IMG/VR virus record: IMGVR_UViG_3300042879_006196
Span: 62,001 to 126,000 of that record
DNA: 64,000 bases
Reading direction: 5' to 3' (one strand)
Shown: positions 1 through 64,000 of the stretch, in pieces
Numbering within the stretch: the first letter of the stretch is position 1
Layout: each line of letters starts with the position of its first letter
The notes under the pieces: generated by a model
Told to the model about the DNA's origin: nothing
Databases searched by the model: none
What the model saw: the letters and a program-made list of their open reading frames with translations, nothing else
Made by a program: the position numbers and the translations under genes

Positions 1-99
1 CGAGAATTGCTCGCTGTTGCCAGAGAAGGTGGCTCAATCGGCACCTTTTACAATACAAGGCTTCGACCCTTGCCTATAACAAAGTCAGATTCTTTCTGA
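1..99 (+). CDS. 3' end of a KTSC-like small protein, paralog of 5836..6093
   Basis: Frame 1 reads RELLAVAREGGSIGTFYNTRLRPLPITKSDSF*, which matches SELLTVATEGGSLGTFYNSVVRKLPIEK in 5836..6093. Confidence 0.7.
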   Translation, partial: RELLAVAREGGSIGTFYNTRLRPLPITKSDSF

Positions 100-102
100 A
101 TG

Positions 103-125
103 ATAGGGGAATAAAATCCCCTATC
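103..125 (+). terminator. Hairpin GATAGGGG...CCCCTATC after the KTSC-like gene
   Basis: Inverted repeat; a related TAGGGGA-TAAAT-TCCCCTA hairpin occurs twice at about 6100-6175, after the paralog. Confidence 0.5.
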
Positions 126-165
126 TAAAATTTTCCAGGTTTAACAAAACCTGATTATAATGAAT

Positions 166-307
166 GTAAGAACGAAAGTTCTACAAGGTGACGACTCTGC
201 ACCTTGAGGGGAACGGAATTGCCCCTTGAAACCAGTAGCTCCTGTCAAATGGAGTGACGACATCTATTAAGTGCTTTGGGAATAGTTTCTAGAAAGAGGC
301 TATTCCC
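166..307 (+). ncRNA. Candidate structured ncRNA occupying a promoter cassette
   Basis: Starts at the ATG-equivalent position after TATAAT(156-161), has no ORF at that position, and folds into five consecutive hairpins. Confidence 0.55.
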
Positions 308-330
308 CCTCCAAGAGCCCCGCCGCCCGC

Positions 331-366
331 TTTTTCCAGGTTTAACACAATCTGATTATAATAGAT
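331..366 (+). promoter_or_regulatory. Representative early sigma70-type promoter for a leaderless transcript
   Basis: TTTCCA-N18-TATAAT-AGAT-ATG; no room for a Shine-Dalgarno; internal dyad CAG(G)TT-N6-AA(T/C)CTG. Confidence 0.8.
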
Positions 367-765
367 ATGACATTAGAACAACTGCAACAAATCTTTCCAG
401 GTGCTACGGCTGATACTTGGCATCAGCACCCAAACGGTGGTGGATGGGTGCAAAATACTGCAAAGGTATATGAAACTGCTTGGGTTGGCAAAGATGCCGT
501 AGTGTATGGGGATGCTGTGGTGCTTTGGAATTCTTCTATATCGGGGAATGCTAGGGTGTTGGCTGACGGGTATGGGTCTGGAGGAGAAGAAATGACCTTA
601 GAAAAAGCGTTGGAGCGGATTGAGTTCCTTGAGAACGCTCTGAACGGAGCGATTGGTTCCTGCATTAAGGATGAGGAATGTGATTTCACGAAAAAGCCAG
701 AACTGGTGGAATACATTAAGCAAAACTGGTTGAATGCATTAATCAAAGAAATAGATAATGAATAA
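367..765 (+). CDS. Hexapeptide-repeat-like protein fused to a second small protein (internal start at 592)
   Basis: WHQHPNGGGWV...VYETAWVGKDAVVYGDAVV pattern; GGAGGAG precedes ATG 592, whose peptide duplicates the 758 ORF. Confidence 0.75.
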   Translation: MTLEQLQQIFPGATADTWHQHPNGGGWVQNTAKVYETAWVGKDAVVYGDAVVLWNSSISGNARVLADGYGSGGEEMTLEKALERIEFLENALNGAIGSCIKDEECDFTKKPELVEYIKQNWLNALIKEIDNE

Positions 766-964
766 CATGACATTAGAAGAGGCATTGAAACGGATTGAGT
801 TCCTTGAGAACGCTTTAGACCAAGCCATTGACTTGGCAGTAATCCGAACTTGGGATTTAGGATATATTGTAGCAGGTTATGGTGGTGATAATGCAACTTA
901 TGACGTTAGAGAGCCACAAAGAGCTTTTCCTGCTCTAGTGGAATACTTGGAGGGGAAGGAGTGA
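758..964 (+). CDS. Hypothetical cassette protein
   Basis: ORF overlapping the previous stop; N-terminus paralogous to the 592 peptide. Confidence 0.7.
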   Translation: MNNMTLEEALKRIEFLENALDQAIDLAVIRTWDLGYIVAGYGGDNATYDVREPQRAFPALVEYLEGKE

Positions 965-1029
965 AAACCCCCTCCAAGAGTTTCGCTGCCCGCTTTTTCC
1001 AGGTTTAACACAATCTGATTATAATAGAT

Positions 1030-1248
1030 GTGATGTTACCTTACGAATATCTCAACGAAGTGCTTCAAAAGGGCGTTTGCCCAAATTGCAACAAGCCCAG
1101 CAAGTCTATTGACTTCCAATTCTCATATGGCGTGTACGCTGGTGTGATGTGCACTAAATGTGCCATCAATGGCTACAGAGACTCCTGCGGTCACAAGCGA
1201 CCAATGGGCACTAGAGCCGAGTACGAGTCCTTTGGAGAGGATTATTAA
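1030..1248 (+). CDS. Small Cys-rich (zinc-binding) cassette protein
   Basis: GTG at the cassette start position; CPNC and CTKC motifs. Confidence 0.75.
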   Translation: MMLPYEYLNEVLQKGVCPNCNKPSKSIDFQFSYGVYAGVMCTKCAINGYRDSCGHKRPMGTRAEYESFGEDY

Positions 1249-1311
1249 TCCCCCTCCAAAGGGGCGGCAGATCGTTTTTTCCAGGTTTAACACAATCTGA
1301 TTATAATAGAT

Positions 1312-1515
1312 ATGAGCAGTGATACAAAAGAATCGTTGGTTGTACTATCTCTCCTCGGAGGATTTGTTCCGTTGGTCTTTGCAATAGTGTGTCTCCCCAA
1401 GTATACGGAAGCCTCACTTTATTGGCTGAAGTTCGCCATGACCGCTTCAATTGTGTGTCCCGCAGTTGGATTTACAATTGACAGAGTGTGGAGAAAAGTC
1501 ACAAAAAATGACTAG
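1312..1515 (+). CDS. Small two-TM membrane protein
   Basis: Leaderless cassette ATG; two hydrophobic segments. Confidence 0.75.
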   Translation: MSSDTKESLVVLSLLGGFVPLVFAIVCLPKYTEASLYWLKFAMTASIVCPAVGFTIDRVWRKVTKND

Positions 1516-1723
1516 CATCTATGAAGAACTCAAAAACGCTGGTGTGGAAATCTCCAACTGGCAAAGTGACCTTTATTGTCCAAAAAATGCCCAGACTATC
1601 CCAATAGTCAAAAAGTATGAAAAAGAACACTATATTTCTACTTTCAAAAACTTAAACGACGGTCTCACTTGGTATGATGTTGCTTTTGCTTACGACCCTT
1701 ACTGGTCAAAATTAGGAAAGTAA
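1508..1723 (+). CDS. Hypothetical cassette protein (likely start MTSIYEE)
   Basis: ATG 1508 overlaps the previous gene end; part of ORF 1451..1723. Confidence 0.7.
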   Translation: MTSIYEELKNAGVEISNWQSDLYCPKNAQTIPIVKKYEKEHYISTFKNLNDGLTWYDVAFAYDPYWSKLGK

Positions 1724-1786
1724 TTCCCCTCCAAGGGGGCGGCAGACCATTTTTTCCAGGTTTAACACAATCTGATTATAATAAAT

Positions 1787-1981
1787 ATGAGCAATAAAAA
1801 GGCTTCAATCAAAAAACGAATAACAATGAATGGCAAAACATCAATTGTTGAAATAGATGTCTTCCAGCCCACTGGACATATGTCTTACTCAGGATTCGGT
1901 GCTCATGGAAGACAAAATCGAAAATCCGAGCGTCGCCAAAATCGAGCTGAAGCTCGCAACGTAATGAGAGGTGCATTTTAA
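1787..1981 (+). CDS. Small very basic protein
   Basis: Leaderless cassette ATG; GFGAHG followed by an Arg-rich tail. Confidence 0.75.
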   Translation: MSNKKASIKKRITMNGKTSIVEIDVFQPTGHMSYSGFGAHGRQNRKSERRQNRAEARNVMRGAF

Positions 1982-2106
1982 TGATTGACCCAAATGAATA
2001 CAAAGATGACTCTATATCTTTTGATGACGGTTCTCAATTAATTCTGCCCGACATAGAAATTTCTGATGATAATTGGGCATTTGGCACTCTAGATGTTGAA
2101 ACTTGA
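1981..2106 (+). CDS. 41-aa highly acidic peptide
   Basis: TAATG coupling with the previous gene; MIDPNEYKDDSISFDDGSQLILPDIEISDDNWAFGTLDVET (12 D/E, 1 K). Confidence 0.55.
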   Translation: MIDPNEYKDDSISFDDGSQLILPDIEISDDNWAFGTLDVET

Positions 2107-2127
2107 TGTATAATACTACAGTTCAGC

Positions 2128-2200
2128 CTCTCCATAGCTCAGTGGATAGAGCAACTGCCTTCTAAGCAGTAGGTCGGAGGTTCGAGTCCTCTTGGGGAGG
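2128..2200 (+). tRNA. tRNA-Arg(UCU), no encoded CCA
   Basis: Acceptor CTCTCCA/TGGGGAG, D arm GCTC, anticodon arm ACTGC-CTTCTAA-GCAGT, T arm GGAGG-TTCGAGT-CCTCT. Confidence 0.95.
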
Positions 2201-2271
2201 CTGAGCAATCCCCCTCCAAGAGGGTGGCAGCCCGTTTTTTCCAGGTTTAACATTTCCTGATTATAATAGAT

Positions 2272-2373
2272 ATGGAGTTACTAAAAAACATAGTGGTTGT
2301 TCTTGAAGCATTAGCAGCCATTGGGATTTTCATCGTTCTTGCTAAGATTTGGAAGCAAAACAGCAATCGCTAA
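2272..2373 (+). CDS. 33-aa single-TM peptide
   Basis: Leaderless cassette ATG; MELLKNIVVVLEALAAIGIFIVLAKIWKQNSNR. Confidence 0.7.
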   Translation: MELLKNIVVVLEALAAIGIFIVLAKIWKQNSNR

Positions 2374-2386
2374 ATCGCCACTTCCC

Positions 2387-2412
2387 CAGCTCCCCTCGAT
2401 TGAGGGGAGCTG
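2387..2412 (+). terminator. Perfect 11-bp hairpin
   Basis: CAGCTCCCCTC-GATT-GAGGGGAGCTG. Confidence 0.55.
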
Positions 2413-2477
2413 TTCCCCCTCCAAAGGCTTCGCCGCCCGCTTTTTCCAGGTTTAACACAATCTGATTATAATAGATA

Positions 2478-2735
2478 TTGAAAGTGATAGAAAAAACAAA
2501 GAAAGAAACAATAAAGTCTAGGAAAAAATATACAATTAATTATATTCAAGACCTTGGTAATCTTACTTTTATTGTTGAAGAAAAATTCAGTAGCTTAAAA
2601 AAAGCTATTGAGAGGGTGCAAGAAAAAGAAGCATTTTGGATACAAGAGTGTTTTGATGAAGATTTAGGAATATTTGAGCTCAAGCCCCGAATCGCTGGAG
2701 AGCTTGAATTACGATATTCTCTCAGATTTGAGTAA
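2478..2735 (+). CDS. Hypothetical cassette protein
   Basis: TTG start 1 nt from the canonical cassette start position. Confidence 0.65.
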   Translation: MKVIEKTKKETIKSRKKYTINYIQDLGNLTFIVEEKFSSLKKAIERVQEKEAFWIQECFDEDLGIFELKPRIAGELELRYSLRFE

Positions 2736-2811
2736 CACTCTGAAACTTAACCCCTCCAAAGGCTTCGCCGCCCGCTTTTTCCAGGTTTAACACAATCTGA
2801 TTATAATAAAT

Positions 2812-3231
2812 ATGACACTGAAAGATTTTGAGAAAGAGCTTCGCGTAAAAGTTTTAGCAACTTGGGGAACTGTTATAAAGCCTGCAAACTATGGAAAGTT
2901 TACAGATATTAAAGTGAGAGTTTCTTCAGGTGATGAGTTGTTTATTGTTGAAGTTAACTGGGAACATGATGAAAAGTGCTTCAATAAGTATGCTGATTTC
3001 ACAGGCGAATATTCAACGGATGTAATGCTCGATGAAACTGATATTTATGCTTCAGGGTGTTTTGCTCAATTCAAAATACATAGAAAAAGAAGAACTTTTG
3101 AAATAGGTTTAGTAGGCGAGCATTTTAATGATTTTGAATACTTAGGTTTCAAAAATCTAAAGTATGGAGTGCAATTGTATTTCGAAAATAGACAAGCTCT
3201 AGGTTCTTTCAGAGAATTTAGTGATGTTTAA
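2812..3231 (+). CDS. Hypothetical cassette protein
   Basis: Leaderless ATG; ORF fills the cassette exactly. Confidence 0.8.
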   Translation: MTLKDFEKELRVKVLATWGTVIKPANYGKFTDIKVRVSSGDELFIVEVNWEHDEKCFNKYADFTGEYSTDVMLDETDIYASGCFAQFKIHRKRRTFEIGLVGEHFNDFEYLGFKNLKYGVQLYFENRQALGSFREFSDV

Positions 3232-3292
3232 CCCCTCCAAAGGGGAGGCAGATCGTGTTTTCCAGGTTTAACACAATCTGATTATAATAGAT

Positions 3293-3490
3293 ATGAGCAA
3301 CGTGTTTGAACAAAGATTCTACAATGGTCAGGGTAATACATCAATTGAAAAATGCCGATACTTTGGAGAGTCTCATGCTTCTTATGAATGGCATAGACAA
3401 CTTGACCCAAGATGGACAGATGAACAGCAAAAAGCATATCATGAAGGCTATGATATGGTTCTTGAGGAATTGAAGAGAAACAAAAATTAA
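3293..3490 (+). CDS. Hypothetical cassette protein
   Basis: Leaderless ATG; ORF fills the cassette; AYHEGY-type C-terminus. Confidence 0.8.
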   Translation: MSNVFEQRFYNGQGNTSIEKCRYFGESHASYEWHRQLDPRWTDEQQKAYHEGYDMVLEELKRNKN

Positions 3491-3554
3491 ATCCCCCTCC
3501 AAGGGGGCGGCAGATCGTGTTTTCCAGGTTTAACATTTTCGAATTATAATAGAT

Positions 3555-3890
3555 ATGACACCAAGAGAAATTAAAAAGTTGATTGAGCGAATGGCAACTA
3601 ATGGTTTTACCTTAGTAGATGGATTCTTTCACCGACACATATACACTGGTAGAAAGTTGTATAGTGACGTGGTTAAGTTTGAGGATGCCTTGAATTGGCT
3701 CGAAAAGCCTGTTCTCACTGAAAGAATAAGAGACGAAGATATTATGGTGTTTATAAAAAATTATGGCAACGATGTAGCCGCTCGCTATGATGGTTGTTTA
3801 ATTTATGCGTCTATTAGTGGCTTTCGTGACAAAAGACTCACAGATGAACAAGTGGACGCCATTCATAAACAATGGCTTAAGTTACGCTGA
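3555..3890 (+). CDS. Hypothetical cassette protein
   Basis: Leaderless ATG; ORF fills the cassette. Confidence 0.8.
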   Translation: MTPREIKKLIERMATNGFTLVDGFFHRHIYTGRKLYSDVVKFEDALNWLEKPVLTERIRDEDIMVFIKNYGNDVAARYDGCLIYASISGFRDKRLTDEQVDAIHKQWLKLR

Positions 3891-3954
3891 TTTCCCCTCC
3901 AAAGGGGCGGCAGATCGTGTTTTCCAGGTTTAACACAATCTGATTATAATAGAT

Positions 3955-4581
3955 ATGATTCAATACAAGCAGTCGCAAAAACTAAAGAAGCTTCAATTGG
4001 AAAAGAACTTTGCAGAAGCAAACTGGCAAGAAGTTGAAGCGGAATGTAAAATCATCGACTCAGAAAATTCGGCGTTGCATAAAGAGAAATCTCAAGAACT
4101 TCAAAATCATATCAAAGCTATTGAATCTATTTGCAATCTGACTAAAGCCCAAAGTAAATACTTGAATGGATTCTATGCTCCAATCGTTTATACAAGAGAA
4201 GTTGATACTCTGCAAAGAATAAAAAGCAACTACGAAGGCATAATCAAGGAAAAAGAAAAACAAGAAATGTTGGCTAAACAGCAAGAATATCAAGCTAATT
4301 TGCAACAAAAAGCAATTATCTTTTTACTTGAAAATGGTAAAGTTCTTGGACAAGATTTTACTTTGGAAAATGCAATAAATTCTGCTAATAAATTGAAGTT
4401 TAAGCAACTAATTAAAGAGAAACTAGAAAGTTCAAGTGAATTCTCTTTTGACGGTGAAACTTGTGATGAAGATTGTGGTTGGGATGGTATGGGTCACAGA
4501 TGTTTCTGTGGTTGCCGAAGAGTAGATTGGGAATATAACGGCAATTTTGACAATATGTATATTTATGCCCAAGCATACTAA
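3955..4581 (+). CDS. Coiled-coil protein with C-terminal Cys cluster
   Basis: Leaderless ATG; CDEDCGWDG..RCFCGCRRV. Confidence 0.8.
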   Translation: MIQYKQSQKLKKLQLEKNFAEANWQEVEAECKIIDSENSALHKEKSQELQNHIKAIESICNLTKAQSKYLNGFYAPIVYTREVDTLQRIKSNYEGIIKEKEKQEMLAKQQEYQANLQQKAIIFLLENGKVLGQDFTLENAINSANKLKFKQLIKEKLESSSEFSFDGETCDEDCGWDGMGHRCFCGCRRVDWEYNGNFDNMYIYAQAY

Positions 4582-4643
4582 CCCCCTCCAAAGGGGAGGC
4601 AGATTGTTTTTTCCAGGTTTAACACAATCTGATTATAATAGAT

Positions 4644-4814
4644 ATGAGCGACAAAGAATTGAAGCTGATGATTGCTGGACAATGCCTCACGGGGTTGCTT
4701 GCAAATAATTCTCCTTGGAATAACGAATTAAGCCGACCAGCGCTTGTAGACTTTGCTTGGGGGGTTGCAACAGCTTTAATGGAGTTAAGTAAAGAGGAAG
4801 AGGAGAAGAAATGA
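4644..4814 (+). CDS. 56-aa phage protein of the AGQALxGLLAN...A..LM type
   Basis: Leaderless ATG; IAGQCLTGLLAN...AWGVATALM; ATGA overlap with the next gene. Confidence 0.7.
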   Translation: MSDKELKLMIAGQCLTGLLANNSPWNNELSRPALVDFAWGVATALMELSKEEEEKK

Positions 4815-5059
4815 CGCTAAGAGAGTGCATCAAACAAGAACTTAACTATCCCCGTAAAATGCATGGAAGTATTGTTGTTTACCGTGTAAGGCGGGATGGG
4901 GCAACTACATACACCTGTGCGGAGTGGGCTTTGCTTGAAAACAGACCACCCGTTGCAGAAATTTGGCGGGATTGGGGGAACAAAGAATGGCAAGTAAGTT
5001 ATTATAGAAAGCCAACAAAGCAAGAAAAAAAGGTGATAGATGCCTTTAGTTGTTTGTAG
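4811..5059 (+). CDS. Hypothetical cassette protein
   Basis: GAGGAG SD and ATGA coupling. Confidence 0.75.
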   Translation: MTLRECIKQELNYPRKMHGSIVVYRVRRDGATTYTCAEWALLENRPPVAEIWRDWGNKEWQVSYYRKPTKQEKKVIDAFSCL

Positions 5060-5202
5060 GGGAAGGATTAAGTCCCTCCCCCTCCAAGAGGGTGGCAGCC
5101 CGTTTTTTCCAGGTTTAACATTTTCTGATTATAATAATTATTTACAAATTTTTTTTCAAAAAATATTTTTTCCAGGTTTAACATTTTCTGATTATAATAG
5201 AT

Positions 5203-5637
5203 GTGATACACATTCACGCAACCAATCTAGGAGTCAGGTTTGGAACCTCTGACACTACTCTCGTTACTGCAAAAGACTATGATTGGGACTTCCAATTGTC
5301 TACCGAAGCCACTTCCAACGATAAGGACGTTATCGTGTTAAAAATGCCCGAAAACATGGCATTGGAACTATTCTGGGAATACTGCCGTAAAGAAGCATCG
5401 AGCCACCTTCTTTTGCACATTAGTGCTCTATTAGACGAAACTCCAAAAGAGCACATTGTTGAACAACTCCGTTGGTCAGTTGAAATACTGACTGATGATA
5501 GAAATAACAAAGTATTTGGGCGGGTAATCAAGCGTTCCGAGGCGTACATGGCAAAAGATATTGAGAATTTGCTTTTCTATAATCAAGAGCTTAAACTTTA
5601 TGCTCTATTGGATGAGGCTTATTTTTTCCAGGTTTAA
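5203..5637 (+). CDS. Hypothetical cassette protein
   Basis: GTG at the cassette start position; the stop lies inside the next promoter copy. Confidence 0.75.
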   Translation: MIHIHATNLGVRFGTSDTTLVTAKDYDWDFQLSTEATSNDKDVIVLKMPENMALELFWEYCRKEASSHLLLHISALLDETPKEHIVEQLRWSVEILTDDRNNKVFGRVIKRSEAYMAKDIENLLFYNQELKLYALLDEAYFFQV

Positions 5638-5835
5638 CATTTCCTGATTATAATAATTGCCATAGAAAAAAACTATGGCAATTATATCTAGTTTGCAAAA
5701 ATCTATGACAAATTTTCCAGGTTTAACAAAACCTGATTATAATATAGTTGCAAAAAATTAAAAAATTTTTTGGCGGCGGAGCCTTTGGAGGGGAAAAAAA
5801 TTTTCCAGGTTTAACATTTTCTGATTATAATAGAT

Positions 5836-6093
5836 ATGGTTAAGAACCATAAAATCAAAAAAAGCAAAGGCAAGGTAACCATCCTCCCTGAAGCTTCTTT
5901 CGTCGAACGACTTGAACTGAAAGGCAATAACCTGAAGTTCAAAATGAAATCAGGTGATAGCGTATATTCTACCGTTTTGAATCCTGAAAACATTTCAGAA
6001 TTGCTTACCGTAGCAACCGAAGGCGGTAGCCTTGGCACTTTTTATAATTCCGTTGTAAGGAAGTTGCCGATAGAAAAGGTAGCAACCTTCTAG
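5836..6093 (+). CDS. KTSC-like small protein
   Basis: Leaderless ATG; ELL.VA..GGS.GTFYN..VR resembles the KTSC C-terminal motif. Confidence 0.55.
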   Translation: MVKNHKIKKSKGKVTILPEASFVERLELKGNNLKFKMKSGDSVYSTVLNPENISELLTVATEGGSLGTFYNSVVRKLPIEKVATF

Positions 6094-6385
6094 ACAATTT
6101 AGGGGATAAATTCCCCTATTCCATTTTTTCCAGTTTTAACAAATTCTAGACAGAATAGGGGATAAATTCCCCTATTCCATTTTTTCCAGGTTTAACACAA
6201 TCTGAATTATAATGTATATACAGATTGTGGGGTGGGGTTTTTATTTTGCTATAGATAGCGAAAGGGGCACCTTTTTTTATTTTCAGATTGTGTCGTAGCC
6301 TATATATAGGGAGGGGGGGGAGGTTTTTCTCACACAATCTGACCCCCCCTTCTTTTTTCTAGGCCCCTCGTTTACACCGACACTA

Positions 6386-6503
6386 CACAATCTAAAAACC
6401 ACAATCTGAGAATCACAATCTAAAAACCACAATCTAAAAACCACAATCTAAAAATCACAATCTAAAAACCACAATCTGAGAATCACAATCTGAGAATCAC
6501 AAT
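6386..6503 (+). repeat. 14-bp tandem repeat with CACAATCT core, 8 full copies plus 1 partial
   Basis: CACAATCT at 6386, 6400, 6414, 6428, 6442, 6456, 6470 and 6484; partial at 6498. Confidence 0.95.
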
Positions 6504-6858
6504 TTTTTAGTTTATTTTTTTTATTCTCGGATCATAGGGGGGGTGTTTAAATTTAGGGGGGGTGTTTTAAAAAGGGTGTATAGATATATATACATATAGG
6601 GGTAAATTTTCGTATAATTAATAATGGTATACACGATTTTTCTTTTTCTAGCTATATATACAAATCTTTGTTTACTAGAAGCCTTGATACAATACAAAAC
6701 TTTTGTTTCTCGCTTAGGGTCATATTTAATGATTAAATATTTAAATTTCTTATCGTGGTTAAATTTCTTTACATACACAATCTGTCTTTTAAAGGGATCA
6801 CATTTGATAAATTTTTGATTAAAAAATAATTCCAGAAACACTGTTTTATGCATTTCCC

Positions 6859-6891
6859 CGTAATCTAAGAGCACAAGGATTTCGAATATAA
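6859..6891 (+). pseudogene. Remnant C-terminus of a Trp-repeat paralog
   Basis: Reads RNLRAQGFRI*, matching the ends RNLQAQGFPIKIY* and HNLKAQGFPM*. Confidence 0.6.
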
Positions 6892-6909
6892 ATTTAGTAA
6901 TTTAAGATT

Positions 6910-8466
6910 GTGTGGTATAGATATTGCAGATTAATTATAGCTGGCAAAGAACATATAATTAAAAAGATCATTGGTTATTTTAGAGAACAAGGGATTGGAC
7001 AAGTTGACTTAGATAATCTCCAACACAATCTGAATACCTTAGATAAGAATAATTTATTACCAGCGAGAATAGAACCTAGAAAAGATGGTGTATTTTTTGG
7101 TGATAGATTGTATGAAGATTTTTTAGAATTTCAAGAAATAGTGGATGGATTATATGGAGAATATAAATTAAGACAAAAAACAAAAGAACAAAAGAAATTA
7201 AGAGAAGAAAAAATAGAATTTGTTCCAGGTAAAACATCTGTTTATCCATGTAATAGTGTAAATGATGCGATCAAATATGGGGTTGGTACAGATTGGTGTA
7301 TTTCTCAACCTGGTAATGGAAATTATGATTCATATAGATCCGACTATCAATCTACATTTTATTATGTACAAGATAACACTAGACAATCTGATGATCCTTT
7401 ATCTAGAGTAATGGTGGATATACAAGCAAATGGTGTTGTCAAACTCACTGATATAAATAATACCACTGGTACAATAGCTGAATTTGGTACAGATTGGAAA
7501 AAGTATTTCGAGTATTTGGAAAAAAGTGGTGTAGATATTTCTCAATTTGTTAATAAACCTTTGACACAAGAAGAGATAGAAGAAAATAAGTTGATTGGTA
7601 AAGAAATAAATGATTTGGAGAAATTTGAAAAATTACCATTAGAATATAAATTCAAATACATTGGTCGTGGTCATTTATTAACGACAAAACAATTGGAGTC
7701 TATTATTAATCTTCAATCTGTTCATAGCAATGATGTAAAAAATACATTGATAAAACATTATTTAAAAACAGGAAGATCTTTACCAGCAATTCAAAAATTC
7801 ATTTTATTTGAAAGCAATCAAGGATGGAGAACAACATACATAAGAAGTAGAAAAATAGTAATAGATCAAATTAGAAAAAATTTATTGGATGACGACGAAG
7901 TAGCTCGCGAATTTCTAGATGCTGATGAAAGGGCTCTTTATGAAAATCCATTGAAATCAACAAATATTGTTGTGAAAAATATTGAAGATTTTGATTTTTT
8001 ATTAACTAAAGGTGTAAGTTTAAATCAGTTTAATTGGTCTAGTGTTTCTCAGATTCGTAATTTATCTGAAGATTTTATAAGAGAATATAAAGATAAAGTG
8101 GATTGGCTTGATATTTCTACTTATCCAAGATTATCTGAAGATTTTATCAGAGAATTTCAAGATAAGGTGTACTGGTGGATAATTTCTCAATATCAAACAT
8201 TATCTGAAGATTTTATAAGAGAATTTCAAGATAAGGTAAAATGGGGAACAATTTCTTACACACAGGAATTATCTGAAGATTTTATAAGAGAATTTAAAGA
8301 TAAGGTGGATTGGGAGAAAATTTCCAGATATCAAAAATTATCTGAAGATTTTATAAGAGAATTTAAAGATAAGGTGGATTGGTATTATATACGGTGGAAC
8401 GAGAATATTTCCGATGAAACCAAACGCAATCTGCAAGCACAAGGATTTCCTATAAAAATTTACTAA
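6910..8466 (+). CDS. MWY-start protein with KYGxGTxWC domain and 5 C-terminal 23-aa Trp repeats (paralog 1)
   Basis: LSEDFIREFxDKVxWxxISxxQx units at a 69-nt period (8062, 8131, 8200, 8269, 8338). Confidence 0.9.
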   Translation: MWYRYCRLIIAGKEHIIKKIIGYFREQGIGQVDLDNLQHNLNTLDKNNLLPARIEPRKDGVFFGDRLYEDFLEFQEIVDGLYGEYKLRQKTKEQKKLREEKIEFVPGKTSVYPCNSVNDAIKYGVGTDWCISQPGNGNYDSYRSDYQSTFYYVQDNTRQSDDPLSRVMVDIQANGVVKLTDINNTTGTIAEFGTDWKKYFEYLEKSGVDISQFVNKPLTQEEIEENKLIGKEINDLEKFEKLPLEYKFKYIGRGHLLTTKQLESIINLQSVHSNDVKNTLIKHYLKTGRSLPAIQKFILFESNQGWRTTYIRSRKIVIDQIRKNLLDDDEVAREFLDADERALYENPLKSTNIVVKNIEDFDFLLTKGVSLNQFNWSSVSQIRNLSEDFIREYKDKVDWLDISTYPRLSEDFIREFQDKVYWWIISQYQTLSEDFIREFQDKVKWGTISYTQELSEDFIREFKDKVDWEKISRYQKLSEDFIREFKDKVDWYYIRWNENISDETKRNLQAQGFPIKIY

Positions 8467-8504
8467 TTTTTGAACAAATCATATTTTTTATCGTATAATA
8501 ATAA

Positions 8505-8579
8505 TGCGGGGTGGAGCAGAGGTAGCTTGTCTGGCTCATAACCAGAAGGTCGTGGGTTCAAATCCCTCCCCCGCACCCA
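8505..8579 (+). tRNA. tRNA-Met(CAU), initiator-like scaffold, CCA encoded
   Basis: TGCGGGGTGGAGCAG..GGTAGCT.GTCTGG-CTCATAA-CCAGA..GTGGGTTCAAATCCC..CCCCGCA-C-CCA. Confidence 0.9.
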
Positions 8580-8580
8580 A

Positions 8581-8654
8581 GCTCCGATCGTCTAGCGGTT
8601 TAGGACATCGCTCTTTCACGGCGAAGATCACGGGTTCGAATCCCGTTCGGAGTA
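8581..8654 (+). tRNA. tRNA-Glu(UUC), no encoded CCA
   Basis: GCTCCGA/TCGGAGT acceptor; TCGCT-CTTTCAC-GGCGA anticodon arm; ACGGG-TTCGAAT-CCCGT T arm. Confidence 0.93.
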
Positions 8655-8677
8655 ATTAAAAAAGATTGGAATAAAAT

Positions 8678-9424
8678 ATGTATTTACCTTTATTAGCTTT
8701 TTCCCTTTTCACACAATCTACTTTAGATGACACACAATGTAGAAAGGCATTAAATGAAATTCTCCCTATGATGCGCACAACCAATGCTATGAGTTTTAGA
8801 TTAGAGGGGGAGAATGAATACAAGGGGTTTTTTACAAAATATTCGGGCAGTTTTAAATGGTTCAAAAATGAATCTGTGATAAAGTCAGAGTTAAAGTTAT
8901 CGCGAGATCAGATTGGCTTACAAAGAATTGTGGCTGATGGTAAAAAGATTTGGGCACACAATCTGCAAAGAAATGAATATACAGTGGCTCGTTATTCTTT
9001 AGAATTATCTGTGGGCGAAGATTACATGAAAAGATATATAAATGGTGTAAAGTACCCTGTGCTAGGGATGGGGCAACATTTAATGACACTTGCAGATCAG
9101 GTAGGTTTTGTATCACCTTCTCTCAAAGACTGGATTGGTGGTATTGAGTGGCAGGGAAAATTAGAAATAGATAAAAATAATTCTTTAAGAATTGTGAAGA
9201 GAATTTATCAGATTGTGGCTGATTATCGTTATGTGGTTTGGGAGCTTGAATCATTTGATGAGGGTGTCACATTTAATTTTTCAAGCATAAAGATTTACAA
9301 TAAAAGTTTTGATGGGTCAACCACCACCACATATCTTTATTTGGACGATTGTGTGGGTGCGGATCATTTAGGATTTAAATTTGTTCCTCCATCTGGCAGC
9401 AAAGTATTATGGATAAAAGATTGA
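8678..9424 (+). CDS. Secreted LolA/DUF2092-like beta protein
   Basis: Hydrophobic N-terminus; IVADGKKIWAHN...NEYT and C-terminal FKFVPPSGSKV motifs typical of the LolA fold. Confidence 0.6.
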   Translation: MYLPLLAFSLFTQSTLDDTQCRKALNEILPMMRTTNAMSFRLEGENEYKGFFTKYSGSFKWFKNESVIKSELKLSRDQIGLQRIVADGKKIWAHNLQRNEYTVARYSLELSVGEDYMKRYINGVKYPVLGMGQHLMTLADQVGFVSPSLKDWIGGIEWQGKLEIDKNNSLRIVKRIYQIVADYRYVVWELESFDEGVTFNFSSIKIYNKSFDGSTTTTYLYLDDCVGADHLGFKFVPPSGSKVLWIKD

Positions 9425-9460
9425 GAAGGAAGATTTTTTCTCATTCTATAATACTATACT

Positions 9461-9883
9461 ATGAACAAACACAATCTATTAAACAAAATAGCTTCAATTG
9501 CTACAGAACTCGACGTAAAAGGTTTCACAAAGGAAGCAAAGACCTTGGATAATGTGTTAATTAGAGTGGCGGATATTAATCCTGAAGAATATTGGGATAA
9601 AGAATGGAGAAGAGAGTTTCGTGAAGAAGAAAGAACTATTGTTCCAACAAAAAAAGTTTGGGAGTATGTTAAAAGCGCACACACTAAAGAATTAGAATAC
9701 GCACTTGAAGGTGGCGGCTTAGACGTGAAAAATTTTGCTGAATTTTGCTGGTCTTTAAAAGATGAAAATTTAAACAACATGATCAAAAATAGCCCAGATC
9801 TTAATTGGGCATGGTTGGAAGAAGCATTTATAGATCATTTGGAATATATTCAACATTCTAAGTTTGACTCAGAACCAGAATGA
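9461..9883 (+). CDS. Hypothetical protein with shared N-terminal IASxATELD.KG..KEA tag
   Basis: ORF; tag shared with the genes at 9976 and 20778. Confidence 0.8.
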   Translation: MNKHNLLNKIASIATELDVKGFTKEAKTLDNVLIRVADINPEEYWDKEWRREFREEERTIVPTKKVWEYVKSAHTKELEYALEGGGLDVKNFAEFCWSLKDENLNNMIKNSPDLNWAWLEEAFIDHLEYIQHSKFDSEPE

Positions 9884-9975
9884 TTAGGAGGGAGGCTAAT
9901 TTTACGATTAAGCTTCCCCCGAAAAGGTGCGCTTTTTCTAACGTAAATCAATTTTCACATTTAAAGGAGAAAAAA

Positions 9976-10551
9976 ATGAACAAACACAATCTGCTAAAAC
10001 GAATTGCTTCTGTTGCCACAGAGCTTGATATGAAGGGTTTCACTAAGGAAGCAAAACATTTAGATTCTATGCTTTTAAGGTTGGCTATGGATGATGACAT
10101 GCCTGAAATTGAAAAAAGTATTGATAGTGTCACTCCAACTTTTCAAGATTGGGAAGGTTTAAATGCCTTGAATGGTATTTTGATTAGTGTGCTTGGCGGT
10201 CGTAAAGATTTAGACAAAAATTACTATCATGGTGTTGACATTATCATGGATCTTGTTAATGATATTTTCACTGAGTTGAAAAACTTTAATAAATTAAATG
10301 CTAATGAAAATTTTGAACAAAAACAAGATTTGGGCATGGAAATAAAAATGCTTCTTGACACTGTTAGGGATGAGACAAAAGCTTTAATTAAAGAATTTAG
10401 AATTACTTTAGATATGGGTAGGCAAATAATTTTGGATCATGCTTATGATTTAGTGGACAAATTCAAAGATACAATAGATGATTTGTTGGATATGAGCTCT
10501 CTTGACTTTTTACCTAAAAATGATGAACAGTGGCCTGACAAACTGTATTGA
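9976..10551 (+). CDS. Hypothetical protein with shared N-terminal tag (start moved from 9880)
   Basis: AAGGAG SD before ATG 9976; MNKHNLLKRIASVATELDMKG. Confidence 0.8.
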   Translation: MNKHNLLKRIASVATELDMKGFTKEAKHLDSMLLRLAMDDDMPEIEKSIDSVTPTFQDWEGLNALNGILISVLGGRKDLDKNYYHGVDIIMDLVNDIFTELKNFNKLNANENFEQKQDLGMEIKMLLDTVRDETKALIKEFRITLDMGRQIILDHAYDLVDKFKDTIDDLLDMSSLDFLPKNDEQWPDKLY

Positions 10552-10590
10552 TTAAAAGGAAGAGCACCGCGCAAAATTTAAATATAGATT

Positions 10591-12891
10591 GTGTGGTATA
10601 GATATTGCAGATTAATTATAGCTGGAAAAGAACATATAATTAAAAATGTTATTAATTATTTTAGAGAACAAGGGGAGTCTGAAGTAAATCTAAATGAAAT
10701 CTCACAGAAACTAAATGTTTTAGATAAATCACAAAAATTGCCAATTATTGAAAGAAGAAAAAAAAGTATTTTTTTTAATAATCAAGAATTCACCAAATTT
10801 CTTGACTTTTCAGAAAAAGTGGATCGTTTATTTTCTGAACATTTACGAAATGAAAAAACAAAAGAACAAAAAAAAATACAGAAAGAAGAAAAAACAGAAT
10901 TCATTCCAGGCAAAATATCTGTTTATCCATGCAAAAATGTAAATGATACAATCAAATATGGCGCTGGTACAAGTTGGTGTGTTTCACAGCCTGGTAATAA
11001 CATGTATGATAGTTACAGAAATCAAAGTGCGTCCACATTTTATTACATTCAAGATGGAACAAGAGATTCTAGTGATCCATTATCAAGGGTAATGTTAGAT
11101 GTACAAGATGGCGATGAAATTACATTAACTGACACAGATAATGACACTGGCGCTATAGCTGAATTTGGCACAAATGTAGATGCTTATTTAGATTATTTAG
11201 AAAACAATGGCGTAAACACTGCTCAGTTTGTCAATAAACCTTTGACAAATGAGGAAAGAGAAGAATTTCGAATATTAGGTCAAAGAAATAATGATTTAGA
11301 ATGGTTTGAAAATTTAAGTTTAGATTATAAATTCAAATATATTGGAAGAGGTCATCGTTTAACAGATGAACAGCTTTCATCAATTATAAATTTAGAATCT
11401 GTTGACACAAAAAAGATTGCATTAGAATTAATTAATGATTATGTTAACACAGGCTTAAATTTACCTTTAAATCAACAAAAAATTCTATTTGAAATTAATC
11501 CACAAATTCAAAAAACCTATAAAAGAAGAAGAGCAATTGCAATTGAAGCAATTAAGAAATATTATTTTAATAATACATATGAATTAAAAAATTATGCTTT
11601 ACAAAATAAAGATCTTGAATTGATTGATTCAATTATTGAAGAAAAAGGTATTGAAGCATTCAAAAATGCGAGGGCAGCTCAGCCTGTAATTGAATATTTA
11701 TTATCAAAAGGCTTGGACCCTAGTTATGTGAAATGGCAAGACATGTATTTAGAAAAATTATCAGAAGACTTTATAATCAAATACATCAACTTTTTAGACA
11801 TTAAGCGTATATCTCACTATCAAAAACTATCTGAAGATTTTATAAGAAAATATTCAGATCTTGTTGATTGGCGAAATATTTCATATTTTCAAAAATTGTC
11901 AGAAAATTTTATTGAAGAATTTAAAGATCGCGTAGATTGGCAAGAAATTTCAAGCAGACAAATATTATCTGAAGATTTTATAAGAAAATTTCAAGATAAG
12001 ATAGAACAAAGCAGATCATGGTCTGAAATTACACAATATCAAAATTTATCTGAAGAATTTATGGATGAATTTCAAAATAAATTAGATTGGGAAAAACTTT
12101 CAGATTACCATGAAAATAGAAAATATGGACAGAAACTTTCAATTGAATTTCTTTTAAGGCATAAAGATAAAATTGATTGGGAAACATATTCACGTAAATA
12201 CGGTGCCAATATCGCTGAGGAATATTTGAGAGCTCTCAAATATTATATACACTGGGATAAAGTAAGTTATCATAATGTATCTGATGAATTTTTGTTTGAA
12301 TTTGAAAATTATATAAATTGGAAAAAAGCAGCGAGCACAAAAGAAAATATCCCTGAAATTTTACTCCGAAGACACGCTGATGATTTAAATTGGTATCATA
12401 TTTCAGCTTTCCAAACATTATCTGAAGATTTTATAAGAGATTTTGCTGATCGTTTTAATTGGGTTTTTATTTCTCAACATCAAAAATTATCTGAAGATTT
12501 TATAAGAGAATTTAAAGATAAGGTGGATTGGTATTATATTTCTGAATATCAAACATTATCTGAAGATTTTATAAGAGAATTTCAAGATAAGGTAAAATGG
12601 GGAACAATTTCTGTATATCAAAAATTATCTGAAGATTTTATAAGAGAATTTCAAGATAAGGTAGTTTGGCATTTTATTTGTAGATATCAAACATTATCTG
12701 AAGATTTTATAAGAGAGTTTCAAAATAAGGTATATTGGGCAGAAATTTCTCAAGATCAAAAATTATCTGAAGATTTTATAAGAGAATTTCAAGATCGTGT
12801 AAAATTGCATTATTTATTGCGAAATGAAAACCTTTCTGATGAAATCAAACACAATCTGCAAACAAAAGGTTATCAAATAAAACATTTTTAA
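10591..12891 (+). CDS. MWY-start Trp-repeat protein (paralog 2, about 15 repeats)
   Basis: Same N-terminus and KYGAGTSWC domain as paralog 1; long repeat array. Confidence 0.9.
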   Translation: MWYRYCRLIIAGKEHIIKNVINYFREQGESEVNLNEISQKLNVLDKSQKLPIIERRKKSIFFNNQEFTKFLDFSEKVDRLFSEHLRNEKTKEQKKIQKEEKTEFIPGKISVYPCKNVNDTIKYGAGTSWCVSQPGNNMYDSYRNQSASTFYYIQDGTRDSSDPLSRVMLDVQDGDEITLTDTDNDTGAIAEFGTNVDAYLDYLENNGVNTAQFVNKPLTNEEREEFRILGQRNNDLEWFENLSLDYKFKYIGRGHRLTDEQLSSIINLESVDTKKIALELINDYVNTGLNLPLNQQKILFEINPQIQKTYKRRRAIAIEAIKKYYFNNTYELKNYALQNKDLELIDSIIEEKGIEAFKNARAAQPVIEYLLSKGLDPSYVKWQDMYLEKLSEDFIIKYINFLDIKRISHYQKLSEDFIRKYSDLVDWRNISYFQKLSENFIEEFKDRVDWQEISSRQILSEDFIRKFQDKIEQSRSWSEITQYQNLSEEFMDEFQNKLDWEKLSDYHENRKYGQKLSIEFLLRHKDKIDWETYSRKYGANIAEEYLRALKYYIHWDKVSYHNVSDEFLFEFENYINWKKAASTKENIPEILLRRHADDLNWYHISAFQTLSEDFIRDFADRFNWVFISQHQKLSEDFIREFKDKVDWYYISEYQTLSEDFIREFQDKVKWGTISVYQKLSEDFIREFQDKVVWHFICRYQTLSEDFIREFQNKVYWAEISQDQKLSEDFIREFQDRVKLHYLLRNENLSDEIKHNLQTKGYQIKHF

Positions 12892-12900
12892 TTTAAGATT

Positions 12901-14598
12901 GTGTGGTATAGATATTGCAGATTAATTATAGCTGGCAAAGAACATATAATTAAAAATGTCATTAATTATTTTAGACAAAAAGGCGAAATTGAAGACAATC
13001 TAAATGAAATTTATCGCAAGCTTTTGGATCTTGACAAATCCAACAAAATACAAAATATTGGAATAATAGAAGATAAAGTTAATTTTAATGATAATTCATT
13101 CAATAATTTTATAGATTTTTCAGAAAAAATAGATGAATTACATACAAATTATTTTTGGTTGAAGCAACAAGAAAAATTAAAAAAGGAACAAAAAGAATTA
13201 CAAAAAAATGAAATAGAATTTGTTCCAGGTAAAATATCTGTTTATCCATGTAATGATGTAAGTGATACAATCAAATATGGAGCTGGTACAAGTTGGTGTA
13301 TTTCTAGACCTGGTAATCGCATGTATGATTCATATAGATCCAGCAATCAATCCACATTTTATTATGTGCAAGATGGAACTAGGCAATCTGATGATCCATT
13401 ATCAAGGGTAATGATAGATAGGCAGAAAAATGGTGTTGTCAAGCTCACTGATATTAATAACCGTACTGGCACAATAGCTGAGTTTGGTACAGATTGGCAA
13501 GCATATTTTGACTATTTGGAAAGCAAAGGCGTAAAAACTTCTCAATTTGTTAATAAACCTAGAACACAAGAAGAAATTGAAGAGACTAAAAAATTAGGCA
13601 CAAAAAAAGACAATTTAGTATGGTTTAAAAACTTAACAAACGATGAAAAATCAAAATATATTGGAAGAGGTCACCTATTAACTAATAAACAATTAGAATA
13701 TTTATTATCAAGAGATGATATAGGCAAATTATTAATTCCTCAATATTTAAATACTGGTGTTAGTTTGCCTCCAAAACAAAAAAAAATGTTATTTTCTAAC
13801 AAACAATATGAAAATACATATTATAAAAATATTGAAATTGCACATCAAGAAATTAAAAAATACTGCTTTTCAAAACACAGTGATAATATTGCTTGTGAGT
13901 TAGAAATTTTAATAAATGCATTAGAAACAAATCAATTTGAACTTGTAGAAGAATATCAAAATAGAATTAATTTGTTAGACATTGAAAACTTTGAACCCAT
14001 TCCTAATTTTTATGATGATGAAGATGATGAAGATGAAGATGATGATGAAGATGATGAAGAGGTTATTTTTATCGACGGGCGAGCTTATACTTTTAATTTG
14101 AGTGTTAATATTTCAGTGGAAATGGCTGAATTTTTATACGAAATAGGAGCTGCTGAAGACAATTTAAATGAGATCTGCCACATGCGAGGATTATCTGAAG
14201 ATTTTATAAGAGAATTTCAAGATAAGGTGAATTGGAGGGCAGTATCTGAATATCAAACATTATCTGTAGATTTTATAAGAGAATTTCAAAATAAGATAGA
14301 AGAAACAAGATCTTGGGATAGAATTTCTGGATATCAAAAATTATCTGAAGATTTTATAAGAGAATTTAAAGATAAGTTGAGTTGGGATAGAATTTCTGGA
14401 TATCAAAAATTATCTGAAGATTTTATAAGAGAATTTAAAGATAAGTTGAGTTGGGGGAAAATTTCTTATTTCCAAAAATTATCTGAAGATTTTATAAGAG
14501 AATTTCAGGATAAAGTGAATTGGGAGTATATACAGAGCAACGAAAATATATCTGATGAAACCAAACACAATCTGAAAGCGCAAGGATTTCCGATGTAA
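12901..14598 (+). CDS. MWY-start Trp-repeat protein (paralog 3, 5 repeats, acidic tract)
   Basis: Same architecture; DDEDDEDEDDDEDDEE tract. Confidence 0.9.
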   Translation: MWYRYCRLIIAGKEHIIKNVINYFRQKGEIEDNLNEIYRKLLDLDKSNKIQNIGIIEDKVNFNDNSFNNFIDFSEKIDELHTNYFWLKQQEKLKKEQKELQKNEIEFVPGKISVYPCNDVSDTIKYGAGTSWCISRPGNRMYDSYRSSNQSTFYYVQDGTRQSDDPLSRVMIDRQKNGVVKLTDINNRTGTIAEFGTDWQAYFDYLESKGVKTSQFVNKPRTQEEIEETKKLGTKKDNLVWFKNLTNDEKSKYIGRGHLLTNKQLEYLLSRDDIGKLLIPQYLNTGVSLPPKQKKMLFSNKQYENTYYKNIEIAHQEIKKYCFSKHSDNIACELEILINALETNQFELVEEYQNRINLLDIENFEPIPNFYDDEDDEDEDDDEDDEEVIFIDGRAYTFNLSVNISVEMAEFLYEIGAAEDNLNEICHMRGLSEDFIREFQDKVNWRAVSEYQTLSVDFIREFQNKIEETRSWDRISGYQKLSEDFIREFKDKLSWDRISGYQKLSEDFIREFKDKLSWGKISYFQKLSEDFIREFQDKVNWEYIQSNENISDETKHNLKAQGFPM

Positions 14599-14634
14599 AT
14601 TTAGAAATCATACATCATTTTAAATATCTATAAA

Positions 14635-14964
14635 CTAGTTAAAATCAATTTTTGCATCGAGAGAAAAACCTACAATTTTTCTTCCAATGGGATTCCACCA
14701 AGGTTTATTATAAATTGCCTTCACATTTGAATATGACCTAGATAACCCTTGGCATTCTAAAAACTCCTCTAATTTAATTATGGTCGTTGTGGATGAATGA
14801 GAGCATACAAAATCCACAGCATAGCTACCTGAATGAGACAAAGAAGGAATGATTTTAATTTGATCTACACTGTAATTAACTCCACTTACTACTTTAATAA
14901 TTTTGTGAATTTCGTGAAAGTTATATGAAAAATGTTTAGGGATATACATAATATTTTTATACAA
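14635..14964 (-). CDS. Hypothetical protein
   Basis: ORF coupled to the upstream gene. Confidence 0.6.
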   Translation of the reverse strand: MYKNIMYIPKHFSYNFHEIHKIIKVVSGVNYSVDQIKIIPSLSHSGSYAVDFVCSHSSTTTIIKLEEFLECQGLSRSYSNVKAIYNKPWWNPIGRKIVGFSLDAKIDFN

Positions 14965-15622
14965 TTGAACGAATGTAGTCTATAAATTCACCTTGTTTTT
15001 TCATAGAATTTTCAAGCTCCATGCATGAACACGATGTGCCCCAATATTCTTTAGGAGCAGCTTTTAAATAATCAAAATCAGATTCGTAATTACCAATGTG
15101 TTCTGAGTACCAATTTTTTCTATCTTTTCTCACTGAAGAAATGTGGTTACAATAAATTGGATACATATTCAAAGATTCTTTTAATTCATGAAAATGATTT
15201 CTTCTATTGAGAAGATCTTCTCTGTAGTGTGATAAATCTAAACAAATTCCTGCGAAATGTTCAAGCTGCAATCTTGTCAATACTCTAGAATTTTCAGCTA
15301 ATATATAATGCCTGTAGCTATATATATCACTTGTCACAAAAACATCTTGGTGAATTCCATGCAAATTGAACCATTCTGTGCTAAAATTATTTAAGCAAAA
15401 ATCCAATTCTTCAGGAGTGGAATCAATTCTAATATGCACAAGCGGAATTACACAATCTCCCAGATCTTTTAATCTTTGCATTAACTTCATACGATCATCT
15501 TTGACATGCATGCCAGTTAAAAAAAGCCCAAATTCTCTCAAGCTTGAATTATTTTCTACTTCATTTAATTGTATTTCTGTTATTTCGAAATTTGATGTGG
15601 TTATTGATGGTATTATTTTCAT
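14957..15622 (-). CDS. TIM-barrel (xylose isomerase/AP endonuclease 2-like) protein
   Basis: VH, FNLH, EN, CLDLSH, HIS and ELE metal-ligand pattern. Confidence 0.5.
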   Translation of the reverse strand: MKIIPSITTSNFEITEIQLNEVENNSSLREFGLFLTGMHVKDDRMKLMQRLKDLGDCVIPLVHIRIDSTPEELDFCLNNFSTEWFNLHGIHQDVFVTSDIYSYRHYILAENSRVLTRLQLEHFAGICLDLSHYREDLLNRRNHFHELKESLNMYPIYCNHISSVRKDRKNWYSEHIGNYESDFDYLKAAPKEYWGTSCSCMELENSMKKQGEFIDYIRSIV

Positions 15623-15785
15623 ATTGTTTCTCTAAAATTTTTCGCTCTAATGAATCAGATAAAAGATTGGCTTTATCAATGTAATCTTGAGTTGACATTT
15701 CTTTTTTTTGTTTTTTATTGTTGCTTTTAATATACGTGACAACGGCGGCACATGCAAGCAAAGAAATTACAAAATTTGGTTTCAC
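15561..15785 (-). CDS. Small membrane-anchored protein
   Basis: N-terminal hydrophobic helix followed by a Lys-rich stretch. Confidence 0.5.
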   Translation of the reverse strand: MKPNFVISLLACAAVVTYIKSNNKKQKKEMSTQDYIDKANLLSDSLERKILEKQYENNTINNHIKFRNNRNTIK

Positions 15786-15822
15786 AGTATATATTTTACT
15801 GGAAATGTGTCAACAAAACATT

Positions 15823-18474
15823 TTAGATTGTGTTAAATTTTGTTAAGTTTTTTTTCATCCACTGAAGGGCTTCAGCTTTATCGTTAAACTCTCCATTCAG
15901 CTGTGCTTTCCAGGCTTCATCTAACATATCTTTGATATCTCTTCCTTTCAGATTAGTGTTTTCAACAACATCATAGCCATTAATAAACGCCACTTCTCTT
16001 TGCATTCTATTTTGCAACCATTCTAATGCTGTTTCTCTGTTTTTCATTCTTGGATCATGATCCAAAATCATTTTTCTATGTTCTTTCAAAATTTGCCCGA
16101 TTATTGGACCACCTTTTTTCGTGTAAACCATAATATCTCTACCTTGTAAAAGATCTTGTGCTTTATCTTCAAATACACCGAGCTCATTTGCTTTTTCAAT
16201 CATTGTTTTTGCTTCATCTGGTAGTTTTTTTTCTAAAGGTGGTCTACCTGAATGATCTGCCTCAATTAAATAAGAAAGCATTTTAAGATTTGAAGGATAA
16301 ATTTTTTCTGCTAAATTTTTCACAAAAGAATCTTGTTTGGAAGTGTTTGAGTGATGAATGTGTGCAAGATGGTATTCTACCAAAGGTACCACTTGATCTA
16401 TCACTTTCTTGGGAGCCCCTATTGATTCTAAAAACGCTCTAGCTTTAGGTCCGCCTTTTTCTTCATGACCATGAGATGTAATTCTATCTTTTCCTTTTTT
16501 ATTAGTTACAGCTGTCGTTTCAGGTTTTGCAAAATCATGTGCAAGAGCCGCATAAATTAACACTTCTCTTTGTTCAGGAGAAAGATTTTCTCTGTCAGCA
16601 ATTCTAGCTGCTTCATTCATAACATGTGCAGTATGAACGTCCACGCTGCCCTCAGGGTGCCACTCCGAATCTTGTGGGGTATCTTTCAGATCATGTATTT
16701 CAGGGAAATTAGCAGACCAACCAGTGGTATAAAGAAAATCTAATGCCTTTCCTGGTTCAATACCTTTTGTTACAAGTTTTTTAAATTCTTCATAAATTCT
16801 CTCTTTAGGGAGATGCTGGAATTCTTCTCTTATAGATTGTGCTAATTCAGCTGTTTCAGGTGCAATATCAAAACCAAATCTAGATGCAAATTGCATGCCT
16901 CTTAAAACTCTCAATGGATCTTCAGCAAAAGCATCAGATGTATGTCTTAATATTTTATTAGTAAGATCTTGTCTACCGTTATATGGATCCACTATTTCAT
17001 GCGTGATAGGATCATATGAAATAGCATTAATTGTAAAATCTCTTCTAGCAGCAGCCTCTTCAGGTGTAAGATCTGACCTCACCTCTACATTAAAATCTTT
17101 ATGCCCCACTCCTGCTTTAGAATCAAGTCTGGGTAATGAAAAATCAAAATCCATACCATCTTTGCCAACAAATTTAATCACTCCAAATGATTGTCCAACA
17201 AGATCTGCTTTACCATACTTAGACAAAATCTGATTCAATTCATCATAATTAAGCCCATACACTTCAAAATCAATATCCTTTGGTGATTTACCTAAAATGG
17301 CATCTCTTACAGCTCCTCCAACAACAAGTGCCCTACCTCCTGAATTTGAAATATCAGAAAGCAAATCATACACATAATCTGGAAGTGATATCAGTAAATT
17401 TTGTTTTTCACCGTATTTTTTCAAATTAAAAGATACATTTCTTACATAAGCCAATTTATGAATTTTCCTCTCAACATAATCTACGTATTCTTGTAAATAT
17501 ATAGCATTAGATCTTTTTGTTTCTGGATTAATTTTATTTTTTTCTGATTCCAATGCGGACAAAAGATTTCTATAGGCTTCCAATTCGCCTATAGAATATC
17601 TTTCTTTTTCAAAAATTTTATATGCATCTGAAATAATTTTTTTGACAGGTTCAGGCATTATAATTATTGGTTTAGTTCCTTTTTGATTGAAGATATAATC
17701 GTATAATCCTTTTTTAAGGAAAAGCAGATATTCTTTTCCAAAATAATCTCTATGAGTATAATTTGGCAAATATTGTCTATGTTTTAAAACTATATCATTA
17801 ATACAATATTCAATGACATCATGCACAGATTTTCTGACAGATTGATTGTGAAGCTTCGAATAATTTTCTACGAACTCTACATTTAGGATATTGTTGTGTT
17901 TCTGAATTAAGCCTTGTAAATTAGCCCTTGCTTCTTCAGGTGATTGATAATAATAGGGAAATTTCTGCTGATCTTCTCTAGAAAGTTGGCTTTGATGTTT
18001 TTTATCTGTTCTATCTAAAAGTTTTTCATTTCTCCACCAATCTGTTTTGCTTTTTTGTTTACTAATAACATGGGTAATTTCATGAGCCATGTTAGATTTA
18101 ATATAAATTAAATCTTTATTTTTGTCCGATGCAGCATTAATGCCAATTTCTTTGTCAATAGTGGCTTTTGCGTGTTGTTTTTTATTTTTATCAAAATAAA
18201 TAAATACGGGTATTTTTAAATCTAAGGCTTTTGACTCTAACACACAATCTAAAAATAAAGTTTGAATCTTTTGATAAATATCACCCCATAAAAGAAGTTT
18301 TTTTTCATAAGCAACAGTAGAAGTATCAGTGGCATTTTGTAATTCTTCTCTCATAATTGATTCTTTTTCAGAGATCTCTAAAAAAGCTGGATTTGTAATC
18401 ATGGCATATATATTATTTGCCACTGAATCAAAATTATCAAAGTATTGTGTTACTGAGCTATACTTATACCACAC
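15823..18474 (-). CDS. cca: CCA tRNA nucleotidyltransferase with HD domain, fused to an N-terminal HEXXH domain
   Basis: VGGAVRD..DIDFE, RRDFTINA, EDPLRVLR, HPEG..H and HDFAK motifs; N-terminal MWY and AHEITH. Confidence 0.9.
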   Translation of the reverse strand: MWYKYSSVTQYFDNFDSVANNIYAMITNPAFLEISEKESIMREELQNATDTSTVAYEKKLLLWGDIYQKIQTLFLDCVLESKALDLKIPVFIYFDKNKKQHAKATIDKEIGINAASDKNKDLIYIKSNMAHEITHVISKQKSKTDWWRNEKLLDRTDKKHQSQLSREDQQKFPYYYQSPEEARANLQGLIQKHNNILNVEFVENYSKLHNQSVRKSVHDVIEYCINDIVLKHRQYLPNYTHRDYFGKEYLLFLKKGLYDYIFNQKGTKPIIIMPEPVKKIISDAYKIFEKERYSIGELEAYRNLLSALESEKNKINPETKRSNAIYLQEYVDYVERKIHKLAYVRNVSFNLKKYGEKQNLLISLPDYVYDLLSDISNSGGRALVVGGAVRDAILGKSPKDIDFEVYGLNYDELNQILSKYGKADLVGQSFGVIKFVGKDGMDFDFSLPRLDSKAGVGHKDFNVEVRSDLTPEEAAARRDFTINAISYDPITHEIVDPYNGRQDLTNKILRHTSDAFAEDPLRVLRGMQFASRFGFDIAPETAELAQSIREEFQHLPKERIYEEFKKLVTKGIEPGKALDFLYTTGWSANFPEIHDLKDTPQDSEWHPEGSVDVHTAHVMNEAARIADRENLSPEQREVLIYAALAHDFAKPETTAVTNKKGKDRITSHGHEEKGGPKARAFLESIGAPKKVIDQVVPLVEYHLAHIHHSNTSKQDSFVKNLAEKIYPSNLKMLSYLIEADHSGRPPLEKKLPDEAKTMIEKANELGVFEDKAQDLLQGRDIMVYTKKGGPIIGQILKEHRKMILDHDPRMKNRETALEWLQNRMQREVAFINGYDVVENTNLKGRDIKDMLDEAWKAQLNGEFNDKAEALQWMKKNLTKFNTI

Positions 18475-18522
18475 AATCTAGTATTAAAAATTTTTAAGTT
18501 ATATACCTCGTATTTAAAATAT

Positions 18523-18795
18523 ATGAAAGAATTCACTGTGACATTTGATAAGTCAAATTTTTCTAGAGAAAATGCAATTATGAAGTCCAAGAGAATCAAT
18601 TTAAAATTGAACACAATTTTACTTTGGCTAGGTAGACATGTTGTGTATGATCATTATTTAAATTCAGAATGGTTTGGCGGAAAAGAAGATGGCACAGATT
18701 ATGTGTTTTGGTTTAAATTAGAAAAAGATAGAGATAGAGCAGAAATATTTATCAATGAAATAATTGAAAATGGAATTCCAAGAATTAGAAACTAA
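18523..18795 (+). CDS. Hypothetical protein
   Basis: ORF with a CGTAT promoter motif 14 nt upstream. Confidence 0.65.
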   Translation: MKEFTVTFDKSNFSRENAIMKSKRINLKLNTILLWLGRHVVYDHYLNSEWFGGKEDGTDYVFWFKLEKDRDRAEIFINEIIENGIPRIRN

Positions 18796-18839
18796 ATTTA
18801 TATTCCAACATCTGATTGTTCTGTTTCAAATGGTAATGG

Positions 18840-19442
18840 TTATCCAAAATCTTCTGTTTGTTTTTCAATAGATTTATTTACAGGTTCTTGAGGTGGTTGA
18901 TCAGGTTTCTGTGCAGGTTTTTGAGGTGGTTGTGGAATTAAATATCTGTTAAAATTTTCTTTCATATCTCTTAAAATTTGCATGGGGTTAGTTCCTGGCA
19001 TCCAAAATACTTGCGATTGAAATTCTTTTCCATCTATCCCTGTAAGTTTTACTATACCATTATTTATCTTTACTTTATACGAATATAAATACGTTTCTAA
19101 TTTATATTTGTTTGGGTCTTCAGTTTCATTTACACCTCTTTGTGGCAATGTTTTCTGATTTGTTTGTTGTGGGTTAAAATTATTGGTTGGTGCAGGATTT
19201 GTTCGTGGGGGCATTGCTGGTGGCGTCGAACGAGTTGCAGACAAGGCAGGTGTGGGAGAATTTGTTTGTGTAGTTGAAGGTTTTAGAGGTGGCTTCAGAT
19301 TAGCATACCCAAGACCCCCAGTGAGTTTTTTTAAATAAAAATCATTGTCTTTATTTTCTGCCACAATTCTTGGAATTACCACGCTTCCATCAGGCAATTT
19401 TACCGCTTGATTTATCACTGTTTGACAAAATCTGTACCACAC
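18840..19442 (-). CDS. MWY-start Pro/Gln-rich protein
   Basis: MWYRFC start; low-complexity linkers. Confidence 0.75.
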   Translation of the reverse strand: MWYRFCQTVINQAVKLPDGSVVIPRIVAENKDNDFYLKKLTGGLGYANLKPPLKPSTTQTNSPTPALSATRSTPPAMPPRTNPAPTNNFNPQQTNQKTLPQRGVNETEDPNKYKLETYLYSYKVKINNGIVKLTGIDGKEFQSQVFWMPGTNPMQILRDMKENFNRYLIPQPPQKPAQKPDQPPQEPVNKSIEKQTEDFG

Positions 19443-19520
19443 AATCTGATATTAAATAAATTTCACATTATTTCCTTCGAATGAATTCAGCAAATTCGTG
19501 TATGTTTTTTCGTATATAAA

Positions 19521-19988
19521 ATGATGATTGAAAAATTAAATGAACAAATACATGAATTTTACAATAATAAATATCTAAGAAATAGATATCCATCTTTGTC
19601 ATATGTTTCATCTACACATGGTTTTGTTAATGGAGATTCGCCAGATTTAGCTGCTGTAGCTTTGGGTTATAAACCTGCGGCTTTATGGCATGAAAATTGG
19701 ACAGATGTAAATTCTGATTACATCACTTCTTGTTGCTATAGAGGTAATGAATTATTGTATTTGGACACTTATACTGTAGTGGTTTGTGAGAGAAAAGATT
19801 TTGATAAGTACAAAGCCATATTTAATAAGCCAAATACATCCAGGGAGTGGGGAGAACTTTTAGGATACCCAAAACATCTTGTTGATTTGTTTGTAGAATG
19901 CTGCGAAGGAAGAGAAATTCCAGACTGGGACACTTACAATACCAAAGCTGAAGAAATGGCTCTCAGATTGTGTATGGAAATGGATTAG
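19521..19988 (+). CDS. Hypothetical protein (KPA...GELLGYP motif)
   Basis: ORF with a CGTATA promoter motif. Confidence 0.7.
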   Translation: MMIEKLNEQIHEFYNNKYLRNRYPSLSYVSSTHGFVNGDSPDLAAVALGYKPAALWHENWTDVNSDYITSCCYRGNELLYLDTYTVVVCERKDFDKYKAIFNKPNTSREWGELLGYPKHLVDLFVECCEGREIPDWDTYNTKAEEMALRLCMEMD

Positions 19989-19989
19989 T

Positions 19990-20778
19990 TTATCGAACAG
20001 GTTCGTAAGGTCTATTTCTTTCTCTTTCAAGATATTCTTGCCTTTCTTTTTCAGCTTTTTCAGCTGCTTCTTGTGCTTTAAAATATTTTCGACTTTCTTC
20101 ATTCATTCTTTCTAGTTCATCTGGGTCAATATTAGCATAGTATTTTTCTTGAGCATCTCTTTGTTCTTGAGTTATCTTGAGTTTTTCATCTATTTTTCTC
20201 TGATTTTCTCGTTGTTCTTCTTCCTGTTGTTTTCTTGAAATTAAGTTTGCATTTTCAATTTGTTGATACTTTTCCATTTCAGTTTGTGAATTATTATCGT
20301 TTAAGCGTTCTTCTTCTTCTAAAAAATTTCTTGCAAGGTATTCAAATATTTCTGCTTTCTCAAGGGATACTTTTGGCTGCTCAGCATGTATTGGTTCAAA
20401 TATTTGCTCTAGCCCTTCATTTTTCAAACGCTCTAACACGTAATTTAATCTTCTTTCAGCTCGGTTTTTTTTAGCTAATAATGTTCCAGCCATTACTCGA
20501 TTTGGTGCAATCTCAAAGCGTTTATCTGAAAATAAAAATCTGTCAAAATACTCTTGATTTTCCATTTTTTCCATTTCTCTAAAATATGCATTTTCTGCTT
20601 TGAGAAATTCTTTTTGAGCCTCAGCAAGTTCAGCTTTGAACGCATGAACTCTTAGAGGGCTTTGTGCATATTTTGCAATTTTTATAAAAACGCTGTGCAT
20701 TTGTTTAGCCTCTTTAGTGAGCCCAGCATAATCAAGTTCTGTAGCGATTGAGGCAATTTTAACAAGCAGATTTTTCAT
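19990..20778 (-). CDS. Coiled-coil protein with shared N-terminal tag
   Basis: MKNLLVKIASIATELDYAGLTKEA. Confidence 0.8.
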   Translation of the reverse strand: MKNLLVKIASIATELDYAGLTKEAKQMHSVFIKIAKYAQSPLRVHAFKAELAEAQKEFLKAENAYFREMEKMENQEYFDRFLFSDKRFEIAPNRVMAGTLLAKKNRAERRLNYVLERLKNEGLEQIFEPIHAEQPKVSLEKAEIFEYLARNFLEEEERLNDNNSQTEMEKYQQIENANLISRKQQEEEQRENQRKIDEKLKITQEQRDAQEKYYANIDPDELERMNEESRKYFKAQEAAEKAEKERQEYLERERNRPYEPVR

Positions 20779-20780
20779 TT

Positions 20781-21368
20781 TTAATTCCTAATATTTTTTA
20801 CCACTTGGTTCCAGTCCATAATTTCTAAAATTGCATCAATGTACCCTTCGCGGTCTGTTCCAAAATCTGGGAAATAAGCATGTTCATACATGTCTATTGC
20901 TGCAATTAATTCACAATTCCACATAGGGAATGTGTTTTGTGTATCACCGATTACATTAATAATCATTTCGTGGTCGTAGCAATAACCAACAAATGCCCAG
21001 CCACGTGATGCTAATGCTGTGGCTTTTAAGTCATTAATGTAGTTTGAAAAATTATCATAATCAGCTTTAATTAAAGCATTGAATTCTGAGGTGGGTTTTC
21101 CATCTCCATTCAAATGATTAAAAAATATTTTGTGATTTAAAAAACCTCCATATGCAAAAGATTCAGCCATTTTTTGATCTCTCACTTCAGAAAAAATAGT
21201 GTTGATCTCTTTTAAATTTTTTCTTTTGTTTAAAGCTTCCACTGCTTTATTATTATTTTTGGCGTAGCTTTGCCAAAGTTTCAAATGTTCCTCATTTGTT
21301 TTTTTAGAAATCCCTACTTTTTGTAATTTGTTTTTAGGTAATTCTTTTGGAATGTCTAATTTTACCAC
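20781..21368 (-). CDS. sod: Fe/Mn superoxide dismutase family protein (start moved to GTG 21368)
   Basis: H..L..SY, NHKIFF, RGWA and DMYEHAY motifs; AGGT exactly 34 nt before the GTG. Confidence 0.85.
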   Translation of the reverse strand: MVKLDIPKELPKNKLQKVGISKKTNEEHLKLWQSYAKNNNKAVEALNKRKNLKEINTIFSEVRDQKMAESFAYGGFLNHKIFFNHLNGDGKPTSEFNALIKADYDNFSNYINDLKATALASRGWAFVGYCYDHEMIINVIGDTQNTFPMWNCELIAAIDMYEHAYFPDFGTDREGYIDAILEIMDWNQVVKNIRN

Positions 21369-21439
21369 ATTCTTTTTTTCTTGATGACAACTTATATTAC
21401 CTTGAAGGAATTTGAAGTGAGATTGTGTAATTAGATTGT

Positions 21440-22972
21440 ATGAGTGGTTGTGTTCCTTGCATGAAGGCAAATGAAAATATTTTCAGCTTGATTGATTATG
21501 CAAATAGCTTAGACATTAAAAATCCTAAACTCGCATCAAAAATTGATCAGATTGTGTTGGGGATGGTGAAGGAAAGTCAAGCTACAGACAACAGTTTAGC
21601 TTTTCAAGGACCAGGTACTAATGTGGAAAGAACTAAAGTAGAACAAACAGACAACAGTTTAGCTTTTCGAGGACCAGGTACTAATGTAAATAGAAAGCAA
21701 GATTCATCTGAAAAAAAAGGTGGTTTAGGGGAATCTTTGTCGAAAGTTGCACCTTCAGCAGCTTATATTGGTTTAACTGGAATGCAATTTGTTGCAAATA
21801 AATGGTGGGATGAGCTTTTTATGGAACGTAGATTTTATTATTTATATAGTCTTGCAAATCAACAAAAAGACCCGACAAAAAAGAAACAACTATTCAAAGA
21901 AGCAGCATTTGCCTTTCAAACAATAGAAAAAAACCACCCACAACTTTTTAACAAAATTGTAGAAAATTTAAATTTGAAAAACGTAGATAGCCTAAATGGA
22001 TTTTTTTTGTTACAGTTAAAAACTGTAAAAAAAGAACTCAATAACTTTCAAAAAACTTTAAAAGCAATGGGCGGATATGAAAATCTTATACCAAGTGTAG
22101 CAAAATTAATTGAAGAATTGCAAGACAAAATGCTTTCTAATAATGTTCCAAATGGACAAGTACAATTTTACGTGGAAAAATTAAAAAAAGCTTTAGCAGG
22201 AAAAAATTTCGAAGATGCCTATAAATTTATAAGTAATTGGAGACAGCCTAACACATTAATGAATACTATTGCTAAAAATCTGACACAAAGAAACCCCCAA
22301 GGAGTCATTATTGCTGATGGCGCGGAAGTTTTAAAAAAAACAACAAATGCTACTATGGTTGTATCAGAGAAAGAAGTAAGTAAGTTGGGGAAATTCCTTG
22401 AAGAAATTACATTAGCATTTCCATTTTTAAAAGATTATATTAAACCGATAAAAGTGTTTGGAGGTATTGTAATAAATCTGGGTTTGGGTTTAGCACAATT
22501 AGTTGACGTAATTAATATGATGCGCACTGGTCAAGCTAGAGGTGCTAAATTTTGGTGTCAGGTATTTGGAGCACTTTCATCTTTTATTCAATCAGCTTCT
22601 TTTATACCCGCTGTTATGGTAGCCACAGAAGGAATTTCTGCAGGAGTTGGTGCTTTTATGAAAGCTATAGATTTAATAATAAATGGTGCTTACTGTACTT
22701 CTGTTTTTTTCTTTTCAGCTAGTGATGCCAAAAATCTTCAAGGATCTATCACACAATCTCAACTATCTCCTAATGATTTGAATGTTGCTAATCAATTAGT
22801 AAACATTAAAAATAAAAAAATGATCAATGATCAATTTAAAGGAATGGTTGCTAATAATAAAATTGAGAATCCTAATGAAGTGGGGGCATATTTGAGAAAA
22901 CAATTATTAACTAAGCCGATTGCCCAACCTGGACAGCCAGTTGCTCAACCAGGACAACCTGCTGTAGCATAA
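21440..22972 (+). CDS. Large hypothetical protein with tag-like N-terminus and hydrophobic C-terminal helices
   Basis: YANSLD..NPKLASKID; duplicated TDNSLAF.GPGTNV; Gly/Ala-rich hydrophobic region. Confidence 0.75.
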   Translation: MSGCVPCMKANENIFSLIDYANSLDIKNPKLASKIDQIVLGMVKESQATDNSLAFQGPGTNVERTKVEQTDNSLAFRGPGTNVNRKQDSSEKKGGLGESLSKVAPSAAYIGLTGMQFVANKWWDELFMERRFYYLYSLANQQKDPTKKKQLFKEAAFAFQTIEKNHPQLFNKIVENLNLKNVDSLNGFFLLQLKTVKKELNNFQKTLKAMGGYENLIPSVAKLIEELQDKMLSNNVPNGQVQFYVEKLKKALAGKNFEDAYKFISNWRQPNTLMNTIAKNLTQRNPQGVIIADGAEVLKKTTNATMVVSEKEVSKLGKFLEEITLAFPFLKDYIKPIKVFGGIVINLGLGLAQLVDVINMMRTGQARGAKFWCQVFGALSSFIQSASFIPAVMVATEGISAGVGAFMKAIDLIINGAYCTSVFFFSASDAKNLQGSITQSQLSPNDLNVANQLVNIKNKKMINDQFKGMVANNKIENPNEVGAYLRKQLLTKPIAQPGQPVAQPGQPAVA

Positions 22973-23035
22973 AGCCCAATATAAACTGAAAAAACATTTA
23001 AAAAAAACAAATGTTTAAAGTTTATGTTGGGCTTT
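22971..23035. terminator. Long interrupted hairpin between convergent genes
   Basis: AAAGCCCAATATAAACT..AAACATTT/AAATGTTT..AGTTTATGTTGGGCTTT. Confidence 0.65.
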
Positions 23036-23039
23036 ACAA

Positions 23040-23399
23040 TTATTTAAGAGTGAGAAGATATTTTAATTGATTAAGTGCGCCAAGCATTTCATCTCTGATG
23101 TTTAAAAGATCTGTATCTTTCTCATTAAGAGCTTGTGGAATTTTGTCTTCAAGCACTTCAATATAAGCATCAATGTTGTCTTTAAAATTATCTGCATAAT
23201 TGAACAAAGTTATGTTAAATTTATCACTTGCCACTGGTCTTTTATATTTGCCGATATGAATTTCCATAAATGAATCAATCAAATCATCTAATGTTTCATA
23301 AGCGTTGCCTAATGCCTTATGTTCTGCATAACTTTCTGTTTGCCAATGGTAAATTCTAAGTTGATTTTGCAACGTAAGAAATAATTCAACTATGCTCAT
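23040..23399 (-). CDS. Ferritin/Dps-like four-helix protein (DUF5856-like)
   Basis: YHWQT.SYAEHKAL...D.F.E and NIRDEML..LN.LKYLLTL motifs. Confidence 0.75.
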   Translation of the reverse strand: MSIVELFLTLQNQLRIYHWQTESYAEHKALGNAYETLDDLIDSFMEIHIGKYKRPVASDKFNITLFNYADNFKDNIDAYIEVLEDKIPQALNEKDTDLLNIRDEMLGALNQLKYLLTLK

Positions 23400-23460
23400 A
23401 CTTATTACTTAAAAAAAAATAGGGCAAAGCCCTATTTTTAATTCTTTTATGAAATAAATT

Positions 23461-24258
23461 TTATTTCAAGACTATCATTTTTTCATGTCCCACTCTCACA
23501 CTTGGATCAACATAACATTTAATTCCTTTTTCTCTTAATTCAAGGAAGAAGCTTGCATCTTCGGAAGAAAAGTCATAAATTTGCCCACCTTTAAGTTCAT
23601 GGAATTGCGGTTTGAAGAATGGATATTCAAAAGATTCATGCACTCCAGATCTGACCATAAGCCAGCCAAAACCAATGTAAACACACTCAAACACTCCATC
23701 ATTCTTTTGAACTTCTGGAAGTTTTGATTTTTTATCCATTTGTTCAAGAGTAAGGAATTGAAAACTGCCATTGTTTTGGAAGTAATCTTCATCCCATTCA
23801 TCCACGCAAGTGGTGTGGTGACCATCTGCCATTAAATAAACGCCAGAAAGCATTTGCATTTGTGGGTTTTTTTGCATTCTTTGAAGAAGTTTGAAAAAAT
23901 CTTCAGGAGAAAATACGATGTCAGAATCAATCCACATAATGTAATCATAAGTAAATTGACCATCGAATGGTTTTTGATTTCTCCCTCTCAATACATGTGC
24001 CCTCAAGCAAGCTGAACGTGCGTAATAAACTACAGGGCTGTAAGCATTACTTAATGCAAATGAGATCCCATTTTGATACATGGCATTGCAAAGATTTGTC
24101 CAACTTTGTAGAAAATTAGCAGTGAATTCTCTACCAGGAATGCAAAAAATTACATTGATGTGTGGTTTTTGACCTGGTAGAGGTTGAGAGGGAGTTTGCT
24201 GTGCATAATTTGATGCGACTTGTGCTTGGTTTGAAACTGAATCAAGTTTAAACTTCAT
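23461..24258 (-). CDS. GT-A fold glycosyltransferase-like protein
   Basis: WIDSD (DXD), GFG, SED and VGHEK motifs. Confidence 0.75.
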   Translation of the reverse strand: MKFKLDSVSNQAQVASNYAQQTPSQPLPGQKPHINVIFCIPGREFTANFLQSWTNLCNAMYQNGISFALSNAYSPVVYYARSACLRAHVLRGRNQKPFDGQFTYDYIMWIDSDIVFSPEDFFKLLQRMQKNPQMQMLSGVYLMADGHHTTCVDEWDEDYFQNNGSFQFLTLEQMDKKSKLPEVQKNDGVFECVYIGFGWLMVRSGVHESFEYPFFKPQFHELKGGQIYDFSSEDASFFLELREKGIKCYVDPSVRVGHEKMIVLK

Positions 24259-24262
24259 AAAG

Positions 24263-24448
24263 TTATTTTACAGGATTTTTCAGTTCTTTTTTCCTTTCAA
24301 TAGCTTTTCTTCGTTTTTTTACAGAAGGTTTTTCATATCTTGATCTATCTTTTAATTCTTTGAGAACGCCATCCTGTACGACGGCTGTGTTGAATCTACG
24401 AAGTAGAGAGTCAATGCTTTCATTTTGTCTTGAGTTTACTTTTATCAT
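24263..24448 (-). CDS. rpsU: 30S ribosomal protein bS21
   Basis: ESIDSLLRRF...G.LKE.K....YEKPSVKKRRK. Confidence 0.9.
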   Translation of the reverse strand: MIKVNSRQNESIDSLLRRFNTAVVQDGVLKELKDRSRYEKPSVKKRRKAIERKKELKNPVK

Positions 24449-24451
24449 TTT

Positions 24452-24976
24452 TTACCCTAAAATATCGCGTGGTGATTCTAAAACAATGATACCAGATTGA
24501 TTTTCATTAGTCAAATCCAACACAATCTTCATTCCTATATTTTTTGTTAAAAAAGCAATAATATCATCAGCTTTGTGAATCAAGCGCTGATCAATTATAC
24601 TATACGTAGAATTTGAGAAAAAGATTCCTGGTATTTCTTCATTCATAACTTTAATATTTGACAGCAATTTGAATTCAGAAATGTCAATATTTAAATATTT
24701 CAAAAGATAAACCATGTGATCATCTAAATGGCTTATCACTGGATCATCAGCTTTAATAATGTATTCGAAAAAAACATTTTTTGTTTTTTTGGTTTTTAAT
24801 TTTTTATAAATAAATTTGCCAGCACCCACATAGAAAAAAGGCGAAAATTCTCCATTAATTTTTAATCTTACAATTCTATTTGGATATTGTGTATCAAAAT
24901 CTTTTAATAAGCTATTCATTGTGGATTTTTGATCTACGTCTACACAGATAAAAGGATCTATAAAATTATCAAACAT
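24452..24976 (-). CDS. Hypothetical protein
   Basis: ORF with CGTATATT 12 nt upstream. Confidence 0.7.
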   Translation of the reverse strand: MFDNFIDPFICVDVDQKSTMNSLLKDFDTQYPNRIVRLKINGEFSPFFYVGAGKFIYKKLKTKKTKNVFFEYIIKADDPVISHLDDHMVYLLKYLNIDISEFKLLSNIKVMNEEIPGIFFSNSTYSIIDQRLIHKADDIIAFLTKNIGMKIVLDLTNENQSGIIVLESPRDILG

Positions 24977-24978
24977 AA

Positions 24979-25716
24979 TTAATATACGGGGGCTTTAATG
25001 TGATGTTCTTTAAATTTAAGCACGTTTTTGATAGAAGCAATTTTTTCCACTGAATAAATATAAGTGGATTCAAAATATTCACGATCTACAAAAAAACCTG
25101 TTGTGTGATATTTTTGATTTACACATTCAATAATTTTTATTTTTGCATTGAAAAAACATTTCAGTTTCGATAGATTGTATTCAGAGATTGGTTCACCAAA
25201 GTAAATATAAGGAGCTGTGGAAGTGAAGCATTTCAAAAGAATTTTTTCTCTGTCACCAGTAGCCACACATACATCATCAAGAGGTTGTTTTTTTAATTTT
25301 ACATTTATAAAGTCATCAATATTTGGTTCTAGTATTGGTAGTAGAATTTCTTGTCTGTAAAATGATTTGAAATTATCTTTCAAATTTTTAATAATAATTA
25401 TTGGCTCTTTATCGAGAATCAATACTGCTTCACCTAATGCTCTTAGTTCTTTATAAGTTACGATTGCACTGGTTTGATCTTGAGGCACAATTATCAACCA
25501 TTTCACACAATCTGACAATACTGTTTTCCAATAATTTTCAATGAATTGATTTGATTCTTTATAAATCATTACTAAATTTGGATTGTCGGATTCTTTAATA
25601 TTTTTATTCAAAAGTAAAAGATTATTTTTTGCATGTAGATCAAAATAATTGCCATAAAACCTATAAGATTCAATCTCGTTCTGTAGTAAAATAAAAAACA
25701 GACAATAATCTAGCAT
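24979..25716 (-). CDS. Hypothetical protein (start probably ATG 25716)
   Basis: ORF; AGGT 35 nt upstream of this ATG. Confidence 0.6.
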   Translation of the reverse strand: MLDYCLFFILLQNEIESYRFYGNYFDLHAKNNLLLLNKNIKESDNPNLVMIYKESNQFIENYWKTVLSDCVKWLIIVPQDQTSAIVTYKELRALGEAVLILDKEPIIIIKNLKDNFKSFYRQEILLPILEPNIDDFINVKLKKQPLDDVCVATGDREKILLKCFTSTAPYIYFGEPISEYNLSKLKCFFNAKIKIIECVNQKYHTTGFFVDREYFESTYIYSVEKIASIKNVLKFKEHHIKAPVY

Positions 25717-25809
25717 CAATATTTTATACAAGCCTAGTGATAATATTACCTTAATTAAAAATAAGGAAAAATCAATTTTTTTTCAGAAACAAAAACCAGG
25801 AGAATCGAA

Positions 25810-26076
25810 ATGCCTAGAAAAGGAGTGCCACACAGAGTAGATGAAGTTGCAGATGCAATAGTTGACAAAATGAAAAAAAGTAAGAAAAAAATGAGTGAAG
25901 AAAAAATGTATGAAATCGCTTATGGTACTGCTTGGAAACAATTTTATAAAGAAAATCCAGATTCAAAGAAAAAGAGTAAAAAAGAAAAGAAATCTTTTGA
26001 AATCATTAATAACTTAAAAATCGCACAATTGTTAGATGATATAAATTTACCAGAATATGCTGATTTATATAGCTAA
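25810..26076 (+). CDS. Small basic protein with C-terminal KIA.LLD tag-like segment
   Basis: AGGAG SD; Lys-rich. Confidence 0.7.
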   Translation: MPRKGVPHRVDEVADAIVDKMKKSKKKMSEEKMYEIAYGTAWKQFYKENPDSKKKSKKEKKSFEIINNLKIAQLLDDINLPEYADLYS

Positions 26077-26078
26077 AA

Positions 26079-27065
26079 TTAATTTGTGGATTTCACCCAC
26101 ACTTCAAGAGCTTTTACTGTACCAAGTGCTGCGATTGATCCAGAAGTAATTCCCATTGAGGTAATACCAAGTGCTCTATAAGTGGAGTTGTTAAAAATGC
26201 CGATGTTTGCCCTTCCAGTGGCGTTTGTGGTGCTTAAATTCACTACTGTGGTTACACCTGTAGATAAATAAACAGTGATCCCTAAATTAGAAAATAAATT
26301 GGTGCATGAAAGTCCTGTTATTGAAGCAGTGCCAAATCTAAATTCGAAATATTCTGCATTTTTAATTGGTCTAAAAGCATATAATGTTGATGAAGTTGTA
26401 CTAATTGGACCAGAAAGAATTATAGTATTTGTATTCAAAACTCCGACCACTGTTGTAGAGAGGGATATAGCTGAAGAGCTAGGTAATCCGCTTACAGGTG
26501 AAGCTACAATAATGTCTCCATTCATGGCAAAATTAGTTATAGGTGAAAATCCAGAAACAGTAACATTATTGCCTGAAATTGTAGAAATGCTTGCAACATT
26601 TTGTTTATTAGTAATTGGCGAGGTAGCTGGATAATAAATTAAACTTGTTCCATTCCAGGATGCAAAACCAATTTGCTGAACTAGTTCTTGAGCATTTGCT
26701 TGATACCAAGATTCTTTGAATGAATTTTGCCAAGCCACGTTGCGAGAAATACTTAGAGCATTAAACCAGTCTCGAAGAGCAGATGAATATGTGTTATTGA
26801 AAAAATTATTCAGAGTTTGATTTACTGTTTTTGCAATGTTTAACGCACCTGTAGAGTATGTATTTTCATTGCTTAAATGCGCATTAACCACACTCACACC
26901 ATTAGCCACTTCAGTGGTGGACATACTTGCTAAGAATAGTTGTCTAGAGGCAATGTATGTGATAAGTGTAGATGTAGGGCTATACACTTCTTCAAAACCT
27001 TTGGCATAAGATGTGCCAATTATGGCTTGATAAGAACTAAAAAAACTTGTATCAGAAATAGCCAT
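26079..27065 (-). CDS. Ser/Thr-rich putative virion structural protein
   Basis: Composition rich in S/T/N/G and poor in charged residues. Confidence 0.5.
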   Translation of the reverse strand: MAISDTSFFSSYQAIIGTSYAKGFEEVYSPTSTLITYIASRQLFLASMSTTEVANGVSVVNAHLSNENTYSTGALNIAKTVNQTLNNFFNNTYSSALRDWFNALSISRNVAWQNSFKESWYQANAQELVQQIGFASWNGTSLIYYPATSPITNKQNVASISTISGNNVTVSGFSPITNFAMNGDIIVASPVSGLPSSSAISLSTTVVGVLNTNTIILSGPISTTSSTLYAFRPIKNAEYFEFRFGTASITGLSCTNLFSNLGITVYLSTGVTTVVNLSTTNATGRANIGIFNNSTYRALGITSMGITSGSIAALGTVKALEVWVKSTN

Positions 27066-27091
27066 ACTGATACAAGTTTATGACAACGATG

Positions 27092-27349
27092 TTAATTTTC
27101 CTTCTTTGTTTGCATTGCTGAAACCATTGCTTTAACTTCTGGTTGCTTGAAAAAGTTGAATGTCAACTGATCAAAACCAAGAGCATATAGTACAGCTTGT
27201 GGCAACACAGCCAAACCTGCATCAACTGCAGCTTTGAGATCATGTGCGCTTAGCCATTGATTACTGAAAGCAGTAAGAAAAGCTGTGCCAACAAAAATAA
27301 GAATCTTTTGAACCATTAGATTCAGTTTGAAATCCTTAAAATAACTCAT
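27092..27349 (-). CDS. Small membrane protein, holin-like
   Basis: Strong GGAGGTG SD; two hydrophobic segments and a charged C-terminus. Confidence 0.45.
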   Translation of the reverse strand: MSYFKDFKLNLMVQKILIFVGTAFLTAFSNQWLSAHDLKAAVDAGLAVLPQAVLYALGFDQLTFNFFKQPEVKAMVSAMQTKKEN

Positions 27350-27374
27350 GTTTCACCTCCTATTATAATATACG

Positions 27375-28361
27375 TTAGTTATGTCTCAAAATTGCATACT
27401 TTCTGAAATCTTCTAAATTATTTACTCCAGAATAGGTTAAAGCAGACTTAATTCCTGCCAAGAAATCTTTGAGAATGTCTGAAGTTTCGCCAGCATAAGG
27501 CAATCTAATTGCTTTACCTTCTGGTGCAACATGAGATTTTCTAACTCCAAAAAACTTATCCATAGCTGTCTTTGAAGACATGCCATAATAAAGTTTGTAG
27601 GAGCTTCCATCAGGATCATGAACTAACTCAGAAGGGGAATCAGAGGTAGGTGCTAACACGCTACCAAGACAAACAAAATCTGCTCCAGCTGCTAATGCTT
27701 TCGCTGCATCACCAGAAGTAGAAATACCACCATCTGCAATAATTGATGCTGTGGTTTTACACGAAGCAACCTCATAAACAGATTGTAAAGTTGGAATATG
27801 ATGACCAGTAACATATTTGGTTGTGCAAGCTTTTCCTCCAGCCACACCAACTCTGACAGAATCTGCTCCATGATCAACTAAAAACTTATAGCCCTCTTGT
27901 GTGGCTACATTTCCAGCAACGACAGTATTGAAGCCAATTTTTTTAACTTTAGAAACAAAATCTCCCATTTTTTTGGAATGCCCATGAGCTATATCCACTA
28001 AAATAATTGCATCATTTCCAAGCATATAAAAAATGTCTTTTGCAACATTAAGATCTTCTTCTTTCACTCCAATAGAAAAAGGAAAATACTTCATTTTAGC
28101 TGGAAAAGATGTGGTCAAGTGAATTAAATCATCTCTGGAAAGAAACCGATGATAAAATGCTATTGATCCACTTTTATCTAACGTATGTGCCATTTTTTCA
28201 CCAACTACAGATGCCATGTTTGTGGCAATTACAGGATGTTTAAGAGTGACAAAAGGCGATAAGGCACTTGATAAGTCTGGATTTGATCTGCTTTCAATTT
28301 CTGAATAGCGTGGCTCAAGCCAAACATCATCAAAAGATAATAAATTAGTTTTTTTTAACAC
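27375..28361 (-). CDS. GMP reductase / IMP dehydrogenase family protein
   Basis: LSFDDV, DIAHGHS, AGNV, VGVAGGKACTT, IIADGG, YYGMSS and PEG motifs. Confidence 0.9.
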   Translation of the reverse strand: MLKKTNLLSFDDVWLEPRYSEIESRSNPDLSSALSPFVTLKHPVIATNMASVVGEKMAHTLDKSGSIAFYHRFLSRDDLIHLTTSFPAKMKYFPFSIGVKEEDLNVAKDIFYMLGNDAIILVDIAHGHSKKMGDFVSKVKKIGFNTVVAGNVATQEGYKFLVDHGADSVRVGVAGGKACTTKYVTGHHIPTLQSVYEVASCKTTASIIADGGISTSGDAAKALAAGADFVCLGSVLAPTSDSPSELVHDPDGSSYKLYYGMSSKTAMDKFFGVRKSHVAPEGKAIRLPYAGETSDILKDFLAGIKSALTYSGVNNLEDFRKYAILRHN

Positions 28362-28381
28362 AAATTAATATACGAAAAAAA

Positions 28382-28840
28382 TCAATCTTCGTCATCAAAA
28401 TCTTGATCTTCAGGGATGTCGTCGCAAGAATTGAAACCATCAATTGCTTTCATCCAATCTTTTTGATCAGTGGATTCATCAGCCACGTCAATAATTGCGT
28501 TTTTCAGATACATAAGAATTTCTTCTTTATTACTGCAATCACAATTTTCTAAAAACTTTTCATCAAGGGGTTTGATAAAATCTTCAAATTCTGGAGATTC
28601 AAGAATCAAAGTAATAATGTGATATCCTGCAGGATAAACTGAATTCAAAACATATCCGTCAGGAAACTTGGTTTGTACTTTTACTTTTTCTTTAAGATTA
28701 GTAACATCAGCCTTATCTAAAATTTGTAAATATTGCATTAATACTTTTTTAGCATAAGCTTTAGCGTTGTTTTGAAGTCCTGAAGATTGGTCTTCAGAAT
28801 TAAGTTTATTATAAATAGAATCTAGTAAAGCTGGTTTCAT
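28382..28840 (-). CDS. Hypothetical protein
   Basis: ORF in an operon-like run. Confidence 0.7.
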   Translation of the reverse strand: MKPALLDSIYNKLNSEDQSSGLQNNAKAYAKKVLMQYLQILDKADVTNLKEKVKVQTKFPDGYVLNSVYPAGYHIITLILESPEFEDFIKPLDEKFLENCDCSNKEEILMYLKNAIIDVADESTDQKDWMKAIDGFNSCDDIPEDQDFDDED

Positions 28841-28843
28841 TTT

Positions 28844-29422
28844 TCACCTCATTGTTGTATCAATTAAATGTTCTGGAATCATATTAAAAACTTCCACCCC
28901 TGTATCAGGAATATCAATTACAACATGCTTACCATCAATTATTACAGGAAGATTTAACACTTCCCTTGGCAACAGTTTTTCTATCATTTTAGGAGTAAGA
29001 AGATCGTCAAAATCCCAACTACCTTTCAGATCAAAAAAGTATTCGTCATACATTCTTAAACAATTTAAAAAAGTAGTTTCTATTTTGATACCTTTTGATT
29101 TTACAAGATTTTCAACAAGATTTTTGCTTGCAGTCTTTGGATTTGATTTACCTCCTTGTGTTGGAGTGTAATTAGTCATGTGCGGGCTTTTGCCTTTTCG
29201 TTTTTTCTTTTCGTTTTTTCTTTTAGCTTTGATTCGATTTTTTCTTTCCTTTTCATCTAATGTTCTAGCTTTAGATGCTGGGGTACATACTGGGTATTTT
29301 CCTTTATCAGCATTAGACCTACCACATTCTTCAAAGCCACCATCTTTCTTAGGTCTTGAAACATCAACCCACTTTTCTTCATTAAACCACTTATCTAAAT
29401 CTGATTTTTTAAAAATACTCAT
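28844..29422 (-). CDS. Conserved viral protein (L.KWF.E.WVDV...CGR...YP.C.P)
   Basis: Motif recognised from phage and giant-virus hypothetical proteins. Confidence 0.65.
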   Translation of the reverse strand: MSIFKKSDLDKWFNEEKWVDVSRPKKDGGFEECGRSNADKGKYPVCTPASKARTLDEKERKNRIKAKRKNEKKKRKGKSPHMTNYTPTQGGKSNPKTASKNLVENLVKSKGIKIETTFLNCLRMYDEYFFDLKGSWDFDDLLTPKMIEKLLPREVLNLPVIIDGKHVVIDIPDTGVEVFNMIPEHLIDTTMR

Positions 29423-29471
29423 TCTAATTTCTCTCAGAACTGCTTGTTAAATTACTGAAGTAAAGACTTTT

Positions 29472-29759
29472 TTAATCCTTTTTCCTGTAACCACCGCCTC
29501 TTGCTTTGTAGGTTTTAACAAGCCAAGCGTTTGCATAAGCACTTGGATAAACATCAAATTTCTTTTTAGCTTCACTTTTCACCCTATTGTATAAAGCCAT
29601 GTCAGTGGGTGCATTTTTAGAAGAACCTTTATACTCTGTAGATTTCTTTTTTTTCTTTGCCAAACGAAGGGCAAAATCTAACATTTCTTCTGCAAGTTTA
29701 ACGTTACCGCTATAATATTCTTTAACACTTTGTTTAACAATTTCGGCAATTTTAAGCAT
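29472..29759 (-). CDS. DUF5872-like basic protein with tag-like N-terminus
   Basis: LY.RVK.EAK.KF.VYPSAYA.AWLVK.YK.RGG.Y. Confidence 0.65.
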   Translation of the reverse strand: MLKIAEIVKQSVKEYYSGNVKLAEEMLDFALRLAKKKKKSTEYKGSSKNAPTDMALYNRVKSEAKKKFDVYPSAYANAWLVKTYKARGGGYRKKD

Positions 29760-29764
29760 AATAT

Positions 29765-30460
29765 TTAATTAATATTATCTTCTTCAATTTCCTCCACCGT
29801 GTAAGAACTAATAAATCTTTCCCATGATAAATCTGTGCCAGATTTGAATAAGTTATCTCTTTCAGAATGTAACACTGATTTCAAATCATTTTGAATCCAA
29901 TACTTGAATTTTTCTTTATCATAGCTTATAGGCACCCATTTTAATTGTCCATCTAAAACACCTTTGTCTTGATTTTTGACAAAATTAAAATTTTCAGGTT
30001 GAAAAACAATTAGACCTAAACCCTCAATATCTTTTGGCTCACCATGAAGGGGATTTTGTAAACAAAAAGCATATGCCATTAATTGTAAGAAATAAATACT
30101 AGCAAGTTTCTGAGAAATGTGTGTGGTTTTATAATCAACTACAAAATGCTTGCCATTGTTGGTGTCGAGGAGACAATCAATTTTACCCTTAAAACCCACT
30201 TTGAAATCACCTAACGTAAATAATTTACTTTGAACATTGATGTCTTCGTGAGTGATGTGTCCAGAAGGAGCGCCCTCAACTATGTCAGTGCATTCCACTT
30301 TATCAAATGCATGTCGCATACAAAGATCAATCGTAGTAAATACAGAAGGAAATGCAAGTTTTGGTCTTTGAATTTTTAAAATATATTTATCATAGAATCC
30401 TACTTTAGAGTCTGACCAAAAATAGGATAGGTCGGAAGGCGAGAGCCAAATTTCTTTCAT
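29765..30460 (-). CDS. PD-(D/E)XK nuclease (RecB/Cas4-like)
   Basis: LSPS, GKIDCL, VVDYKT and QL.AY motifs. Confidence 0.8.
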   Translation of the reverse strand: MKEIWLSPSDLSYFWSDSKVGFYDKYILKIQRPKLAFPSVFTTIDLCMRHAFDKVECTDIVEGAPSGHITHEDINVQSKLFTLGDFKVGFKGKIDCLLDTNNGKHFVVDYKTTHISQKLASIYFLQLMAYAFCLQNPLHGEPKDIEGLGLIVFQPENFNFVKNQDKGVLDGQLKWVPISYDKEKFKYWIQNDLKSVLHSERDNLFKSGTDLSWERFISSYTVEEIEEDNIN

Positions 30461-31008
30461 TAAAGTTTTTTACGAATTGTTTTACGTTTAGGTTTTGTTT
30501 TTTTTGCGTTTGTGGTTTTTTTCGCCTTTTTTTTCAACACTTGGTCTTTGTCTTTTTCGGAAAATCTTTCAAAAAAATTAGTTCTAGTCTCTAAGGGGTG
30601 CCTGAATCTAAATATTTCAATTTTACAACCTGGATTGTTTTTATCAGGCTCGGTAATCATATGTTTACCAAAATCAGCCCAGTGTATTAAAATATCGTTT
30701 CGAACGATTTTATACTTTTCCAAAATATCACCGATTGCTTGTTGATATCCTACTTGGTCACCAATCACCCAGGTATTTGTAGTTATGGTAATTTTTACAG
30801 AAACACCACACGAAATTGGTTCTTCGCCTTTGTCTTTCCAAACACTTTCAAAAATTTCTTTGCAAGATTTTTCGTAATTTTCATATCTTTCTGATGGTAA
30901 AATTCTTCTTCTGACAATTCTTTGTGATGTTTTTTTTGTTGCGGGTCTTCCTGGCATAAAAAATTCTAATATTTTTATTCCGTCTTCAAGTTCAAAGTGT
31001 TTGTCCAC
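30460..31008 (-). CDS. RusA-like Holliday junction resolvase
   Basis: PG.P.TKK.S; D..G....GDIL....IV.ND; DK.NP. Confidence 0.65.
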   Translation of the reverse strand: MDKHFELEDGIKILEFFMPGRPATKKTSQRIVRRRILPSERYENYEKSCKEIFESVWKDKGEEPISCGVSVKITITTNTWVIGDQVGYQQAIGDILEKYKIVRNDILIHWADFGKHMITEPDKNNPGCKIEIFRFRHPLETRTNFFERFSEKDKDQVLKKKAKKTTNAKKTKPKRKTIRKKL

Positions 31009-31025
31009 TTTTTAATTGTACATTT

Positions 31026-32042
31026 TTAAGCAAGATCTGAAATAAATAAATTACTATAATCAGGATAGAATGCTGCTCCATCAAAATTGAATTCAAAATC
31101 TGTTTTAATAAGTGATTCTGCAGTCAAAATAAATTTTTTACTTTTACAAAGCATTGGTAATTCTGTTCTCAAAAAAATTAAATTTATCAACGATAAATTT
31201 ATTAATGTATTGTAATACGAATATTCAGATTGTGAAAAATATGCAGGCAGTGTTAATTGCTCAAAACCAGTGACACCAAATCTTTGAGTTATTGCATAAT
31301 TTTTTATGTTGAATGTTACAAGATTTCCTACATTCACAAGAAAGTGTTTTTCATATTCGAATTCAATATCAAAATTATAATCATCAAGAAAAATTCCAGA
31401 TGAGGCTAAGTTAAATTGATAAGAACTCACACCAGGCTCTTCAATATTGAAACCAACAAGAGAATCATAATTTTTGCCCAATCTGCCTAAATAAAAATTA
31501 GATTGTGCGGGAAAATCGCTTGAAGAAAAAAAATAAGAATCAATCCAAAATTCTGAATTGGTATTTCTTGTTAATGGGATGTTAGATTCAATAATTAATG
31601 TTTGTTTTATTTCATTTTCAGAAGCGTTTACAGTATATTTTTTAAGAATGACATACTCTGAAATAAAATCTGTGTTATAATCTGAGTCGCTTGGATAATG
31701 ATGAAGTTTTTGCCATTGCCAGTTAGCTAAGTTTAATGCTAAATAGTTTAAGCAATTAAATCTTAAAAAGCCTTGATTTCCTCCAGCCACGTCAATTATT
31801 ATTGGAGCGGTTATAGTATATGTGTATGTAGGGCTTGGTACGCTCTGAACAAGAATACCTGGTTTTCCTTGTACCATGAGTTTTTTATCCATACCTGAAC
31901 TTAATTCAATTTCAAAATTACTTGCTAAAATTTTTACCAGTGAATTAAATGATGTTGGGATTCCCAATCTTTCAAAAAATTGCCAAAAGTCTAGCTCTAC
32001 AACATAGTAGCTGGAATAATATGATGCAGGTAGAACAGGCAT
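31026..32042 (-). CDS. Hypothetical protein, possibly structural (start moved to ATG 32042)
   Basis: AGGA exactly 34 nt before ATG 32042; beta-rich composition. Confidence 0.55.
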   Translation of the reverse strand: MPVLPASYYSSYYVVELDFWQFFERLGIPTSFNSLVKILASNFEIELSSGMDKKLMVQGKPGILVQSVPSPTYTYTITAPIIIDVAGGNQGFLRFNCLNYLALNLANWQWQKLHHYPSDSDYNTDFISEYVILKKYTVNASENEIKQTLIIESNIPLTRNTNSEFWIDSYFFSSSDFPAQSNFYLGRLGKNYDSLVGFNIEEPGVSSYQFNLASSGIFLDDYNFDIEFEYEKHFLVNVGNLVTFNIKNYAITQRFGVTGFEQLTLPAYFSQSEYSYYNTLINLSLINLIFLRTELPMLCKSKKFILTAESLIKTDFEFNFDGAAFYPDYSNLFISDLA

Positions 32043-32082
32043 AAAGTAAATTTCTGATATTTCCAAATATGATCCTAATATT

Positions 32083-32736
32083 TTGTATAATATTAAAATG
32101 TTTGACAAAAATGCTTATTTAACAGAAAAAATTATTAATAAACTCACACAATCTGAAAATTTTAATGAAAGCATAAAACAGTCAGTGATAGACTTAATGA
32201 ACCACGTAAATGTTGACGTGGTGACAAGCTCATCAATTGACGAAAACAATGTTATAACATTACATTGGGTAAAGTTTTGCACTTTAATTAATGAGTTGTT
32301 AGAATCAGGCATGAATGTAAATATTAAAAATTTCACAGATCTTTTTCATGAAAGTCAATTGAAAAAAACAAAACAAACAGTCAATAATTCAAAACATAAA
32401 GTATCTGAAAAAATTTTGAACAAAAAAGCACCTAATGAAGATACAATAAACAGATTATTGTCAATTGCCGAAGAAGTAGATATGATTGATTCCTTCAATT
32501 TATCTCTTTTAAATGAAAATGGCTTAAGGGTATCAGGTTTTATTAAATCTGATGAAACAAGTTTGGATGGTGAAGAGCTTAATGTTCAAGGATCTGAAAT
32601 TCCATATATTATAGTCGATAAAGATGATGTATTTTTGAGTCCATTCACATCTACTGCTAATATTTACCAATTAGATTCTGACACTTGGTTAGATTTGGAA
32701 ACAGATCAAACTTTTAAAGTTTATTATTCATCTTGA
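32083..32736 (+). CDS. Hypothetical protein
   Basis: 217-aa ORF. Confidence 0.7.
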   Translation: MYNIKMFDKNAYLTEKIINKLTQSENFNESIKQSVIDLMNHVNVDVVTSSSIDENNVITLHWVKFCTLINELLESGMNVNIKNFTDLFHESQLKKTKQTVNNSKHKVSEKILNKKAPNEDTINRLLSIAEEVDMIDSFNLSLLNENGLRVSGFIKSDETSLDGEELNVQGSEIPYIIVDKDDVFLSPFTSTANIYQLDSDTWLDLETDQTFKVYYSS

Positions 32737-32975
32737 TCTGTTTCTTCATCATTTTGAATGATTGTGTAAACTGGGTCCATGAGATTTTTGATGTCATTGA
32801 TATCTTCATAGATTATTTCTTGGTTATTTTTTATTTCAGAAATTTGTGTTTTAAGATCTTTAAGGTGATTTGAGTTAGATTGAAATAAATCACACAAAAT
32901 TTCACCTAAATCATTTATGTCACCTTTGGCTTCAGTGAATTTTTTTTTCAGTTCTTCTAGTCTTTTGGCTGTCAT
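32724..32975 (-). CDS. Small coiled-coil protein
   Basis: ORF with ATGA coupling. Confidence 0.6.
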   Translation of the reverse strand: MTAKRLEELKKKFTEAKGDINDLGEILCDLFQSNSNHLKDLKTQISEIKNNQEIIYEDINDIKNLMDPVYTIIQNDEETDQDE

Positions 32976-33232
32976 TTTTCTTTGAATTCCACTTGATTAC
33001 CGTCGAGAACTAATTTTGTTTCACCACCTTGTGAATCAGCATCATCCATTTTATCTTTTAAATCAAGCACTTGTGTATTTATTGCATCAAGTTTATTGTT
33101 CAACTGTTGCTGAGGGGTGATTTTTTTCTTAGTTAAGTTAAAATTTGCAGCAAAAATTTGCTTCTCTAATCTATCTGCTTTAGCAAACATGCCATTTTGG
33201 TCCAATTTATTTAAGTATTCAACAAAATTCAT
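32972..33232 (-). CDS. Small protein with tag-like N-terminus
   Basis: LNKLDQNGMFAKADRLE. Confidence 0.65.
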   Translation of the reverse strand: MNFVEYLNKLDQNGMFAKADRLEKQIFAANFNLTKKKITPQQQLNNKLDAINTQVLDLKDKMDDADSQGGETKLVLDGNQVEFKEK

Positions 33233-33408
33233 CGTCCGATTTTAATTTTAGGGTAAACTGCTTGATTTTCAGCATCTTGTGCATGAACTATTAAATCCAC
33301 CAACTCGCTGATGGCTTTAAGTGCATCTTTGTTAGTGAAATCAATTTTGCCTCTGCATTCGTATATTTTATCAAGTACAATATCTCTGTCAACTTTAACT
33401 ACAGGCAT
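33229..33408 (-). CDS. 59-aa hypothetical protein
   Basis: MPVVKVDRD...KIKIGR*; ATGA overlap with 33232; AGGG 33 nt upstream. Confidence 0.5.
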   Translation of the reverse strand: MPVVKVDRDIVLDKIYECRGKIDFTNKDALKAISELVDLIVHAQDAENQAVYPKIKIGR

Positions 33409-33425
33409 AGTATTATCTTCTCAAT

Positions 33426-33845
33426 ATGTTAGATTTCCCCTTGAATCAAGTAATAAAATCAGAAAATGGCTGGACGTGCAATGTTTTTCAGCTAAATTAT
33501 ATAAATACAGGTGGGCTATTCATATCAGAAGAAGATTATGAACACATGCAAGTTGATCCATTTAAAGATCAAAATTATAGGTTTTACCAAAAAACAAAGA
33601 AGATTGTGTTATCTGGTTCGGGAGATTTAAGTTATAATTACTGTGCTTTAAACCTAAGATACACTTACTGGAAATGCTTATTGTGCAAAAAGCTAAACAA
33701 AATTTCAGAACCAAATTGTTACTGTTCAACGTATAGTAATTGTTGGTCTCCAGTTGATGGGGTAATTGTAGGTTGTTTATTTGCAAATAATTTATCTTTC
33801 CCATATCATTTTGAAGACACCACGCTTTCAAACTTAATTTTATGA
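33426..33845 (+). CDS. Cys-rich hypothetical protein
   Basis: WKCLLC..N..CYC motif; overlaps the SbcC start. Confidence 0.6.
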   Translation: MLDFPLNQVIKSENGWTCNVFQLNYINTGGLFISEEDYEHMQVDPFKDQNYRFYQKTKKIVLSGSGDLSYNYCALNLRYTYWKCLLCKKLNKISEPNCYCSTYSNCWSPVDGVIVGCLFANNLSFPYHFEDTTLSNLIL

Positions 33846-34966
33846 AAAGATATATCAAAACAATTACACTAAAGAACTTTCAGAGTTATAAAAATCAAGT
33901 TATTCACTGTAAGCCAGGTTTGAATTTATTGATTGGAACTTCTGATTCTGGAAAGTCCGCAATTTTAAGGGCTATTTCTTTTGTTCTTTATAATTATCCA
34001 AAAAGAGATTCTTTAATTCATTGGGGTGCAAAAGAAACTGAAGTAACACTTGAGTTTAGTGATGGCTTAAAAGTAACAAGGGTGAAGGGTGAGTCTAAAA
34101 ATGATATTATTGCTATTAAACCTGATGGCAAGGAAATTAAAAAAACAAAAATAGATTCAGAAATCCCCGATGAAATAAAAGAGTTATTGGGCAACCCTCC
34201 AAAAGATGATTTCAATGGTTTAATCTCTTATTCTGATCAGTTTTCAAAATTATTCTTAATTGATTTGTCTCCTAGCGATTTGCCAAGAAGTTTATCAAAT
34301 CTTACAGGTGTTTCAGTGCTTGAGGATTCTGCTAAATATTTGATGTCTTCATATAAAGCGATTGAAAAACAAACCAAAAATGATGAAAAAGAATATAAAA
34401 ATTTAATTGAAGAAATACAATCTTACAGTTTTGTGCAAGATTATGAAAGTAAAGTAAATGATTTGTCTGATAGGTTTGACAGTTTAAATAAACTTGAAAA
34501 TAAAATAGATGAATTTACAAATTTGATTGATGGAATTAATTTAGAAGTTGACAAAAGTTATTTAAAAGTTTTAACAGATTTGATAACAAAAATCGAGACT
34601 GCTACAAAATCTGTAAAGGATGCCTTAGATTTGTCTAGTGATTTACAGAGTCTGCAATTATTTAATCTTTTAAATGATCAGTCTTTTGATGAAAATTGCA
34701 TTTTAAGTTTAGAAAGCATTATCACCAAAGCAGAAAATCAAATAGTTTTAATCAATAATCAAAAAGAAAATTTAAAAACAGTTGAATCATTGAATGACTG
34801 TAAAATATTACATGAAAAAATAAAAGAACACGGTCAAAAACTAAGTGATGACTACAAAAAAATTGCAAATGAAATCACACAGTCTGAAAAAAATTTGAAA
34901 GAGTTTAAGCAATTTTTAATTGATGAAAATATTCAATGTGAAGTTTGCGGGAGTGTATTAAAATGA
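33842..34966 (+). CDS. SbcC/Rad50-like ATPase, N-terminal half
   Basis: LKNFQS, Walker A GTSDSGKS, coiled coil, ends in a CEVC zinc hook. Confidence 0.85.
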   Translation: MKRYIKTITLKNFQSYKNQVIHCKPGLNLLIGTSDSGKSAILRAISFVLYNYPKRDSLIHWGAKETEVTLEFSDGLKVTRVKGESKNDIIAIKPDGKEIKKTKIDSEIPDEIKELLGNPPKDDFNGLISYSDQFSKLFLIDLSPSDLPRSLSNLTGVSVLEDSAKYLMSSYKAIEKQTKNDEKEYKNLIEEIQSYSFVQDYESKVNDLSDRFDSLNKLENKIDEFTNLIDGINLEVDKSYLKVLTDLITKIETATKSVKDALDLSSDLQSLQLFNLLNDQSFDENCILSLESIITKAENQIVLINNQKENLKTVESLNDCKILHEKIKEHGQKLSDDYKKIANEITQSEKNLKEFKQFLIDENIQCEVCGSVLK

Positions 34967-35922
34967 ACACAAGATTTTTAGTTATTGGCGATAATCATTT
35001 AGATTCTAAAACACCACAGAATCGATTAGATAATTACATGGAAGCTACTTTAATGGAGCTAGAAGAATGTTTATTAATTGCACAAGCTGCAAAAGTTGAT
35101 TTTTGTGTATTTTTGGGTGACATTTTTAATCGAATGGAGGTTGGTGGTGAGTGTCGAAATCGCGCTTTAAGAATTTTATCTTCCAATAAAGGTGAATTAT
35201 GGTCATTCAAAAAGTATGTGGTTATAGGAAATCACGATATTGCACATAATCCAAATAATTTAGAAAAATCAGCTCTTTATACTCTAATATCGGCAGGAGT
35301 AATTGAGTGTGTAGATTTTCTTCCAGATTTATCAATAAGATTTTGGCATTTTACACCTGATTTAGATCAAAAACTCAGAGAGGGCGTGTTGCTTGATTAT
35401 GATGAGAAGATAATGTTTTTACATGCATCTATCGTTACTGTTCCAGCTAAATTTGATCACGTTCTTTTTGATGATTTGCAAGTTGGTGAAAATACAAAGT
35501 TACTGTTTTCAGGTCATATACACAAAAAAATGCAAGCTGAGAAAAATGGCATTAAATTTGTGAATCCTGGTCCAGTAGGTAGGCACGAAATATCTTCAGA
35601 GTATGAAAAAAATAAAGTGTCAGTTATGTTATGCCAATATGATTACATCACAAATGAATTGAAAACACGCGAAATGTATTTGAAATATTCATTACCTTAT
35701 GACGTAGTATTTGATGTAAATAAAAATTTACAAAAGAAAACTGAAAATAAAAACACAGAACTTTTCATCAAAGCAATCACAGATATAGAAATGGTTTCGC
35801 CAATATCAAGTGATTTAAAGGATGATTTGATTGATTATGCTAAAAAAGCAAACACAACTGAGTCTGTGGTTAAAGAGGCTATTGATGCCATTGATTTAGT
35901 AAAAACAGGTGGAGTATTATGA
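34963..35922 (+). CDS. SbcD/Mre11-like metallophosphoesterase nuclease
   Basis: GDNH, GDIF, GNHD, GHIH and NPG motifs. Confidence 0.88.
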   Translation: MNTRFLVIGDNHLDSKTPQNRLDNYMEATLMELEECLLIAQAAKVDFCVFLGDIFNRMEVGGECRNRALRILSSNKGELWSFKKYVVIGNHDIAHNPNNLEKSALYTLISAGVIECVDFLPDLSIRFWHFTPDLDQKLREGVLLDYDEKIMFLHASIVTVPAKFDHVLFDDLQVGENTKLLFSGHIHKKMQAEKNGIKFVNPGPVGRHEISSEYEKNKVSVMLCQYDYITNELKTREMYLKYSLPYDVVFDVNKNLQKKTENKNTELFIKAITDIEMVSPISSDLKDDLIDYAKKANTTESVVKEAIDAIDLVKTGGVL

Positions 35923-36182
35923 ATTATTCAGAACAATTAAAACAAAAAGAAACAAAACTCATTACTTTAAAAGCGCAAGCTTCTGCAAAAAAACAATCTA
36001 TTGAAGAAATGCTAGAGAAAAGAAAAAAAGCAGAAGATGAAGTGAAATCTAAATTTGGAATTACGCTATCAGAAGTCCCTGACAAACTCGTAGAATATCA
36101 AAAAAATCTCAAAGAGTTATGTGAAAAGTTGAGTTTGGAGGTAGATGAAATTGAGTCCGAATTTGCAAAAATTAAATGCTAA
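35919..36182 (+). CDS. Short coiled-coil protein
   Basis: Heptad-rich ORF within the SbcCD operon. Confidence 0.7.
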   Translation: MNYSEQLKQKETKLITLKAQASAKKQSIEEMLEKRKKAEDEVKSKFGITLSEVPDKLVEYQKNLKELCEKLSLEVDEIESEFAKIKC

Positions 36183-36819
36183 AATCAATTCTTTATCAAA
36201 TCAAGTTTCTTTAGCAAAAGGAGTGAAAGACAGAATTGTCGTTCAAACTAATAATTTAAAAACAAAAATTGATGCAGATGTTTTAGATGCCAAAAATAAA
36301 AAAGATGCTTATCTTTTACTTTTGGGTTTTGTTGCACACAGAAGAGAGAGTGCGATTAAATCTATTGAGAACACAGGCACACATGCTCTCAGGGCAATTT
36401 ATGAAGATGATAGGTCTTTAGTATTTTTGAAAAATGAAGAAAAAAAGAATTCCGCTGCTTTTAAAATGGAAGTGGGAATTGAATCTAATCTAGAATCTAC
36501 ACGAATTATCACTGGATTAAAAGATGAACGAGGCGGAGGCGTTTGTGAATCATCATCCTTTGCTTTAAGATTTGCCGCTCTGGAATGGCTAAAATATTCA
36601 GGTCCAATGCTTTTGGATGAATCTTTTAGATCTATGTCTTCTGACGAAAAAATTAGTAATGTTGCAAAATTTATGAGACGATACATTGACTCTACAGATC
36701 GTCAAATATTTTTTGCCACTCACATGCATGATGTATTTGCAGATTATGCAGATCATATTATTTTTGTTAATCAAAATGATGGAGTATCACAGGTAAACAC
36801 TCAAGATGAAACAGACTGA
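36145..36819 (+). CDS. SbcC/Rad50-like ATPase, C-terminal half
   Basis: Signature-like ERGGG, Walker B LLDE, H-loop ATH. Confidence 0.8.
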   Translation: MKLSPNLQKLNAKINSLSNQVSLAKGVKDRIVVQTNNLKTKIDADVLDAKNKKDAYLLLLGFVAHRRESAIKSIENTGTHALRAIYEDDRSLVFLKNEEKKNSAAFKMEVGIESNLESTRIITGLKDERGGGVCESSSFALRFAALEWLKYSGPMLLDESFRSMSSDEKISNVAKFMRRYIDSTDRQIFFATHMHDVFADYADHIIFVNQNDGVSQVNTQDETD

Positions 36820-37492
36820 AGAAAAAATCATCAATATTTTAAATAAGTGGTATGATAATCTTACTCCATTGGAGGAAGAAGATTTCATAAAATATGAGTT
36901 TACTAAAACTAAGTTCAGAACAAAATATTTAATGAGAACTGGTGAATTTCTTAAAATTACAAAAAGATTAGAAGCAATTACGTTTAACAACATTTGTACT
37001 GGTCTTTCAAAAAATTATACTGTAACAGAAGATTTACTTGATCAATATTTAGAGTGGTGCTTTGACAATTATGATTTCTTTTCCAAAAAATACAAAGGTT
37101 TTAGCCTTGCTTCATGTGCTGCGTTTGCTTCTGAATGGGACATAAATTTTTTGAATTTCAAATTTGCAGATAAGCTTTCTCTCAAAGATTTAGATGGCTT
37201 AGAAGTGGGTAAAAATATTTTTTATTGTTTTGAAAAATATGGTATTGCCTTAGCAGCTACAAAATTAATGCAAGAAAAAAACGCTGATCGCAAAAGTTTA
37301 GAAAATGTAATTATTAAAAAATTAGAATCTTTGACTACAAACAAAGAAGATTTAAATAAATTAAAAAATATGTTGCGTACAACAGTAGAAAATGCGCCCT
37401 ATAGTTCAGAAGTATTATTTTGGAATTACGGAAATTCTTTTTCAGAATTATTCCTTTATTTCAAAAATGAACCTTGGTGCCCTAAATGTTGA
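36806..37492 (+). CDS. Hypothetical protein
   Basis: ORF in the operon. Confidence 0.7.
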   Translation: MKQTEEKIINILNKWYDNLTPLEEEDFIKYEFTKTKFRTKYLMRTGEFLKITKRLEAITFNNICTGLSKNYTVTEDLLDQYLEWCFDNYDFFSKKYKGFSLASCAAFASEWDINFLNFKFADKLSLKDLDGLEVGKNIFYCFEKYGIALAATKLMQEKNADRKSLENVIIKKLESLTTNKEDLNKLKNMLRTTVENAPYSSEVLFWNYGNSFSELFLYFKNEPWCPKC

Positions 37493-39090
37493 AATCAGAT
37501 GAATACAAATTAGAGTTAGAAAATCAAATTAAATCAAATCGTTCTTTAATTTACATCACTACACATGAGGAGCATAGAGTTGATGATTCAATTCAATCAA
37601 TTGCTTGTAACAGATCAAAGCCTTGGTCGTTTGTTTACTGGGACATTTCATCTGGAGGCATTACTAATTCAAACTCATTCAAAATAGATCCAAACTTAGA
37701 TCAAACAGAAATCTTAGATTGGTTTCAAAAGTTAATTGTAGAAAAAGATGATTTTTGTATATTAGTGTTACATGATTTTTACAAGTTCTTAGCACCTGAG
37801 GGTCATCCTGGTCAAGTAGAAATAGTTACCATAAGAGCTTTAAAAAATTTAGTAGAAAAATGCAACACTGAAAGAAAATGTGTAATTATCACAGGTGCAA
37901 AATATTTTCTCCCCATAGAATTTGAAAAGTTAGTATGTTTATTGGATTGGCCTTTGCCTGAGAAAGAGCTTATCAATGAAAAAGTTCTTTCAATTGTTAA
38001 TCAGGTAAAAAAAAGAACTGAATTAAAAACTTTCAAAACAGAATATAACCATGATGAAATTGAAAATATAACTAGAGCTTTTCAAGGGCTTTCTTTGAGA
38101 GAAGTGGAAATGATTTGCACTTATTTTATTTTAACTGAAAATGAATTTTGCCCAAAAAAAATTGCGTCTAAAAAACAAGACATAATAAAACAATCTGGAA
38201 TTTTAGAATGGATTGAATTAGAGTTTGATCTAAGCAAAGTGGGTGGCTTAGCTAATTTGAAAAATTGGCTTGTTAAAAGAAAACACGCTTTTTCTGACGT
38301 TGCAATTGATTATGGTTTGCCAGCTAATCCCAAAGGCTTAATGATTATAGGAATTCAAGGTGCAGGTAAATCACAAGTTTCAAAAGCAATCGCATCTTTT
38401 TGGCAGTTGCCTTTGTTGAGGCTGGACGTAGGCAGGGTTTTTAGTGGAATTGTAGGAAGTTCAGAAGAGAACCTTCGTAGTGTGATCAAAACAGCAGAGT
38501 CTGTTGCACCATGTATAATGTGGGTAGACGAAATTGATAAAGCGTTTTCTAACATCGGTAATACAGGAGATTCAGGAACGTCTTCGAGAATTTTTGGAAC
38601 TTTTTTGACATGGATGCAAGAAAAAAAGTCTCCTGTATTTGTTGTAGCTACAGCAAACGTGGTAGCAAACATTCCGCCTGAATTAATAAGGAAAGGGAGA
38701 TTTGATGACATTTTTTTTGTTGACCTTCCAGATGATGAAGAAAGAAAAGAAATTTGGTCAATTCATTTAGAACAAAGAAATTTTAATATCGAAAATTTTG
38801 ATTTAAAAAAGCTTGTTTCCAACTCTGAAGGTTTTACAGGTGCTGAGATTGAAGCCGCGATTGTTTCTGCAATGTATGAAGGTTTTTCTGACAACAAAAG
38901 ACCAATAAATTCCGTAGATATTATTAAAGAACTAAAAGAATCGGTACCTATTTACATAACCATGAAAGAGAAAATTGAAGAGTTAAGAGATTGGGCAAGT
39001 AAAAGAGCCAGAAATGCTTCAAAATCTAAAAATGTAGTGATCTTGAAGGATTATGTACCGACGAACAATATCGAAGAAGAAGAATTATGA
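37486..39090 (+). CDS. Ycf46-like AAA+ ATPase
   Basis: GIQGAGKS, WVDEIDK, PPELIRKGRFD and FTGAEIE motifs. Confidence 0.88.
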   Translation: MLKSDEYKLELENQIKSNRSLIYITTHEEHRVDDSIQSIACNRSKPWSFVYWDISSGGITNSNSFKIDPNLDQTEILDWFQKLIVEKDDFCILVLHDFYKFLAPEGHPGQVEIVTIRALKNLVEKCNTERKCVIITGAKYFLPIEFEKLVCLLDWPLPEKELINEKVLSIVNQVKKRTELKTFKTEYNHDEIENITRAFQGLSLREVEMICTYFILTENEFCPKKIASKKQDIIKQSGILEWIELEFDLSKVGGLANLKNWLVKRKHAFSDVAIDYGLPANPKGLMIIGIQGAGKSQVSKAIASFWQLPLLRLDVGRVFSGIVGSSEENLRSVIKTAESVAPCIMWVDEIDKAFSNIGNTGDSGTSSRIFGTFLTWMQEKKSPVFVVATANVVANIPPELIRKGRFDDIFFVDLPDDEERKEIWSIHLEQRNFNIENFDLKKLVSNSEGFTGAEIEAAIVSAMYEGFSDNKRPINSVDIIKELKESVPIYITMKEKIEELRDWASKRARNASKSKNVVILKDYVPTNNIEEEEL

Positions 39091-39800
39091 ACACCAGTCC
39101 TATTTATGACAATCCAGATTTACAAAAGATAGATTTTAAAAACAAGTTGAGAAGATTGTATACCTCATCTGGTATTCCTAAAAAATACCATTTTTGTACT
39201 ATGGAAACTGATTGGTCAGTTACCTACTCACCTAAAGGAAAACTTACAGGTGTGGCAAAAAAAAGAAGTGAATCAATTTATCAATTTGTTGTCAATTATA
39301 TCATGGCATTGGACAGCATTATTAATGGGCAAGGCATGAAAGTTAAGTTCAAAGACTCTGTAGTTTTTGTGTCAGACTTAATTTTGGATGGGACAAAATC
39401 TTCAGGAAAAACTTTTTTACTTTCAATGATTGCTCAGTCTGCAATTAACAATGGGCATACCACAAAATTTGTTGAATGGTCAGATTATTTAGATAGATTT
39501 CAATCGTTTGAAGCCAGAAAAGTACATGAAGATTTTTTTAATGATTGTCTTGATGTAGATTTTTTAATCTTTGATTCAATCTTTCAATATGACATAAACA
39601 ATAAGTTTTTTGCAGTGCAATTAGATAGACTTATTACAACTAGGCTTAATGCTGGAAAAATTACAATTTGCTCAATAGATACAGTTAGTAATCAAAATCC
39701 AGTTTTTGGTTTTATGTGGAATAAGTTCACACGCGAAACTTTTACTTTTAAATTGCCAGAGGCTTCACTAACAAATGAAAATAAATCAAAGAGAACTTGA
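39087..39800 (+). CDS. DnaC/IstB-like helicase loader
   Basis: SGIP.KY, GTKSSGKT and LIFD motifs; adjacent to the helicase. Confidence 0.65.
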   Translation: MNTSPIYDNPDLQKIDFKNKLRRLYTSSGIPKKYHFCTMETDWSVTYSPKGKLTGVAKKRSESIYQFVVNYIMALDSIINGQGMKVKFKDSVVFVSDLILDGTKSSGKTFLLSMIAQSAINNGHTTKFVEWSDYLDRFQSFEARKVHEDFFNDCLDVDFLIFDSIFQYDINNKFFAVQLDRLITTRLNAGKITICSIDTVSNQNPVFGFMWNKFTRETFTFKLPEASLTNENKSKRT

Positions 39801-41274
39801 ATTCAAAATTTTAAAATGCATCACAACTTATGATGGTGCAGTAGATATAGCTATAGAAAAGGCTCTTCAAGAGTATCACTTCCTGACAAAAGAACCAGGT
39901 GCTGATATTTCTTTAACAGGGAAACTTTTTAAATTATGCCACGAATATTCAAAAGATTCGGGCGGATATAAAATTACAGAAACTGTTTTAGAAAGTTTAC
40001 TTCTAAGAAAAGGCGTAAAGCCACAAACTCAGGCAAAGTTTTTGAATTTGTGGTTAGAAATAGCTGATGAAGAAACTTCAAAAGATGAACTGCCACACTT
40101 AGTTGATTTGATCAAAGATAGATATTGTGTCAAATTGCAAACTGAAATGGTTGATAAAATGGCAGAGTATGTCCAGAATGATCAAATTAAAGACTCAATT
40201 GCTTTAATTACAGATTATGTTAATGCAATGACTCAGGAGCAAGATGAGTTCTCTAAAGATAAAGTTGAATTCAACATGTCTGAAGCCAGCACTTTCTTCT
40301 TTGAAGAATATGATAACAGGGCAGCAAATATGGACTTGTTCAAAGGGATAAATTGTGGTTTATCTCAAATTGACCAAAAGACTTTTGGTTTTATGCCATC
40401 ACAATTAGTTTGTCTTCTTGCTCCAAGCTCTGGAGGTAAATCAGTGCAGTTGCTTAACTGGGCAGACCATGCACACAGAGTTTGTAAAAAAAATGTTCTT
40501 TACTTCTCTTTTGAAATGTCTTCATGGCTGTGTAAGCTTAGACACGCATCATTGATTTCACAAGTTGATTATAGTAGACTTAAAAGTATTTCTATCTCAC
40601 CAAGTGAAAGAGAAAAACTAGAAAAATCTTTCAAAGAGATTGACAATGGAAAATATTTTGAGTACATGGAAGCCATTGAAGACCCAACCCCTGAATTTAT
40701 TGAGCAAAAAATAAGAGAAATTACTGCAACTAAAGGTAAACCAGATCTAGTCGTAGCTGATTATATCGGCAACATGACAACACGATCTACAAGCAAAAAT
40801 GCAAAACACTGGGAAAAAAATGGGGATGCTGCCGAAGGCTTGTTCAAGGTAGCCAAAAGATATGGTATTCCAATTTTGACAGCTCAGCAAATCAACAGAG
40901 ACTCAATTAAAGAAAATAGAAAAAGAAAAGAAGATGGTAAAGCATCTGCATATTATCAAGACGCCGCTTCTGGTGACCAAAGGTTGATGCACTTGTCTAC
41001 TTATGTTATAGGAATGGAGCCAAACAAGGAAGATCAACTTTGCAAGTACTACCCTGTAAAAATGCGAGATGCATGGTTTAAGCCCTTTGATGCTAGATGG
41101 ATACCTGAATATAATAAGGTGGAAGAACTCACTGATTCTGAGCAATCTGCATTAGATTTAATTAGCAATGCCGATGTGAAAAATTATGAAAGCACCAACA
41201 CCAAAAAAACTTATAATAATTTTGAAAATATAGAAACAGATCTTTCAAATTGGACGGAAAATTTTGATTTTTGA
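39775..41274 (+). CDS. dnaB: DnaB-like replicative helicase
   Basis: APSSGGKS, FSFEM, VADY and AQQINR motifs. Confidence 0.85.
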   Translation: MKINQRELEFKILKCITTYDGAVDIAIEKALQEYHFLTKEPGADISLTGKLFKLCHEYSKDSGGYKITETVLESLLLRKGVKPQTQAKFLNLWLEIADEETSKDELPHLVDLIKDRYCVKLQTEMVDKMAEYVQNDQIKDSIALITDYVNAMTQEQDEFSKDKVEFNMSEASTFFFEEYDNRAANMDLFKGINCGLSQIDQKTFGFMPSQLVCLLAPSSGGKSVQLLNWADHAHRVCKKNVLYFSFEMSSWLCKLRHASLISQVDYSRLKSISISPSEREKLEKSFKEIDNGKYFEYMEAIEDPTPEFIEQKIREITATKGKPDLVVADYIGNMTTRSTSKNAKHWEKNGDAAEGLFKVAKRYGIPILTAQQINRDSIKENRKRKEDGKASAYYQDAASGDQRLMHLSTYVIGMEPNKEDQLCKYYPVKMRDAWFKPFDARWIPEYNKVEELTDSEQSALDLISNADVKNYESTNTKKTYNNFENIETDLSNWTENFDF

Positions 41275-41785
41275 TTATAATGATTTAAATACGATGTTTC
41301 ATGCCGATGCATGGTTGGAGGAAAATTTTGGATGTGAATTTTATAAATCATCTAATGGGAACCTTATGTGTTCATGCCCTTTTGATGATCATGCTGATAC
41401 AAGTCCTTCATTTGGAGTGCATTTAGAGAAAGGCTTATTCAAATGTTTTGGTTGTGGTCGTGAAGGATCTTTAATTACCTTGGTTTCAGAGTTGATGAAA
41501 GTAAATTTTTTTCAAGCTGTAAATATTATTGCTACTTTCGAAGGATTGAATTTAGATAATATAGATTCTTTAACAGCAAAAAATGAAAAGTTTAAAAAAG
41601 CTCTTATGGAATCAAGTAATGAAGAAAATAAATTGACTAAACTTATTCAAAAGGCTACAATTAAAATAAAAAAAACAATGAAAACAGATTTTTACAAAGC
41701 TGATGACATGTATAAATTAATGGATGAATACATTGAGCAACAAAATTATGATGCTCTGAAGGAGATTATAAATGGAACAGCTTGA
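41264..41785 (+). CDS. Stand-alone CHC2 zinc-finger domain of DnaG primase
   Basis: CPFDDH.D..PSF......FKCFGC. Confidence 0.8.
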   Translation: MIFDYNDLNTMFHADAWLEENFGCEFYKSSNGNLMCSCPFDDHADTSPSFGVHLEKGLFKCFGCGREGSLITLVSELMKVNFFQAVNIIATFEGLNLDNIDSLTAKNEKFKKALMESSNEENKLTKLIQKATIKIKKTMKTDFYKADDMYKLMDEYIEQQNYDALKEIINGTA

Positions 41786-42065
41786 AGATGCTTTAGGAAA
41801 AAAAATAATTGATGCACAAACCTTGGAGATCATTCAAGAACGAGTTAAGTATCACACGGAAAATCCTCCAAATATGATTTGTGTAAATGTTGTTTTAAAT
41901 GGCGTGGCAGCTTTGAAACACATAATTTGTAAGGAAATAATCATGAACGCAGCAAATGTAAGCGAACAAGAAGCAGATTGGTATATTTTAAGAGCTGGCT
42001 CTGAAAGAGAGTTATCACGCTTAGCAACTATCGGGGTGGTGATGAACTCTGGTGATGAACTCTGA
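41772..42065 (+). CDS. Hypothetical protein
   Basis: AGGAG SD; ORF. Confidence 0.65.
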   Translation: MEQLEDALGKKIIDAQTLEIIQERVKYHTENPPNMICVNVVLNGVAALKHIICKEIIMNAANVSEQEADWYILRAGSERELSRLATIGVVMNSGDEL

Positions 42066-42661
42066 TGATGAAGTTTGATGTAGAATTGTGTAAATTTGCT
42101 TTAAAAAACAATTTACATGTTGAATATTTCATTTGGGTTTACCTTAGAAGTTTGAACTCTACAGGCTTACACAATCTGGACTTCCCATACAACAAGAGAT
42201 TTTCAAAATCTTGTTTTGAAAGAAAGCTAAAATCAAATCTTTTTTATAAAATTTCTGGAAATAAGATTGTGTTAACAAGCTCAAAAAATCTGCCATTTTT
42301 TTATAAATCGAAAAAATATTCATTTGATATAAGTGTTTTGAATCTTTTTGCCAGAAAAAATTCTTCAACATCTGATAAAATAATTGTTGGATGGACAAGT
42401 ACAAATATAAAATATCTTTTAATTTGTTTGGTGGGCTGCCAATATGATAGTAAAAAACCTTACGCTTTAGAGCTGATAAGTGAAGATACTGGTCAAGCTA
42501 TTTCTACAATTCAAAGAGCCTTAAAAAATCTTTTTGTTCACAGATATAACTTGCCTCAAGGTAATCCCAGCCCACGTTCTTATTTGTATCAAAACAAAAG
42601 TGTGAATCTATCAGCAAATTATAATCAATTTTTGCTGGGAAAAAACACTTCAATTAATTAA
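42065..42661 (+). CDS. Basic protein with possible C-terminal HTH
   Basis: LELISEDTGQAISTIQRAL. Confidence 0.55.
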   Translation: MMKFDVELCKFALKNNLHVEYFIWVYLRSLNSTGLHNLDFPYNKRFSKSCFERKLKSNLFYKISGNKIVLTSSKNLPFFYKSKKYSFDISVLNLFARKNSSTSDKIIVGWTSTNIKYLLICLVGCQYDSKKPYALELISEDTGQAISTIQRALKNLFVHRYNLPQGNPSPRSYLYQNKSVNLSANYNQFLLGKNTSIN

Positions 42662-42683
42662 TAATTGCCGTATATTGATATAT

Positions 42684-45600
42684 ATGTGTAACAATAAAGA
42701 CTTCGTGCATTTGCATTGCCACACTCATTACAGTGTTCAAGATGCCCTCCCTACGCCTGAAAAATTGATTTTAGGAGCAAAGGCACAAGGTTTTACATCT
42801 ATTGCTATCACTGATCACGGAAAAATGGCAGGTCATTTTGAATTTGCTGATGCTGCTCATAAAAACAATATTAAACCCATATTAGGATGTGAATTTTATT
42901 TAGCAAAAGATAGATATGATAAAAGCAATTTAGCTGCAGATGGAACAAAAAAAGGTAGAGAAAAATTATCTCACCTTACGATTCTTGCTCAAAATAAAGA
43001 AGGATATAAAAATATTCTACAACTAGGCTATGAGGCTTCAAATCCAGATTGTTATTATTATTTTCCAAGAATTGATTTTGATTATCTTGCCAAATACAGC
43101 GAGGGTTTAATTTGTTTGTCAGGTTGCCTTGCATCAGAATTAAATCAAGCTTTATTAAAAGGTTCTTACGAAGATGGGCTTAGGGTAGCTAAAAAATATA
43201 AAGAAGTGTTTGGAGATCGTTATTTTATTGAGCTTCAGTATCATGGTATTGAAGAACAAAAACACAATCTTCCATCGCTGGTTAAGATTGCCAAAGATTT
43301 AGATATTCGCACTGTGGCGTCCAATGATGTGCACTACGTGGAAGCTATGGATTGGAAACTGCATGACGTATTGATTCAAATGAAAGATTTGCGAGATGAT
43401 AAAGGCTCTAAAAATCAAGGAAAGAAAGAAGCGTATGGATCGCACCAATTCTGGTTAAAATCTTATGATGATATGTATAGAATTTTCGGAGGAAAAGTGC
43501 CAGAATCACTTTCCAATACTAAGCTCATTGAAGAGATGGTAGAGGATTATTATGAAGTAGATTTGCCCCACTTGCTTCCAGAAGGAAAGATTGATACAGA
43601 AAATAAATCATTTGTAAATTTTTGGCAATCAAAACTTCCACACCATGAATCCAAAGAAGCATATTTGGCTTATCAAGGATTTGTTGGACTAAAAAATCTA
43701 GGTTTAGATAAAAACCCCGAATATATAAAAAGACTAAAATATGAAATTGAAACTATTTGGTATATGGGTGTAACAGATTATTTCTTAATTCAAAAAGAAA
43801 TGGTCAATTACATGAATGAGAAAAACATTTTATTTGGAGTGAGAGGTTCAGGAGTTGGATCACTGTTAAATTATTGTTTAGGTGTGTCTTCTGCTGATCC
43901 AATAAAATTCGGCTTAATGTTTGAGCGATTTTTAAATCCTGGCAGAGGAAATCAATACAAAATAGACTTCGAAACCTTCAATGATATTGATGAAAATATA
44001 GATGAAATTGAAGCTAAAAATTGGATAAAAGAACAATGTAAGGTGTTTCTTGAAAACCCAGAAAATAATCAATATGAATCAAGAATTTCTAGAGAACTTT
44101 GGATTTTAGAAAACCAAAAAGCATTAATTAAGTTGATGAGTGCATCAAAGAAAGGTCATAAACTAAAACAAAATTCTTCCAACTTTATTACATTTTTTGT
44201 TGCTGGTATTGCAAATGAAATTCCTACAGGCGAATTAATTATCACTAAAGTTTCAGGTCTGCCTGACATTGATACTGACATTGATGACTCAAAAAGACAA
44301 GAAGTGATTGAGTGGGCTAAATTGAGATTTGGCGAAGATAATGTTAAAGCTGTTGGCACATGGGGTACATATAAAGCTAAAGCATCAATTCTTGGTACAT
44401 TAAAAACATCAGAAAAGTTCAAAAAACAATATGGTGACAATTTGGCACAAATGGCACTGAAAGTTTCAGGTGCAATACCTAATAAGCCTGATATGACAAT
44501 AAAACAGGCTATTAAAGATAGCCCTGATTTTGCATATTGGGCTGGTAGATTCAAGGAAGAAACAGAAAATGCAGAAAAACTGCATGGGACAATTTCAAAT
44601 TTAGGTGTACACGCCGCCGCTGTAGTTGTGTCAAAAAAACCTATTCATCATGTTTTGCCAGTTGAAAATTCTAAAGGCACTATGTGTACAGCTTTCGATA
44701 TGTCAAATGTTGAGAGAACAGGAACAATCAAATATGACTACCTTGGACTTGCTACATATAGACAAATTTCTTTAGCTAAAAAACTCATCAAACAGAGACA
44801 CGATGTTGAAATTGATCTACTGAAAATTGAGCTTGATGATGCAAAAGTTTTCAAATCGGTTTTTACAAAAGGAAACACAGTATCTATTTTTCAGTTTGCA
44901 AGTGCTGGTATGCAAAAAGTGCTGAAAGAAGTAAAAGCTTCTAGCATGGATGATTTAATTGCAGTGGCTGCTCTATATCGTCCAGGTCCCTTAGATTATA
45001 TCCAAGATTATGCCAGAGGAAAATTCAATCCTAGCTCTGTTAAATACTGTCATCCAATGGTTGAAAAACATCTTGCACCTACTTATGGAATTATGGTTTA
45101 CCAGGAACAAGCAATGTTTTTGGCTCGTGAAATGGCAAATTTAGATTGGATCGAAGTAGATAAATTAAGAAAAGGTATCGCTAAGAAATCTGGTAAGCAA
45201 TTTGATGAAGCTTGTGAAAACTTTGCTAAAAAAGCATCTGAAAGAGGCGTTGCAGGCAACGTTATCAAAGAAGTGTTGCAATTAATGTCTAAATTTGGTG
45301 GATATGCATTCAATAAAAGTCATGCTTGTATGTACGCAATTGTTGCTTATTGGACTGCATATCTTAAAACTTATTATCCTGCAGAATGGATGGCATCATG
45401 TATTGAATCAGACAAAGATGACACAGACAAGCTTGATATTTATCTTACAGAATGCGAAAGATTGGGCTTGGTCATTCAAGAGCCAAATGTTAATGAATCT
45501 GACATATTTACCACTGTATCTGAAGATGGAAAAATTTGTCTTCCAATTACATCTTTGAAAGGAGTGGGCAATAGTGGTAGCAGTATTGTGGAAAATAAAC

Positions 45601-45890
45601 CTTACAAAGGCTTAACAGATTTCGTTGAAAGGTCTGGTTGCAATAAATCTTTATTTGTTGCTTTATCAGCAGGAGGCGCTTTAAACTGTTTAATTAATGA
45701 AAAAGATATAGATGAAGAGGACTTTTTAGATTTTTGGTTGGAATATTCCAAATCAAAAGCAAAAACTAAGAAAAAAACCACTGCAATCAACGTAAATTTA
45801 AATACAATGAGTTTGCTTGAGATAAGAAATATTTCACAAAAAAATAATTCAAATGGCTCAGACTTACTTTCAATGTTGGATGAACTATGA
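42684..45890 (+). CDS. dnaE: DNA polymerase III alpha subunit
   Basis: PHP HLHCHTHYS and TDHG; RGSG.GS; PDIDTD; KYDYLGL; FGGYAFNKSH. Confidence 0.95.
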   Translation: MCNNKDFVHLHCHTHYSVQDALPTPEKLILGAKAQGFTSIAITDHGKMAGHFEFADAAHKNNIKPILGCEFYLAKDRYDKSNLAADGTKKGREKLSHLTILAQNKEGYKNILQLGYEASNPDCYYYFPRIDFDYLAKYSEGLICLSGCLASELNQALLKGSYEDGLRVAKKYKEVFGDRYFIELQYHGIEEQKHNLPSLVKIAKDLDIRTVASNDVHYVEAMDWKLHDVLIQMKDLRDDKGSKNQGKKEAYGSHQFWLKSYDDMYRIFGGKVPESLSNTKLIEEMVEDYYEVDLPHLLPEGKIDTENKSFVNFWQSKLPHHESKEAYLAYQGFVGLKNLGLDKNPEYIKRLKYEIETIWYMGVTDYFLIQKEMVNYMNEKNILFGVRGSGVGSLLNYCLGVSSADPIKFGLMFERFLNPGRGNQYKIDFETFNDIDENIDEIEAKNWIKEQCKVFLENPENNQYESRISRELWILENQKALIKLMSASKKGHKLKQNSSNFITFFVAGIANEIPTGELIITKVSGLPDIDTDIDDSKRQEVIEWAKLRFGEDNVKAVGTWGTYKAKASILGTLKTSEKFKKQYGDNLAQMALKVSGAIPNKPDMTIKQAIKDSPDFAYWAGRFKEETENAEKLHGTISNLGVHAAAVVVSKKPIHHVLPVENSKGTMCTAFDMSNVERTGTIKYDYLGLATYRQISLAKKLIKQRHDVEIDLLKIELDDAKVFKSVFTKGNTVSIFQFASAGMQKVLKEVKASSMDDLIAVAALYRPGPLDYIQDYARGKFNPSSVKYCHPMVEKHLAPTYGIMVYQEQAMFLAREMANLDWIEVDKLRKGIAKKSGKQFDEACENFAKKASERGVAGNVIKEVLQLMSKFGGYAFNKSHACMYAIVAYWTAYLKTYYPAEWMASCIESDKDDTDKLDIYLTECERLGLVIQEPNVNESDIFTTVSEDGKICLPITSLKGVGNSGSSIVENKPYKGLTDFVERSGCNKSLFVALSAGGALNCLINEKDIDEEDFLDFWLEYSKSKAKTKKKTTAINVNLNTMSLLEIRNISQKNNSNGSDLLSMLDEL

Positions 45891-46570
45891 TAGAAGATAC
45901 AAATTTTATAGATAAGTTTTTAGATTGGGAAAAGTTTGATGCTACTTCTCAAATCTCAAAAAGAATAAATGGTGTAACCAAAGAAGCAGTGATTGATGAA
46001 GTCACAATTTGGGAGAAAACCATTAAAACAATGATCCCTCTTGATTATCAAGAAATTCATAAAGAAATATCCTCTTGGGATATTTCAGTTCCAAGTGCGC
46101 ATGCTCTCACATATGAAAATATCGCTTCCACTTATGCTAGGCTTGTTTCATACAAGCTAAGAGTAAGCAATCTCTTATCAGCTGCAAAAGCTTGGAGAGA
46201 TACTGCAGAAACTGGCATGAAATATGTGGAAGAACTTGCACAGGGTGCTTTTACAGGCACTGCTGTTGAAAAGAAAGCAAATGCCGCTTATGTAGTACAG
46301 CCTTTTGTTCACCTAAAAGTCCATGCGAGCAGATTAGAAAATTATTTGGAGAAAATACACTCCTCAATAATGTTTTGTGCTCAGCAAATTGATTTGCTTA
46401 TAAAAGAAAAACAATCTATAGCCAAATTAAATTTCAAACTTGGTCAAGAAGGCGAATTAGTCATTTCAAATCAAACTTCATACAATGAAGAAGAGGAAGT
46501 GATTGAAGAAGATGGGGAAATCTGGACTCCCATACAAAAAAGTAACAGAAACCAAAAACATTCGAGATAA
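45887..46570 (+). CDS. Helical hypothetical protein (possible recombination mediator)
   Basis: ORF between dnaE and ssb/recA; function inferred from position only. Confidence 0.5.
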   Translation: MIEDTNFIDKFLDWEKFDATSQISKRINGVTKEAVIDEVTIWEKTIKTMIPLDYQEIHKEISSWDISVPSAHALTYENIASTYARLVSYKLRVSNLLSAAKAWRDTAETGMKYVEELAQGAFTGTAVEKKANAAYVVQPFVHLKVHASRLENYLEKIHSSIMFCAQQIDLLIKEKQSIAKLNFKLGQEGELVISNQTSYNEEEEVIEEDGEIWTPIQKSNRNQKHSR

Positions 46571-46625
46571 TTTTAAATAATTTTCACGATAATTAAATTG
46601 ACTTATTAAGTCCAAAAGGAAAAAT

Positions 46626-47489
46626 ATGAAAAGAGTAACACCAAAGTCATTACAAGAAAGACAAAACAACAAAAGCAAATATGCTGACCTTCCTAAGTTG
46701 AAGGACATTCTCGTAGACCTCTCTGTCAAAAACACTCCAAAGGTGGTTCGAAAGATCCGTCTTGTTGGTGAGGCACAACTTTTTACAGAGATACAAAATA
46801 AAAAGCGAATCCCTGGTCAAAAAGGAACTGAAGCTGTTCCTTTCCCTGATGTTCATAAAAATGCATCTCCAACTCGTATTGGTCATGATGATGAAACTAA
46901 GTGCCCTTGGAGAGCAATGGGATATATCGGATCAAGACGATATGCTCAACGCTGCTTAGAAGAACAAGAAGATGGTACTTGGGTACACAAGATTCTTGTC
47001 AAAGGACCATCAGTGTTTGACTTTTTCTTTGATTGGGAAGAAGGACGAAGAGCTGAAAACGATCCAAACATTTCCTGCTTCTTGGGTGGTGATGTAGCCC
47101 CTCCAGTGCGAATACAAGCCATTTATGATGCTACCAAGCTTGGCAATGTAGATTATAAAGTATTTGATGTGCCTAAAGATATGCCATTGACAGAAGAGCA
47201 TATTAACTTACTCCGAAGTGTTAGAGAACCGTCTGCTGATGAAATGAACGCTTTCAGGAATGAATACAATGAGGAGCGAAAAAATGATCCATCAATGCCT
47301 GAATGGAGAGACTATTTCGAGTACGGTCACGATATTCGAAGAATCTTCAAGCACACTCCTCCTATTGAAGATAATCCTGAAGAAGAGCAAAAGTCTGAAG
47401 AAAGCCACTCTTTTACACAATCTGAAACTGCCTCTACACAGTCTGAATCTGAAGATAACAGTTTTGATCTAGAGGATGTAAACTGGTAA
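46626..47489 (+). CDS. Putative single-stranded DNA-binding protein
   Basis: IRLVG..CP pattern; acidic tail ending in an aromatic residue; upstream of recA. Confidence 0.6.
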   Translation: MKRVTPKSLQERQNNKSKYADLPKLKDILVDLSVKNTPKVVRKIRLVGEAQLFTEIQNKKRIPGQKGTEAVPFPDVHKNASPTRIGHDDETKCPWRAMGYIGSRRYAQRCLEEQEDGTWVHKILVKGPSVFDFFFDWEEGRRAENDPNISCFLGGDVAPPVRIQAIYDATKLGNVDYKVFDVPKDMPLTEEHINLLRSVREPSADEMNAFRNEYNEERKNDPSMPEWRDYFEYGHDIRRIFKHTPPIEDNPEEEQKSEESHSFTQSETASTQSESEDNSFDLEDVNW

Positions 47490-48691
47490 TGGCAAAAGGA
47501 CCACTTAGCAAAGAAGAAAGACAAAAGCTTTTAGAAATAAAGCTTAAGTCTATTGGTTCCCTTGACAAAATTGTTAAGGGAGAGGATTTTGACGCTAGAC
47601 ACAAAGATTACATTCCTCTTGGAATCCCTGAGATTGAGTGTGAAATGGGTGATTTGCCTGGGTTCGTCATGGGCAACTTGATTGAACTAATTGGTGAAAG
47701 TGGTTCTGGAAAAACTTACGTTGCTTTAAAGGCAGCGGCACAAGCCCAAAAGAAGGGGATGAAAGTGGCTTTCTTTAACGTAGAAAATTCTTTCTACGAA
47801 AAGCGAGCTAACCAAATTGGTGTCATTACTAGAGATCCAAATCTTTTTGAAATGATTCCTAACTTAGGTTCTGGAGAAGTTATCTGTGACACTGTTTGTG
47901 CAATGGTAGAGTCTGGATTATACGGATTAATTATTGTTGACTCTGTAACAGCATTAATTCCAAGTGATAGTTTGGAAAAAAGCTTTAATGATCCTCGGAA
48001 AATTGGTGCACATGCTGTGCTTGTTGGTGAGCTTGCAAAAAAACTCACCTTCTTAACTGGAGAGTACAATACTAATGTAATCTTGATTAACCAATTCAGA
48101 ATTGGCGCAGGAGCTATGCCAAATACTTTTGTGAAGAAACCTACAGGTGGTGAAGGATTATACTTCTATGATCACTATAGATTTACTTTTAAAAAGATTG
48201 GTGGAGCCGCTGGCGCCATTTACAATGCTGATAAACAAATTATTGGAGGTAAAACCGAGCTGACAATGCACAAAATTCGTTATGCCGCTCCAAATACAAA
48301 GGTAATTTTTCCAATCTACTTTACAGAAGAGGACTCAAATCCTGTTATTGACTTTTTAATGAGAGCAAAAGCAAGAAATGTTGAGTTAATCAAAGAAGTG
48401 GGGGCTAAAAACAAAAAGCGTTATCAATATATTACCGAAGACGGTGAAATTATTGAATCAGGTGAAGCAAAAGAGTTTATTAACTTTTTGATGAAAATTC
48501 CAGCGCCTTCAAAACGCACAAGAAATGACCAATCAGCAACAGCATTTGAATACATTTGTCGAAAGATTAAGTTTGACGACAAAATGGTAAGTGAAATGCT
48601 TGAAAAACTTGAAACAGAAAGTGTTTTTGAAACACCTTCCGAGTTGATAGGATATACTGAAGAAGTAGATTTCAATGATAGCTCAGATTGA
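47489..48691 (+). CDS. recA: RecA/UvsX recombinase
   Basis: GESGSGKT, IIVDSV.AL, INQFR and TGG motifs. Confidence 0.9.
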   Translation: MAKGPLSKEERQKLLEIKLKSIGSLDKIVKGEDFDARHKDYIPLGIPEIECEMGDLPGFVMGNLIELIGESGSGKTYVALKAAAQAQKKGMKVAFFNVENSFYEKRANQIGVITRDPNLFEMIPNLGSGEVICDTVCAMVESGLYGLIIVDSVTALIPSDSLEKSFNDPRKIGAHAVLVGELAKKLTFLTGEYNTNVILINQFRIGAGAMPNTFVKKPTGGEGLYFYDHYRFTFKKIGGAAGAIYNADKQIIGGKTELTMHKIRYAAPNTKVIFPIYFTEEDSNPVIDFLMRAKARNVELIKEVGAKNKKRYQYITEDGEIIESGEAKEFINFLMKIPAPSKRTRNDQSATAFEYICRKIKFDDKMVSEMLEKLETESVFETPSELIGYTEEVDFNDSSD

Positions 48692-49400
48692 ACAATTCCA
48701 GAGAGAACTAAATCTATCCTCAAGTGCTAAAAAGTATCTTGAGGATAGATTTTTTGATTCAACTACTGTTGAGCAATTTAATATTGGATTTTGTCCTTCA
48801 TGTTCAAGTTTCAATTTTGATTTGCTTAATGGTAGAATTGTAGTTCCAATTTTTGACGTGTATGGAAAGCACATTGCTTTTGCAGGTAGAAAACTTGATA
48901 ATTACAGCACTGACGTTAAAGATTTCTATCAACAAAAAACATCTGATTTAGTGGGTTTGAATAAATTTTTGAAGTGGAAAACCTCTAAATGGATAAACAC
49001 TCCTTATACAAAAGCTAATCACCTGTACAACTTAGACAAAGCTAAAAAACATATTTTTGACTTAGGGTTCTGTGTGATAGTTGAAGGATATTTTGATGTT
49101 ATGCGATTATCTCAGCTTGGGTATAAAAATGTAGTGGCTTTATGTGGCACTTCGCTTACATCAAGACAATGCGAACTAATTTACAGATACACCAACAAAA
49201 TATTAATTATGCTTGATGGTGACGAAGCTGGTAAGACAGCAACAAATAAAACAATTTTCAAAGCAAGGGCAAACAATATTTTCGCCAATGTTATTGATAT
49301 GCCTGAAAATTTAGATCCTGATGATTTAGATCAAGAAACACTTGAAATAATCTTCAATGAGATAATTAATTCAGATGAAGAGGTGTATATAAAACTATGA
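48675..49400 (+). CDS. dnaG: DnaG primase catalytic core (Toprim), lacking the zinc finger
   Basis: F.IGF, RIV.PI, FAGR, KWIN, VEGYFD, GT, DGDEAG and DPD motifs. Confidence 0.88.
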   Translation: MIAQIEQFQRELNLSSSAKKYLEDRFFDSTTVEQFNIGFCPSCSSFNFDLLNGRIVVPIFDVYGKHIAFAGRKLDNYSTDVKDFYQQKTSDLVGLNKFLKWKTSKWINTPYTKANHLYNLDKAKKHIFDLGFCVIVEGYFDVMRLSQLGYKNVVALCGTSLTSRQCELIYRYTNKILIMLDGDEAGKTATNKTIFKARANNIFANVIDMPENLDPDDLDQETLEIIFNEIINSDEEVYIKL

Positions 49401-51142
49401 AAAAAGCAGAATGGATTTTAAAATCATTTAGTAGAGAACTCGCATCCACTTTAGCAGAAGAGTGCGAAGTACCTAAGCCTATTGCTAACATTTTAGCAAG
49501 TAGAGGAATTGATTCTAAAGAAAAAGCACTTGAATTTATTGAAAAGCCAGCAAAATTAATTAGAAACCCTAAAAATTTGCCAGATTGTGATAAAGCTGTT
49601 GCGCGATTAAAAAAAGCAATTGAAGAAAAAGAAAAGATTTATGTTTGGGGCGACTATGATGTTGATGGGATCACATCCACTTCTATTGTCGTTACATGTT
49701 TTGAAATGTTTGGTGCAAATTTTATTTATAAAGTACCAAATAGATTTGATGATGGCTATGACATTAAAAGGCACTCTGTTGATGAATGTATTAAAGAAAA
49801 ATGCACACTTCTTATGAGCGTGGACTGTGGAATTGTCGCTTTTGACACTGCAGATTATGCCAAAGAACAAGGCATAGATGTAATTGTTACAGACCATCAC
49901 TCTCCAAGCGAAGACGGTAAAATTCCAGACTGTGTGGCTGTAGTTAATCCAGCTAGATTGGATTCTGAATATGGCTTTTCTGGGCTGTGTGGAGCCACTG
50001 TAGCATTTAAATTAATGTTAGCACTTGGTAGAGCATTAAATTTTGATTTGAATAAAATTGTTTCTGAAACAATTGAATTTGTTGCACTAGGAACTGTCGC
50101 AGACGTTGCGCCAATGACTGATGAAAACAGAGTTTTAGTTCACAAAGGATGCCAAGTACTATCTAACTCTAAAAAAATGGGTATTCAAGAAATTTTAAAA
50201 ATTGCTGGAGCTAAAAATGTTGATACAACAACTATTGGATTCCAAATTGGTCCTAGAATGAATGCTATAGGTAGATTATCTGATCCAATGATTGCTGTAG
50301 AGTTAATGTTAGAGAAAAGCCCACAAAGAGCAAAGTTTTTAGCAAACCAACTTGACACAGCAAATAAACGAAGACAATCCAAACAAGAGCACATGGTTCA
50401 AGAAGCCTTAGATATGGTTGAAGAAGAAAAACTATATGAAATGTCTGCAATTGTATGTTGGGCAAAATCTTGGCATCCAGGGTTGATAGGGCTAGTATCT
50501 GGCAAATTAGCAGAAAAATATCATAGACCTGCGATTGTACTTGCATTAAATGATGAAGGTAAAGCAAAAGGGTCTTGCCGTTCCACTAAATCAGTGAATA
50601 TTTTGAATATTTTGAAACATAAAAAAGTTTTGGATTATTATTCAAAAAAACTTGATGGTAACCCAATAGTTGGTGGACACGCCTTTGCTGCTGGAATGGA
50701 AGTTCCTGAAAAAAATCTTGAGGCGTTTAGAGACTCTGTTTGTGAAGTACTCACAGAACTAAATCCAGACTTTGCTCCTGGCAATAGAATCTTCTTTGCA
50801 GATTCATTTATAGCAGCTGGTGAGGTTAATGATACAACTTTTGAGTCTTTACAGGGACTCGCTCCTTTTGGTTCTGGTCACACAGAGCCAGTGTTTTGGT
50901 TAAATAAAGTTAAGGTCTTAGAGCAAAAACATTTATCCAATGGTAAACATTTGAAATTCATATTACAACATGATAGATTCAAGTACAAAAAACTTTCAGG
51001 GCTATTATGGCATAGGGCTTCAGATTACAATGACAACTATGTAGAAGAATATATTGATCTGCTTTTTACTTTTGGTAAAGAAACTCGCGGTTTTGGTTCA
51101 CAATTTTATTTACAAATTGTAGATTTTAAAATTTCTGAGTAA
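49397..51142 (+). CDS. recJ: ssDNA exonuclease RecJ
   Basis: GDYDVDG, DCG, TDHH, GTVAD, GS.RS and GGHA.AAG motifs. Confidence 0.93.
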   Translation: MKKAEWILKSFSRELASTLAEECEVPKPIANILASRGIDSKEKALEFIEKPAKLIRNPKNLPDCDKAVARLKKAIEEKEKIYVWGDYDVDGITSTSIVVTCFEMFGANFIYKVPNRFDDGYDIKRHSVDECIKEKCTLLMSVDCGIVAFDTADYAKEQGIDVIVTDHHSPSEDGKIPDCVAVVNPARLDSEYGFSGLCGATVAFKLMLALGRALNFDLNKIVSETIEFVALGTVADVAPMTDENRVLVHKGCQVLSNSKKMGIQEILKIAGAKNVDTTTIGFQIGPRMNAIGRLSDPMIAVELMLEKSPQRAKFLANQLDTANKRRQSKQEHMVQEALDMVEEEKLYEMSAIVCWAKSWHPGLIGLVSGKLAEKYHRPAIVLALNDEGKAKGSCRSTKSVNILNILKHKKVLDYYSKKLDGNPIVGGHAFAAGMEVPEKNLEAFRDSVCEVLTELNPDFAPGNRIFFADSFIAAGEVNDTTFESLQGLAPFGSGHTEPVFWLNKVKVLEQKHLSNGKHLKFILQHDRFKYKKLSGLLWHRASDYNDNYVEEYIDLLFTFGKETRGFGSQFYLQIVDFKISE

Positions 51143-51240
51143 CTTTTTTTATTTCTCATACGTATATATATTTAGTTCGTCTCCTCTAGTAGACCAAAGA
51201 ACTGTTTTTTGCGCAAAAGGATTTGCGTAATAAGGAATAT

Positions 51241-52152
51241 ATGAGAGGAGACTTATTAAATTCAGAATATCAAAATAGACTCGAAGAAGCGGTAATCAGT
51301 TACCAAGACATAGTTAGCAAAGGCAATTCTAATGAGATAGAACTTGCCTACAAGAGTATTGTTGCTCTTTACAACCCTTTAGATTTTTATCATGAGTGGT
51401 ATGATAAATATAAATACTTATTTGATTCACAAGAAGATTTTGTTGCAGATTACCTTAGGGTTTTTGCAACAGTCTTGCTTGGTTGGAAGCCAAGAGGTGA
51501 AAGAGCTAAATCTCGTTATGAGGGTAGCGGAGAATTTAAAAATTATTTCATTGGCTCACTTTATCACAATTATATTAACCTAGTCAAATCTGACCAAGCA
51601 GCCAAAAGAAATCTAACTAAACAATGTCCAATTTGTAAAGATTGGGTCAATCCAATTTCCACACATTTAATCACATGTCACTCAAATTTATTGTGGGAAT
51701 GTTTAGATGAAATGGGTATTGATTTGGAGTTGTCAACTACTTGCCCGCTATGCACAAATTTCAAAATTGCTAAATCAAACAATGATCGCACAAAAATTAC
51801 ACAGTTATTAAAAGCTCATTTTATTTCTAAACACACTTCTTTGCTTTTCAATAAGTTCAATGAGCTTTATCCAGATATTTCGACTATTGCACCTAAAGTT
51901 TCGTCCGTTTATTTAGAAGATAATAATGAAGAGCTAGATGTCTACGAATTAACTGAATCCAAAGACAGTTTGATAAATAAATTAATGTTACTTGATTTGG
52001 ATGAAGTTCAAAAAAGCATTATTGATCAAATATTGAATGGTGACACTAATTTAGTATATAAAGCAGATAAATATAAATGTACAAAAGACGAGTGGGATCA
52101 TGCAATGGAAAACTTGAAGGAGACTATAAGCATTTATGGATACGAACAATGA
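51241..52152 (+). CDS. Sigma-factor-like protein with two inserted zinc fingers
   Basis: Region-2-like EDF......F......FKNYF....HNYIN; CPIC..H..H and CPLC..H..H. Confidence 0.5.
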   Translation: MRGDLLNSEYQNRLEEAVISYQDIVSKGNSNEIELAYKSIVALYNPLDFYHEWYDKYKYLFDSQEDFVADYLRVFATVLLGWKPRGERAKSRYEGSGEFKNYFIGSLYHNYINLVKSDQAAKRNLTKQCPICKDWVNPISTHLITCHSNLLWECLDEMGIDLELSTTCPLCTNFKIAKSNNDRTKITQLLKAHFISKHTSLLFNKFNELYPDISTIAPKVSSVYLEDNNEELDVYELTESKDSLINKLMLLDLDEVQKSIIDQILNGDTNLVYKADKYKCTKDEWDHAMENLKETISIYGYEQ

Positions 52153-52531
52153 AAAAGAAATTTTGATTGAAAACAACAGTGAAGTTAATGAAAAATTTAT
52201 CTTTGCCGATGACGCTTTTACATTAAGAGTTAGAGGTGGTGTCTATGACCCTGAAAAACCTAGCAAAAAACCGACAGACCCTGTGGCATTATCAAGAGCA
52301 ATATTGCACGTATTGCGAAAAAATGAATACGTTAAAGTCGAGTCTGTCGGTCCTAATGCTTTGGTGATTGCTATGAAAGCGTTTATACTTGCTGCTAACG
52401 AAGTGGAAAGTAGAACAAACGGTGCAGTTTTGGTTTGCAGGCAAGCAGAATATGAAGCAATCGTGAATAATAAAAAAACAAAAGGTGTATGCACAAGAAT
52501 CTTCGGGATACCAATAAAATACACCCTATAG
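52136..52531 (+). CDS. spoVS: SpoVS-like (Alba-fold) protein
   Basis: P.ALSRAI..VLR....V....VGP.AL..A.KA...A resembles SpoVS PxxVAGAI....IGAGAxNQAVKA. Confidence 0.65.
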   Translation: MDTNNEKEILIENNSEVNEKFIFADDAFTLRVRGGVYDPEKPSKKPTDPVALSRAILHVLRKNEYVKVESVGPNALVIAMKAFILAANEVESRTNGAVLVCRQAEYEAIVNNKKTKGVCTRIFGIPIKYTL

Positions 52532-52980
52532 TTTTACGAGTTTTACGAAATTTTCCTGATTTTTTTGCAGGAAAAACAGAGGAAAAAACAGAGGAAAATT
52601 TGCCTGTTTTAGATCGCGAAAATGTGCAAAAATTAATTGAAAAAAGGGTAAAAATGATAGGCGCTTTTGTCCCTTTTCGAGAAAATAAGATAAGAAAGAG
52701 ACTTCTGGTTTTTATCAAAAAAAACCGCAGGGCTCTTATAAATGAACAAACTTGCTGCAGGCTCATAAAGCAATTTACGCCAGCAGCTTTTTTGTTCTGC
52801 GAAGTTTGTGAACATGAACATGAAACCATAAATTGGGACGCTTGTAAAATGTGCGGAACTTTTAATAATTACATAATTTAAGCTCAATTTAATGAGTATA
52901 TATAGTATATAAAATGAAAAAAATAGACCTGATTCGTGATACTGTTAATATTCATTTTGGAGCAAAAGTGAGAAAATAAA

Positions 52981-53955
52981 ATGCTATTTGAAGAACAATT
53001 ATCAAGAAAACCTAATCTATATCCTTGGACACAGGGATTTATCGACGTTATGGAAGAAGGACACTGGACAGCCAAAGAATTCAATTTTCAAAGCGACTTG
53101 CATGATTATAAAATCACATTCAATGATGAAGAAAGAGAAGTGATCAAAAATACTCTTTCAGCTATTGCACAAATTGAAGTAGCTGTTAAAAAGTTTTGGT
53201 CAAAAGTTGGAGATAATTTTCCACACCCAAGCATTAATGATTTGGGAGTGGTAATGAGTCATGTGGAAGTAATTCACAACATTGCTTACGAAAAACTCTT
53301 AAATGTATTAAATTTAGATGATGTGTTTGAAGAAAATCTCAAGCTTGACATCATCAAGGGCAGAGTTAAATATTTACGAAAGTACACACATAGATATTAT
53401 GAAAATTCTAAAAAACAATATCTTTATGCATTAGTGCTTTTTACTCTTTTTGTAGAAAATGTTTCATTGTTTTCTCAATTTTATGTTATCAATTGGTTTA
53501 ACAGACACAAAAATGTTTTGAAAGATACTGCACAGCAAGTGGCATATACTGCCAAAGAAGAGACTGTACATGCTTTGGTAGGTATTAAGCTCATCAATAC
53601 AGTTAGAAATGAGTATCCTGAATTATTTGACCAGGAGTTTGAACAAAAAATCTTGTCAGAAACTGTTGAGGCTTTCGAGTGCGAAGCTAAAATTATTGAT
53701 TGGATTTTAGGTGATTATTCTGGTGAAAAACTATCTACCAATCATTTGAAAGAATTTGTCAAGGACAGATTGAATCAATCACTAGCTGCTATTGGGTTCA
53801 AAGAAGTTTTTGAAGACATAAATAAAGAGATTTTAGCGGAGACAGAATGGTTTAACGAAGATGTGCTCGGTAATACCAACACAGACTTTTTCTATGCTCG
53901 TCCAGTAAATTACTCTAAAGGAAACAAGAGCTATGACTCAGAGGAGCTTTTTTAA
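52981..53955 (+). CDS. nrdB: Ribonucleotide reductase class I beta subunit
   Basis: HW...E, QIEV, EVIH..AY, EN.SLF, E..H and DFF motifs. Confidence 0.92.
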   Translation: MLFEEQLSRKPNLYPWTQGFIDVMEEGHWTAKEFNFQSDLHDYKITFNDEEREVIKNTLSAIAQIEVAVKKFWSKVGDNFPHPSINDLGVVMSHVEVIHNIAYEKLLNVLNLDDVFEENLKLDIIKGRVKYLRKYTHRYYENSKKQYLYALVLFTLFVENVSLFSQFYVINWFNRHKNVLKDTAQQVAYTAKEETVHALVGIKLINTVRNEYPELFDQEFEQKILSETVEAFECEAKIIDWILGDYSGEKLSTNHLKEFVKDRLNQSLAAIGFKEVFEDINKEILAETEWFNEDVLGNTNTDFFYARPVNYSKGNKSYDSEELF

Positions 53956-55604
53956 TGAAGAATATTGAATGGCTTAATGAAGATTCCCGCACGTTTCTTG
54001 CCAGAGGGTATTTAAGAGAGGGCGTAGAACCTGAAGATCGTATCAAAGCTATTGTTGAGACTGCCAGTAAATATCTTTATAAAATTGAAGATTTCAAAGA
54101 AAAATTTGAAGATTACTTAGCTAGGGGTTTTTATTCTTTGGCTTCTCCAGTTTGGAGTAATTATGGAGAGTCCAGAGGTTTACCAATCAGTTGCAATGGT
54201 CAATACATTGATGACTCTATGGACGACATTCTTTATTGTAATGGAGAAACTGGAATGATGACAAAACATGGCGCTGGCACTTCTGCTTATTTTGGAGCTT
54301 TGAGGGGTCGTGGAAGTGATATTTCTGCTGGAGGTAAATCATTTGGATCAGTGCATTTCATGCAAATGTATGATACGACAACAAGAATTGTAAGTCAATC
54401 TAATGTTAGAAGAGGTTCGTTTGCGGCTTATTATCCAATTGAAGGTCCAGATATTCTTGAATTTTTAGAAATTAGAGAAAATGGAAACGCAATTCAAGAC
54501 ATGAGCATTGGAGTCACCATCACTGATGAATGGATGAAAGCCATGAAAGATGGAGATAAAGACAAAAGAAAACTTTGGGCTAGAGTTATTAAAAAACGCT
54601 TTGAAACTGGCTATCCATATATCTTTTGGACTGATACAGTGAACAAAAACGCACCTCTTTGGTATAGAGACAAAGGTATGAAAATTCATGCGTCTAATCT
54701 CTGTTCTGAAATTTGCTTACCATCTGATGTTGAGAACTCTTTTGTGTGTGATCTTTCATCTATGAATTTGCTAAACTTTGAGAAATGGAAGGATACAGAT
54801 GCTGTAGAAATTCTCACTTATTTCCTTGATGCTATTATGGAAGAGTACATAGAAAAAACAAAAGATTTACCTTTCATGAAAAAAGCTCACAATTTTGCAA
54901 AAAATCATAGAGCTTTAGGACTTGGTGGTTTGGGTTGGCATTCATATTTACAATCCAAGATGATTGCATTTGAATCCACAGAAGCAAAAATTAAAAACAC
55001 TCAAATTTGGAAGTTGATCGAAGAAAAAACTATTTTAGCTTCTAAGAAAATGGCAGAACTATATGGAGAACCAGCTGTTCTTAAGGGCTACGGTATGCGA
55101 AACTCCACATTAGTTGCAGTTGCGCCTACCACTTCATCTTCTTTCATATTAGGGCAAGTGTCTCCAAGCATTGAGCCACTTAATTCAAACTATTTTGTTA
55201 AAGACTTAGCTAAAGGAAAATTTACATACAAGAATCCTTTCCTTAAAGAAGTGCTTGCGAAGTATGACAAAGATGATTCAGCAACTTGGAAAACTATTAT
55301 GGTGCATGGTGGTTCTGTTCAACATCTTGATTTCTTAACTGAAAATGAAAAAATGGTATTCAAGACTTTTGGAGAAATTTCACAAAAAGAAATTGTAATC
55401 CAAGCGGCGGCTAGACAAAAGTATATTGATCAAAGTCAAAGCTTAAACTTAATGATTCATCCTGACACTTCTCTCAAAGATGTTAATGAATTAATGATTT
55501 TTGCTTGGGAATCAGGAATAAAAACATTGTATTACCAAAGAGGGACTAATCCAAGTCAAGAATTGGCGAGAAATTTATTAAACTGTGTTAGCTGTGAAGC
55601 GTAA
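53955..55604 (+). CDS. nrdA: Ribonucleotide reductase class I alpha subunit (no ATP cone)
   Basis: PISC, SNLCSEI, APT.SS, DQSQS.N, KTLYY and C-terminal CVSC. Confidence 0.93.
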   Translation: MKNIEWLNEDSRTFLARGYLREGVEPEDRIKAIVETASKYLYKIEDFKEKFEDYLARGFYSLASPVWSNYGESRGLPISCNGQYIDDSMDDILYCNGETGMMTKHGAGTSAYFGALRGRGSDISAGGKSFGSVHFMQMYDTTTRIVSQSNVRRGSFAAYYPIEGPDILEFLEIRENGNAIQDMSIGVTITDEWMKAMKDGDKDKRKLWARVIKKRFETGYPYIFWTDTVNKNAPLWYRDKGMKIHASNLCSEICLPSDVENSFVCDLSSMNLLNFEKWKDTDAVEILTYFLDAIMEEYIEKTKDLPFMKKAHNFAKNHRALGLGGLGWHSYLQSKMIAFESTEAKIKNTQIWKLIEEKTILASKKMAELYGEPAVLKGYGMRNSTLVAVAPTTSSSFILGQVSPSIEPLNSNYFVKDLAKGKFTYKNPFLKEVLAKYDKDDSATWKTIMVHGGSVQHLDFLTENEKMVFKTFGEISQKEIVIQAAARQKYIDQSQSLNLMIHPDTSLKDVNELMIFAWESGIKTLYYQRGTNPSQELARNLLNCVSCEA

Positions 55605-55612
55605 GAGGAATT

Positions 55613-56017
55613 ATGAATAATGAATATGTTGAAAGAGTGGTAAAAATATTAGATGCAGAAGTAAAACAGGATTTAGGAGATAATGAAAATCCAAAATTCA
55701 AGCAATCTTTAGTTCTATTACTTCAAGATATTGAAAATAATGAAGTTTTCAAAACAATTCTTCAAGAAGAAGATATCAGAAAAATTGTAAGAATTAACTC
55801 TCCACTCACCAGCAAGCAACTCATTGATCTTTGTATTTTGCTAAGACAAAGAGAGGAACCATTAAGATTGATGGTTCCTCAGTCATCTTTTGAAATTTCA
55901 GCAGATGACATTTTAAAAAATACTCAACCTCCTAAAAAAAATAGAAGACGTAAAAGAAATTCAAGAAATAGAAAAAAAATCTATCAATCAAACGATAATA
56001 ATCGTAAAATAAATTGA
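55613..56017 (+). CDS. Hypothetical protein with basic C-terminus
   Basis: GAGG SD; ORF. Confidence 0.65.
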   Translation: MNNEYVERVVKILDAEVKQDLGDNENPKFKQSLVLLLQDIENNEVFKTILQEEDIRKIVRINSPLTSKQLIDLCILLRQREEPLRLMVPQSSFEISADDILKNTQPPKKNRRRKRNSRNRKKIYQSNDNNRKIN

Positions 56018-56472
56018 TGGATAATTACATTGAATTAGCACTAAGAACCGAACCTACAACAGAACAATATGAAGAAATTCTGAAGCGCGTAGGTAATCCA
56101 GAAATCATTCGACTTTTACATGCTTTTATGGGTCTCAGCACTGAAGCAGGAGAAATTGTAGATGCACTTAAAAAGCACATATTTTACGGAAAAAATTTAG
56201 ATTTAATTAATATTGCTGAGGAACTTGGAGATTGTGAATGGTACGAAGCAATTGCAGTAGATGCTTTATCTAAGCTACTTAATCGCGAACCAAAAGATCT
56301 CGAAAACACAATCAAGGAAATTAACATCAAGAAATTGCAAGAGCGATATCCTGAGAAATTTTCTGAACAAAGTGCCATACACAGGAATATTGATGCAGAA
56401 AGAGACATTTTAGGTGCTGTTGAAGATCCTAAAAAAATGATCAGATATGGCTCAGGAGAAGCAAATGCCTAA
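56017..56472 (+). CDS. MazG-like nucleotide pyrophosphohydrolase
   Basis: GL.TEAGE..D..KK, EELGD.WY and N..KL..RYP motifs. Confidence 0.85.
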   Translation: MDNYIELALRTEPTTEQYEEILKRVGNPEIIRLLHAFMGLSTEAGEIVDALKKHIFYGKNLDLINIAEELGDCEWYEAIAVDALSKLLNREPKDLENTIKEINIKKLQERYPEKFSEQSAIHRNIDAERDILGAVEDPKKMIRYGSGEANA

Positions 56473-56938
56473 GACTATCCACTACACAGAATCTAAAGAG
56501 CTGAAAGAATTAGCCAAAAAACTGCGTGGAGCGTATGTAAATGTTATTGGGTATGTTGATTTAGAAAAAATATTTTTTGCTTTTAAGGGTGGTGATGTAA
56601 ATGATGATTTTCAATACGAAGTGCTAGGGCTAAAAAATGAATGGGTAAAACACACCTCTAGTAAAGGCGACGAACCAAAAGTATACTGTATTGCTTTTGC
56701 ATTTGATGCCTATCAACAAGCTTTAGGTTCACAGCTTGAATGGATTTTGTTAGAAGCTTTATATTCTTGTCATCCACTTATGGATGGAAAATTAAGAAGA
56801 AAAGATGTTCATCAATACTCAAGATTTTTAAAAACTCTTGAAGATCTGGGAGAAAGTTTTACATGGAGAGCAAACAATCACTTGCCTTCTTTACTTGGTG
56901 ATGAAACCATTGTATTTGCATTAGAGGAAGATGAATGA
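56447..56938 (+). CDS. Hypothetical protein (degenerate phage metallopeptidase-like fold)
   Basis: Overall pattern similar to that family, but HEXXH is replaced by LEALY. Confidence 0.4.
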   Translation: MAQEKQMPKTIHYTESKELKELAKKLRGAYVNVIGYVDLEKIFFAFKGGDVNDDFQYEVLGLKNEWVKHTSSKGDEPKVYCIAFAFDAYQQALGSQLEWILLEALYSCHPLMDGKLRRKDVHQYSRFLKTLEDLGESFTWRANNHLPSLLGDETIVFALEEDE

Positions 56939-57912
56939 GCTTATATAATAAATATAGACCAAATACTTTTGAGAATTTAATACAATCTAAATTTAATAAA
57001 GGTTTTACAAAAGATTCTCTCACACATCATGCATACATGTTTTTTGGTTCTCCAGGAACAGGTAAGACTTCAACTTCCAGGCTGTGTATGGCTGAATTTT
57101 TAGATGATAAAGAAAAAAATTTGGCTATAAATGGTACTCATCCAGACTACATTGAGGTAAATTGTGCCGTCAATAATGGTGTAGATGATATCAGGAACAT
57201 AATCTCAGATATTATCAATACAATGCCTGTGCAAAGCAAATACAAATTTATCACATTTGATGAATGCCACATGCTTACTACACAATCTCAAAATGCATTG
57301 TTAAAAACTGTAGAAGAGCCGCCTAAGCATGTTAAGTTTTTTTTCTGCACTACAGAAGTTAATAAAGTTCTTCCTGCAATCAGATCAAGATGTCAACTTG
57401 TTCCATTTATTAAGTTGAATGAAAAATCTCTAATAAAAATTTTAGAAAATATATGTAAAGGAGAGAATTTCAGCTATAATCAAGAGTGCCTTAAGCTAAT
57501 TTCAAGTTGTGCTGATGGCTCTGCAAGATCTGCAATCAATTTGTTAGAGCAATGTTGCTCTGTTCTCAATGATGAAGATGCTGTGGCTCAGATCGTCGGC
57601 ACTTCAAGTGAAAGCAATTTTTTCAATCTTACAAAATTCATTTGTAACAAAAATAAAAATCAAAGTTTAATTCTATTGGAAGAAATTTTTAATAATTCAA
57701 TTGACCCAGGAAGTTTAATGAATAAGTATGCTGATTTTATAGCTGAACAAATTTTAAACAGAGTGAGTGATCCAGCAAAGTGTGAATTTGAAGGCAAAAA
57801 GCTTTTAATTATTGCAGATTGTGTGACAGAAATATTAAAAGATTTTAAAATTTTGCAAAATATAAAACTTATTTCTAAAATAAACGTATTAAAAGCAATA
57901 GAAAAAATGTAA
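56935..57912 (+). CDS. dnaX: DNA polymerase III gamma/tau clamp-loader subunit
   Basis: LYNKYRP, GSPGTGKT, DECHML, NALLK.VEEPP and SRC motifs. Confidence 0.9.
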   Translation: MSLYNKYRPNTFENLIQSKFNKGFTKDSLTHHAYMFFGSPGTGKTSTSRLCMAEFLDDKEKNLAINGTHPDYIEVNCAVNNGVDDIRNIISDIINTMPVQSKYKFITFDECHMLTTQSQNALLKTVEEPPKHVKFFFCTTEVNKVLPAIRSRCQLVPFIKLNEKSLIKILENICKGENFSYNQECLKLISSCADGSARSAINLLEQCCSVLNDEDAVAQIVGTSSESNFFNLTKFICNKNKNQSLILLEEIFNNSIDPGSLMNKYADFIAEQILNRVSDPAKCEFEGKKLLIIADCVTEILKDFKILQNIKLISKINVLKAIEKM

Positions 57913-57942
57913 TTCTGCAAATTTATTTGTAAAATTACATAG

Positions 57943-58662
57943 ATGGTTGAAACGGATCTAATTCTTCACGCTCTTGTAGTAAAAGCTAAAAATGGTGACC
58001 AAAGGTCTTTTGATCAAATATTAACAATCCTTGACCCCGATATTAAAAAATTAGCCCACAAATATTACATCGTCGGCAGTGATGAAAACGATGTAATCCA
58101 AGAGTGTAGAATTGGGGTTTGGAAAGCAGTGAAAGATTTTGATGATTCAATGGGCATGACTTTTAAAAACTTCAGTTTGAGTTTGTGTTGCAAGAGGCAT
58201 TTAATCACTGCAATGTCTCATGCAAACACACAAAAATTCAAACTTCAAAATGAAGCTGTATCATTAAGTGCCCCTGTTTCTTTAAATGAAGAAGATGGGA
58301 TTCAAACTTATGCAGATTATATTCCAGATCAAAATTCTGATTTGTTAGAAAATTATATAATTCAAGAAGAATTTGAAACTAATTTAGGGCTTATTTCAGA
58401 CAAACTTACTAAATTAGAAATGTCAATATTTACACAATATGCCTATAATTCTTCTTATAAAGACATTGCAAAAGCACTTGATGTCAAACCAAAAACTGTT
58501 GATAATGCTTTGATGCGAATTCGTAAAAAAAGCGCGGAATCTTACCAAATATATTTGACTTCATTTTCTCAAATTAATATTGGTATAGCTTCGTATATTA
58601 ACTTACATGAAGGCGAAATTATACAAGAATTTATTGGAATCAGCACTTTCACGATGCTTTGA
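57943..58662 (+). CDS. sigH: SigH-like RNA polymerase sigma factor
   Basis: D.IQE..IG.WKA..DF, C.KR.LITA..A..QK...N..VSL and SY..IA......K.VDNAL.RI.KK match SigH signatures. Confidence 0.85.
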   Translation: MVETDLILHALVVKAKNGDQRSFDQILTILDPDIKKLAHKYYIVGSDENDVIQECRIGVWKAVKDFDDSMGMTFKNFSLSLCCKRHLITAMSHANTQKFKLQNEAVSLSAPVSLNEEDGIQTYADYIPDQNSDLLENYIIQEEFETNLGLISDKLTKLEMSIFTQYAYNSSYKDIAKALDVKPKTVDNALMRIRKKSAESYQIYLTSFSQINIGIASYINLHEGEIIQEFIGISTFTML

Positions 58663-59701
58663 TGCTTGTGAAAAAAAAACTGCTGAATCATTGACACAAT
58701 TCATATTTGAAAATGACAAGCTAATTTTATCAGCTAAGGGCTATTTCACTTATTATGAAGAATGTATAGATTTTATTGAATGCTCTGAAAATGCTATGTT
58801 CACTGTTAAAACAGCAACAATTTTAGAATTCGTTAAACATGTATCCTCAGATTGTGTATTATTGGCTTTTGATGAAGAAAAGAAATCATGTTTAATCTCA
58901 AGTTCTGATAAGAAATCAAAAATAGCTCTGCAAGTGTCAGACACTTCCATAGAAAACAATATTAAATCTGAATATAGTGTCAATTTCAGTTCAGAAAATC
59001 CGCATGAAATTATTTCAAAACTTAATTTTGCTTCTAAGTTTTGCTCAAATAATTTTCAAGACCATCCTTTATCGGCAATTCATTGTGAGATTGACATAAA
59101 CGCATTCAACATCAAAAGCACAAATGGTCCTTCATTTTACTCATCTAGTTTGCCAATTACATCAAGCTCGGCAATGGAGATATTTTTGCCCAAAAAAGCC
59201 CCTGCTATTTTGAAAAATGTTTTTCACGAGCAATTATTCAATAAATGCTCGTTCGATAAACGCTCTGTTTTGTTTGAATCTGACAAATGTAAGCTCACAT
59301 TTTTCGTTGAACAAAGTAATTCAACATTTCCCGACCAAGTTAGGGAATGGATTAAAAAAGATTCTAATGCAAAAATTAAAGCATCAGTTTATGAGTTATC
59401 TAAAACTCTGAAGTTTTTCAATGGTGTATTCAATGAATCATCTGTTAATTTCAACATTAAAGATGGAAAGCTTAATTTAGAATCGAAAGAAAATAATCTA
59501 GCCGCTAAAGAAAACGTGGCAACCGAAGAATGCACAGGTGATGCTACTTCGGCTTACAACTCAAAATACTTCTTGGATTGCTTAGAATCTCTACAATCAT
59601 CTTGGGTAAATCTTGATTTTATAGAAATGAGTGAAAGTTTCTACATTTGTAAACTCACTCACGGTAGCACATTAATATTACTATGTCCAACTATATTTTA
59701 G
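58607..59701 (+). CDS. dnaN: DNA polymerase III beta sliding clamp
   Basis: About 364 aa; STNG, FPD, YNSKYFLD and terminal LCP motifs; next to dnaX. Confidence 0.75.
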   Translation: MKAKLYKNLLESALSRCFDACEKKTAESLTQFIFENDKLILSAKGYFTYYEECIDFIECSENAMFTVKTATILEFVKHVSSDCVLLAFDEEKKSCLISSSDKKSKIALQVSDTSIENNIKSEYSVNFSSENPHEIISKLNFASKFCSNNFQDHPLSAIHCEIDINAFNIKSTNGPSFYSSSLPITSSSAMEIFLPKKAPAILKNVFHEQLFNKCSFDKRSVLFESDKCKLTFFVEQSNSTFPDQVREWIKKDSNAKIKASVYELSKTLKFFNGVFNESSVNFNIKDGKLNLESKENNLAAKENVATEECTGDATSAYNSKYFLDCLESLQSSWVNLDFIEMSESFYICKLTHGSTLILLCPTIF

Positions 59702-60531
59702 AAGGAGAATCTTTTTTTATTCTTGAGAAGCTTTACGAGTTGACAGAAGGTAAAAAGATTGAAATTAACCCAGAGAAAATTAATCCGTTTTCACTTTTTG
59801 GAAATGTGGATTACTATGTATTTTTTGATCCAGATAAAGAAACTATTGAGTCAATTAATTTCAATAACTTCATTTTGTGTTTCATGGACAAAAATGTTGA
59901 TTTGAGGTTAGATTACATTAAGCGCATAAAGCAAATATCCACTATCAAAACATTTGATCCAATACCAACTACAGATTTTCAAACATTGAAAGAAATTTTT
60001 CCAAATATTACTCAGCCAAATTCTTTGCCAAGTAAAAAAGGAAACTTAAAATATAACGGATCAAAACAAAATTATGAGTGGTTTGACTTATGCTTAATAA
60101 ACGATTTATATTCTTTTGATGATCAAAAAATTTACCAATTAGTTTTTGATTCATATTTTGATATATGGAGATTTACAGATGATTTGTGGTGTGGAAGCAC
60201 AAAATGCTTATCGCAGATTAGATATATTAATGAAAAGAATTTTGAAGATTATTTTAATAGAATAAGAGAAACTTCAAAAGATTATATTGAACTAATACAA
60301 ACACAATCTAAAAACTTCTACTTGCACAAACAAGCGTACAGCTCTACATCAATTACAAATGAATTTAGATTCAGTAAAATAAGAGAAAAATTAATTTTAT
60401 TAAAACCAAATTCAGAAAATTTTGTATTAAGTTTATTTGAAGAATGTTTAAAAAATGTAAGATTAGGTTCAAACCCGAAATTAGAAATGATAAAACTTTT
60501 TTTCAAATTTAAACAAAATGTATCAAAATGA
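59683..60531 (+). CDS. Divergent clamp-loader delta (HolA)-like protein
   Basis: YILEGESFFI start and SLFG motif; located in the clamp operon. Confidence 0.5.
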   Translation: MSNYILEGESFFILEKLYELTEGKKIEINPEKINPFSLFGNVDYYVFFDPDKETIESINFNNFILCFMDKNVDLRLDYIKRIKQISTIKTFDPIPTTDFQTLKEIFPNITQPNSLPSKKGNLKYNGSKQNYEWFDLCLINDLYSFDDQKIYQLVFDSYFDIWRFTDDLWCGSTKCLSQIRYINEKNFEDYFNRIRETSKDYIELIQTQSKNFYLHKQAYSSTSITNEFRFSKIREKLILLKPNSENFVLSLFEECLKNVRLGSNPKLEMIKLFFKFKQNVSK

Positions 60532-61072
60532 CTATTTACATATAGATTCTTTAGTAGCTAAAGTTAAAGAAAACAACACAGACGCACTGTGGGAGCTTTT
60601 TGACTTCTACAAGCCAATAATTAATGTGTGCGTGAATAAAGTACACTCAAAATATAAAACCGTTGAAAAGGATGATTTATTTTCAGAATGTATTTTCATT
60701 TTCAAAGACTTATGTATGAAATATGAAAAAGATAAGTGTTATTTTTCTTATTATTTAGATACAAGGCTTCAGCCATACTTAGTTTCAAAAGTAAAATCAA
60801 AATATATAGATAAAATTAACATTGTCACACTTAATGAGCATGAGCACTACGATCAAGAGGAATTTCTTGGTTATTTTGATGGCAATCCAGTGTTAGAAAA
60901 AGCAATCAATAGCCTACCAGAAAAAACTAAACATATTATTGACTTATTTTACTTCAAGAATCTAACACAATCTGAATGTGCGGTTGTGTTGAAAATTTCT
61001 CAACCAGCATTTAACAAAAAACTTCATAAGGCTTTGGAAATTTTAAGAAAAAATATGGAAAAAGAGTTATAA
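60518..61072 (+). CDS. Sigma-70 family sigma factor
   Basis: DDL.SE, FSYY, LPEK...I.L.Y...LTQ.ECA..L.ISQ region 4 HTH. Confidence 0.85.
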   Translation: MYQNDYLHIDSLVAKVKENNTDALWELFDFYKPIINVCVNKVHSKYKTVEKDDLFSECIFIFKDLCMKYEKDKCYFSYYLDTRLQPYLVSKVKSKYIDKINIVTLNEHEHYDQEEFLGYFDGNPVLEKAINSLPEKTKHIIDLFYFKNLTQSECAVVLKISQPAFNKKLHKALEILRKNMEKEL

Positions 61073-61110
61073 AAAGTAATCCCAGAAATTACTATGTATT
61101 AAGGGTCATT

Positions 61111-61836
61111 ATGAATTCTGCAGATTTCGAAATTTTTTACAACTGGAACAACTCAAACAAAACAAACGACAAAATCCAATTCCGTACCATTCAGTCTAGA
61201 ATGTTACCATTACTTGAAAGAAAAGCTTTCACCAACTCTGAGATTGAAGAAATTCTGATTGCAGAGGGCTACAAGGAATCTTTGGTTAAAGAAGCTTTAA
61301 AAATCACTAACACTAAAGTTGCCTCTGAGCAAGAAGTGGAAATGAATGTTGAGGCAGCCAATGGAGTTCCCAAAAAATACTCAGACATTTCGCATAAGTT
61401 TGAAAGAGTTTTGCAAGCACATGGTCCAAGAAAGTTTGTGAAACTTATGACACAAGGCGAAAGCCCTCTGCTTAAAGTTTCTAGAAAGGAGCTTGAGACT
61501 TTTCAAAAAATTGCTGATGTAGCTTATGAAAATCCAGTGCAATTGCAAACTTTGCATGCATTTATGCAACCTTCCATAATTTCAGAACTTGCAGAAAACG
61601 TGTGTAGGGCAAGAAAAATTGCTCAAAAATGTACAGTTACTAAAGTTGCAAGTGGTAAATTCCAAATTTCACACAATGGCAAAAAAGTAGAAGCATCTAT
61701 CAAGCCTGTTGATTCAACGAGTGATAAATTTGCAAAATCAAATTATGGCGCATTTGGTTTTCCTGACGAATATGTAATACTTGCATACGAGCATAATTCT
61801 CCATATTCACAAATTAAAAAAGATTTAGGTCTTTAA
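61111..61836 (+). CDS. Hypothetical protein
   Basis: 241-aa ORF. Confidence 0.7.
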   Translation: MNSADFEIFYNWNNSNKTNDKIQFRTIQSRMLPLLERKAFTNSEIEEILIAEGYKESLVKEALKITNTKVASEQEVEMNVEAANGVPKKYSDISHKFERVLQAHGPRKFVKLMTQGESPLLKVSRKELETFQKIADVAYENPVQLQTLHAFMQPSIISELAENVCRARKIAQKCTVTKVASGKFQISHNGKKVEASIKPVDSTSDKFAKSNYGAFGFPDEYVILAYEHNSPYSQIKKDLGL

Positions 61837-61850
61837 TTTTTCTTTTATAT

Positions 61851-61871
61851 AGGCTGATTTTTAATTAGCCT
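61851..61871. terminator. Hairpin terminator
   Basis: AGGCTGATT-TTT-AATTAGCCT. Confidence 0.55.
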
Positions 61872-61873
61872 GT

Positions 61874-63200
61874 GTGAACTACCCAAGGGCTAAAGACCCT
61901 TGGGCTTCAAGTTTCACAGCCTCTGCTACTGCAGACGACTCCACTTGTTTTTGTTTTATATCCGAATTAGTTCCTAACCCAGATAGATTGTTTAAACCTT
62001 GGATGAGAATATTTTTACTTGCATTTACATCTCTGTCGTGTGTTGTTCCACAAGACACACAAATCCATTCTCTGTCTTTCAAGGTCAATTCTTGATTTAT
62101 CCAATGGCAACTATTACACATTTTACTGCTTGGAAAGAATCTGTCTATTTTAACAATAGTTTTATCATTCCAAGATGCTTTATATGAAAGCATATCGTAA
62201 AATATTCCTAATCCAACATCTGAAATAGATAATGCTAATTTATGATTTTTCATCATGTTTTTTACAGCCAAGTCTTCTACGCAAATAACATCGTGATTTT
62301 TGATTATATCTGTGGATACTTTATGTAAATTGTCTTTCCTTCTGTTTGCTACTTTTTCATGGATTGTAGCTACTATTTTTCTTTGTCTTTCTTTCTGACC
62401 ACTTCCTTTCATTTTTTTTGAAAGTTGCCTTTGTTCGTATTTTAGTTTGCTTAATGATTTCCTTAAACACTTAATATTTTTGTATTTAGTTCCATTACTA
62501 AGAATCGCTAAATCTTTCAATCCTGTATCAATTCCTACAGATGAATTTGTTTTCTCTAATTCTGGATGTTCTACTTCACAAGTTATCGAAATATAATATT
62601 TTCCTGTTGTTGTTTTAGTTATTGTTCCATTAAGAATCCTTCCTTTTATTGGTCGATGAATTACGATTTCTATGCCTTTTTTAAACTTGGGAATAGACAA
62701 TTTTCCATCTTCGATGGCTAAAGACTGAGGAACATGAAACGATTGTTTACCATTCTTTTTCTTATATCTTGGGAACTTTGCTAGTTTTCTGAAAAACCTA
62801 TTGTATGCAATGTCTAAGTTTTTTAAAGCAGATTGTAGTGATTGTGAATTAACTTCTTTCAACCAAACTAAATTTTTTTTTAATTCTGTTAAAGAAGAAG
62901 CATTATCATAATAATTTAATGAATTTCCATTATTAAGATATTCTTCTTGTCGTTCGTTTAGAAATCTATTAAACACAAATCTCATACACCCAAAATGCTT
63001 CGCAAGAAGCATTTCTTGATTCTTTGTTGGATGTATCCTATATTTATATGATTTGTGTATAGTTTTCATCTATAATATAATATACAAGATATTTTATGCA
63101 ACTACCTTTTTTTTGATAATTTTTCAAAAAAATTGTGTAATATATTTATAATGAGCATTCATCCCAGCGGCTAAAGACCACTGGGTTTTCTGCTCACGAT
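61874..63200 (-). mobile_element. IS200/IS605-family (IS1341-type) element without tnpA
   Basis: Subterminal hairpins CCCAAGGG-CTAAAGA-CCCTTGGG (61882-61904) and CCCAGCGG-CTAAAGA-CCACTGGG (63163-63185); right end TTCAC at 61878-61874; left boundary approximate. Confidence 0.85.
61879..63069 (-). CDS. tnpB: TnpB RNA-guided endonuclease
   Basis: YKYRIHPT HTH, RuvC GIDTG / VEDL / DRDVNA, CNSC..CVSC zinc finger. Confidence 0.95.
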   Translation of the reverse strand: MKTIHKSYKYRIHPTKNQEMLLAKHFGCMRFVFNRFLNERQEEYLNNGNSLNYYDNASSLTELKKNLVWLKEVNSQSLQSALKNLDIAYNRFFRKLAKFPRYKKKNGKQSFHVPQSLAIEDGKLSIPKFKKGIEIVIHRPIKGRILNGTITKTTTGKYYISITCEVEHPELEKTNSSVGIDTGLKDLAILSNGTKYKNIKCLRKSLSKLKYEQRQLSKKMKGSGQKERQRKIVATIHEKVANRRKDNLHKVSTDIIKNHDVICVEDLAVKNMMKNHKLALSISDVGLGIFYDMLSYKASWNDKTIVKIDRFFPSSKMCNSCHWINQELTLKDREWICVSCGTTHDRDVNASKNILIQGLNNLSGLGTNSDIKQKQVESSAVAEAVKLEAQGSLALG

Positions 63201-63203
63201 TTA

Positions 63204-63926
63204 ATGTATAAATTTATTATGTCACAAAACGATACCCAAGCAATTACTCCAATCATAGATAACATTATTTTAGATGATTCTGTTGCTCATAATGTTGATG
63301 ATATTGAAAATTCTTCTATAGTTTTGTTCAGTACTTTAAAATCTGATGCTAAACCTTTAAAGCCTTTTAAGCTAAATACATCAGGAATTGACTACCCACA
63401 AATGTATGCACCAAAATGCGCAATTTGTAATTCGCCTCACAGAACTTTATTAGAGCATGTGTATTTAGATTGTGGCAAAAAAGTAAATACAACAATAAAG
63501 TTTTTTGAAGATCATTATTCTGCAAAACTTAACTGGGCTCAAGTAAAACAACATGTAAAATATCACTGCGATTTCAATAAAATTGAAACCCCAGGATTAT
63601 TAGATTATGAAGGCAGAGAAGAAGAACTTTCGAGATGGAAATATCGTGAGTTTGAATTAGTTCTCACTGCTCTCATGGTTGAACTGAATGATGTAAGGGG
63701 CATAAATGCAAAAACTGCTGATGAAATTTTAAAAAGATCTGCTATGATCGAAAAACTTACAAGACAGCTAATGCTTGTAAAAGAAAAAAGAGATGATAGT
63801 TCTGGTCTAATGCCAAATGTTTTTGAAGTACTTTTAGAATTGCATGATCAAATGGTTAATGATGAAGATAAAAGATTAATCAGAGAAAAAGGGCGTGATT
63901 TAAGACAAATGTTGGATAGGGCATGA
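63204..63926 (+). CDS. Zinc-finger helical protein, possible terminase small subunit
   Basis: C.IC.SP.R...H...H motif followed by a coiled coil; functional call is tentative. Confidence 0.45.
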   Translation: MYKFIMSQNDTQAITPIIDNIILDDSVAHNVDDIENSSIVLFSTLKSDAKPLKPFKLNTSGIDYPQMYAPKCAICNSPHRTLLEHVYLDCGKKVNTTIKFFEDHYSAKLNWAQVKQHVKYHCDFNKIETPGLLDYEGREEELSRWKYREFELVLTALMVELNDVRGINAKTADEILKRSAMIEKLTRQLMLVKEKRDDSSGLMPNVFEVLLELHDQMVNDEDKRLIREKGRDLRQMLDRA

Positions 63927-64000
63927 GCAAAAATCTTAAAAATAAGCAGGCAATTGAACATAAAGAAAAAATGCACCGAGATGCAGCAAAGCTAGATCAG
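63923..64000 (+). CDS. 5' end of a CDS running off the window
   Basis: ATGA overlap; MSKNLKNKQAIEHKEKMHRDAAKLDQ. Confidence 0.55.
   Translation, partial: MSKNLKNKQAIEHKEKMHRDAAKLDQ

Follow-up and report, generated by a model that had tools for sequence, protein, structure and literature searches.

The 9-letter DNA word ACACAATCT/AGATTGTGT is present in hundreds of exact copies in a 347-kb jumbo phage. It is found in the spacers of the many small-gene promoters of this phage, in two clusters that bracket this promoter block, and scattered inside genes. On sequence evidence alone, the word looks like the binding site of one phage regulator, and it is unusual for being so numerous and so often inside genes.

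Excess and exactness of the word

The window (the whole stretch of 64,000 nucleotides analysed, which is part of the phage genome) holds 46 exact copies, 34 on the plus strand and 12 on the minus strand, against 0.78 +/- 0.93 in dinucleotide-preserving shuffles, with a maximum of 4. Ten copies lie in cassette promoters (345-6195) and 36 lie elsewhere. CACAATCT is the most frequent 8-mer of the whole window, with 62 copies. However, not all 46 copies are independent: ten are copies of one promoter family, three are the identical 5' ends of paralogous genes (6905, 10586, 12896), and two further pairs are paralogous (9469/9984 and 12849/14565), leaving about 30 independent copies. The observation made in an earlier note, a dispersed and strongly over-represented 9-mer embedded in genes, is confirmed. 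All the coordinates listed in that note are correct, only 6385 being omitted from its examples, and so are the frames and peptides that it gave (HNL, TQS, DCV, RLC, IV). Its claim that density is highest at 6-26 kb holds within the window (1.1 per kb against 0.29 per kb further right), although denser regions lie outside it.

The excess survives codon-aware null models, a check that had been set beforehand. There are 27 copies inside CDS from 6.9 kb onwards, whereas a synonymous-codon shuffle gives 4.3 +/- 1.9 (maximum 10 of 500) and a codon-order shuffle gives 0.68. The tripeptides HNL, TQS and DCV are themselves 4-8 times in excess and are almost always written with the codons of the motif. 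The DNA word has therefore shaped the protein sequences.

In the 162 kb of the phage genome that were read (46.6% of the total, including the structural module) there are 216 copies, and the word is present in every region sampled. In 106 kb free of arrays there are 66 copies against 2.1 expected, and no other word comes close. The word is sharp, since 58 exact copies compare with 70 copies in total across all 27 single-mismatch variants, for which 44 are expected. There is no strand bias: orphan copies are 54 minus and 46 plus overall and are balanced in every region.

Promoters, boundary clusters and genes

The features of the window are collected in the table below. The word sits next to the -10 box, in the spacer, in three unrelated promoter families, in either orientation and with a gap of 2-5 nt. 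These are the cassette promoters; four promoters reading AAC-N17-CGTATA, which resembles an ECF sigma promoter pattern; and a promoter at the left boundary reading AGATTGTGT-ATCG-TATAAT. A variant is found at window position 6195. The cassettes form a 35-kb block of 62 promoter-ORF-terminator units, bracketed by clusters of 12-13 copies. Of these 62 otherwise near-identical promoters, 28 have the word and 34 carry other letters in the same slot, indicating that the word is a modular regulatory add-on and that, as far as can be inferred from sequence, the promoter works without it. Eight promoters have a perfect dyad, AGATTGTGT-N12-ACACAATCT, centred on the -35-like TTTCCA.

Features carrying, or lacking, the word (window coordinates unless stated otherwise)
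Position	Strand	Feature	Details
345..4630	+	Nine cassette promoters with the word in the spacer	Copies start at 345, 1008, 1290, 1765, 2455, 2790, 3271, 3933 and 4622. Context TTTTCCAGGTTTA-ACACAATCT-GAT-TATAAT-AGAT-ATG, with -35-like TTTCCA, an 18-nt spacer and a perfect TATAAT. The ATG lies 4 nt after the -10 box with no Shine-Dalgarno site, a leaderless-type geometry (inferred)
135..5840	+	Eight sister cassette promoters without the word	CCAGGTTTAA starts at 135, 2241, 3524, 5109, 5172, 5628, 5717 and 5805. The same slot holds ACAAAACCT, ACATTTCCT, ACATTTTCT or ACATTTTCG. The rest of the promoter is invariant and only the 4-nt core CAAT is replaced
6186..6510	.	Right boundary cluster at the end of the cassette block, 12 core copies	Promoter copy at 6195, imperfect inverted partner at 6221-6229, inverted pair at 6285(-)/6332(+), direct array from 6385. 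Non-coding, rich in G and C runs. A matching cluster of 13 core copies lies at the left end of the block (contig about 33.2-33.7 kb, positions 380-830 of the sequence L005)
6386..6503	+	Tandem array of 8.4 units with a 14-bp period	CACAATCT followed by AAAAAC or GAGAAT. A T-rich tract follows at 6504-6530. Absent from the corresponding region of the relative L241
6905..6913	-	Copy overlapping the start codon (AGATT-GTG-TGG-TA) of the Trp-repeat gene 6910-8466	Same arrangement at 10586-10594(-), 12896-12904(-), 18471-18479(+) for the minus-strand gene 15823-18474, and 19439-19447(+) for the minus-strand gene 18840-19442. In each case a stop codon closes the open reading frame a few codons upstream, so the start must lie within or next to the word
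12849..12857	+	Copy 11 codons from the end of gene 10591-12891	Similar gene-end copies at 14565-14573(+), 8 codons from the end of 12901-14598, and at 15825-15833(-), overlapping the stop codon of 15823-18474. Three genes are thus bracketed by AGATTGTGT at the start and ACACAATCT at the end
9469..9477	+	Copy 8 nt after the ATG (ATGAACAAACACAATCT) of gene 9461-9883	The paralogue has the same arrangement at 9984-9992
43262..43270	+	Copy inside DnaE	The only intragenic copy conserved in position in both close relatives. The sequences L023, L024 and L025 all read ACAAAAACACAATCTTCC at this point
6775..60973	.	Remaining dispersed orphan copies	Starts at 6775, 7023, 8711, 8956, 15450, 18242, 19965, 21420, 21549, 22751, 24520, 25505, 32146, 33601, 42169, 42264, 47415, 57280, 57816, 58849, 60301 and 60965. 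All three frames and both orientations

Comparison with relatives shows that the word is kept while individual sites turn over. A relative at about 73% nt identity keeps TTTCCA, the 18-nt spacer and TATAAT in its cassette promoters. Although the other spacer bases have diverged, it retains the core CACAATCTGA, shifted 2 bp, together with the upstream CAGATTGT. This is the behaviour of an operator and not of a polymerase contact. In contrast, copies inside conserved genes appear and disappear by single point substitutions within otherwise collinear sequence.

Orphan copies are 2.7 times enriched within 30 nt of gene boundaries (40% against 15%, p about 6e-5) and are also enriched near start codons. 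Nevertheless, 41 of 57 orphan copies lie inside genes, including late structural genes, with 23 sense and 18 antisense (binomial p = 0.53). Among 56 orphan copies, no position outside -10 to +16 carries information and no TAnnnT signal appears at any offset, so that a sigma-type promoter element with a partner box at a fixed distance is not supported for these copies.

A possible operator and competing readings

The reading that we consider best, although only about as likely as not, is that ACACAATCT, or more fully (A/C)ACACAATCTGa with core CACAATCTGA, is the recognition site of a single sequence-specific DNA-binding protein, probably encoded by the phage and most likely a global repressor. 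This protein could bind an isolated asymmetric site as a monomer and could also occupy direct and inverted pairs, which fits the variety of arrangements observed (direct repeats at 10 and 14 bp, inverted pairs at N12, and single sites). Its clearest role would be at an operator: the site lies 2-5 nt upstream of the -10 box, and in some promoters a second inverted copy lies on the far side of the -35 box, so a bound protein would block RNA polymerase. The phage could thereby switch off, or time, a large set of promoters together, comprising about half of the 62 cassette promoters, the ECF-type family, the left-boundary promoter and many gene 5' ends. In this view, the two boundary clusters would be high-occupancy anchors, serving as roadblocks or insulators against read-through or as looping partners. 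The hundreds of single sites inside genes would act together rather than individually, keeping the protein concentrated on phage DNA, serving as auxiliary or looping sites, or titrating the protein as the genome replicates. The statistics, the positions in promoters, the conservation of the word with turnover of individual sites and its modular presence or absence are established by the analysis, whereas protein binding, repression, the function of the intragenic sites, and the terms early and leaderless are inferred from sequence.

Several facts do not fit easily with this reading. Pfam or PHROGs scans of about 80 ORFs, 53% of the genome not being covered by the DNA read, found no classical repressor (including none with HTH and Stoperator domains), ParB or initiator, and the only DNA-reading proteins found were two ECF-like sigma factors. 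A plain promoter repressor does not need sites inside genes, where about 70% of the orphan copies lie. Individual sites are not conserved between relatives, and the word is much sharper than typical transcription-factor site sets.

The interpretation offered in the earlier note, a genome-marking system (parS-like or nucleoid coating, self-recognition, Chi-like or packaging signal) read by one sequence-specific protein that also touches the early promoters, is partly supported. Selection acts on the DNA and not on the protein, the single sharp word points to one reader, and this reader would touch the early-type promoters. However, the specific analogies are not supported. A packaging signal does not fit hundreds of dispersed sites. 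A parS-like site is usually a palindrome present in few copies and read by a ParB, whereas this word is asymmetric and most copies are single sites with no nearby partner. The tandem array that inspired the centromere or nucleoid idea is missing from the close relative. The candidate proteins that the note proposed found no support either: the Trp-repeat proteins carry 4-10 repeats and look like DUF4116/LRV helical repeats, and the products of 42065 and 51223 gave nothing informative.

Among the alternatives, a genome-marking scaffold is unlikely but survives best. The word would nucleate a phage protein that coats, bridges, tethers or segregates phage DNA, like KorB/ParB, Noc or SlmA, with the two clusters as main loading sites and promoter repression as a side role, as it is for KorB. 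Sites without orientation preference cover every sampled region, including late genes, they are maintained in number but not in position, and density falls with distance from the clusters, each of which has 12-13 sites. On the other hand, the site is not a palindrome, no ParB-like or Noc-like protein was seen in the ORFs scanned, the array is not conserved in the close relative, and lower density in core genes can equally be explained by stronger protein constraint. The ParB-like reading is thus weakened but not excluded. In a bolder form, also unlikely, the word would be a phage "self" mark: a dedicated protein would recognise hundreds of exact sites in genes of every temporal class and so distinguish, concentrate on, organise or protect phage DNA against the host chromosome, operator activity being only one output. 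This would be a virus-encoded counterpart of chromosome-wide site systems such as Noc, SlmA, MatP or uptake sequences, maintained by selection on site number rather than position.

A recombination signal is less likely still. In this reading, a recombinase or nuclease would recognise the word, or the word would act as microhomology, driving shuffling and amplification of gene cassettes in the manner of PeSL or integron sites and accumulating at module boundaries. The word does lie at the borders of all the tandem gene families (cassettes, mini-genes and Trp-repeat paralogues), it brackets whole genes as inverted copies, none of the 26 copies in the 22.6 kb next to the array lies in DNA that aligns with the relative, and the cassette architecture matches PeSLs (PMC2839356). 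However, in conserved genes the sites do not change at insertion or deletion junctions, nine base pairs is too short for homologous exchange, no recombinase was found in the ORFs scanned, and the position at the -10 box in either orientation remains unexplained.

Replication initiator boxes, such as DnaA boxes or plasmid iterons, are slightly less likely again. Direct arrays would form one or two origins, inverted pairs would be autoregulatory operators and dispersed boxes would titrate the initiator. The direct array is indeed followed by a T-rich tract, there are two clusters about 35 kb apart, and single asymmetric 9-mers, arrays and promoter sites together resemble DnaA-box usage. Nevertheless, the array is absent from the relative, the AAA+ gene ahead of the helicase loader is a Cdc48-like unfoldase and not an origin binder, GC skew follows gene direction only, and dozens of small-gene promoters carrying an initiator box would be unusual. 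This reading is weakened but not excluded.

A signal for host machinery, Chi-like or uptake-signal-like, that the host also carries and that was acquired or selected in the phage to exploit or evade host DNA uptake or recombination-nuclease systems, is very unlikely. The statistics do look like those of an uptake sequence (an exact word, about 0.3-1 per kb, both orientations, all frames, distorted peptides and positional turnover), and the uptake-signal reading is weakened but not excluded. However, Chi predicts strand polarity, which is not seen, and uptake sequences do not sit in promoter spacers or form arrays. A scan of 185,579 species' genomes for closely spaced pairs of the motif returned scattered taxa and microsatellites and no genome with dispersed enrichment, which is only a weak negative. 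Phages with 51-54% DnaE identity have none in 385 kb. Equally improbable are site-specific nick or modification sites like the nicks of phage T5, at which a phage nickase or modifying enzyme would act, perhaps to load a sliding clamp that could activate late transcription: the sharpness of the word suits an enzyme site and the clamp loader, sigma, clamp and second sigma genes are adjacent, but there is no direct evidence, enzyme target sites are not usually over-represented, and neither the spacer position nor the dyads are explained.

Comparison with other dispersed site systems

Dispersed asymmetric operators read by monomeric phage repressors have documented precedents, at 20-30 sites per genome, in P1 and in L5-type temperate phages. 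The phage P1 has 22 C1 operators with an asymmetric 17-bp consensus, scattered around a large genome and controlling many promoters through one protein (PMC8546580). P1 operators are at promoters, whereas here most copies are inside genes, are ten times more numerous and turn over quickly, and no C1-like protein was identified in the ORFs scanned.

L5-type phages (cluster A mycobacteriophages, gp71-type repressor) have more than 20 operator and stoperator sites (PMC9283540). As in the present case, an asymmetric site is read as a single unit, many copies are spread over the genome, including copies at the early promoter, and the same word is kept across related phages. However, stoperators lie in short intergenic spaces and their orientation follows transcription, and the orphan copies described here fail on both points. 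In addition, there are hundreds of copies rather than 20-30, arrays and dyads are present, the word is 9-11 bp rather than 13 bp, and nothing indicates that this phage is temperate.

What differs here is that one word reaches 216 copies in the 47% of the genome that was read, that most of them are inside genes, and that the word is strong enough to bias the phage's own protein sequences while being kept exact. If one regulator reads it, this would be a very simple handle on gene timing in an uncultured jumbo phage, a single 10-bp word marking about half of a 62-promoter block of small unknown genes, a second promoter class and more than 60 tandem mini-genes, as well as a portable operator-repressor pair for Bacillota-type promoters. 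If the intragenic copies have a collective role, it would be the first virus example of a chromosome-wide site system. The word is also a practical marker for recognising fragments of this phage lineage in metagenomes.

KorB, a ParB-family protein of plasmid RK2, uses dispersed OB sites both to repress many promoters and to organise the replicon, as one protein would do here. However, OB sites are 13-bp palindromes and there are only 12 of them, while the present word is asymmetric and no ParB-family protein was seen in the parts scanned. The uptake sequences (USS and DUS) of Pasteurellaceae and Neisseriaceae share the statistical signature, with an exact 9-12-mer at about 1 per kb, but they belong to bacterial genomes and are maintained by uptake bias, whereas the present word is phage-specific as far as tested.

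With respect to the carrier structures, the 62 cassette junctions match the PeSL promoter-terminator cassettes of T4-type phages, in which a strong sigma70-like promoter plus a stem-loop terminator is repeated between small non-essential ORFs in a plastic region (PMC2839356, PMC4122927). This does not hold for the orphan copies. A PeSL is the whole 50-60 bp cassette junction, whereas the word is a 9-11 bp optional part of such junctions that also occurs by the hundred outside them.

Abundance and distribution of the word

The word ACACAATCT and its complement AGATTGTGT occur 46 times in the window (34 copies on the plus strand and 12 on the minus strand), whereas dinucleotide-preserving shuffles give 0.78 +/- 0.93 copies, with a maximum of 4. 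The observation made in the earlier note, a strongly over-represented and dispersed 9-mer embedded in genes, holds, and all the copy positions that it listed are correct. CACAATCT is the most frequent 8-mer of any kind in the window. By contrast, the ATCTGAAGAT repeats are just 23-aa protein repeats.

The codon-aware comparison that had been proposed beforehand as a test was carried out with the 27 copies that lie inside coding sequence from 6.9 kb onwards. A synonymous-codon shuffle that keeps every protein sequence gives 4.3 +/- 1.9 copies, with a maximum of 10 in 500 shuffles, and shuffling of codon order gives 0.68. The tripeptides encoded by the word in its different frames (HNL, TQS, DCV) are 4-8 times in excess and are almost always written with the codons of the word. 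Copies occur in all three frames and in both orientations. Therefore, selection is on the DNA. However, not all copies are independent, since ten belong to one promoter family and seven more lie in paralogous segments.

The window belongs to the 347,392-bp IMG/VR contig IMGVR_UViG_3300042879_006196, a jumbo phage that is present, identical, in many JGI, ENA and NCBI metagenome assemblies. By means of pattern hits and walks, 162,012 nt of this genome (46.6%) were read, covering contig positions 332.5-347.4 kb, 2.7-9.3 kb and 12.9-153.5 kb. This sequence holds 216 exact copies of the word, whose density varies among regions.

Density of exact copies of the word by contig region (the last two rows come from a separate count)
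Region (contig)	Copies per kb
Block of more than 60 tandem mini-genes, 14.4-33 kb	3.7
Left boundary cluster, 550 bp	18
Cassette block, 33.7-68.2 kb	1.8
Right boundary cluster, 340 bp	11.8
Accessory genes, 68.5-88 kb	1.13
Replication module, 88-126 kb	0.29
126-153 kb, including the portal and structural genes	0.44
332-347 kb	0.9
2.7-9.3 kb	1.4

In 106 kb free of all arrays and repeat families there are 66 copies against 2.1 expected under a third-order Markov model, and no other word comes near this. A second enriched word or a multi-word code was also considered, but the alternative words of the promoter slot are not enriched as orphan copies. The word is sharp. In 88.8 kb there are 58 exact copies, while the 27 single-mismatch variants together total 70, against 44 expected. 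It extends weakly to (A/C)ACACAATCTGa. Orphan copies are balanced in orientation (54 minus and 46 plus).

No relatives at the DNA level were found in INPHARED. In IMG/VR, the cassette promoter string, with or without the word, occurs only in this contig, and the pattern of the array gave only single chance hits in other contigs. A literature search for the word returned only primer lists.

Contexts of the word and comparison with related phages

A 35-kb block holds 62 rightward units, each composed of a terminator hairpin, a sigma70-like promoter and a small ORF. The promoter reads TTTTCCAGGTTTA-ACACAATCT-GAT-TATAAT-AGAT-ATG, with a -35-like TTTCCA, an 18-nt spacer and a perfect -10 box. The start codon lies 4 nt after TATAAT with no Shine-Dalgarno site, which suggests leaderless mRNAs. 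Twenty-eight promoters carry the exact word, and the other 34 are near-identical except that the 4-nt core is replaced, giving ACATAATCT, ACATTTCCT, ACATTTTCT, ACAAAACCT and others. Eight promoters also have a perfect inverted partner, AGATTGTGT-N12-ACACAATCT, centred on the -35 box, and others have a degenerate partner. None of the 10 cassette ORFs scanned has a Pfam domain.

The word is also present in other promoter families. Four promoters read AAC-N17-CGTATA with the word inside the spacer, a pattern that resembles that of ECF sigma promoters, although other GCGTATA -10-type sites lack the word. At the left boundary of the cassette block, AGATTGTGT-ATCG-TATAAT precedes a possible 300-nt non-coding RNA, which is followed by a strong terminator and has a folding z-score of -2.3 and no convincing Rfam match. 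The word therefore abuts the -10 box in either orientation, with a 2-5 nt gap, in unrelated promoters.

The cassette block is bracketed by two non-coding clusters, with 13 core copies on the left and 12 on the right. The left cluster has 3.5 units of 46 bp, each with two copies 10 bp apart, plus five more copies, whereas the right cluster has a promoter copy, an inverted pair and the array with a 14-bp period. The boundary region at the right is rich in long G and C runs, such as GGGAGGGGGGGGAGG and GGGGGGGTGTTT repeats. An Rfam search of the boundary regions returned only tRNAs.

Many copies are found at the 5' ends of genes. At least 66 tandem, translationally coupled mini-genes of about 50-60 aa, a very large paralogous family without assigned function, start ATG ATT AAT ACA GAT TGT GTG (MINTDCV), which contains the word, and continue with tetrapeptide repeats of the type xQVW, xQVR or xQVE (12-nt period GATCAGGTGTGG). 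Each is preceded by an AGGTG Shine-Dalgarno-like site. Five window genes have their GTG start inside the word, and other genes carry it between the Shine-Dalgarno site and the ATG, directly after the ATG, or 8 nt after the ATG.

Of 57 orphan copies in array-free DNA, 41 are intragenic (23 sense, 18 antisense) and 16 are at boundaries. Forty percent lie within 30 nt of a gene boundary, against 15% at random (p about 6e-5), and 25% lie within 30 nt of a gene start, against 9% at random. No -10-like or other element accompanies them at any fixed distance.

Two IMG/VR contigs with 82-83% DnaE identity, about 73% at the DNA level, carry the same word, with 6 and 2 copies in the 23 kb around DnaE, 10 in 15.5 kb near the CCA enzyme, and 11 in L241, a locus that reaches the relative's own cassette block. 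Only the DnaE site is conserved in position, the other sites being gained and lost by point substitution inside collinear coding sequence. In the variable region next to the array, none of the 26 sites lies in alignable DNA.

L241 gave the most informative result. Its promoters read cCAGATTGTttttCCAtctgtCACAATCTGAaggTATAATagatatATG, so that the -35 box, the -10 box and the 18-nt spacer length are kept while the other spacer bases have diverged. The core word is retained but sits 2 bp further from the -10 box, the start codon lies 6-8 nt after TATAAT, and some cassettes lack the word, as in the window phage. The boundary region of this relative is also non-coding and rich in G runs, a character conserved although the sequence is not, and it has four exact copies, two of them just downstream of TATAAT boxes, but no tandem array.

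Phages with 51-54% DnaE identity have no copies in 385 kb (loci L026-L043), where base composition predicts about 5. This could be avoidance or chance, and the loci are partly redundant. More distant phages are at chance. An analogous word was also sought in more distant relatives, but the repeated word of one locus (L114) is a protein repeat, another (L115) has none, and the apparent excess in the group with 26-32% DnaE identity comes from near-duplicate loci carrying chance copies.

Interpretation of the word

The simplest account of all the promoter evidence is that the word is an operator. It is optional in the promoter, it is conserved as a word while its surroundings drift, it tolerates a small change of register and either orientation, and it lies where a bound protein must collide with RNA polymerase. 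Single sites, direct pairs at 10 and 14 bp, and dyads at N12 all suggest a protein that recognises one asymmetric site and can also multimerise. The feature itself is real, strongly non-random and lineage-specific, whereas binding, repression, early timing and leaderless starts are all inferred from sequence. Pfam or PHROGs scans of about 80 ORFs, from a genome of which more than half was not read, gave no repressor, ParB or initiator, and no protein that would read CACACAATCTGA was identified. Only a few small clade-restricted ORFs, mentioned in the table, came from a presence/absence comparison around DnaE, and they are a lead rather than a result.

Documented precedents are the 22 asymmetric C1 operators of P1 (PMC8546580) and the more than 20 operator and stoperator sites of L5-type phages (PMC9283540). 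However, the word does not fit the stoperator class on two defining points, since its orientation does not follow transcription and most sites are intragenic. It is best described as a new, very large-scale form of the dispersed asymmetric operator theme, with an unexplained intragenic component that could prove more novel.

The intragenic copies are the unusual part. They are numerous, exact, without orientation preference, not conserved in position, and present even in late genes. That is the signature of a collective function, or of selection on number, as seen for bacterial uptake sequences or chromosome-wide site systems, and not that of individual regulatory sites. For this reason, the operator and global regulator reading is considered about as likely as not, and a genome-marking reading is kept as a less likely possibility. 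The interpretation of the earlier note, a genome-marking system read by one sequence-specific protein that also touches early promoters, is only partly supported. Selection does act on the DNA, as it had proposed, but its candidate proteins received no support. For instance, the Trp-repeat proteins were considered as modular, TALE-like readers, but their repeat number varies (5, 10 and 4) and the repeats look like DUF4116/LRV helical repeats.

Among the other readings, an iteron origin is weakened by the absence of the array in the relative and by the lack of an initiator among the ORFs scanned, the AAA+ protein considered for this role being Cdc48/VCP-like. With respect to a host-wide word, a scan of 185,579 species' genomes for closely spaced pairs found only scattered chance hits and microsatellites, a weak negative because the scan was only partial and the host is unknown. 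A Chi-like signal is disfavoured by the lack of polarity. Recombination scars are contradicted by point-mutation turnover in collinear genes, although the cassette junctions themselves resemble the PeSL cassettes of T4-type phages (PMC2839356). A promoter element (-35 or -10) for the phage sigma factors is excluded for the orphan copies by the absence of a partner element at any offset.

Other features of the phage genome

The phage carries its own replication and repair genes, coding for DnaE, DnaB, a DnaC-like loader, a split DnaG primase, clamp and clamp loader, RecA, RecJ and an SbcCD-like nuclease. It also carries ribonucleotide reductase, a CCA/polyA polymerase with an HD domain, a Cdc48-like AAA+ protein, two TnpB genes and two ECF-like sigma factors. 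The Atlas neighbours of one sigma factor are mostly Bacillota, which hints at the host phylum. The sigma factor genes are interleaved with the clamp-loader and sliding-clamp genes, and the AAC-N17-CGTATA promoters may be their target. The copies of the word that flank the two TnpB elements are inconsistent in distance and orientation, showing no consistent relation between these genes and the word.

Location of features of the phage genome (window: contig positions 62,001-126,000; L001-L006, L103, L105, L106 and L107: further loci of this phage)
Feature	Location	Remarks
Tandem mini-genes	L105 about 1600-6665 and L107 (contig about 14.4-33 kb); also L005 1-340	MINTDCV family
Left boundary cluster	L005 380-830	
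Possible non-coding RNA	L005 838-1135 (contig about 33.65-33.95 kb)	
Cassette block	contig 34.2-68.2 kb (L005, L003, L004, L002, L106, L006, L001; window 1-6200)	
Right boundary cluster	window 6186-6510	
Non-coding boundary region with G and C runs	window 6230-6600; L241 7600-7900 (relative)	
AAC-N17-CGTATA promoters	contig 342.9-344.3 kb	Four promoters with the word
GCGTATA -10-type sites	4.1, 7.6, 8.1 and 13.6 kb	Without the word
ECF-like sigma factor genes	window 57943-58662 and 60518-61072; L103 about 10380-11750	Two genes, interleaved with clamp-loader and sliding-clamp genes
Trp-repeat proteins	window 6910-8466, 10591-12891, 12901-14598	Three paralogues
Small ORFs restricted to the motif-bearing clade	32724-33845 and 35919-36182	
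Cdc48/VCP-like AAA+ protein	37486-39090	
TnpB (OrfB_IS605 / Cas12f-like) genes	window 61879-63069 (-); L103 8904-10067 (-)	
tRNA genes	window 2128-2201, 8505-8579, 8581-8654; L105 1087-1161	Arg-TCT (inside the cassette block), Met-CAT and Glu-TTC; a further Met-CAT upstream of the mini-gene block
Hsp70/DnaK, superoxide dismutase, AAA+ ATPase and split DnaG primase	L103 1192-3072 (-); window 20781-21470 (-), 37486-39090, 41264-41785 and 48675-49400	

The three Trp-repeat paralogues share a conserved N-terminal domain of about 370 aa and carry 4-10 copies of a 23-aa repeat, LSEDFIREFKDKVDWxxISxYQx, which is DUF4116/LRV-like by language-model similarity. The cargo of the phage is unusual, since it includes a full-length Hsp70/DnaK, an Fe/Mn superoxide dismutase and the Cdc48/VCP-like AAA+ ATPase, and the DnaG primase is split into separate zinc-ribbon and Toprim genes 7 kb apart.

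Follow-up and report, generated by a model that had tools for sequence, protein, structure and literature searches.

Why should many genes of a giant lake-water phage carry the same two-part element at one fixed distance from their start codons, and what might read it? The question arose from the sequence of the window, a 64,000-nt stretch (IMGVR_UViG_3300042879_006196:62001-126000) of a 347-kb jumbo phage genome, in which a sequence-only reading had noticed AGG(A/T/G) beginning 34 nt upstream of at least 11 starts. This observation held in full: all 11 starts, at 6910, 9461, 10591, 12901 and 21440 on the + strand and at 18474, 19442, 21368, 23399, 29759 and 32042 on the - strand, have AGG(A/T/G) at -34, TAA or GAA at -12 and T at -1. 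The interpretation offered with it, namely that a phage SigH drives a late, mostly leaderless programme, is only partly supported, as detailed below.

Chance does not explain the pattern. In its strict form it occurs 23 times in the genome, against 5.45 +/- 2.2 (maximum 11) in 20 second-order Markov simulations; 11 of the 23 lie between 6.9 and 32 kb of the window, and nearly all open long ORFs. An unbiased positional count over 401 first start codons from our own gene caller gives AGG at -34 in 30, against a background of 4.5 per position (Poisson p = 2e-15), with 11 at -35 and 12 at -33. Although these 30 sites were picked only by AGG at -34, 26 of them also have (T/G)AA at -12 (33 of 371 other starts) and 24 have T at -1 (159 of 371 others). 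Such genes tend to lack a Shine-Dalgarno (SD) sequence, AGG at -34 being found in 20 of 169 genes without an SD and in 4 of 233 genes with one; within the window, the first start of every site has no match of 4 nt or more to the SD core in the 20 nt upstream. The element is also tightly coupled to the start codon: of 59 genome-wide matches to AGG-N19-KAA-N8-T-R, 25 place the predicted transcription start exactly on a called start codon, 5 at +1 or +2, and only 3 at 3-60 nt upstream, while shifting the spacing by 4 nt drops the count from 26 to 5. The scale is thus larger than the sequence-only reading had estimated, with about 30 such genes genome-wide, forming one (class 4) of at least four promoter-like classes that are fused to start codons and together cover about 40% of genes.

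On the + strand of the window, three of the putative promoters, at 6876..6912 (AGG at 6876, TAA at 6898), 10557..10593 and 12867..12903, are fused to the GTG starts of phrog_3532 paralogues with the N-terminus MWYRYC, namely 6910..8466 (518 aa), 10591..12891 (766 aa) and 12901..14598 (565 aa), and a fourth, at 9427..9463, is fused to the ATG of 9461..9883 (140 aa, unknown), whose orthologue in the relative G004 keeps AGG at -34. A near copy of the 6876 element lies at 8442..8476 (AGG at 8442, TAA at 8464) but has no start codon; its predicted start at 8476 lies 29 nt before tRNA-Met (8505) and tRNA-Glu (8581), which argues for a transcription signal rather than a translation signal. On the - strand, 18472..18508 is fused to the GTG of 15823..18474 (883 aa, MWYKYS), a tRNA nucleotidyltransferase with a 380-aa N-terminal extension whose orthologue in the relative G001 starts ATG-TGG-TAT with AGG at -34, and 19440..19476 is fused to the GTG of 18840..19442 (200 aa, unknown, MWYRFC). 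The element at 21366..21402 (-) is fused to the GTG of the Fe/Mn superoxide dismutase (SOD) gene 20781..21368 (195 aa), and 21406..21442 (+), which is divergent from it and abuts it through a CCTTcAAGG palindrome, is fused to the ATG of 21440..22972 (510 aa, unknown). Further along the - strand, 23397..23433 precedes the ATG of 23040..23399 (119 aa, DUF5856 / phrog_858), where the AGG lies within a terminator-like hairpin, while the G001 and G004 orthologues keep AGG at -34 without the hairpin; 29757..29793 precedes the ATG of 29472..29759 (95 aa, unknown); and 32040..32076 precedes the ATG of 31026..32042 (338 aa, unknown), whose orthologue is 37% identical and yet keeps AGG at -34 and GAA at -12.

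The sequence-only reading had also proposed that the rule corrects two gene starts, and this is supported: SOD would begin at 21368 instead of the TTG at 21470, and 31026..32042 at 32042 instead of the TTG at 32108, since the orthologues in G001 and G004 begin at the same codons with AGG at -34; the Pfam SOD N-terminal domain aligns from residue 20 to profile position 18. The three near matches were also found, all on the - strand: 25714..25751 has AGG at -35 before the ATG at 25716, combined with a TGTATAAA-type -10 element; 27063..27102 has AGG at -37 and TAA at -15 before the ATG at 27065, with the correct box spacing and a predicted start 3 nt before the ATG, the G001 orthologue being similar; and 33406..33441 has AGG at -33 and GAA at -12 before the ATG at 33408 (59 aa). 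In contrast, the two leadered cases proposed at 9976 and 25810, where the predicted start was said to fall at or just before an SD, are not supported: for 9976 the predicted -12 triplet is ATC, and for 25810 it is GAA but -1 is C and the predicted start falls inside the SD.

The same peak is found in relatives that carry a homologue of the SigH-like sigma factor encoded at 57943..58662 (+), hereafter S1. It occurs in 18 of 139 starts in G001 (GC 38%; 1.6 expected, p = 2e-13) and 14 of 82 in G004 (0.56 expected, p = 2e-15), the two relatives with S1 homologues of 75-77% identity, and in 25 of 520 in G010 (GC 44.5%, 479 kb, sigma 41% identical; 6.0 expected, p = 6e-9). However, a fourth relative, G009 (S1 48% identical), shows only a weak peak, partly shifted to -35. 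Phage G, which has no S1 homologue, shows no enrichment (3 against 4 in the control). G010, which has S1 and a second sigma factor, S2 (described below), but no ECF sigma, keeps this class (18 against 1) and loses CGTATA enrichment (17 against 17). Of 14 orthologue pairs between this phage and G001 with a comparable N-terminus, 12 keep AGG at -34 +/- 1 from the same start codon, while the spacer and even the protein (37-86% identity) diverge.

Taken together, the sites have the form R-N-AGG-(A/T) ... 18 nt ... (T/G)AA(A/T) ... 8 nt ... T | (A/G)TG. The AGG box sits where a -35 element sits (-34 to -32) and the (T/G)AA box where a -10 element begins, so that a hexamer would span -12 to -7, while a pyrimidine at -1 and a purine at +1 is the usual start-site pair. 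Other classes show the same geometry: CGTATA is followed by 7-8 nt and then the start in 28 of 37 sites, and TGTA(A/C/T)AAT by 6-7 nt and then the start in 28 of 32. The AGG box and the spacer also fit the published SigH consensus of AGGA and GAAT with a 17-18 nt spacer (PMC12456013). AGG was the selection criterion, but independently of it position -31 is A or T in 21 of 26 sites and R occurs at -36 in 22 of 26, and the spacer is 18 nt in the main class, with minor offsets at -33 and -35. In the -10 box, AA at -11/-10 is present in 26 of 30 sites, but -12 is T in 20 and G in 6 of 26, and -9 is A in 15 and T in 9 of 26, whereas SigH promoters have GAAT.

S1 (239 aa) has sigma-70 region 2 (PF04542, 32-34 bits) and region 4 (PF08281, 33-36 bits), both above their cut-offs. 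Its five best hits belong to one model group (PRK08295.1 / spore_sigH), three of them named SigH, and cover residues 9-197 against profile positions of about 7-207; the next family is the generic sigma70-ECF superfamily at 59 bits, and SigW and SigF/G score 30-35 bits. However, the best SigH models give 110-116 bits against curated cut-offs of 208-295 bits (116 against 212-295 for the SigH equivalogs), about half of what is required, and S1 should be called SigH-like, not SigH. Its own gene has a different promoter, TGTAAAAT-N7-ATG (class 3), at 57928..57942, and lies between a clamp-loader gene directly upstream (56935..57912, +), which marks the end of the SD-led replication module (33.8-57.9 kb), and a DnaN-like sliding-clamp gene directly downstream (58607..59701, +). 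This suggests, but does not show, that its regulon comes on after replication genes are expressed. In addition, no RNA polymerase beta, beta-prime or T7-type domain was found in the phage, so host core polymerase is probably redirected by phage sigma factors.

The most likely explanation, held with moderate confidence, is therefore that transcription begins on the first base of the ATG or GTG, giving mRNAs with no leader and no SD, and that the best candidate reader of this class is S1. The sequence analysis establishes a conserved, bipartite, promoter-like element, its fixed distance to start codons, the lack of an SD and the SigH-like character of S1; the transcription starts themselves, the dependence of transcription on S1 and any timing of expression are inferred, as the only 'RNA-Seq' runs found to hold the sequence look like DNA. 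The "late" timing put forward by the sequence-only reading is not shown: the set mixes a CCA-adding enzyme, SOD and a Dps-like protein with an endolysin, a protease and many unknowns, while terminase, portal and head protease are SD-led. Against the leaderless explanation, 12 of the 30 starts are GTG, a poor 5'-terminal start codon in E. coli-type leaderless translation.

A possible though less likely alternative is that the promoter and the leaderless design are as described, but that the reader is not S1. It could be S2 (60518..61072, +; 184 aa, clear region 4), a second sigma-70-family protein present about 2.7-3 kb downstream of S1 in G001, G004, G009 and G010, which tracks the motif as well as S1 does, so that the phyletic pattern, itself confounded by common descent, cannot separate them. 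It could also be a host sigma, such as the host's own SigH, or the host primary sigma together with a phage activator binding the AGG box, in the manner of T4 MotA/AsiA sigma appropriation. The -10 box is T-AA in about two thirds of sites and mostly T-A-A-x-x-T-like (TAAAAT, TAATAT), which is close to a primary-sigma -10, and the sub-threshold score of S1 also leaves room for this view. However, S2 shows no affinity to any family whose consensus resembles AGG...GAA, its best specific hits being FliA/WhiG and SigF/G region 4; G occurs at -12 in about a quarter to a third of sites, which is the SigH signature and is disfavoured by primary sigma; and the R-N-AGG-W form and the 18-nt spacer fit SigH.

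It is much less likely that the motif is an RNA-level or translation signal on longer, leadered mRNAs, for example a stand-by ribosome site at AGG plus a short upstream ORF ending at the TAA at -12, with re-initiation at the start codon. This TAA is in frame with the start codon, AGGA resembles an SD core, and these genes have no SD of their own. However, no start codon is conserved between AGG and the TAA (positions -27 to -21 show no preference), about a quarter to a third of sites have GAA, not a stop, at -12, a copy precedes tRNA genes, the other three classes at the same distance are plain -10-like elements, and the geometry equals the -35/-10/+1 of sigma-70-family promoters. Lastly, an artefact of composition (the genome is 66% A+T, and an iterated weight matrix drifted into A-rich coding sequence), of duplicated 5' gene ends (the first 25 codons of the three phrog_3532 paralogues are nearly identical) or of the choice of start codons is largely refuted, as the upstream 34 nt of these paralogues differ outside the boxes, the remaining sites precede unrelated genes, simulations and shifted-spacing and reversed-pattern controls all fail to reproduce the counts, the peak recurs at 44.5% GC, and two starts that were not the first in their ORF were confirmed by orthologues.

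Among the closest systems, SigH promoters of Bacillus, Clostridioides and other Bacillota share AGG at the -35 position, R two bases before it, A/T after it, the 18-nt gap and AA at -11/-10, the longer form reported for the B. subtilis regulon being RNAGGAWWW-N11/12-RNNGAAT. They differ in the first and fourth bases of the -10 box, here more often T than G and A than T, respectively, and cellular SigH transcripts are normally leadered with an SD; moreover, the sigma is here phage-encoded. In Bacillus phage SPO1, phage sigma factors also redirect host core polymerase to phage-specific classes (gp28 middle promoters, AGGAGA-N17-TTTNTTT; gp33/34 late promoters), one with an AGGA-type -35 box, but SPO1 mRNAs have leaders and SDs, the -10 elements differ, and S1 is SigH-like, not gp28-like. 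Leaderless mRNAs of Actinobacteria (Shell et al., 2015, as cited in PMC8244752) likewise lack an SD. In these, as in those of Deinococcus and archaea and in single phage genes such as lambda cI, a -10 element ends 6-7 nt before an ATG or GTG that is also the transcription start; here, the design is found in a jumbo phage whose other genes carry strong AGGAG-type SDs, and is combined with several promoter classes, presumably sigma-specific. The jumbo phages AR9 and phiKZ also have phage-specific promoter classes, but use their own multisubunit RNA polymerases, AR9 5'UTRs being 26-491 nt and phiKZ showing no leaderless transcript (PMC5312081, PMC8244752). Finally, T4 late transcription relies on the gp55 sigma, gp33, the gp45 sliding clamp and the gp44/62 clamp loader. 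The position of S1 between clamp-loader and sliding-clamp genes recalls it, and the order clamp loader - S1 ... S2 is conserved down to 41% sigma identity; T4 late promoters, however, have only a -10-like TATAAATA and no -35 box, whereas this class has a strongly conserved AGG box. A predicted complex of the clamp dimer with S1 residues 190-239 scored 0.02, and clamp coupling remains an analogy.

A broader reading, plausible but tentative, is that a clade of freshwater jumbo phages has rebuilt its whole expression programme around leaderless messages, with each of at least four promoter types welded to the start codon and read by a different sigma (SigH-like, ECF-like or primary-like). A sigma switch would then set transcription and translation competence at once, independently of SD-anti-SD pairing, and S1, kept next to the clamp-loader gene and, in the close relatives, the sliding-clamp gene, might couple its regulon to replication as T4 gp55 does. 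Phage sigma cascades and leaderless mRNAs are each well established, but a jumbo phage in which dozens of genes per sigma class start transcription on the start codon has not been described in the phages whose starts were mapped, AR9 and phiKZ. If confirmed, this design would provide a sequence rule, which already corrects two gene starts in this window, to fix start codons and operon boundaries in a large family of uncultured phages (at least 146 homologues of the sigma are in the protein database), a natural set of orthogonal sigma/promoter pairs that need no ribosome-binding site, and a test case for how SD-using ribosomes handle 5'-terminal AUG and GUG at scale.

The window (bases 62001-126000 of a 347,392-bp IMG/VR virus record) is found almost whole in many lake-water metagenomes, in which the phage is abundant, and is only distantly related to Bacillus phage G, with 4% of a 20-kb query matching at 75% identity. 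The phage carries 23 tRNA genes and a tmRNA (window 2128-2201, 8505-8579 and 8581-8654; genome 171-173 kb). Window 33.8-57.9 kb is a replication module led by Shine-Dalgarno (SD) sequences, encoding exonuclease, helicase, DNA polymerase, recombinase, RecJ, ribonucleotide reductase and clamp loader. No RNA polymerase beta, beta-prime or T7-type domain is detectable in the genome with canonical models, which could nonetheless miss very divergent phiKZ-type subunits. Outside the window, genome positions 14-32 kb hold long arrays of 12-nt periodic repeats (GTGTGGTATCAG and variants), interspersed with about 20 copies of a unit reading GTGTGGTATGATTAATACAGATTGTGTG; few convincing genes lie here, and the IMG/VR label 'provirus' may stem from this odd end.

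All 11 starts claimed in the sequence-only reading have AGG(A/T/G) at -34, TAA or GAA at -12 and T at -1. The strict pattern of that reading occurs 23 times in the genome, against 5.45 +/- 2.2 in second-order Markov simulations; 11 of these occurrences lie in window 6.9-32 kb, and almost all open long ORFs. To avoid circularity, genes were called with a simple codon-usage caller (402 genes), and AGG was counted at every offset before the first start codon. Among 169 genes with no SD at any candidate start, AGG peaks sharply at -34, with 20 sites, compared with 5 at -35 and 6 at -33, over a background of about 1.5; a second peak at -29 belongs to another promoter class. Among 233 SD genes, there are 4 sites at -34. 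Over all 401 first starts, the count at -34 is 30, against 4.5 expected (p = 2e-15). Although these 30 sites were selected only by AGG at -34, 26 have (T/G)AA at -12 (versus 33 of 371 other starts), 24 have T at -1 (versus 159 of 371), 22 of 26 have a purine at -36, and 12 use GTG, i.e., 40% of the class. The observation is thus confirmed, and the element is bipartite and real. Of note, iterating a weight matrix (-42 to -5) over the whole genome drifted into A-rich coding sequence (GAAGAA...GAAAAA) and was abandoned, so that all statistics rest on positional counts at gene starts and on fixed patterns with controls.

The element is tightly coupled to the start codon. AGG-N19-(T/G)AA-N8-T-R matches 59 times on both strands at any position; for 25 of these matches the predicted +1 is exactly a called start codon, for 5 it is 1-2 nt off, and for only 3 does it lie 3-60 nt upstream of a gene. 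Moving the start codon 4 nt further away drops the count from 26 to 5. In contrast, the two cases for which the sequence-only reading placed the predicted start at or just before an SD do not hold up: at 9976 the -12 triplet is ATC, while at 25810 the boxes fit, but -1 is C and the predicted start falls inside the SD. The gene at 9976-10551 is an adjacent paralogue of that at 9461-9883, and the two begin with the same 12 bases (ATGAACAAACAC); the first (9461-9883) has the predicted leaderless promoter of this class, whereas the second has a strong SD (AAAGGAG) and no promoter motif, making them a natural pair for comparing the two initiation modes. One clear copy of the element, at 8442..8476, has no start codon; it resembles the promoter at 6876, and its predicted start is 29 nt before tRNA-Met and tRNA-Glu, which fits a transcription signal and not a translation signal. 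Searches of sequencing runs for transcripts of the phage found only lake-water metagenomes, and the four runs labelled 'METAGENOMIC RNA-Seq' behave as DNA, with even low coverage and no pile-ups of ends, so that transcription starts at these sites are inferred from sequence alone.

The first bases of these genes also show regularities. Nine genes of this class, of unrelated function (window 6910, 10591, 12901, 18474 and 19442; genome 168257, 172150, 303189 and 309113), begin GTG-TGG-TA(T/C), giving an N-terminus Met-Trp-Tyr. Orthologues in G001, the closest relative in the viral collection, keep MWY, and further MWY starts occur in two more relatives, G004 and G009; some use ATG and some use either Tyr codon. 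This hints at selection on the peptide or on the first transcribed bases. In addition, AGATTGTGT (usually CAGATTGTGT) is the most over-represented 9-mer of the genome, with 336 copies against about 9 expected, on both strands and mostly inside genes (in the window, e.g., 6905, 10586, 12896, 18471, 19439 and 21420). It is also the top 9-mer in G001 (65 against 3) and G004 (39 against 1.2), but not in G009 or in the more distant G010. It overlaps the start of at least eight genes of the class (AGATT followed directly by GTGT...), its reverse complement lies inside the promoters of another class (class 1, below), and it is possibly the site of a DNA-binding protein.

The pattern recurs in other genomes. 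G001 (166 kb, GC 38.5%) shows AGG at -34 in 18 of 139 starts, against 1.6 expected. A search of the viral collection with the single sigma protein encoded at 57943..58662 (S1) found nothing, but an alignment of 26 of its homologues, of which a protein search returned at least 146 at E <= 1e-5, allowed the identification of eight further viral contigs. In G004 (sigma 77% identical), 14 of 82 starts have AGG at -34, against 0.56 expected. In G010 (sigma 41% identical; complete, 479 kb, GC 44.5%, with 63 tRNA genes and a tmRNA), the count is 25 of 520 against 6.0 expected (p = 6e-9), and 15 of these 25 have (T/G)AA at -12 and 19 of 25 have T at -1. G009 (sigma 48% identical, complete) shows only a weak peak, partly shifted, with 8 at -34 and 13 at -35. 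Reversed-pattern controls agree, with 11 against 1 in G004, 18 against 3 in G010, and 43 against 5 in total over the eight contigs. Phage G has no homologue of the sigma and no enrichment (3 against 4). Cellular genomes carrying the nearest S1-like sigmas (an Armatimonadota MAG at 41% identity, plus Clostridia and Actinomycetota) likewise show no enrichment of the start-fused pattern, with 12/16, 11/7, 5/6 and 6/6 against controls; the design looks phage-specific, and these MAGs gave no clue to the host.

At the level of single genes, 12 of 14 orthologue pairs between the present phage (G000) and G001 with a comparable N-terminus keep AGG at -34 +/- 1 from the same start codon, while the spacer is rewritten and protein identity falls as low as 37%. 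These pairs confirm the shortened starts, proposed in the sequence-only reading, of the SOD gene (21368) and of 31026..32042. They also show that the AGG at 23399, which lies in a terminator-like hairpin here, is kept without the hairpin in the relatives. The SOD gene and the 510-aa gene are divergent (window 21366-21442), with start codons only 72 bp apart and their two AGG boxes abutting in a CCTTcAAGG palindrome; in G001, the two start codons are 48 bp apart, so that each -35 box lies next to the other promoter's -10 box.

Listing of the genes without an SD showed that this class (class 4, 34 genes by a looser rule) is one of at least four, all abutting start codons. Class 1 is an almost invariant box of about 35 nt (TTTTCCAG-R-TTTAACA...ATTATAATAGAT) directly before the ATG of 56 genes, mostly small + strand genes (a few are 700 aa or longer), at genome 3-68 kb, which includes window 0.3-5.9 kb (322-366, 1742-1786, 3910-3954, 4599-4643 and others). 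Its core, CCAGRTTTAAC, occurs 75 times, and its TATAAT ends only 4 nt before the ATG, which is too close for a normal sigma-70 start on the A. The motif is absent from G001 and G004 (both incomplete) and from G010, with one chance-level match in G009. Class 2 is CGTATA followed by 7-8 nt and the start, in 28 of 37 sites (in the window, 19524, 24976, 28361, 30460, 42684, 56017 and 58607), and about a third of these have AAC 16-18 nt upstream, as in ECF sigma-W-type promoters. Class 3 is TGTA(A/C/T)AAT followed by 6-7 nt and the start, in 28 of 32 sites; genome-wide, 26 of 34 such patterns sit on called starts. Together, the four classes cover 160 of 402 genes. By contrast, the mapped jumbo phages AR9 and phiKZ have long leaders and no leaderless mRNAs (PMC5312081, PMC8244752).

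The genome encodes three clear sigma-70-family proteins and one weak candidate. S1 has regions 2 and 4 and scores 110-116 bits against SigH equivalog models, below their cut-offs of 208-295 bits, while every other family scores 59 bits or less. S2 (60518..61072) is a generic sigma with a clear region 4, and S3 (genome 320400..320987) is ECF-type, with SigW-like models among its best hits. A recent multi-omics paper gives the SigH motif as -35 AGGA and -10 GAAT with 17-18 nt spacers, as in B. subtilis and C. difficile (PMC12456013); class 4, AGG(A/T)-N18-(T/G)AA(A/T), is a close variant of this motif. S1's own gene has a class-3 promoter in both G000 and G001, so another holoenzyme must make it first.

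The phyletic evidence that S1 reads class 4 is compatible but weak, as S1 and S2 always travel together, 2.7-3 kb apart. At window 56935-61072 the order is clamp loader, S1, DnaN-like sliding clamp, an unknown 282-aa protein and S2, and this order is conserved in G001 and G004; clamp loader - S1 ... S2 is also kept in the two distant phages, G009 and G010, where the two middle genes were not detectable. S3, in turn, is absent from the complete G009 and G010, and there the CGTATA class is not enriched (5 against 6, and 17 against 17), while class 4 persists in G010 (18 against 1). This ties class 4 to the S1/S2 cassette rather than to the ECF sigma, and family resemblance then favours S1. The co-occurrence of S3 with the CGTATA class also suggests a second sigma/leaderless-promoter pair. 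Finally, a reading of the element as an upstream ORF followed by re-initiation was rejected, because no start codon is conserved between the boxes.

Within the window, class-4 genes encode three phrog_3532 paralogues, a CCA-adding enzyme with a long N-terminal extension, Fe/Mn SOD, a DUF5856/starvation-regulator-like protein, and several proteins of unknown function. Elsewhere, the class includes a protease (phrog_3677), an endolysin-like protein, an endonuclease, a transposase and very large proteins of unknown function. Terminase, portal and head-maturation protease are SD-led, although class-4 sites are interspersed in that module. Late expression, as proposed in the sequence-only reading, is therefore possible, given the endolysin, the protease and the position of the sigma after the replication genes, but it is not shown. 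S1 additionally has a C-terminal extension of roughly 40 aa, ending in a conserved (F/L)-I-G-(I/F)-(S/G)-T motif in its closer homologues; a predicted complex of this tail with the sliding-clamp dimer returned no verdict, and is not evidence either way.

Taken together, the analysis establishes a conserved bipartite element at a fixed distance from SD-less start codons, its recurrence in relatives that encode the sigma, and the presence of a SigH-like sigma in a conserved cassette. That transcription starts on the A or G of the start codon, that 70S-type leaderless initiation follows, and that S1 is the reader are, on present evidence, inferences. The interpretation of these sites as a SigH-type, leaderless regulon driven by a phage sigma is partly supported: it is right in kind, but unproven on the sigma and on timing, and wrong on the two leadered cases. 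It also understates what is a genome-wide architecture in this phage, in which class 4 is one of at least four promoter classes abutting start codons.

What the first reader, a model, noticed from the sequence alone, without database searches (positions are those of the whole stretch)
6910..19442. Shared MWY(R/K) N-terminus on unrelated proteins, overlapping the DNA 9-mer
Seen: five genes from three unrelated families (three Trp-repeat genes, the CCA fusion and a Pro-rich protein) begin AGATT-GTG-TGG-TA, so the GTG start sits inside AGATTGTGT and encodes MWY(R/K). All belong to the AGG-34 promoter class. Inference: either a short capsid-targeting peptide (by analogy to the T4 internal-protein CTS) for proteins injected with the DNA, or a DNA operator over the TSS, or both.
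Basis: partly seen in the sequence, partly recalled or inferred. Interest (0 to 1): 0.65.

Follow-up and report, generated by a model that had tools for sequence, protein, structure and literature searches.

The report
Portable MWY tag on phage proteins
In an uncultured 347-kb jumbo phage and its relatives, about ten otherwise unrelated proteins per genome begin with the same six-residue peptide (Met-Trp-Tyr-Arg/Lys-aromatic-small), most likely an address label that loads them into the virus particle for delivery with the DNA; its overlap with the repeated DNA 9-mer is a separable extra found only in this lineage.

Summary
Five window genes start AGATT-GTG-TGG-TA, each with AGG exactly 31 nt before the start codon. 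Three are paralogues, so the window holds three independent families. Genome-wide there are 10 such genes in about 6 families, against 0.24 expected.

The shared part is a hexapeptide, MWY[RK][YF][CS]. It is selected as protein:
- Codons 4-6 vary synonymously or conservatively.
- Orthologues keep MWY where the 9-mer is lost and the start is ATG.
- One orthologue keeps the 9-mer but lost the Trp codon.
- Three distant jumbo phages without the 9-mer each carry 5-10 MWY[KR]x[AS] proteins, mostly unrelated to those here. In two of them the AGG promoter is also absent, and about half the genes have Shine-Dalgarno-like leaders.

Tagged proteins include an ART-PolyVal ADP-ribosyltransferase, an InPase and CCA-adding enzymes. 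The nearest relatives of the InPase are domains inside giant polyvalent proteins, which are predicted to be packaged in virions. The AGG(-34) class also drives endolysin and head-tail adaptor genes, so it looks late.

A T4-CTS-like virion-loading tag is therefore the best reading, but it is unproven: there is no proteomics, no mapped transcription start and no known receptor. The 9-mer is a separate DNA signal (336 copies, iteron arrays, early-promoter inverted pairs).

The parts
6876..6913 (+). AGG(-34)/TAATTT(-12..-7) promoter plus 9-mer AGATTGTGT (6905-6913) over the GTG start of Trp-repeat gene 1
6910..8466 (+). Trp-repeat protein 1 (518 aa), N-terminus MWYRYCRLIIAGKEHII; C-terminal phrog_3532 repeats
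10557..10594 (+). AGG(-34)/TAAATA promoter plus 9-mer over the start of Trp-repeat gene 2
10591..12891 (+). Trp-repeat protein 2 (766 aa), MWYRYCRLIIAGKEHII
12867..12904 (+). AGG(-34)/TAATTT promoter plus 9-mer over the start of Trp-repeat gene 3
12901..14598 (+). Trp-repeat protein 3 (565 aa), MWYRYCRLIIAGKEHII
15823..18474 (-). 883-aa fusion: MWYKYS tag, 340-aa unassigned N-domain containing an HEITH motif, then a CCA-adding/poly(A)-polymerase head, RNA-binding and HD domains
18471..18508 (-). 9-mer (18471-18479), TAATAC -10 (18481-18486) and AGG (18506-18508) of the CCA-fusion promoter
18840..19442 (-). Pro-rich 200-aa protein, MWYRFCQTV; its orthologue in L227 is MWYKFSQLK without the 9-mer
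19439..19476 (-). 9-mer (19439-19447), TAATAT -10 (19449-19454) and AGG (19474-19476) of the Pro-rich gene promoter
9427..9883 (+). Comparison case: AGG(-34) promoter with an ATG start and a non-MWY N-terminus (MNKHNL, 140 aa). A reverse 9-mer lies in codons 3-6 and is conserved in L227.
21406..22972 (+). Comparison case: AGG(-34) promoter, ATG start, MSGCVPC (510 aa). The 9-mer lies at -20..-12, and likewise in the L227 orthologue.

Best explanation
MWY[RK]-aromatic/aliphatic-[A/C/S] is a portable N-terminal peptide tag used by a clade of uncultured jumbo phages. About ten otherwise unrelated proteins per genome carry it.

Most likely mechanism (inferred, not shown): the genes are expressed late. 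In this phage they are read from a phage-sigma-type promoter whose geometry (AGG at -34, TAAnnT at -12..-7) puts the transcription start on the start codon, which would give leaderless GUG mRNAs. The exposed N-terminal hexapeptide then docks the protein to a component of the assembling head or virion, so the protein is packaged and enters the next host with the DNA. This is the role the 10-residue capsid targeting sequence plays for T4 internal proteins.

On this reading the tag replaces the covalent fusion into giant 'polyvalent' proteins that other phages use for the same effector domains.

The AGATTGTGT 9-mer over the start is a second, independent DNA-level signal. It is found in this genome and in three related records (G001, L194, L227). 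It fits here because its 3' half, GTGT, is compatible with GTG-T(GG).
For: SHOWN, protein-level selection:
- Codons 4-6 differ between families while the residue class is kept: R = AGA/CGG/AGG, K = AAG/AAA, Y/F = TAT/TTT/TTC, C/S = TGC/TGT/AGC/TCA.
- Position 4 is R/K in 11 of 13 independent families (P = 1e-9). Position 6 is A/C/S in 9 of 13 (P = 1e-5).

SHOWN, tag without the 9-mer:
- The G001 CCA orthologue reads tatataatATG-TGG-TAT.
- The PHP-like orthologues in G001, L193 and L195 lack the 9-mer at the start.
- The L227 orthologue of the Pro-rich protein reads aaaactGTGTGGTAT.

SHOWN, 9-mer without the tag:
- The L227 CCA orthologue keeps AGG-N31 and AGATTGTGT but reads GTG-TAT, so the Trp codon is gone.
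- G000 302447(-) has the promoter, the 9-mer and GTG but starts MLD.

SHOWN, tag without the leaderless promoter:
- In G010 and G006, 15 MWY[KR] genes were examined. None of the 15 has AGG at -34, and 7 of 15 have Shine-Dalgarno-like AAGG/AGGA/GAGG at -20..-4.
- About half of the roughly 24 AGG-N31 genes in G000 have other N-termini.

SHOWN, clade-wide and on different proteins:
- G009 has 8 or more genuine MWY starts, all ATG. Only the PHP-like family, and weakly the CCA N-domain, is shared with G000.
- Enrichment is 9 vs 0.24, 3 vs 0.06 and 12 vs 0.38 expected in G000, G001 and G009.
- In 77 homologue clusters of the 224-aa PHP-like protein, nearly all start MWY or VWY. In the 26-sequence alignment Trp2 is invariant.
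- AlphaFold gives residues 1-9 pLDDT below 50 in an otherwise confident model with mean pLDDT 86. A conserved but unstructured end is what a docking motif looks like.

CIRCUMSTANTIAL, for packaging:
- Tagged proteins include PF18760 ART-PolyVal (34.5 bits, above cut-off), a weak LPD26 match and DnaJ in G010; PF18823 InPase in G009 (E = 2e-39, with PHROG hits to minor head and DarB-like proteins); and a CCA enzyme directly behind the tag in G006.
- Of the best 150 of 10,829 InPase relatives, 110 are 1000 aa or longer, with the domain internal. The two closest stand-alone ones start MWFREA and MWYRTA.
- Iyer et al. 2017 (PMC5512222) describe InPase and MPTase as domains of phage polyvalent proteins predicted to be packaged in the virion.
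- The AGG(-34) class also drives an endolysin, a 'protease' (phrog_3677) and the operon of the PHP-like gene, a head-tail adaptor and a 1574-aa protein. It therefore looks late. Enzymes that would be useful early but are made late are typically virion cargo.
- Tagged genes cluster, as T4 ip genes do: window 6.9-19.4 kb here, and four in a row at G010 270-274 kb.
Against: - No virion proteome, no N-terminomics and no mapped transcription start exist.
- No receptor has been identified. The major capsid protein was not found with PF05065 or PF07068.
- No conserved protease-cleavage motif follows the tag.
- No MuF-type head anchor is present (PF04233 gives no match).
- The 'late' assignment rests on three or four annotated genes.
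- Some cargo identities come from distant relatives, not from this window. The window's own tagged proteins (Trp-repeat, Pro-rich) have unknown function.
- One orthologue (L227 CCA fusion) has lost the Trp and apparently survives.
- In the PHP-like family, WY is also kept when it is preceded by 1-4 extra residues (MSWYRK, MRLSWY). Part of the WY conservation in that one family could therefore be family-specific.
- A leaderless mRNA beginning with GUG is unusual.
Confidence: 0.5

Rival explanations
1. The hexapeptide is a genuine protein-level docking motif, but for something other than the capsid. Candidates are a phage chaperone or J-protein system, a timed protease or adaptor, a tail or baseplate assembly factor, or a host target shared by all tagged proteins.
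For: All the evidence for protein-level selection and portability applies equally. One tagged protein in G010 is itself a DnaJ-domain protein. The PHP-like tagged gene heads a head-tail adaptor and tail-like operon rather than a head-core operon.
Against: This reading does not explain why the cargo is enriched in domains otherwise embedded in virion-delivered polyvalent proteins. It also does not explain why early-useful enzymes would sit behind a late-looking promoter.
Confidence: 0.25
2. The conservation is at nucleotide level. RTGTGGTAY would be the initial transcribed sequence or 5' end that the AGG(-34) holoenzyme, or leaderless translation, needs. MWY would be its by-product.
For: - Trp has one codon and Tyr two, so residues 2-3 cannot be separated from the DNA by degeneracy.
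- AGG-N31-start spacing is strict: 24 sites at N = 31 against 0-6 at other spacings in G000.
- In G009 the early -10 element TGGTATACT resembles TGTGGTATA.
Against: - About half of the AGG(-34) genes start with other codons.
- The G010 and G006 tagged genes lack the promoter and often have Shine-Dalgarno-like leaders.
- Positions 4-6 are conserved as residue classes, not as bases.
- Tyr-to-Phe is the only substitution seen at position 3.
- MSWY and MRLSWY variants shift the bases by 3-12 nt but keep WY.
Confidence: 0.07
3. Neutral hitch-hiking. Because promoter and start codon are fused in leaderless genes, copying a promoter cassette carries the first few codons onto new genes, and the peptide itself does nothing.
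For: - The four Trp-repeat paralogues share 17 identical N-terminal residues and near-identical DNA, which shows that cassette-like conservation exists.
- The tag co-occurs with one promoter class in G000, G001, L193, L195 and L227.
Against: - Trp2 is invariant and Tyr3 is at least 90% conserved across homologues down to 37% identity.
- The tag persists in G009, G010 and G006 on different proteins with different upstream DNA.
- Residue-class conservation at positions 4 and 6 indicates purifying selection.
Confidence: 0.08
4. The 9-mer is an operator over the transcription start, and the shared N-terminus is merely its translation.
For: - Seven of the 10 G000 MWY starts have the exact 9-mer at -5..+4. 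One more has it shifted by 2 nt, and one has a 1-mismatch copy.
- The 9-mer is about 6-fold denser in intergenic DNA than in coding DNA. It forms inverted pairs around the -35 region of early promoters and forms iteron arrays.
Against: - The 9-mer covers only GTG-T, so it cannot dictate GG-TAY or codons 4-6.
- The tag and the 9-mer separate in both directions.
- Phages without the 9-mer have the tag.
- 240 of the 336 copies lie inside ORFs, in all frames.
Confidence: 0.05

Closest known systems
T4 capsid targeting sequence (CTS) of internal proteins IPI/IPII/IPIII (PMC9026906, section 2.6)
   Same: A short N-terminal peptide is shared by otherwise dissimilar, fast-evolving, clustered accessory proteins. 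The first roughly 10 residues suffice for targeting in T4. The cargo includes host-takeover enzymes: T4 Alt is a packaged ADP-ribosyltransferase, and a tagged ART-PolyVal is found here in G010.
   Different: There is no sequence resemblance and the phage lineage is different, with no T4-type Gp23 or S77 protease matches. No cleavage site was recognised after the tag. Packaging is untested here. In this lineage the tag is welded to a leaderless GTG start.
Phage polyvalent proteins (Iyer, Burroughs, Anand, de Souza, Aravind 2017; PMC5512222)
   Same: The effector domain repertoire overlaps: InPase, ART-PolyVal and a possible LPD26. These are inferred to be delivered with the DNA.
   Different: There, the domains are fused into 1000-7000-aa polypeptides and are often anchored by MuF. 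Here they are separate small proteins that each carry the hexapeptide, and no MuF domain is found.
Encapsulin cargo-loading peptides (from general knowledge, not tested here)
   Same: A short terminal peptide docks diverse cargo to the inside of an HK97-fold shell.
   Different: Those peptides are usually C-terminal with a different consensus, and belong to a non-viral compartment.
Leaderless mRNAs and phage-sigma promoter classes
   Same: The spacing between promoter elements and start codon is fixed (AGG-N31-start), and the phage encodes three sigma-70-like proteins.
   Different: The transcription start is not mapped. GUG as a 5'-terminal start codon is unusual. The promoter is not needed for the tag in more distant relatives.

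Membership tests
CTS-type virion targeting peptide | Short N-terminal peptide shared by otherwise unrelated proteins of one phage | tested here: met
   BLASTP similarity between the families is limited to residues 1-10. There are 10 genes in about 6 families in G000, and the same holds in G009, G010 and G006.
CTS-type virion targeting peptide | Tagged proteins are present in proheads or virions, and this depends on the tag | not testable with these tools
CTS-type virion targeting peptide | Tag removed by the prohead protease at a consensus site | tested here: inconclusive
   No common motif is visible downstream of the hexapeptide in the listed N-termini. No S77 protease was found. A phrog_3677 'protease' is present.
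CTS-type virion targeting peptide | Late expression | tested here: inconclusive
   The same promoter class drives an endolysin, a protease and a head-tail adaptor operon. There are no expression data.
Polyvalent protein | Two to 15 effector domains in one giant polypeptide | tested here: not met
   Tagged proteins are 88-1028 aa with at most two recognised modules.
Polyvalent protein | Characteristic domains (InPase, ART-PolyVal, LPD, MPTase) | tested here: met
   PF18823 at E = 2e-39. PF18760 at 34.5 bits, above the 31.2-bit cut-off. LPD26 is below cut-off. The HEITH motif in the CCA-fusion N-domain matches no MPTase model.
Phage_Mu_F / SPP1 gp7 head anchor | Match to PF04233 | tested here: not met
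   No match in the genome at E <= 1. The PPVHEGCRC resemblance in the 105-aa tagged protein was a recollection only.
Leaderless transcription unit | Promoter elements at a fixed distance from the start codon | tested here: met
   AGG-N31-start with TA at -12: 24 sites at N = 31 against 0-6 at N = 24-39. Of the 14 MWY genes of the G000 lineage, 13 have AGG at -34..-32; the G001 105-aa orthologue is offset by 1 nt.
Leaderless transcription unit | Mapped 5' end at the start codon | not testable with these tools
Tryptophan-repeat gene family (phrog_3532) | HMM match to the repeat region | tested here: met
   E = 3e-44, 1e-110 and 2e-40. tblastn hits a 'tryptophan repeat gene family protein' of phage BpSp. 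Distant members lack the N-domain and the tag.
CCA-adding enzyme / poly(A) polymerase family | PolyA_pol head, RNA-binding and HD domains | tested here: met
   PF01743 at 2e-21, PF12627 at 5e-7, PF01966 at 1e-7; phrog_2244 at 2e-80.
PHP phosphoesterase (224-aa tagged protein, outside the window) | PHP fold and metal-binding His motif | tested here: inconclusive
   Foldseek matches RNase AM and TM0559 PHP at E = 4e-8, TM about 0.5. However, the DLHVH of distant homologues reads DLRVY in this lineage.

The most novel reading that the evidence does not exclude
A sequence-defined N-terminal hexapeptide (MWY[KR]-hydrophobic-[A/S/C]) is a modular virion-loading signal used across a clade of uncultured freshwater-type jumbo phages. 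It lets each phage inject a changeable set of about ten separate effectors (ADP-ribosyltransferase, pyrophosphatase, CCA-adding enzyme, J-protein, Trp-repeat proteins) instead of one giant polyvalent protein. If so, the tag predicts the injected proteome of these phages from sequence alone and could be used to load foreign proteins.
Probability: 0.45. Interest if true: 0.8.

Novelty: new variant of a known kind. Interest (0 to 1): 0.7.

Why it matters
Which proteins a phage injects together with its DNA is unknown for almost all uncultured phages. It matters for understanding counter-defence and host takeover.

If this tag is a loading signal, it gives a sequence rule that lists the injected set of a whole clade of 300-480-kb phages. 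It also shows an alternative to polyvalent fusion proteins, and offers a short handle for packaging foreign proteins.

Independently of function, this is a clean case where an overlapping DNA motif and a peptide motif could be pulled apart by comparative genomics.

Tried and rejected
- An exact 14-mer scan of viral contigs for AGATTGTGTGGTAT gave 119 or more single, unrelated hits. It was uninformative apart from re-finding G001.
- Single-protein related-loci searches for the 224-aa and 151-aa proteins found nothing. The alignment-based search worked.
- The idea that the 105-aa tagged protein is a MuF remnant was dropped, because PF04233 has no match.
- The idea that the CCA-fusion N-domain is a polyvalent-type zincin is unsupported. 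Only an HEITH motif and a weak BLAST link to G009's 232-aa tagged protein exist, and there is no Pfam match.
- T4-type protease (PF03420), terminase_6N, HK97 capsid and Gp23 models found nothing, so no head proteins were available as candidate receptors.
- No cultured phage carries the PHP-like protein.
- Records behind the ENA and JGI loci are not held, so they could not be scanned whole.
No transcription-start or expression data were obtained, and read laying was not used.
- Complex prediction was not used, because no specific partner could be named.
- Absence of a Shine-Dalgarno sequence at the MWY genes is not informative, since only 18% of this phage's genes have one.
Full report
WHAT THE WINDOW IS

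The window is bases 62,001-126,000 of a 347,392-bp IMG/VR virus record (G000) with 33.6% G+C. It is a jumbo phage. It encodes tRNAs, a DnaE-type polymerase and three sigma-70-like proteins.

CHECK OF THE OBSERVATION

AGATTGTGTGGTA occurs exactly at window 6905(+), 10586(+), 12896(+), 18479(-) and 19447(-). With one mismatch allowed there are 9 sites against 0.08 expected. Each exact copy opens a long ORF at its GTG, of 518, 766, 565, 883 and 200 aa, and a stop codon lies 1-3 codons upstream.

The three Trp-repeat genes match phrog_3532, the 'tryptophan repeat gene family' of Bacillus phages G and BpSp and Listeria LPJP1. They are paralogues whose first 40 nt are identical. The 883-aa protein carries a CCA-adding/poly(A)-polymerase head, an RNA-binding domain and an HD domain behind an unassigned 340-aa domain. 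BLASTP finds no similarity between the families beyond the first 6-10 residues.

Genome-wide there are ten such genes:
- a fourth Trp-repeat paralogue at 303,189;
- a 105-aa protein at 172,150;
- a 151-aa protein at 309,113, where the 9-mer is degenerate (AAATTGTGT);
- a 224-aa PHP-like protein at 168,257, where the 9-mer is shifted by 2 nt.

MWY starts number 9 against 0.24 expected (P = 6e-12), while internal WY dipeptides are at expectation. The shared peptide is six residues long: MWY[RK][YF][CS].

PROMOTER GEOMETRY

All ten G000 genes have AGG at -34..-32, and most have TAAnnn at -12..-7 relative to the first base of the start codon. So do their orthologues in G001, L193, L195 and L227, except that the G001 105-aa orthologue is offset by 1 nt.

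Counting AGG-N(d)-start sites with TA at -12 gives 24 at d = 31 against 0-6 for every other d from 24 to 39. This is the geometry of a sigma-70-family promoter whose transcription start falls on the start codon. Leaderless, or nearly leaderless, mRNAs are therefore inferred.

About half of the d = 31 genes do not start with MWY. They include an endolysin, a phrog_3677 protease and an 834-aa protein that has the 9-mer and GTG but reads MLD. The PHP-like MWY gene heads an operon with a head-tail adaptor (phrog_195 / Mu Gp36) and a 1574-aa protein, in G000 and in three relatives. The class therefore looks late. That is an inference from a few annotations.

IS THE CONSERVATION IN THE DNA OR IN THE PROTEIN?

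Five lines of evidence point to the protein.

1. Codons 4-6 change while residue classes stay. R is AGA, CGG or AGG. K is AAG or AAA. Y/F is TAT, TTT or TTC. C/S is TGC, TGT, AGC or TCA. Across 13 independent families, position 4 is R/K in 11 (P = 1e-9) and position 6 is A/C/S in 9 (P = 1e-5).

2. The tag survives loss of the 9-mer.
- In G001, a 166-kb relative that shares the genome-wide 9-mer, the CCA orthologue starts tatataat-ATG-TGG-TAT, and the PHP-like orthologue starts aatctgt-GTG-TGG.
- L193 and L195, which lack 9-mer enrichment, have aagagt-GTG-TGG-TAC.
- In L227 the orthologue of the Pro-rich protein (37% identity, E = 7e-6) starts aaaact-GTG-TGG-TAT.

3. The 9-mer survives loss of the tag. 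The L227 CCA orthologue (48% identity) keeps AGG-N31 and AAGATTGTGT but reads GTG-TAT-AAA, giving MYKFSS.

4. A search with the 224-aa protein returned 77 homologue clusters down to 37% identity. Nearly all begin MWY or VWY, Tyr-to-Phe is the only substitution at position 3, and Trp2 is invariant in a 26-sequence alignment. AlphaFold nevertheless leaves residues 1-9 below pLDDT 50 in a confident model with mean pLDDT 86. Foldseek assigns the fold to PHP.

5. Distant jumbo phages that lack the 9-mer still carry many tagged proteins.
- They were reached through the PHP-like protein at 36-42% identity.
- G009 (441 kb) has at least 8, all with ATG starts, reading MWYR/K-x-A.
- In G010 (300 kb), 10 of 13 RTGTGGTAY sites are ORF starts reading MWY[KR][LIFK][AS].
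- G006 has at least 5.
- Only the PHP-like family is clearly shared between the G000 and G009 tagged sets.
- In G010 and G006, none of 15 tagged genes has AGG at -34, and 7 have Shine-Dalgarno-like elements. The tag therefore depends neither on the leaderless promoter nor on being at the 5' end of the mRNA.

WHAT THE TAG IS LIKELY FOR

The identifiable cargo is telling.
- G009: a stand-alone InPase (PF18823, E = 2e-39), with PHROG hits to minor head protein and DarB-like antirestriction families.
- G010: an ART-PolyVal ADP-ribosyltransferase above Pfam's cut-off, a weak LPD26 match and a DnaJ protein.
- G006: a CCA-enzyme head domain directly behind the tag.
- This window: the CCA fusion.

An exhaustive HMMER search with the tagged InPase found 10,829 relatives. 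Of the best 150, 110 are 1000 aa or longer with the domain internal (median length 2,097 aa). The two closest stand-alone ones begin MWFREA and MWYRTA.

Iyer et al. 2017 describe these domains as parts of phage polyvalent proteins predicted to be packaged and delivered into the host (PMC5512222). T4 offers the mechanistic precedent: a 10-residue N-terminal capsid targeting sequence on dissimilar internal proteins (PMC9026906).

The supporting points are the late-looking promoter, the clustering of tagged genes, the conserved but disordered N-terminus and the cargo repertoire. Together they make a virion-loading tag the best-supported reading. I put it at about 0.5, and I put the weaker claim 'a portable protein-level N-terminal signal' at about 0.85.

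Against it:
- there is no proteome, no receptor and no recognised cleavage site;
- there is no MuF anchor;
- the capsid protein was not found;
- the window's own Trp-repeat and Pro-rich cargo has unknown function.

THE 9-MER

AGATTGTGT is the most over-represented 9-mer of the genome, with 336 copies, 46 of them in the window. Of these, 240 lie inside ORFs in all frames and both orientations, with no flanking context except C at -1. The 96 intergenic copies are about 6-fold denser.

The intergenic copies include:
- inverted pairs around the -35 region of about 23 early promoters of the form ...TTTCCAGGTTTA-ACACAATCT-GATTATAAT-AGAT-ATG;
- a 14-bp-period array of 8.4 copies at window 6386-6503.

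This looks like the site of an abundant phage DNA-binding protein. At the MWY promoters it occupies -5..+4 in 7 of 10 G000 genes, but in only 1 of 3 in G001. It spans just GTG-T of the coding sequence, so it cannot account for the peptide. It may add regulation there, which was not tested.

VERDICT

The peptide reading is supported as a protein-level tag, and the capsid-targeting purpose is plausible but unproven. The operator reading does not explain the shared N-terminus. By kind, this is a new variant of a known principle (CTS-like targeting) in an unstudied phage clade.

Noticed in passing
whole window; e.g. 345-4630 (minus-strand copies), 6285-6393, 21420, 57816: AGATTGTGT is the most over-represented 9-mer of the genome: 336 copies, 46 in the window against 0.8 expected. 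Of these, 240 lie inside ORFs in every frame and both orientations, with only C at -1 as context. Relatives G001, L194 and L227 share it; G002-G006, G009 and G010 do not. Its function is unknown; a site for an abundant phage DNA-binding protein is the likeliest reading.
   Followed up: partly
window 6386-6503 (inside a non-coding stretch of about 800 bp, 6100-6900): An iteron-like tandem array: 8.4 copies of CACAATCTAAAAAC with a 14-bp period, carrying the 8-mer core of the 9-mer. It is flanked by G8 runs and TATATATA tracts, just upstream of the first Trp-repeat promoter. It could be an origin or a regulatory hub. A second array with a 46-bp period lies at G000 33.19-33.35 kb.
   Followed up: no
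window 345-4630 and G000 38-67 kb: About 23 near-identical early-type promoters have the form terminator hairpin (CTCCAAAGGGGAGG), AGATTGTGT, TTTCCAGGTTTA, ACACAATCT, GATTATAAT, AGAT, ATG. TATAAT lies only 4 nt before the ATG, so these genes also look leaderless. The inverted 9-mer pair brackets the -35 region like an operator.
   Followed up: partly
G000 14-33 kb (outside the window): Fifty-four tandem mini-ORFs of 39-67 aa all start ATG-ATT-AAT-ACA-GAT-TGT-GTG (MINTDCV, with the 9-mer in codons 4-7). They consist of 12-nt repeats GAT-CAG-GTG-TGG ([DN]QVW[YD]...), often end KVFR, and the stop overlaps the next start (ATGA). The repeat unit CAGGTGTGGTAT contains the same GTGTGGTAT as the MWY starts. 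It is unclear whether this is a coding family or a DNA repeat array.
   Followed up: no
G000 167,583-168,257 (-), homologues P0001-P0077: The tagged 224-aa protein has a PHP fold. The metal-binding motif DLHVH of its distant homologues reads DLRVY in this lineage, so the protein is probably catalytically dead and structural. It is always the first gene of the head-tail adaptor operon.
   Followed up: partly
G009 (IMGVR_UViG_3300029922_000001), whole record: This distant relative has its own top 9-mer, AGGTATACT (119 copies). It appears to be an extended -10 element placed 6 nt before ATG starts, giving leaderless early genes. First-start ORF calling there yields false 'MRYT' and 'MWYT...M' N-termini.
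   Followed up: partly
window 15823-18474 (-), residues about 130-140: The unassigned 340-aa N-domain of the CCA fusion contains an HEITH (HExxH) motif. It shows a weak BLAST link (E = 0.003) to a 232-aa MWY-tagged protein of G009 that weakly matches SprT-like. It may be a zincin peptidase, but no Pfam model matches.
   Followed up: partly
window 2128-2201, 8505-8654; 57943-58662: There are tRNA-Arg(TCT), tRNA-Met and tRNA-Glu genes; the latter two lie directly after Trp-repeat gene 1. A sigma-70-like gene also lies in the window, and two more sigma genes are at G000 319-321 kb.
   Followed up: no
L227 4795-4980 and 7743-8330 (related contig): A relative carrying the 9-mer encodes a ribosomal protein S21 homologue (PF01165) and a protein with an Fe/Mn superoxide dismutase C-terminal domain.
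   Followed up: no
G000 217,034-226,243 (+): A 3069-aa ORF with only a short 'head decoration / virion structural' PHROG match lies directly upstream of the AGG(-34)-driven phrog_3677 protease. It starts MSKRTP, so it is not tagged.
   Followed up: no
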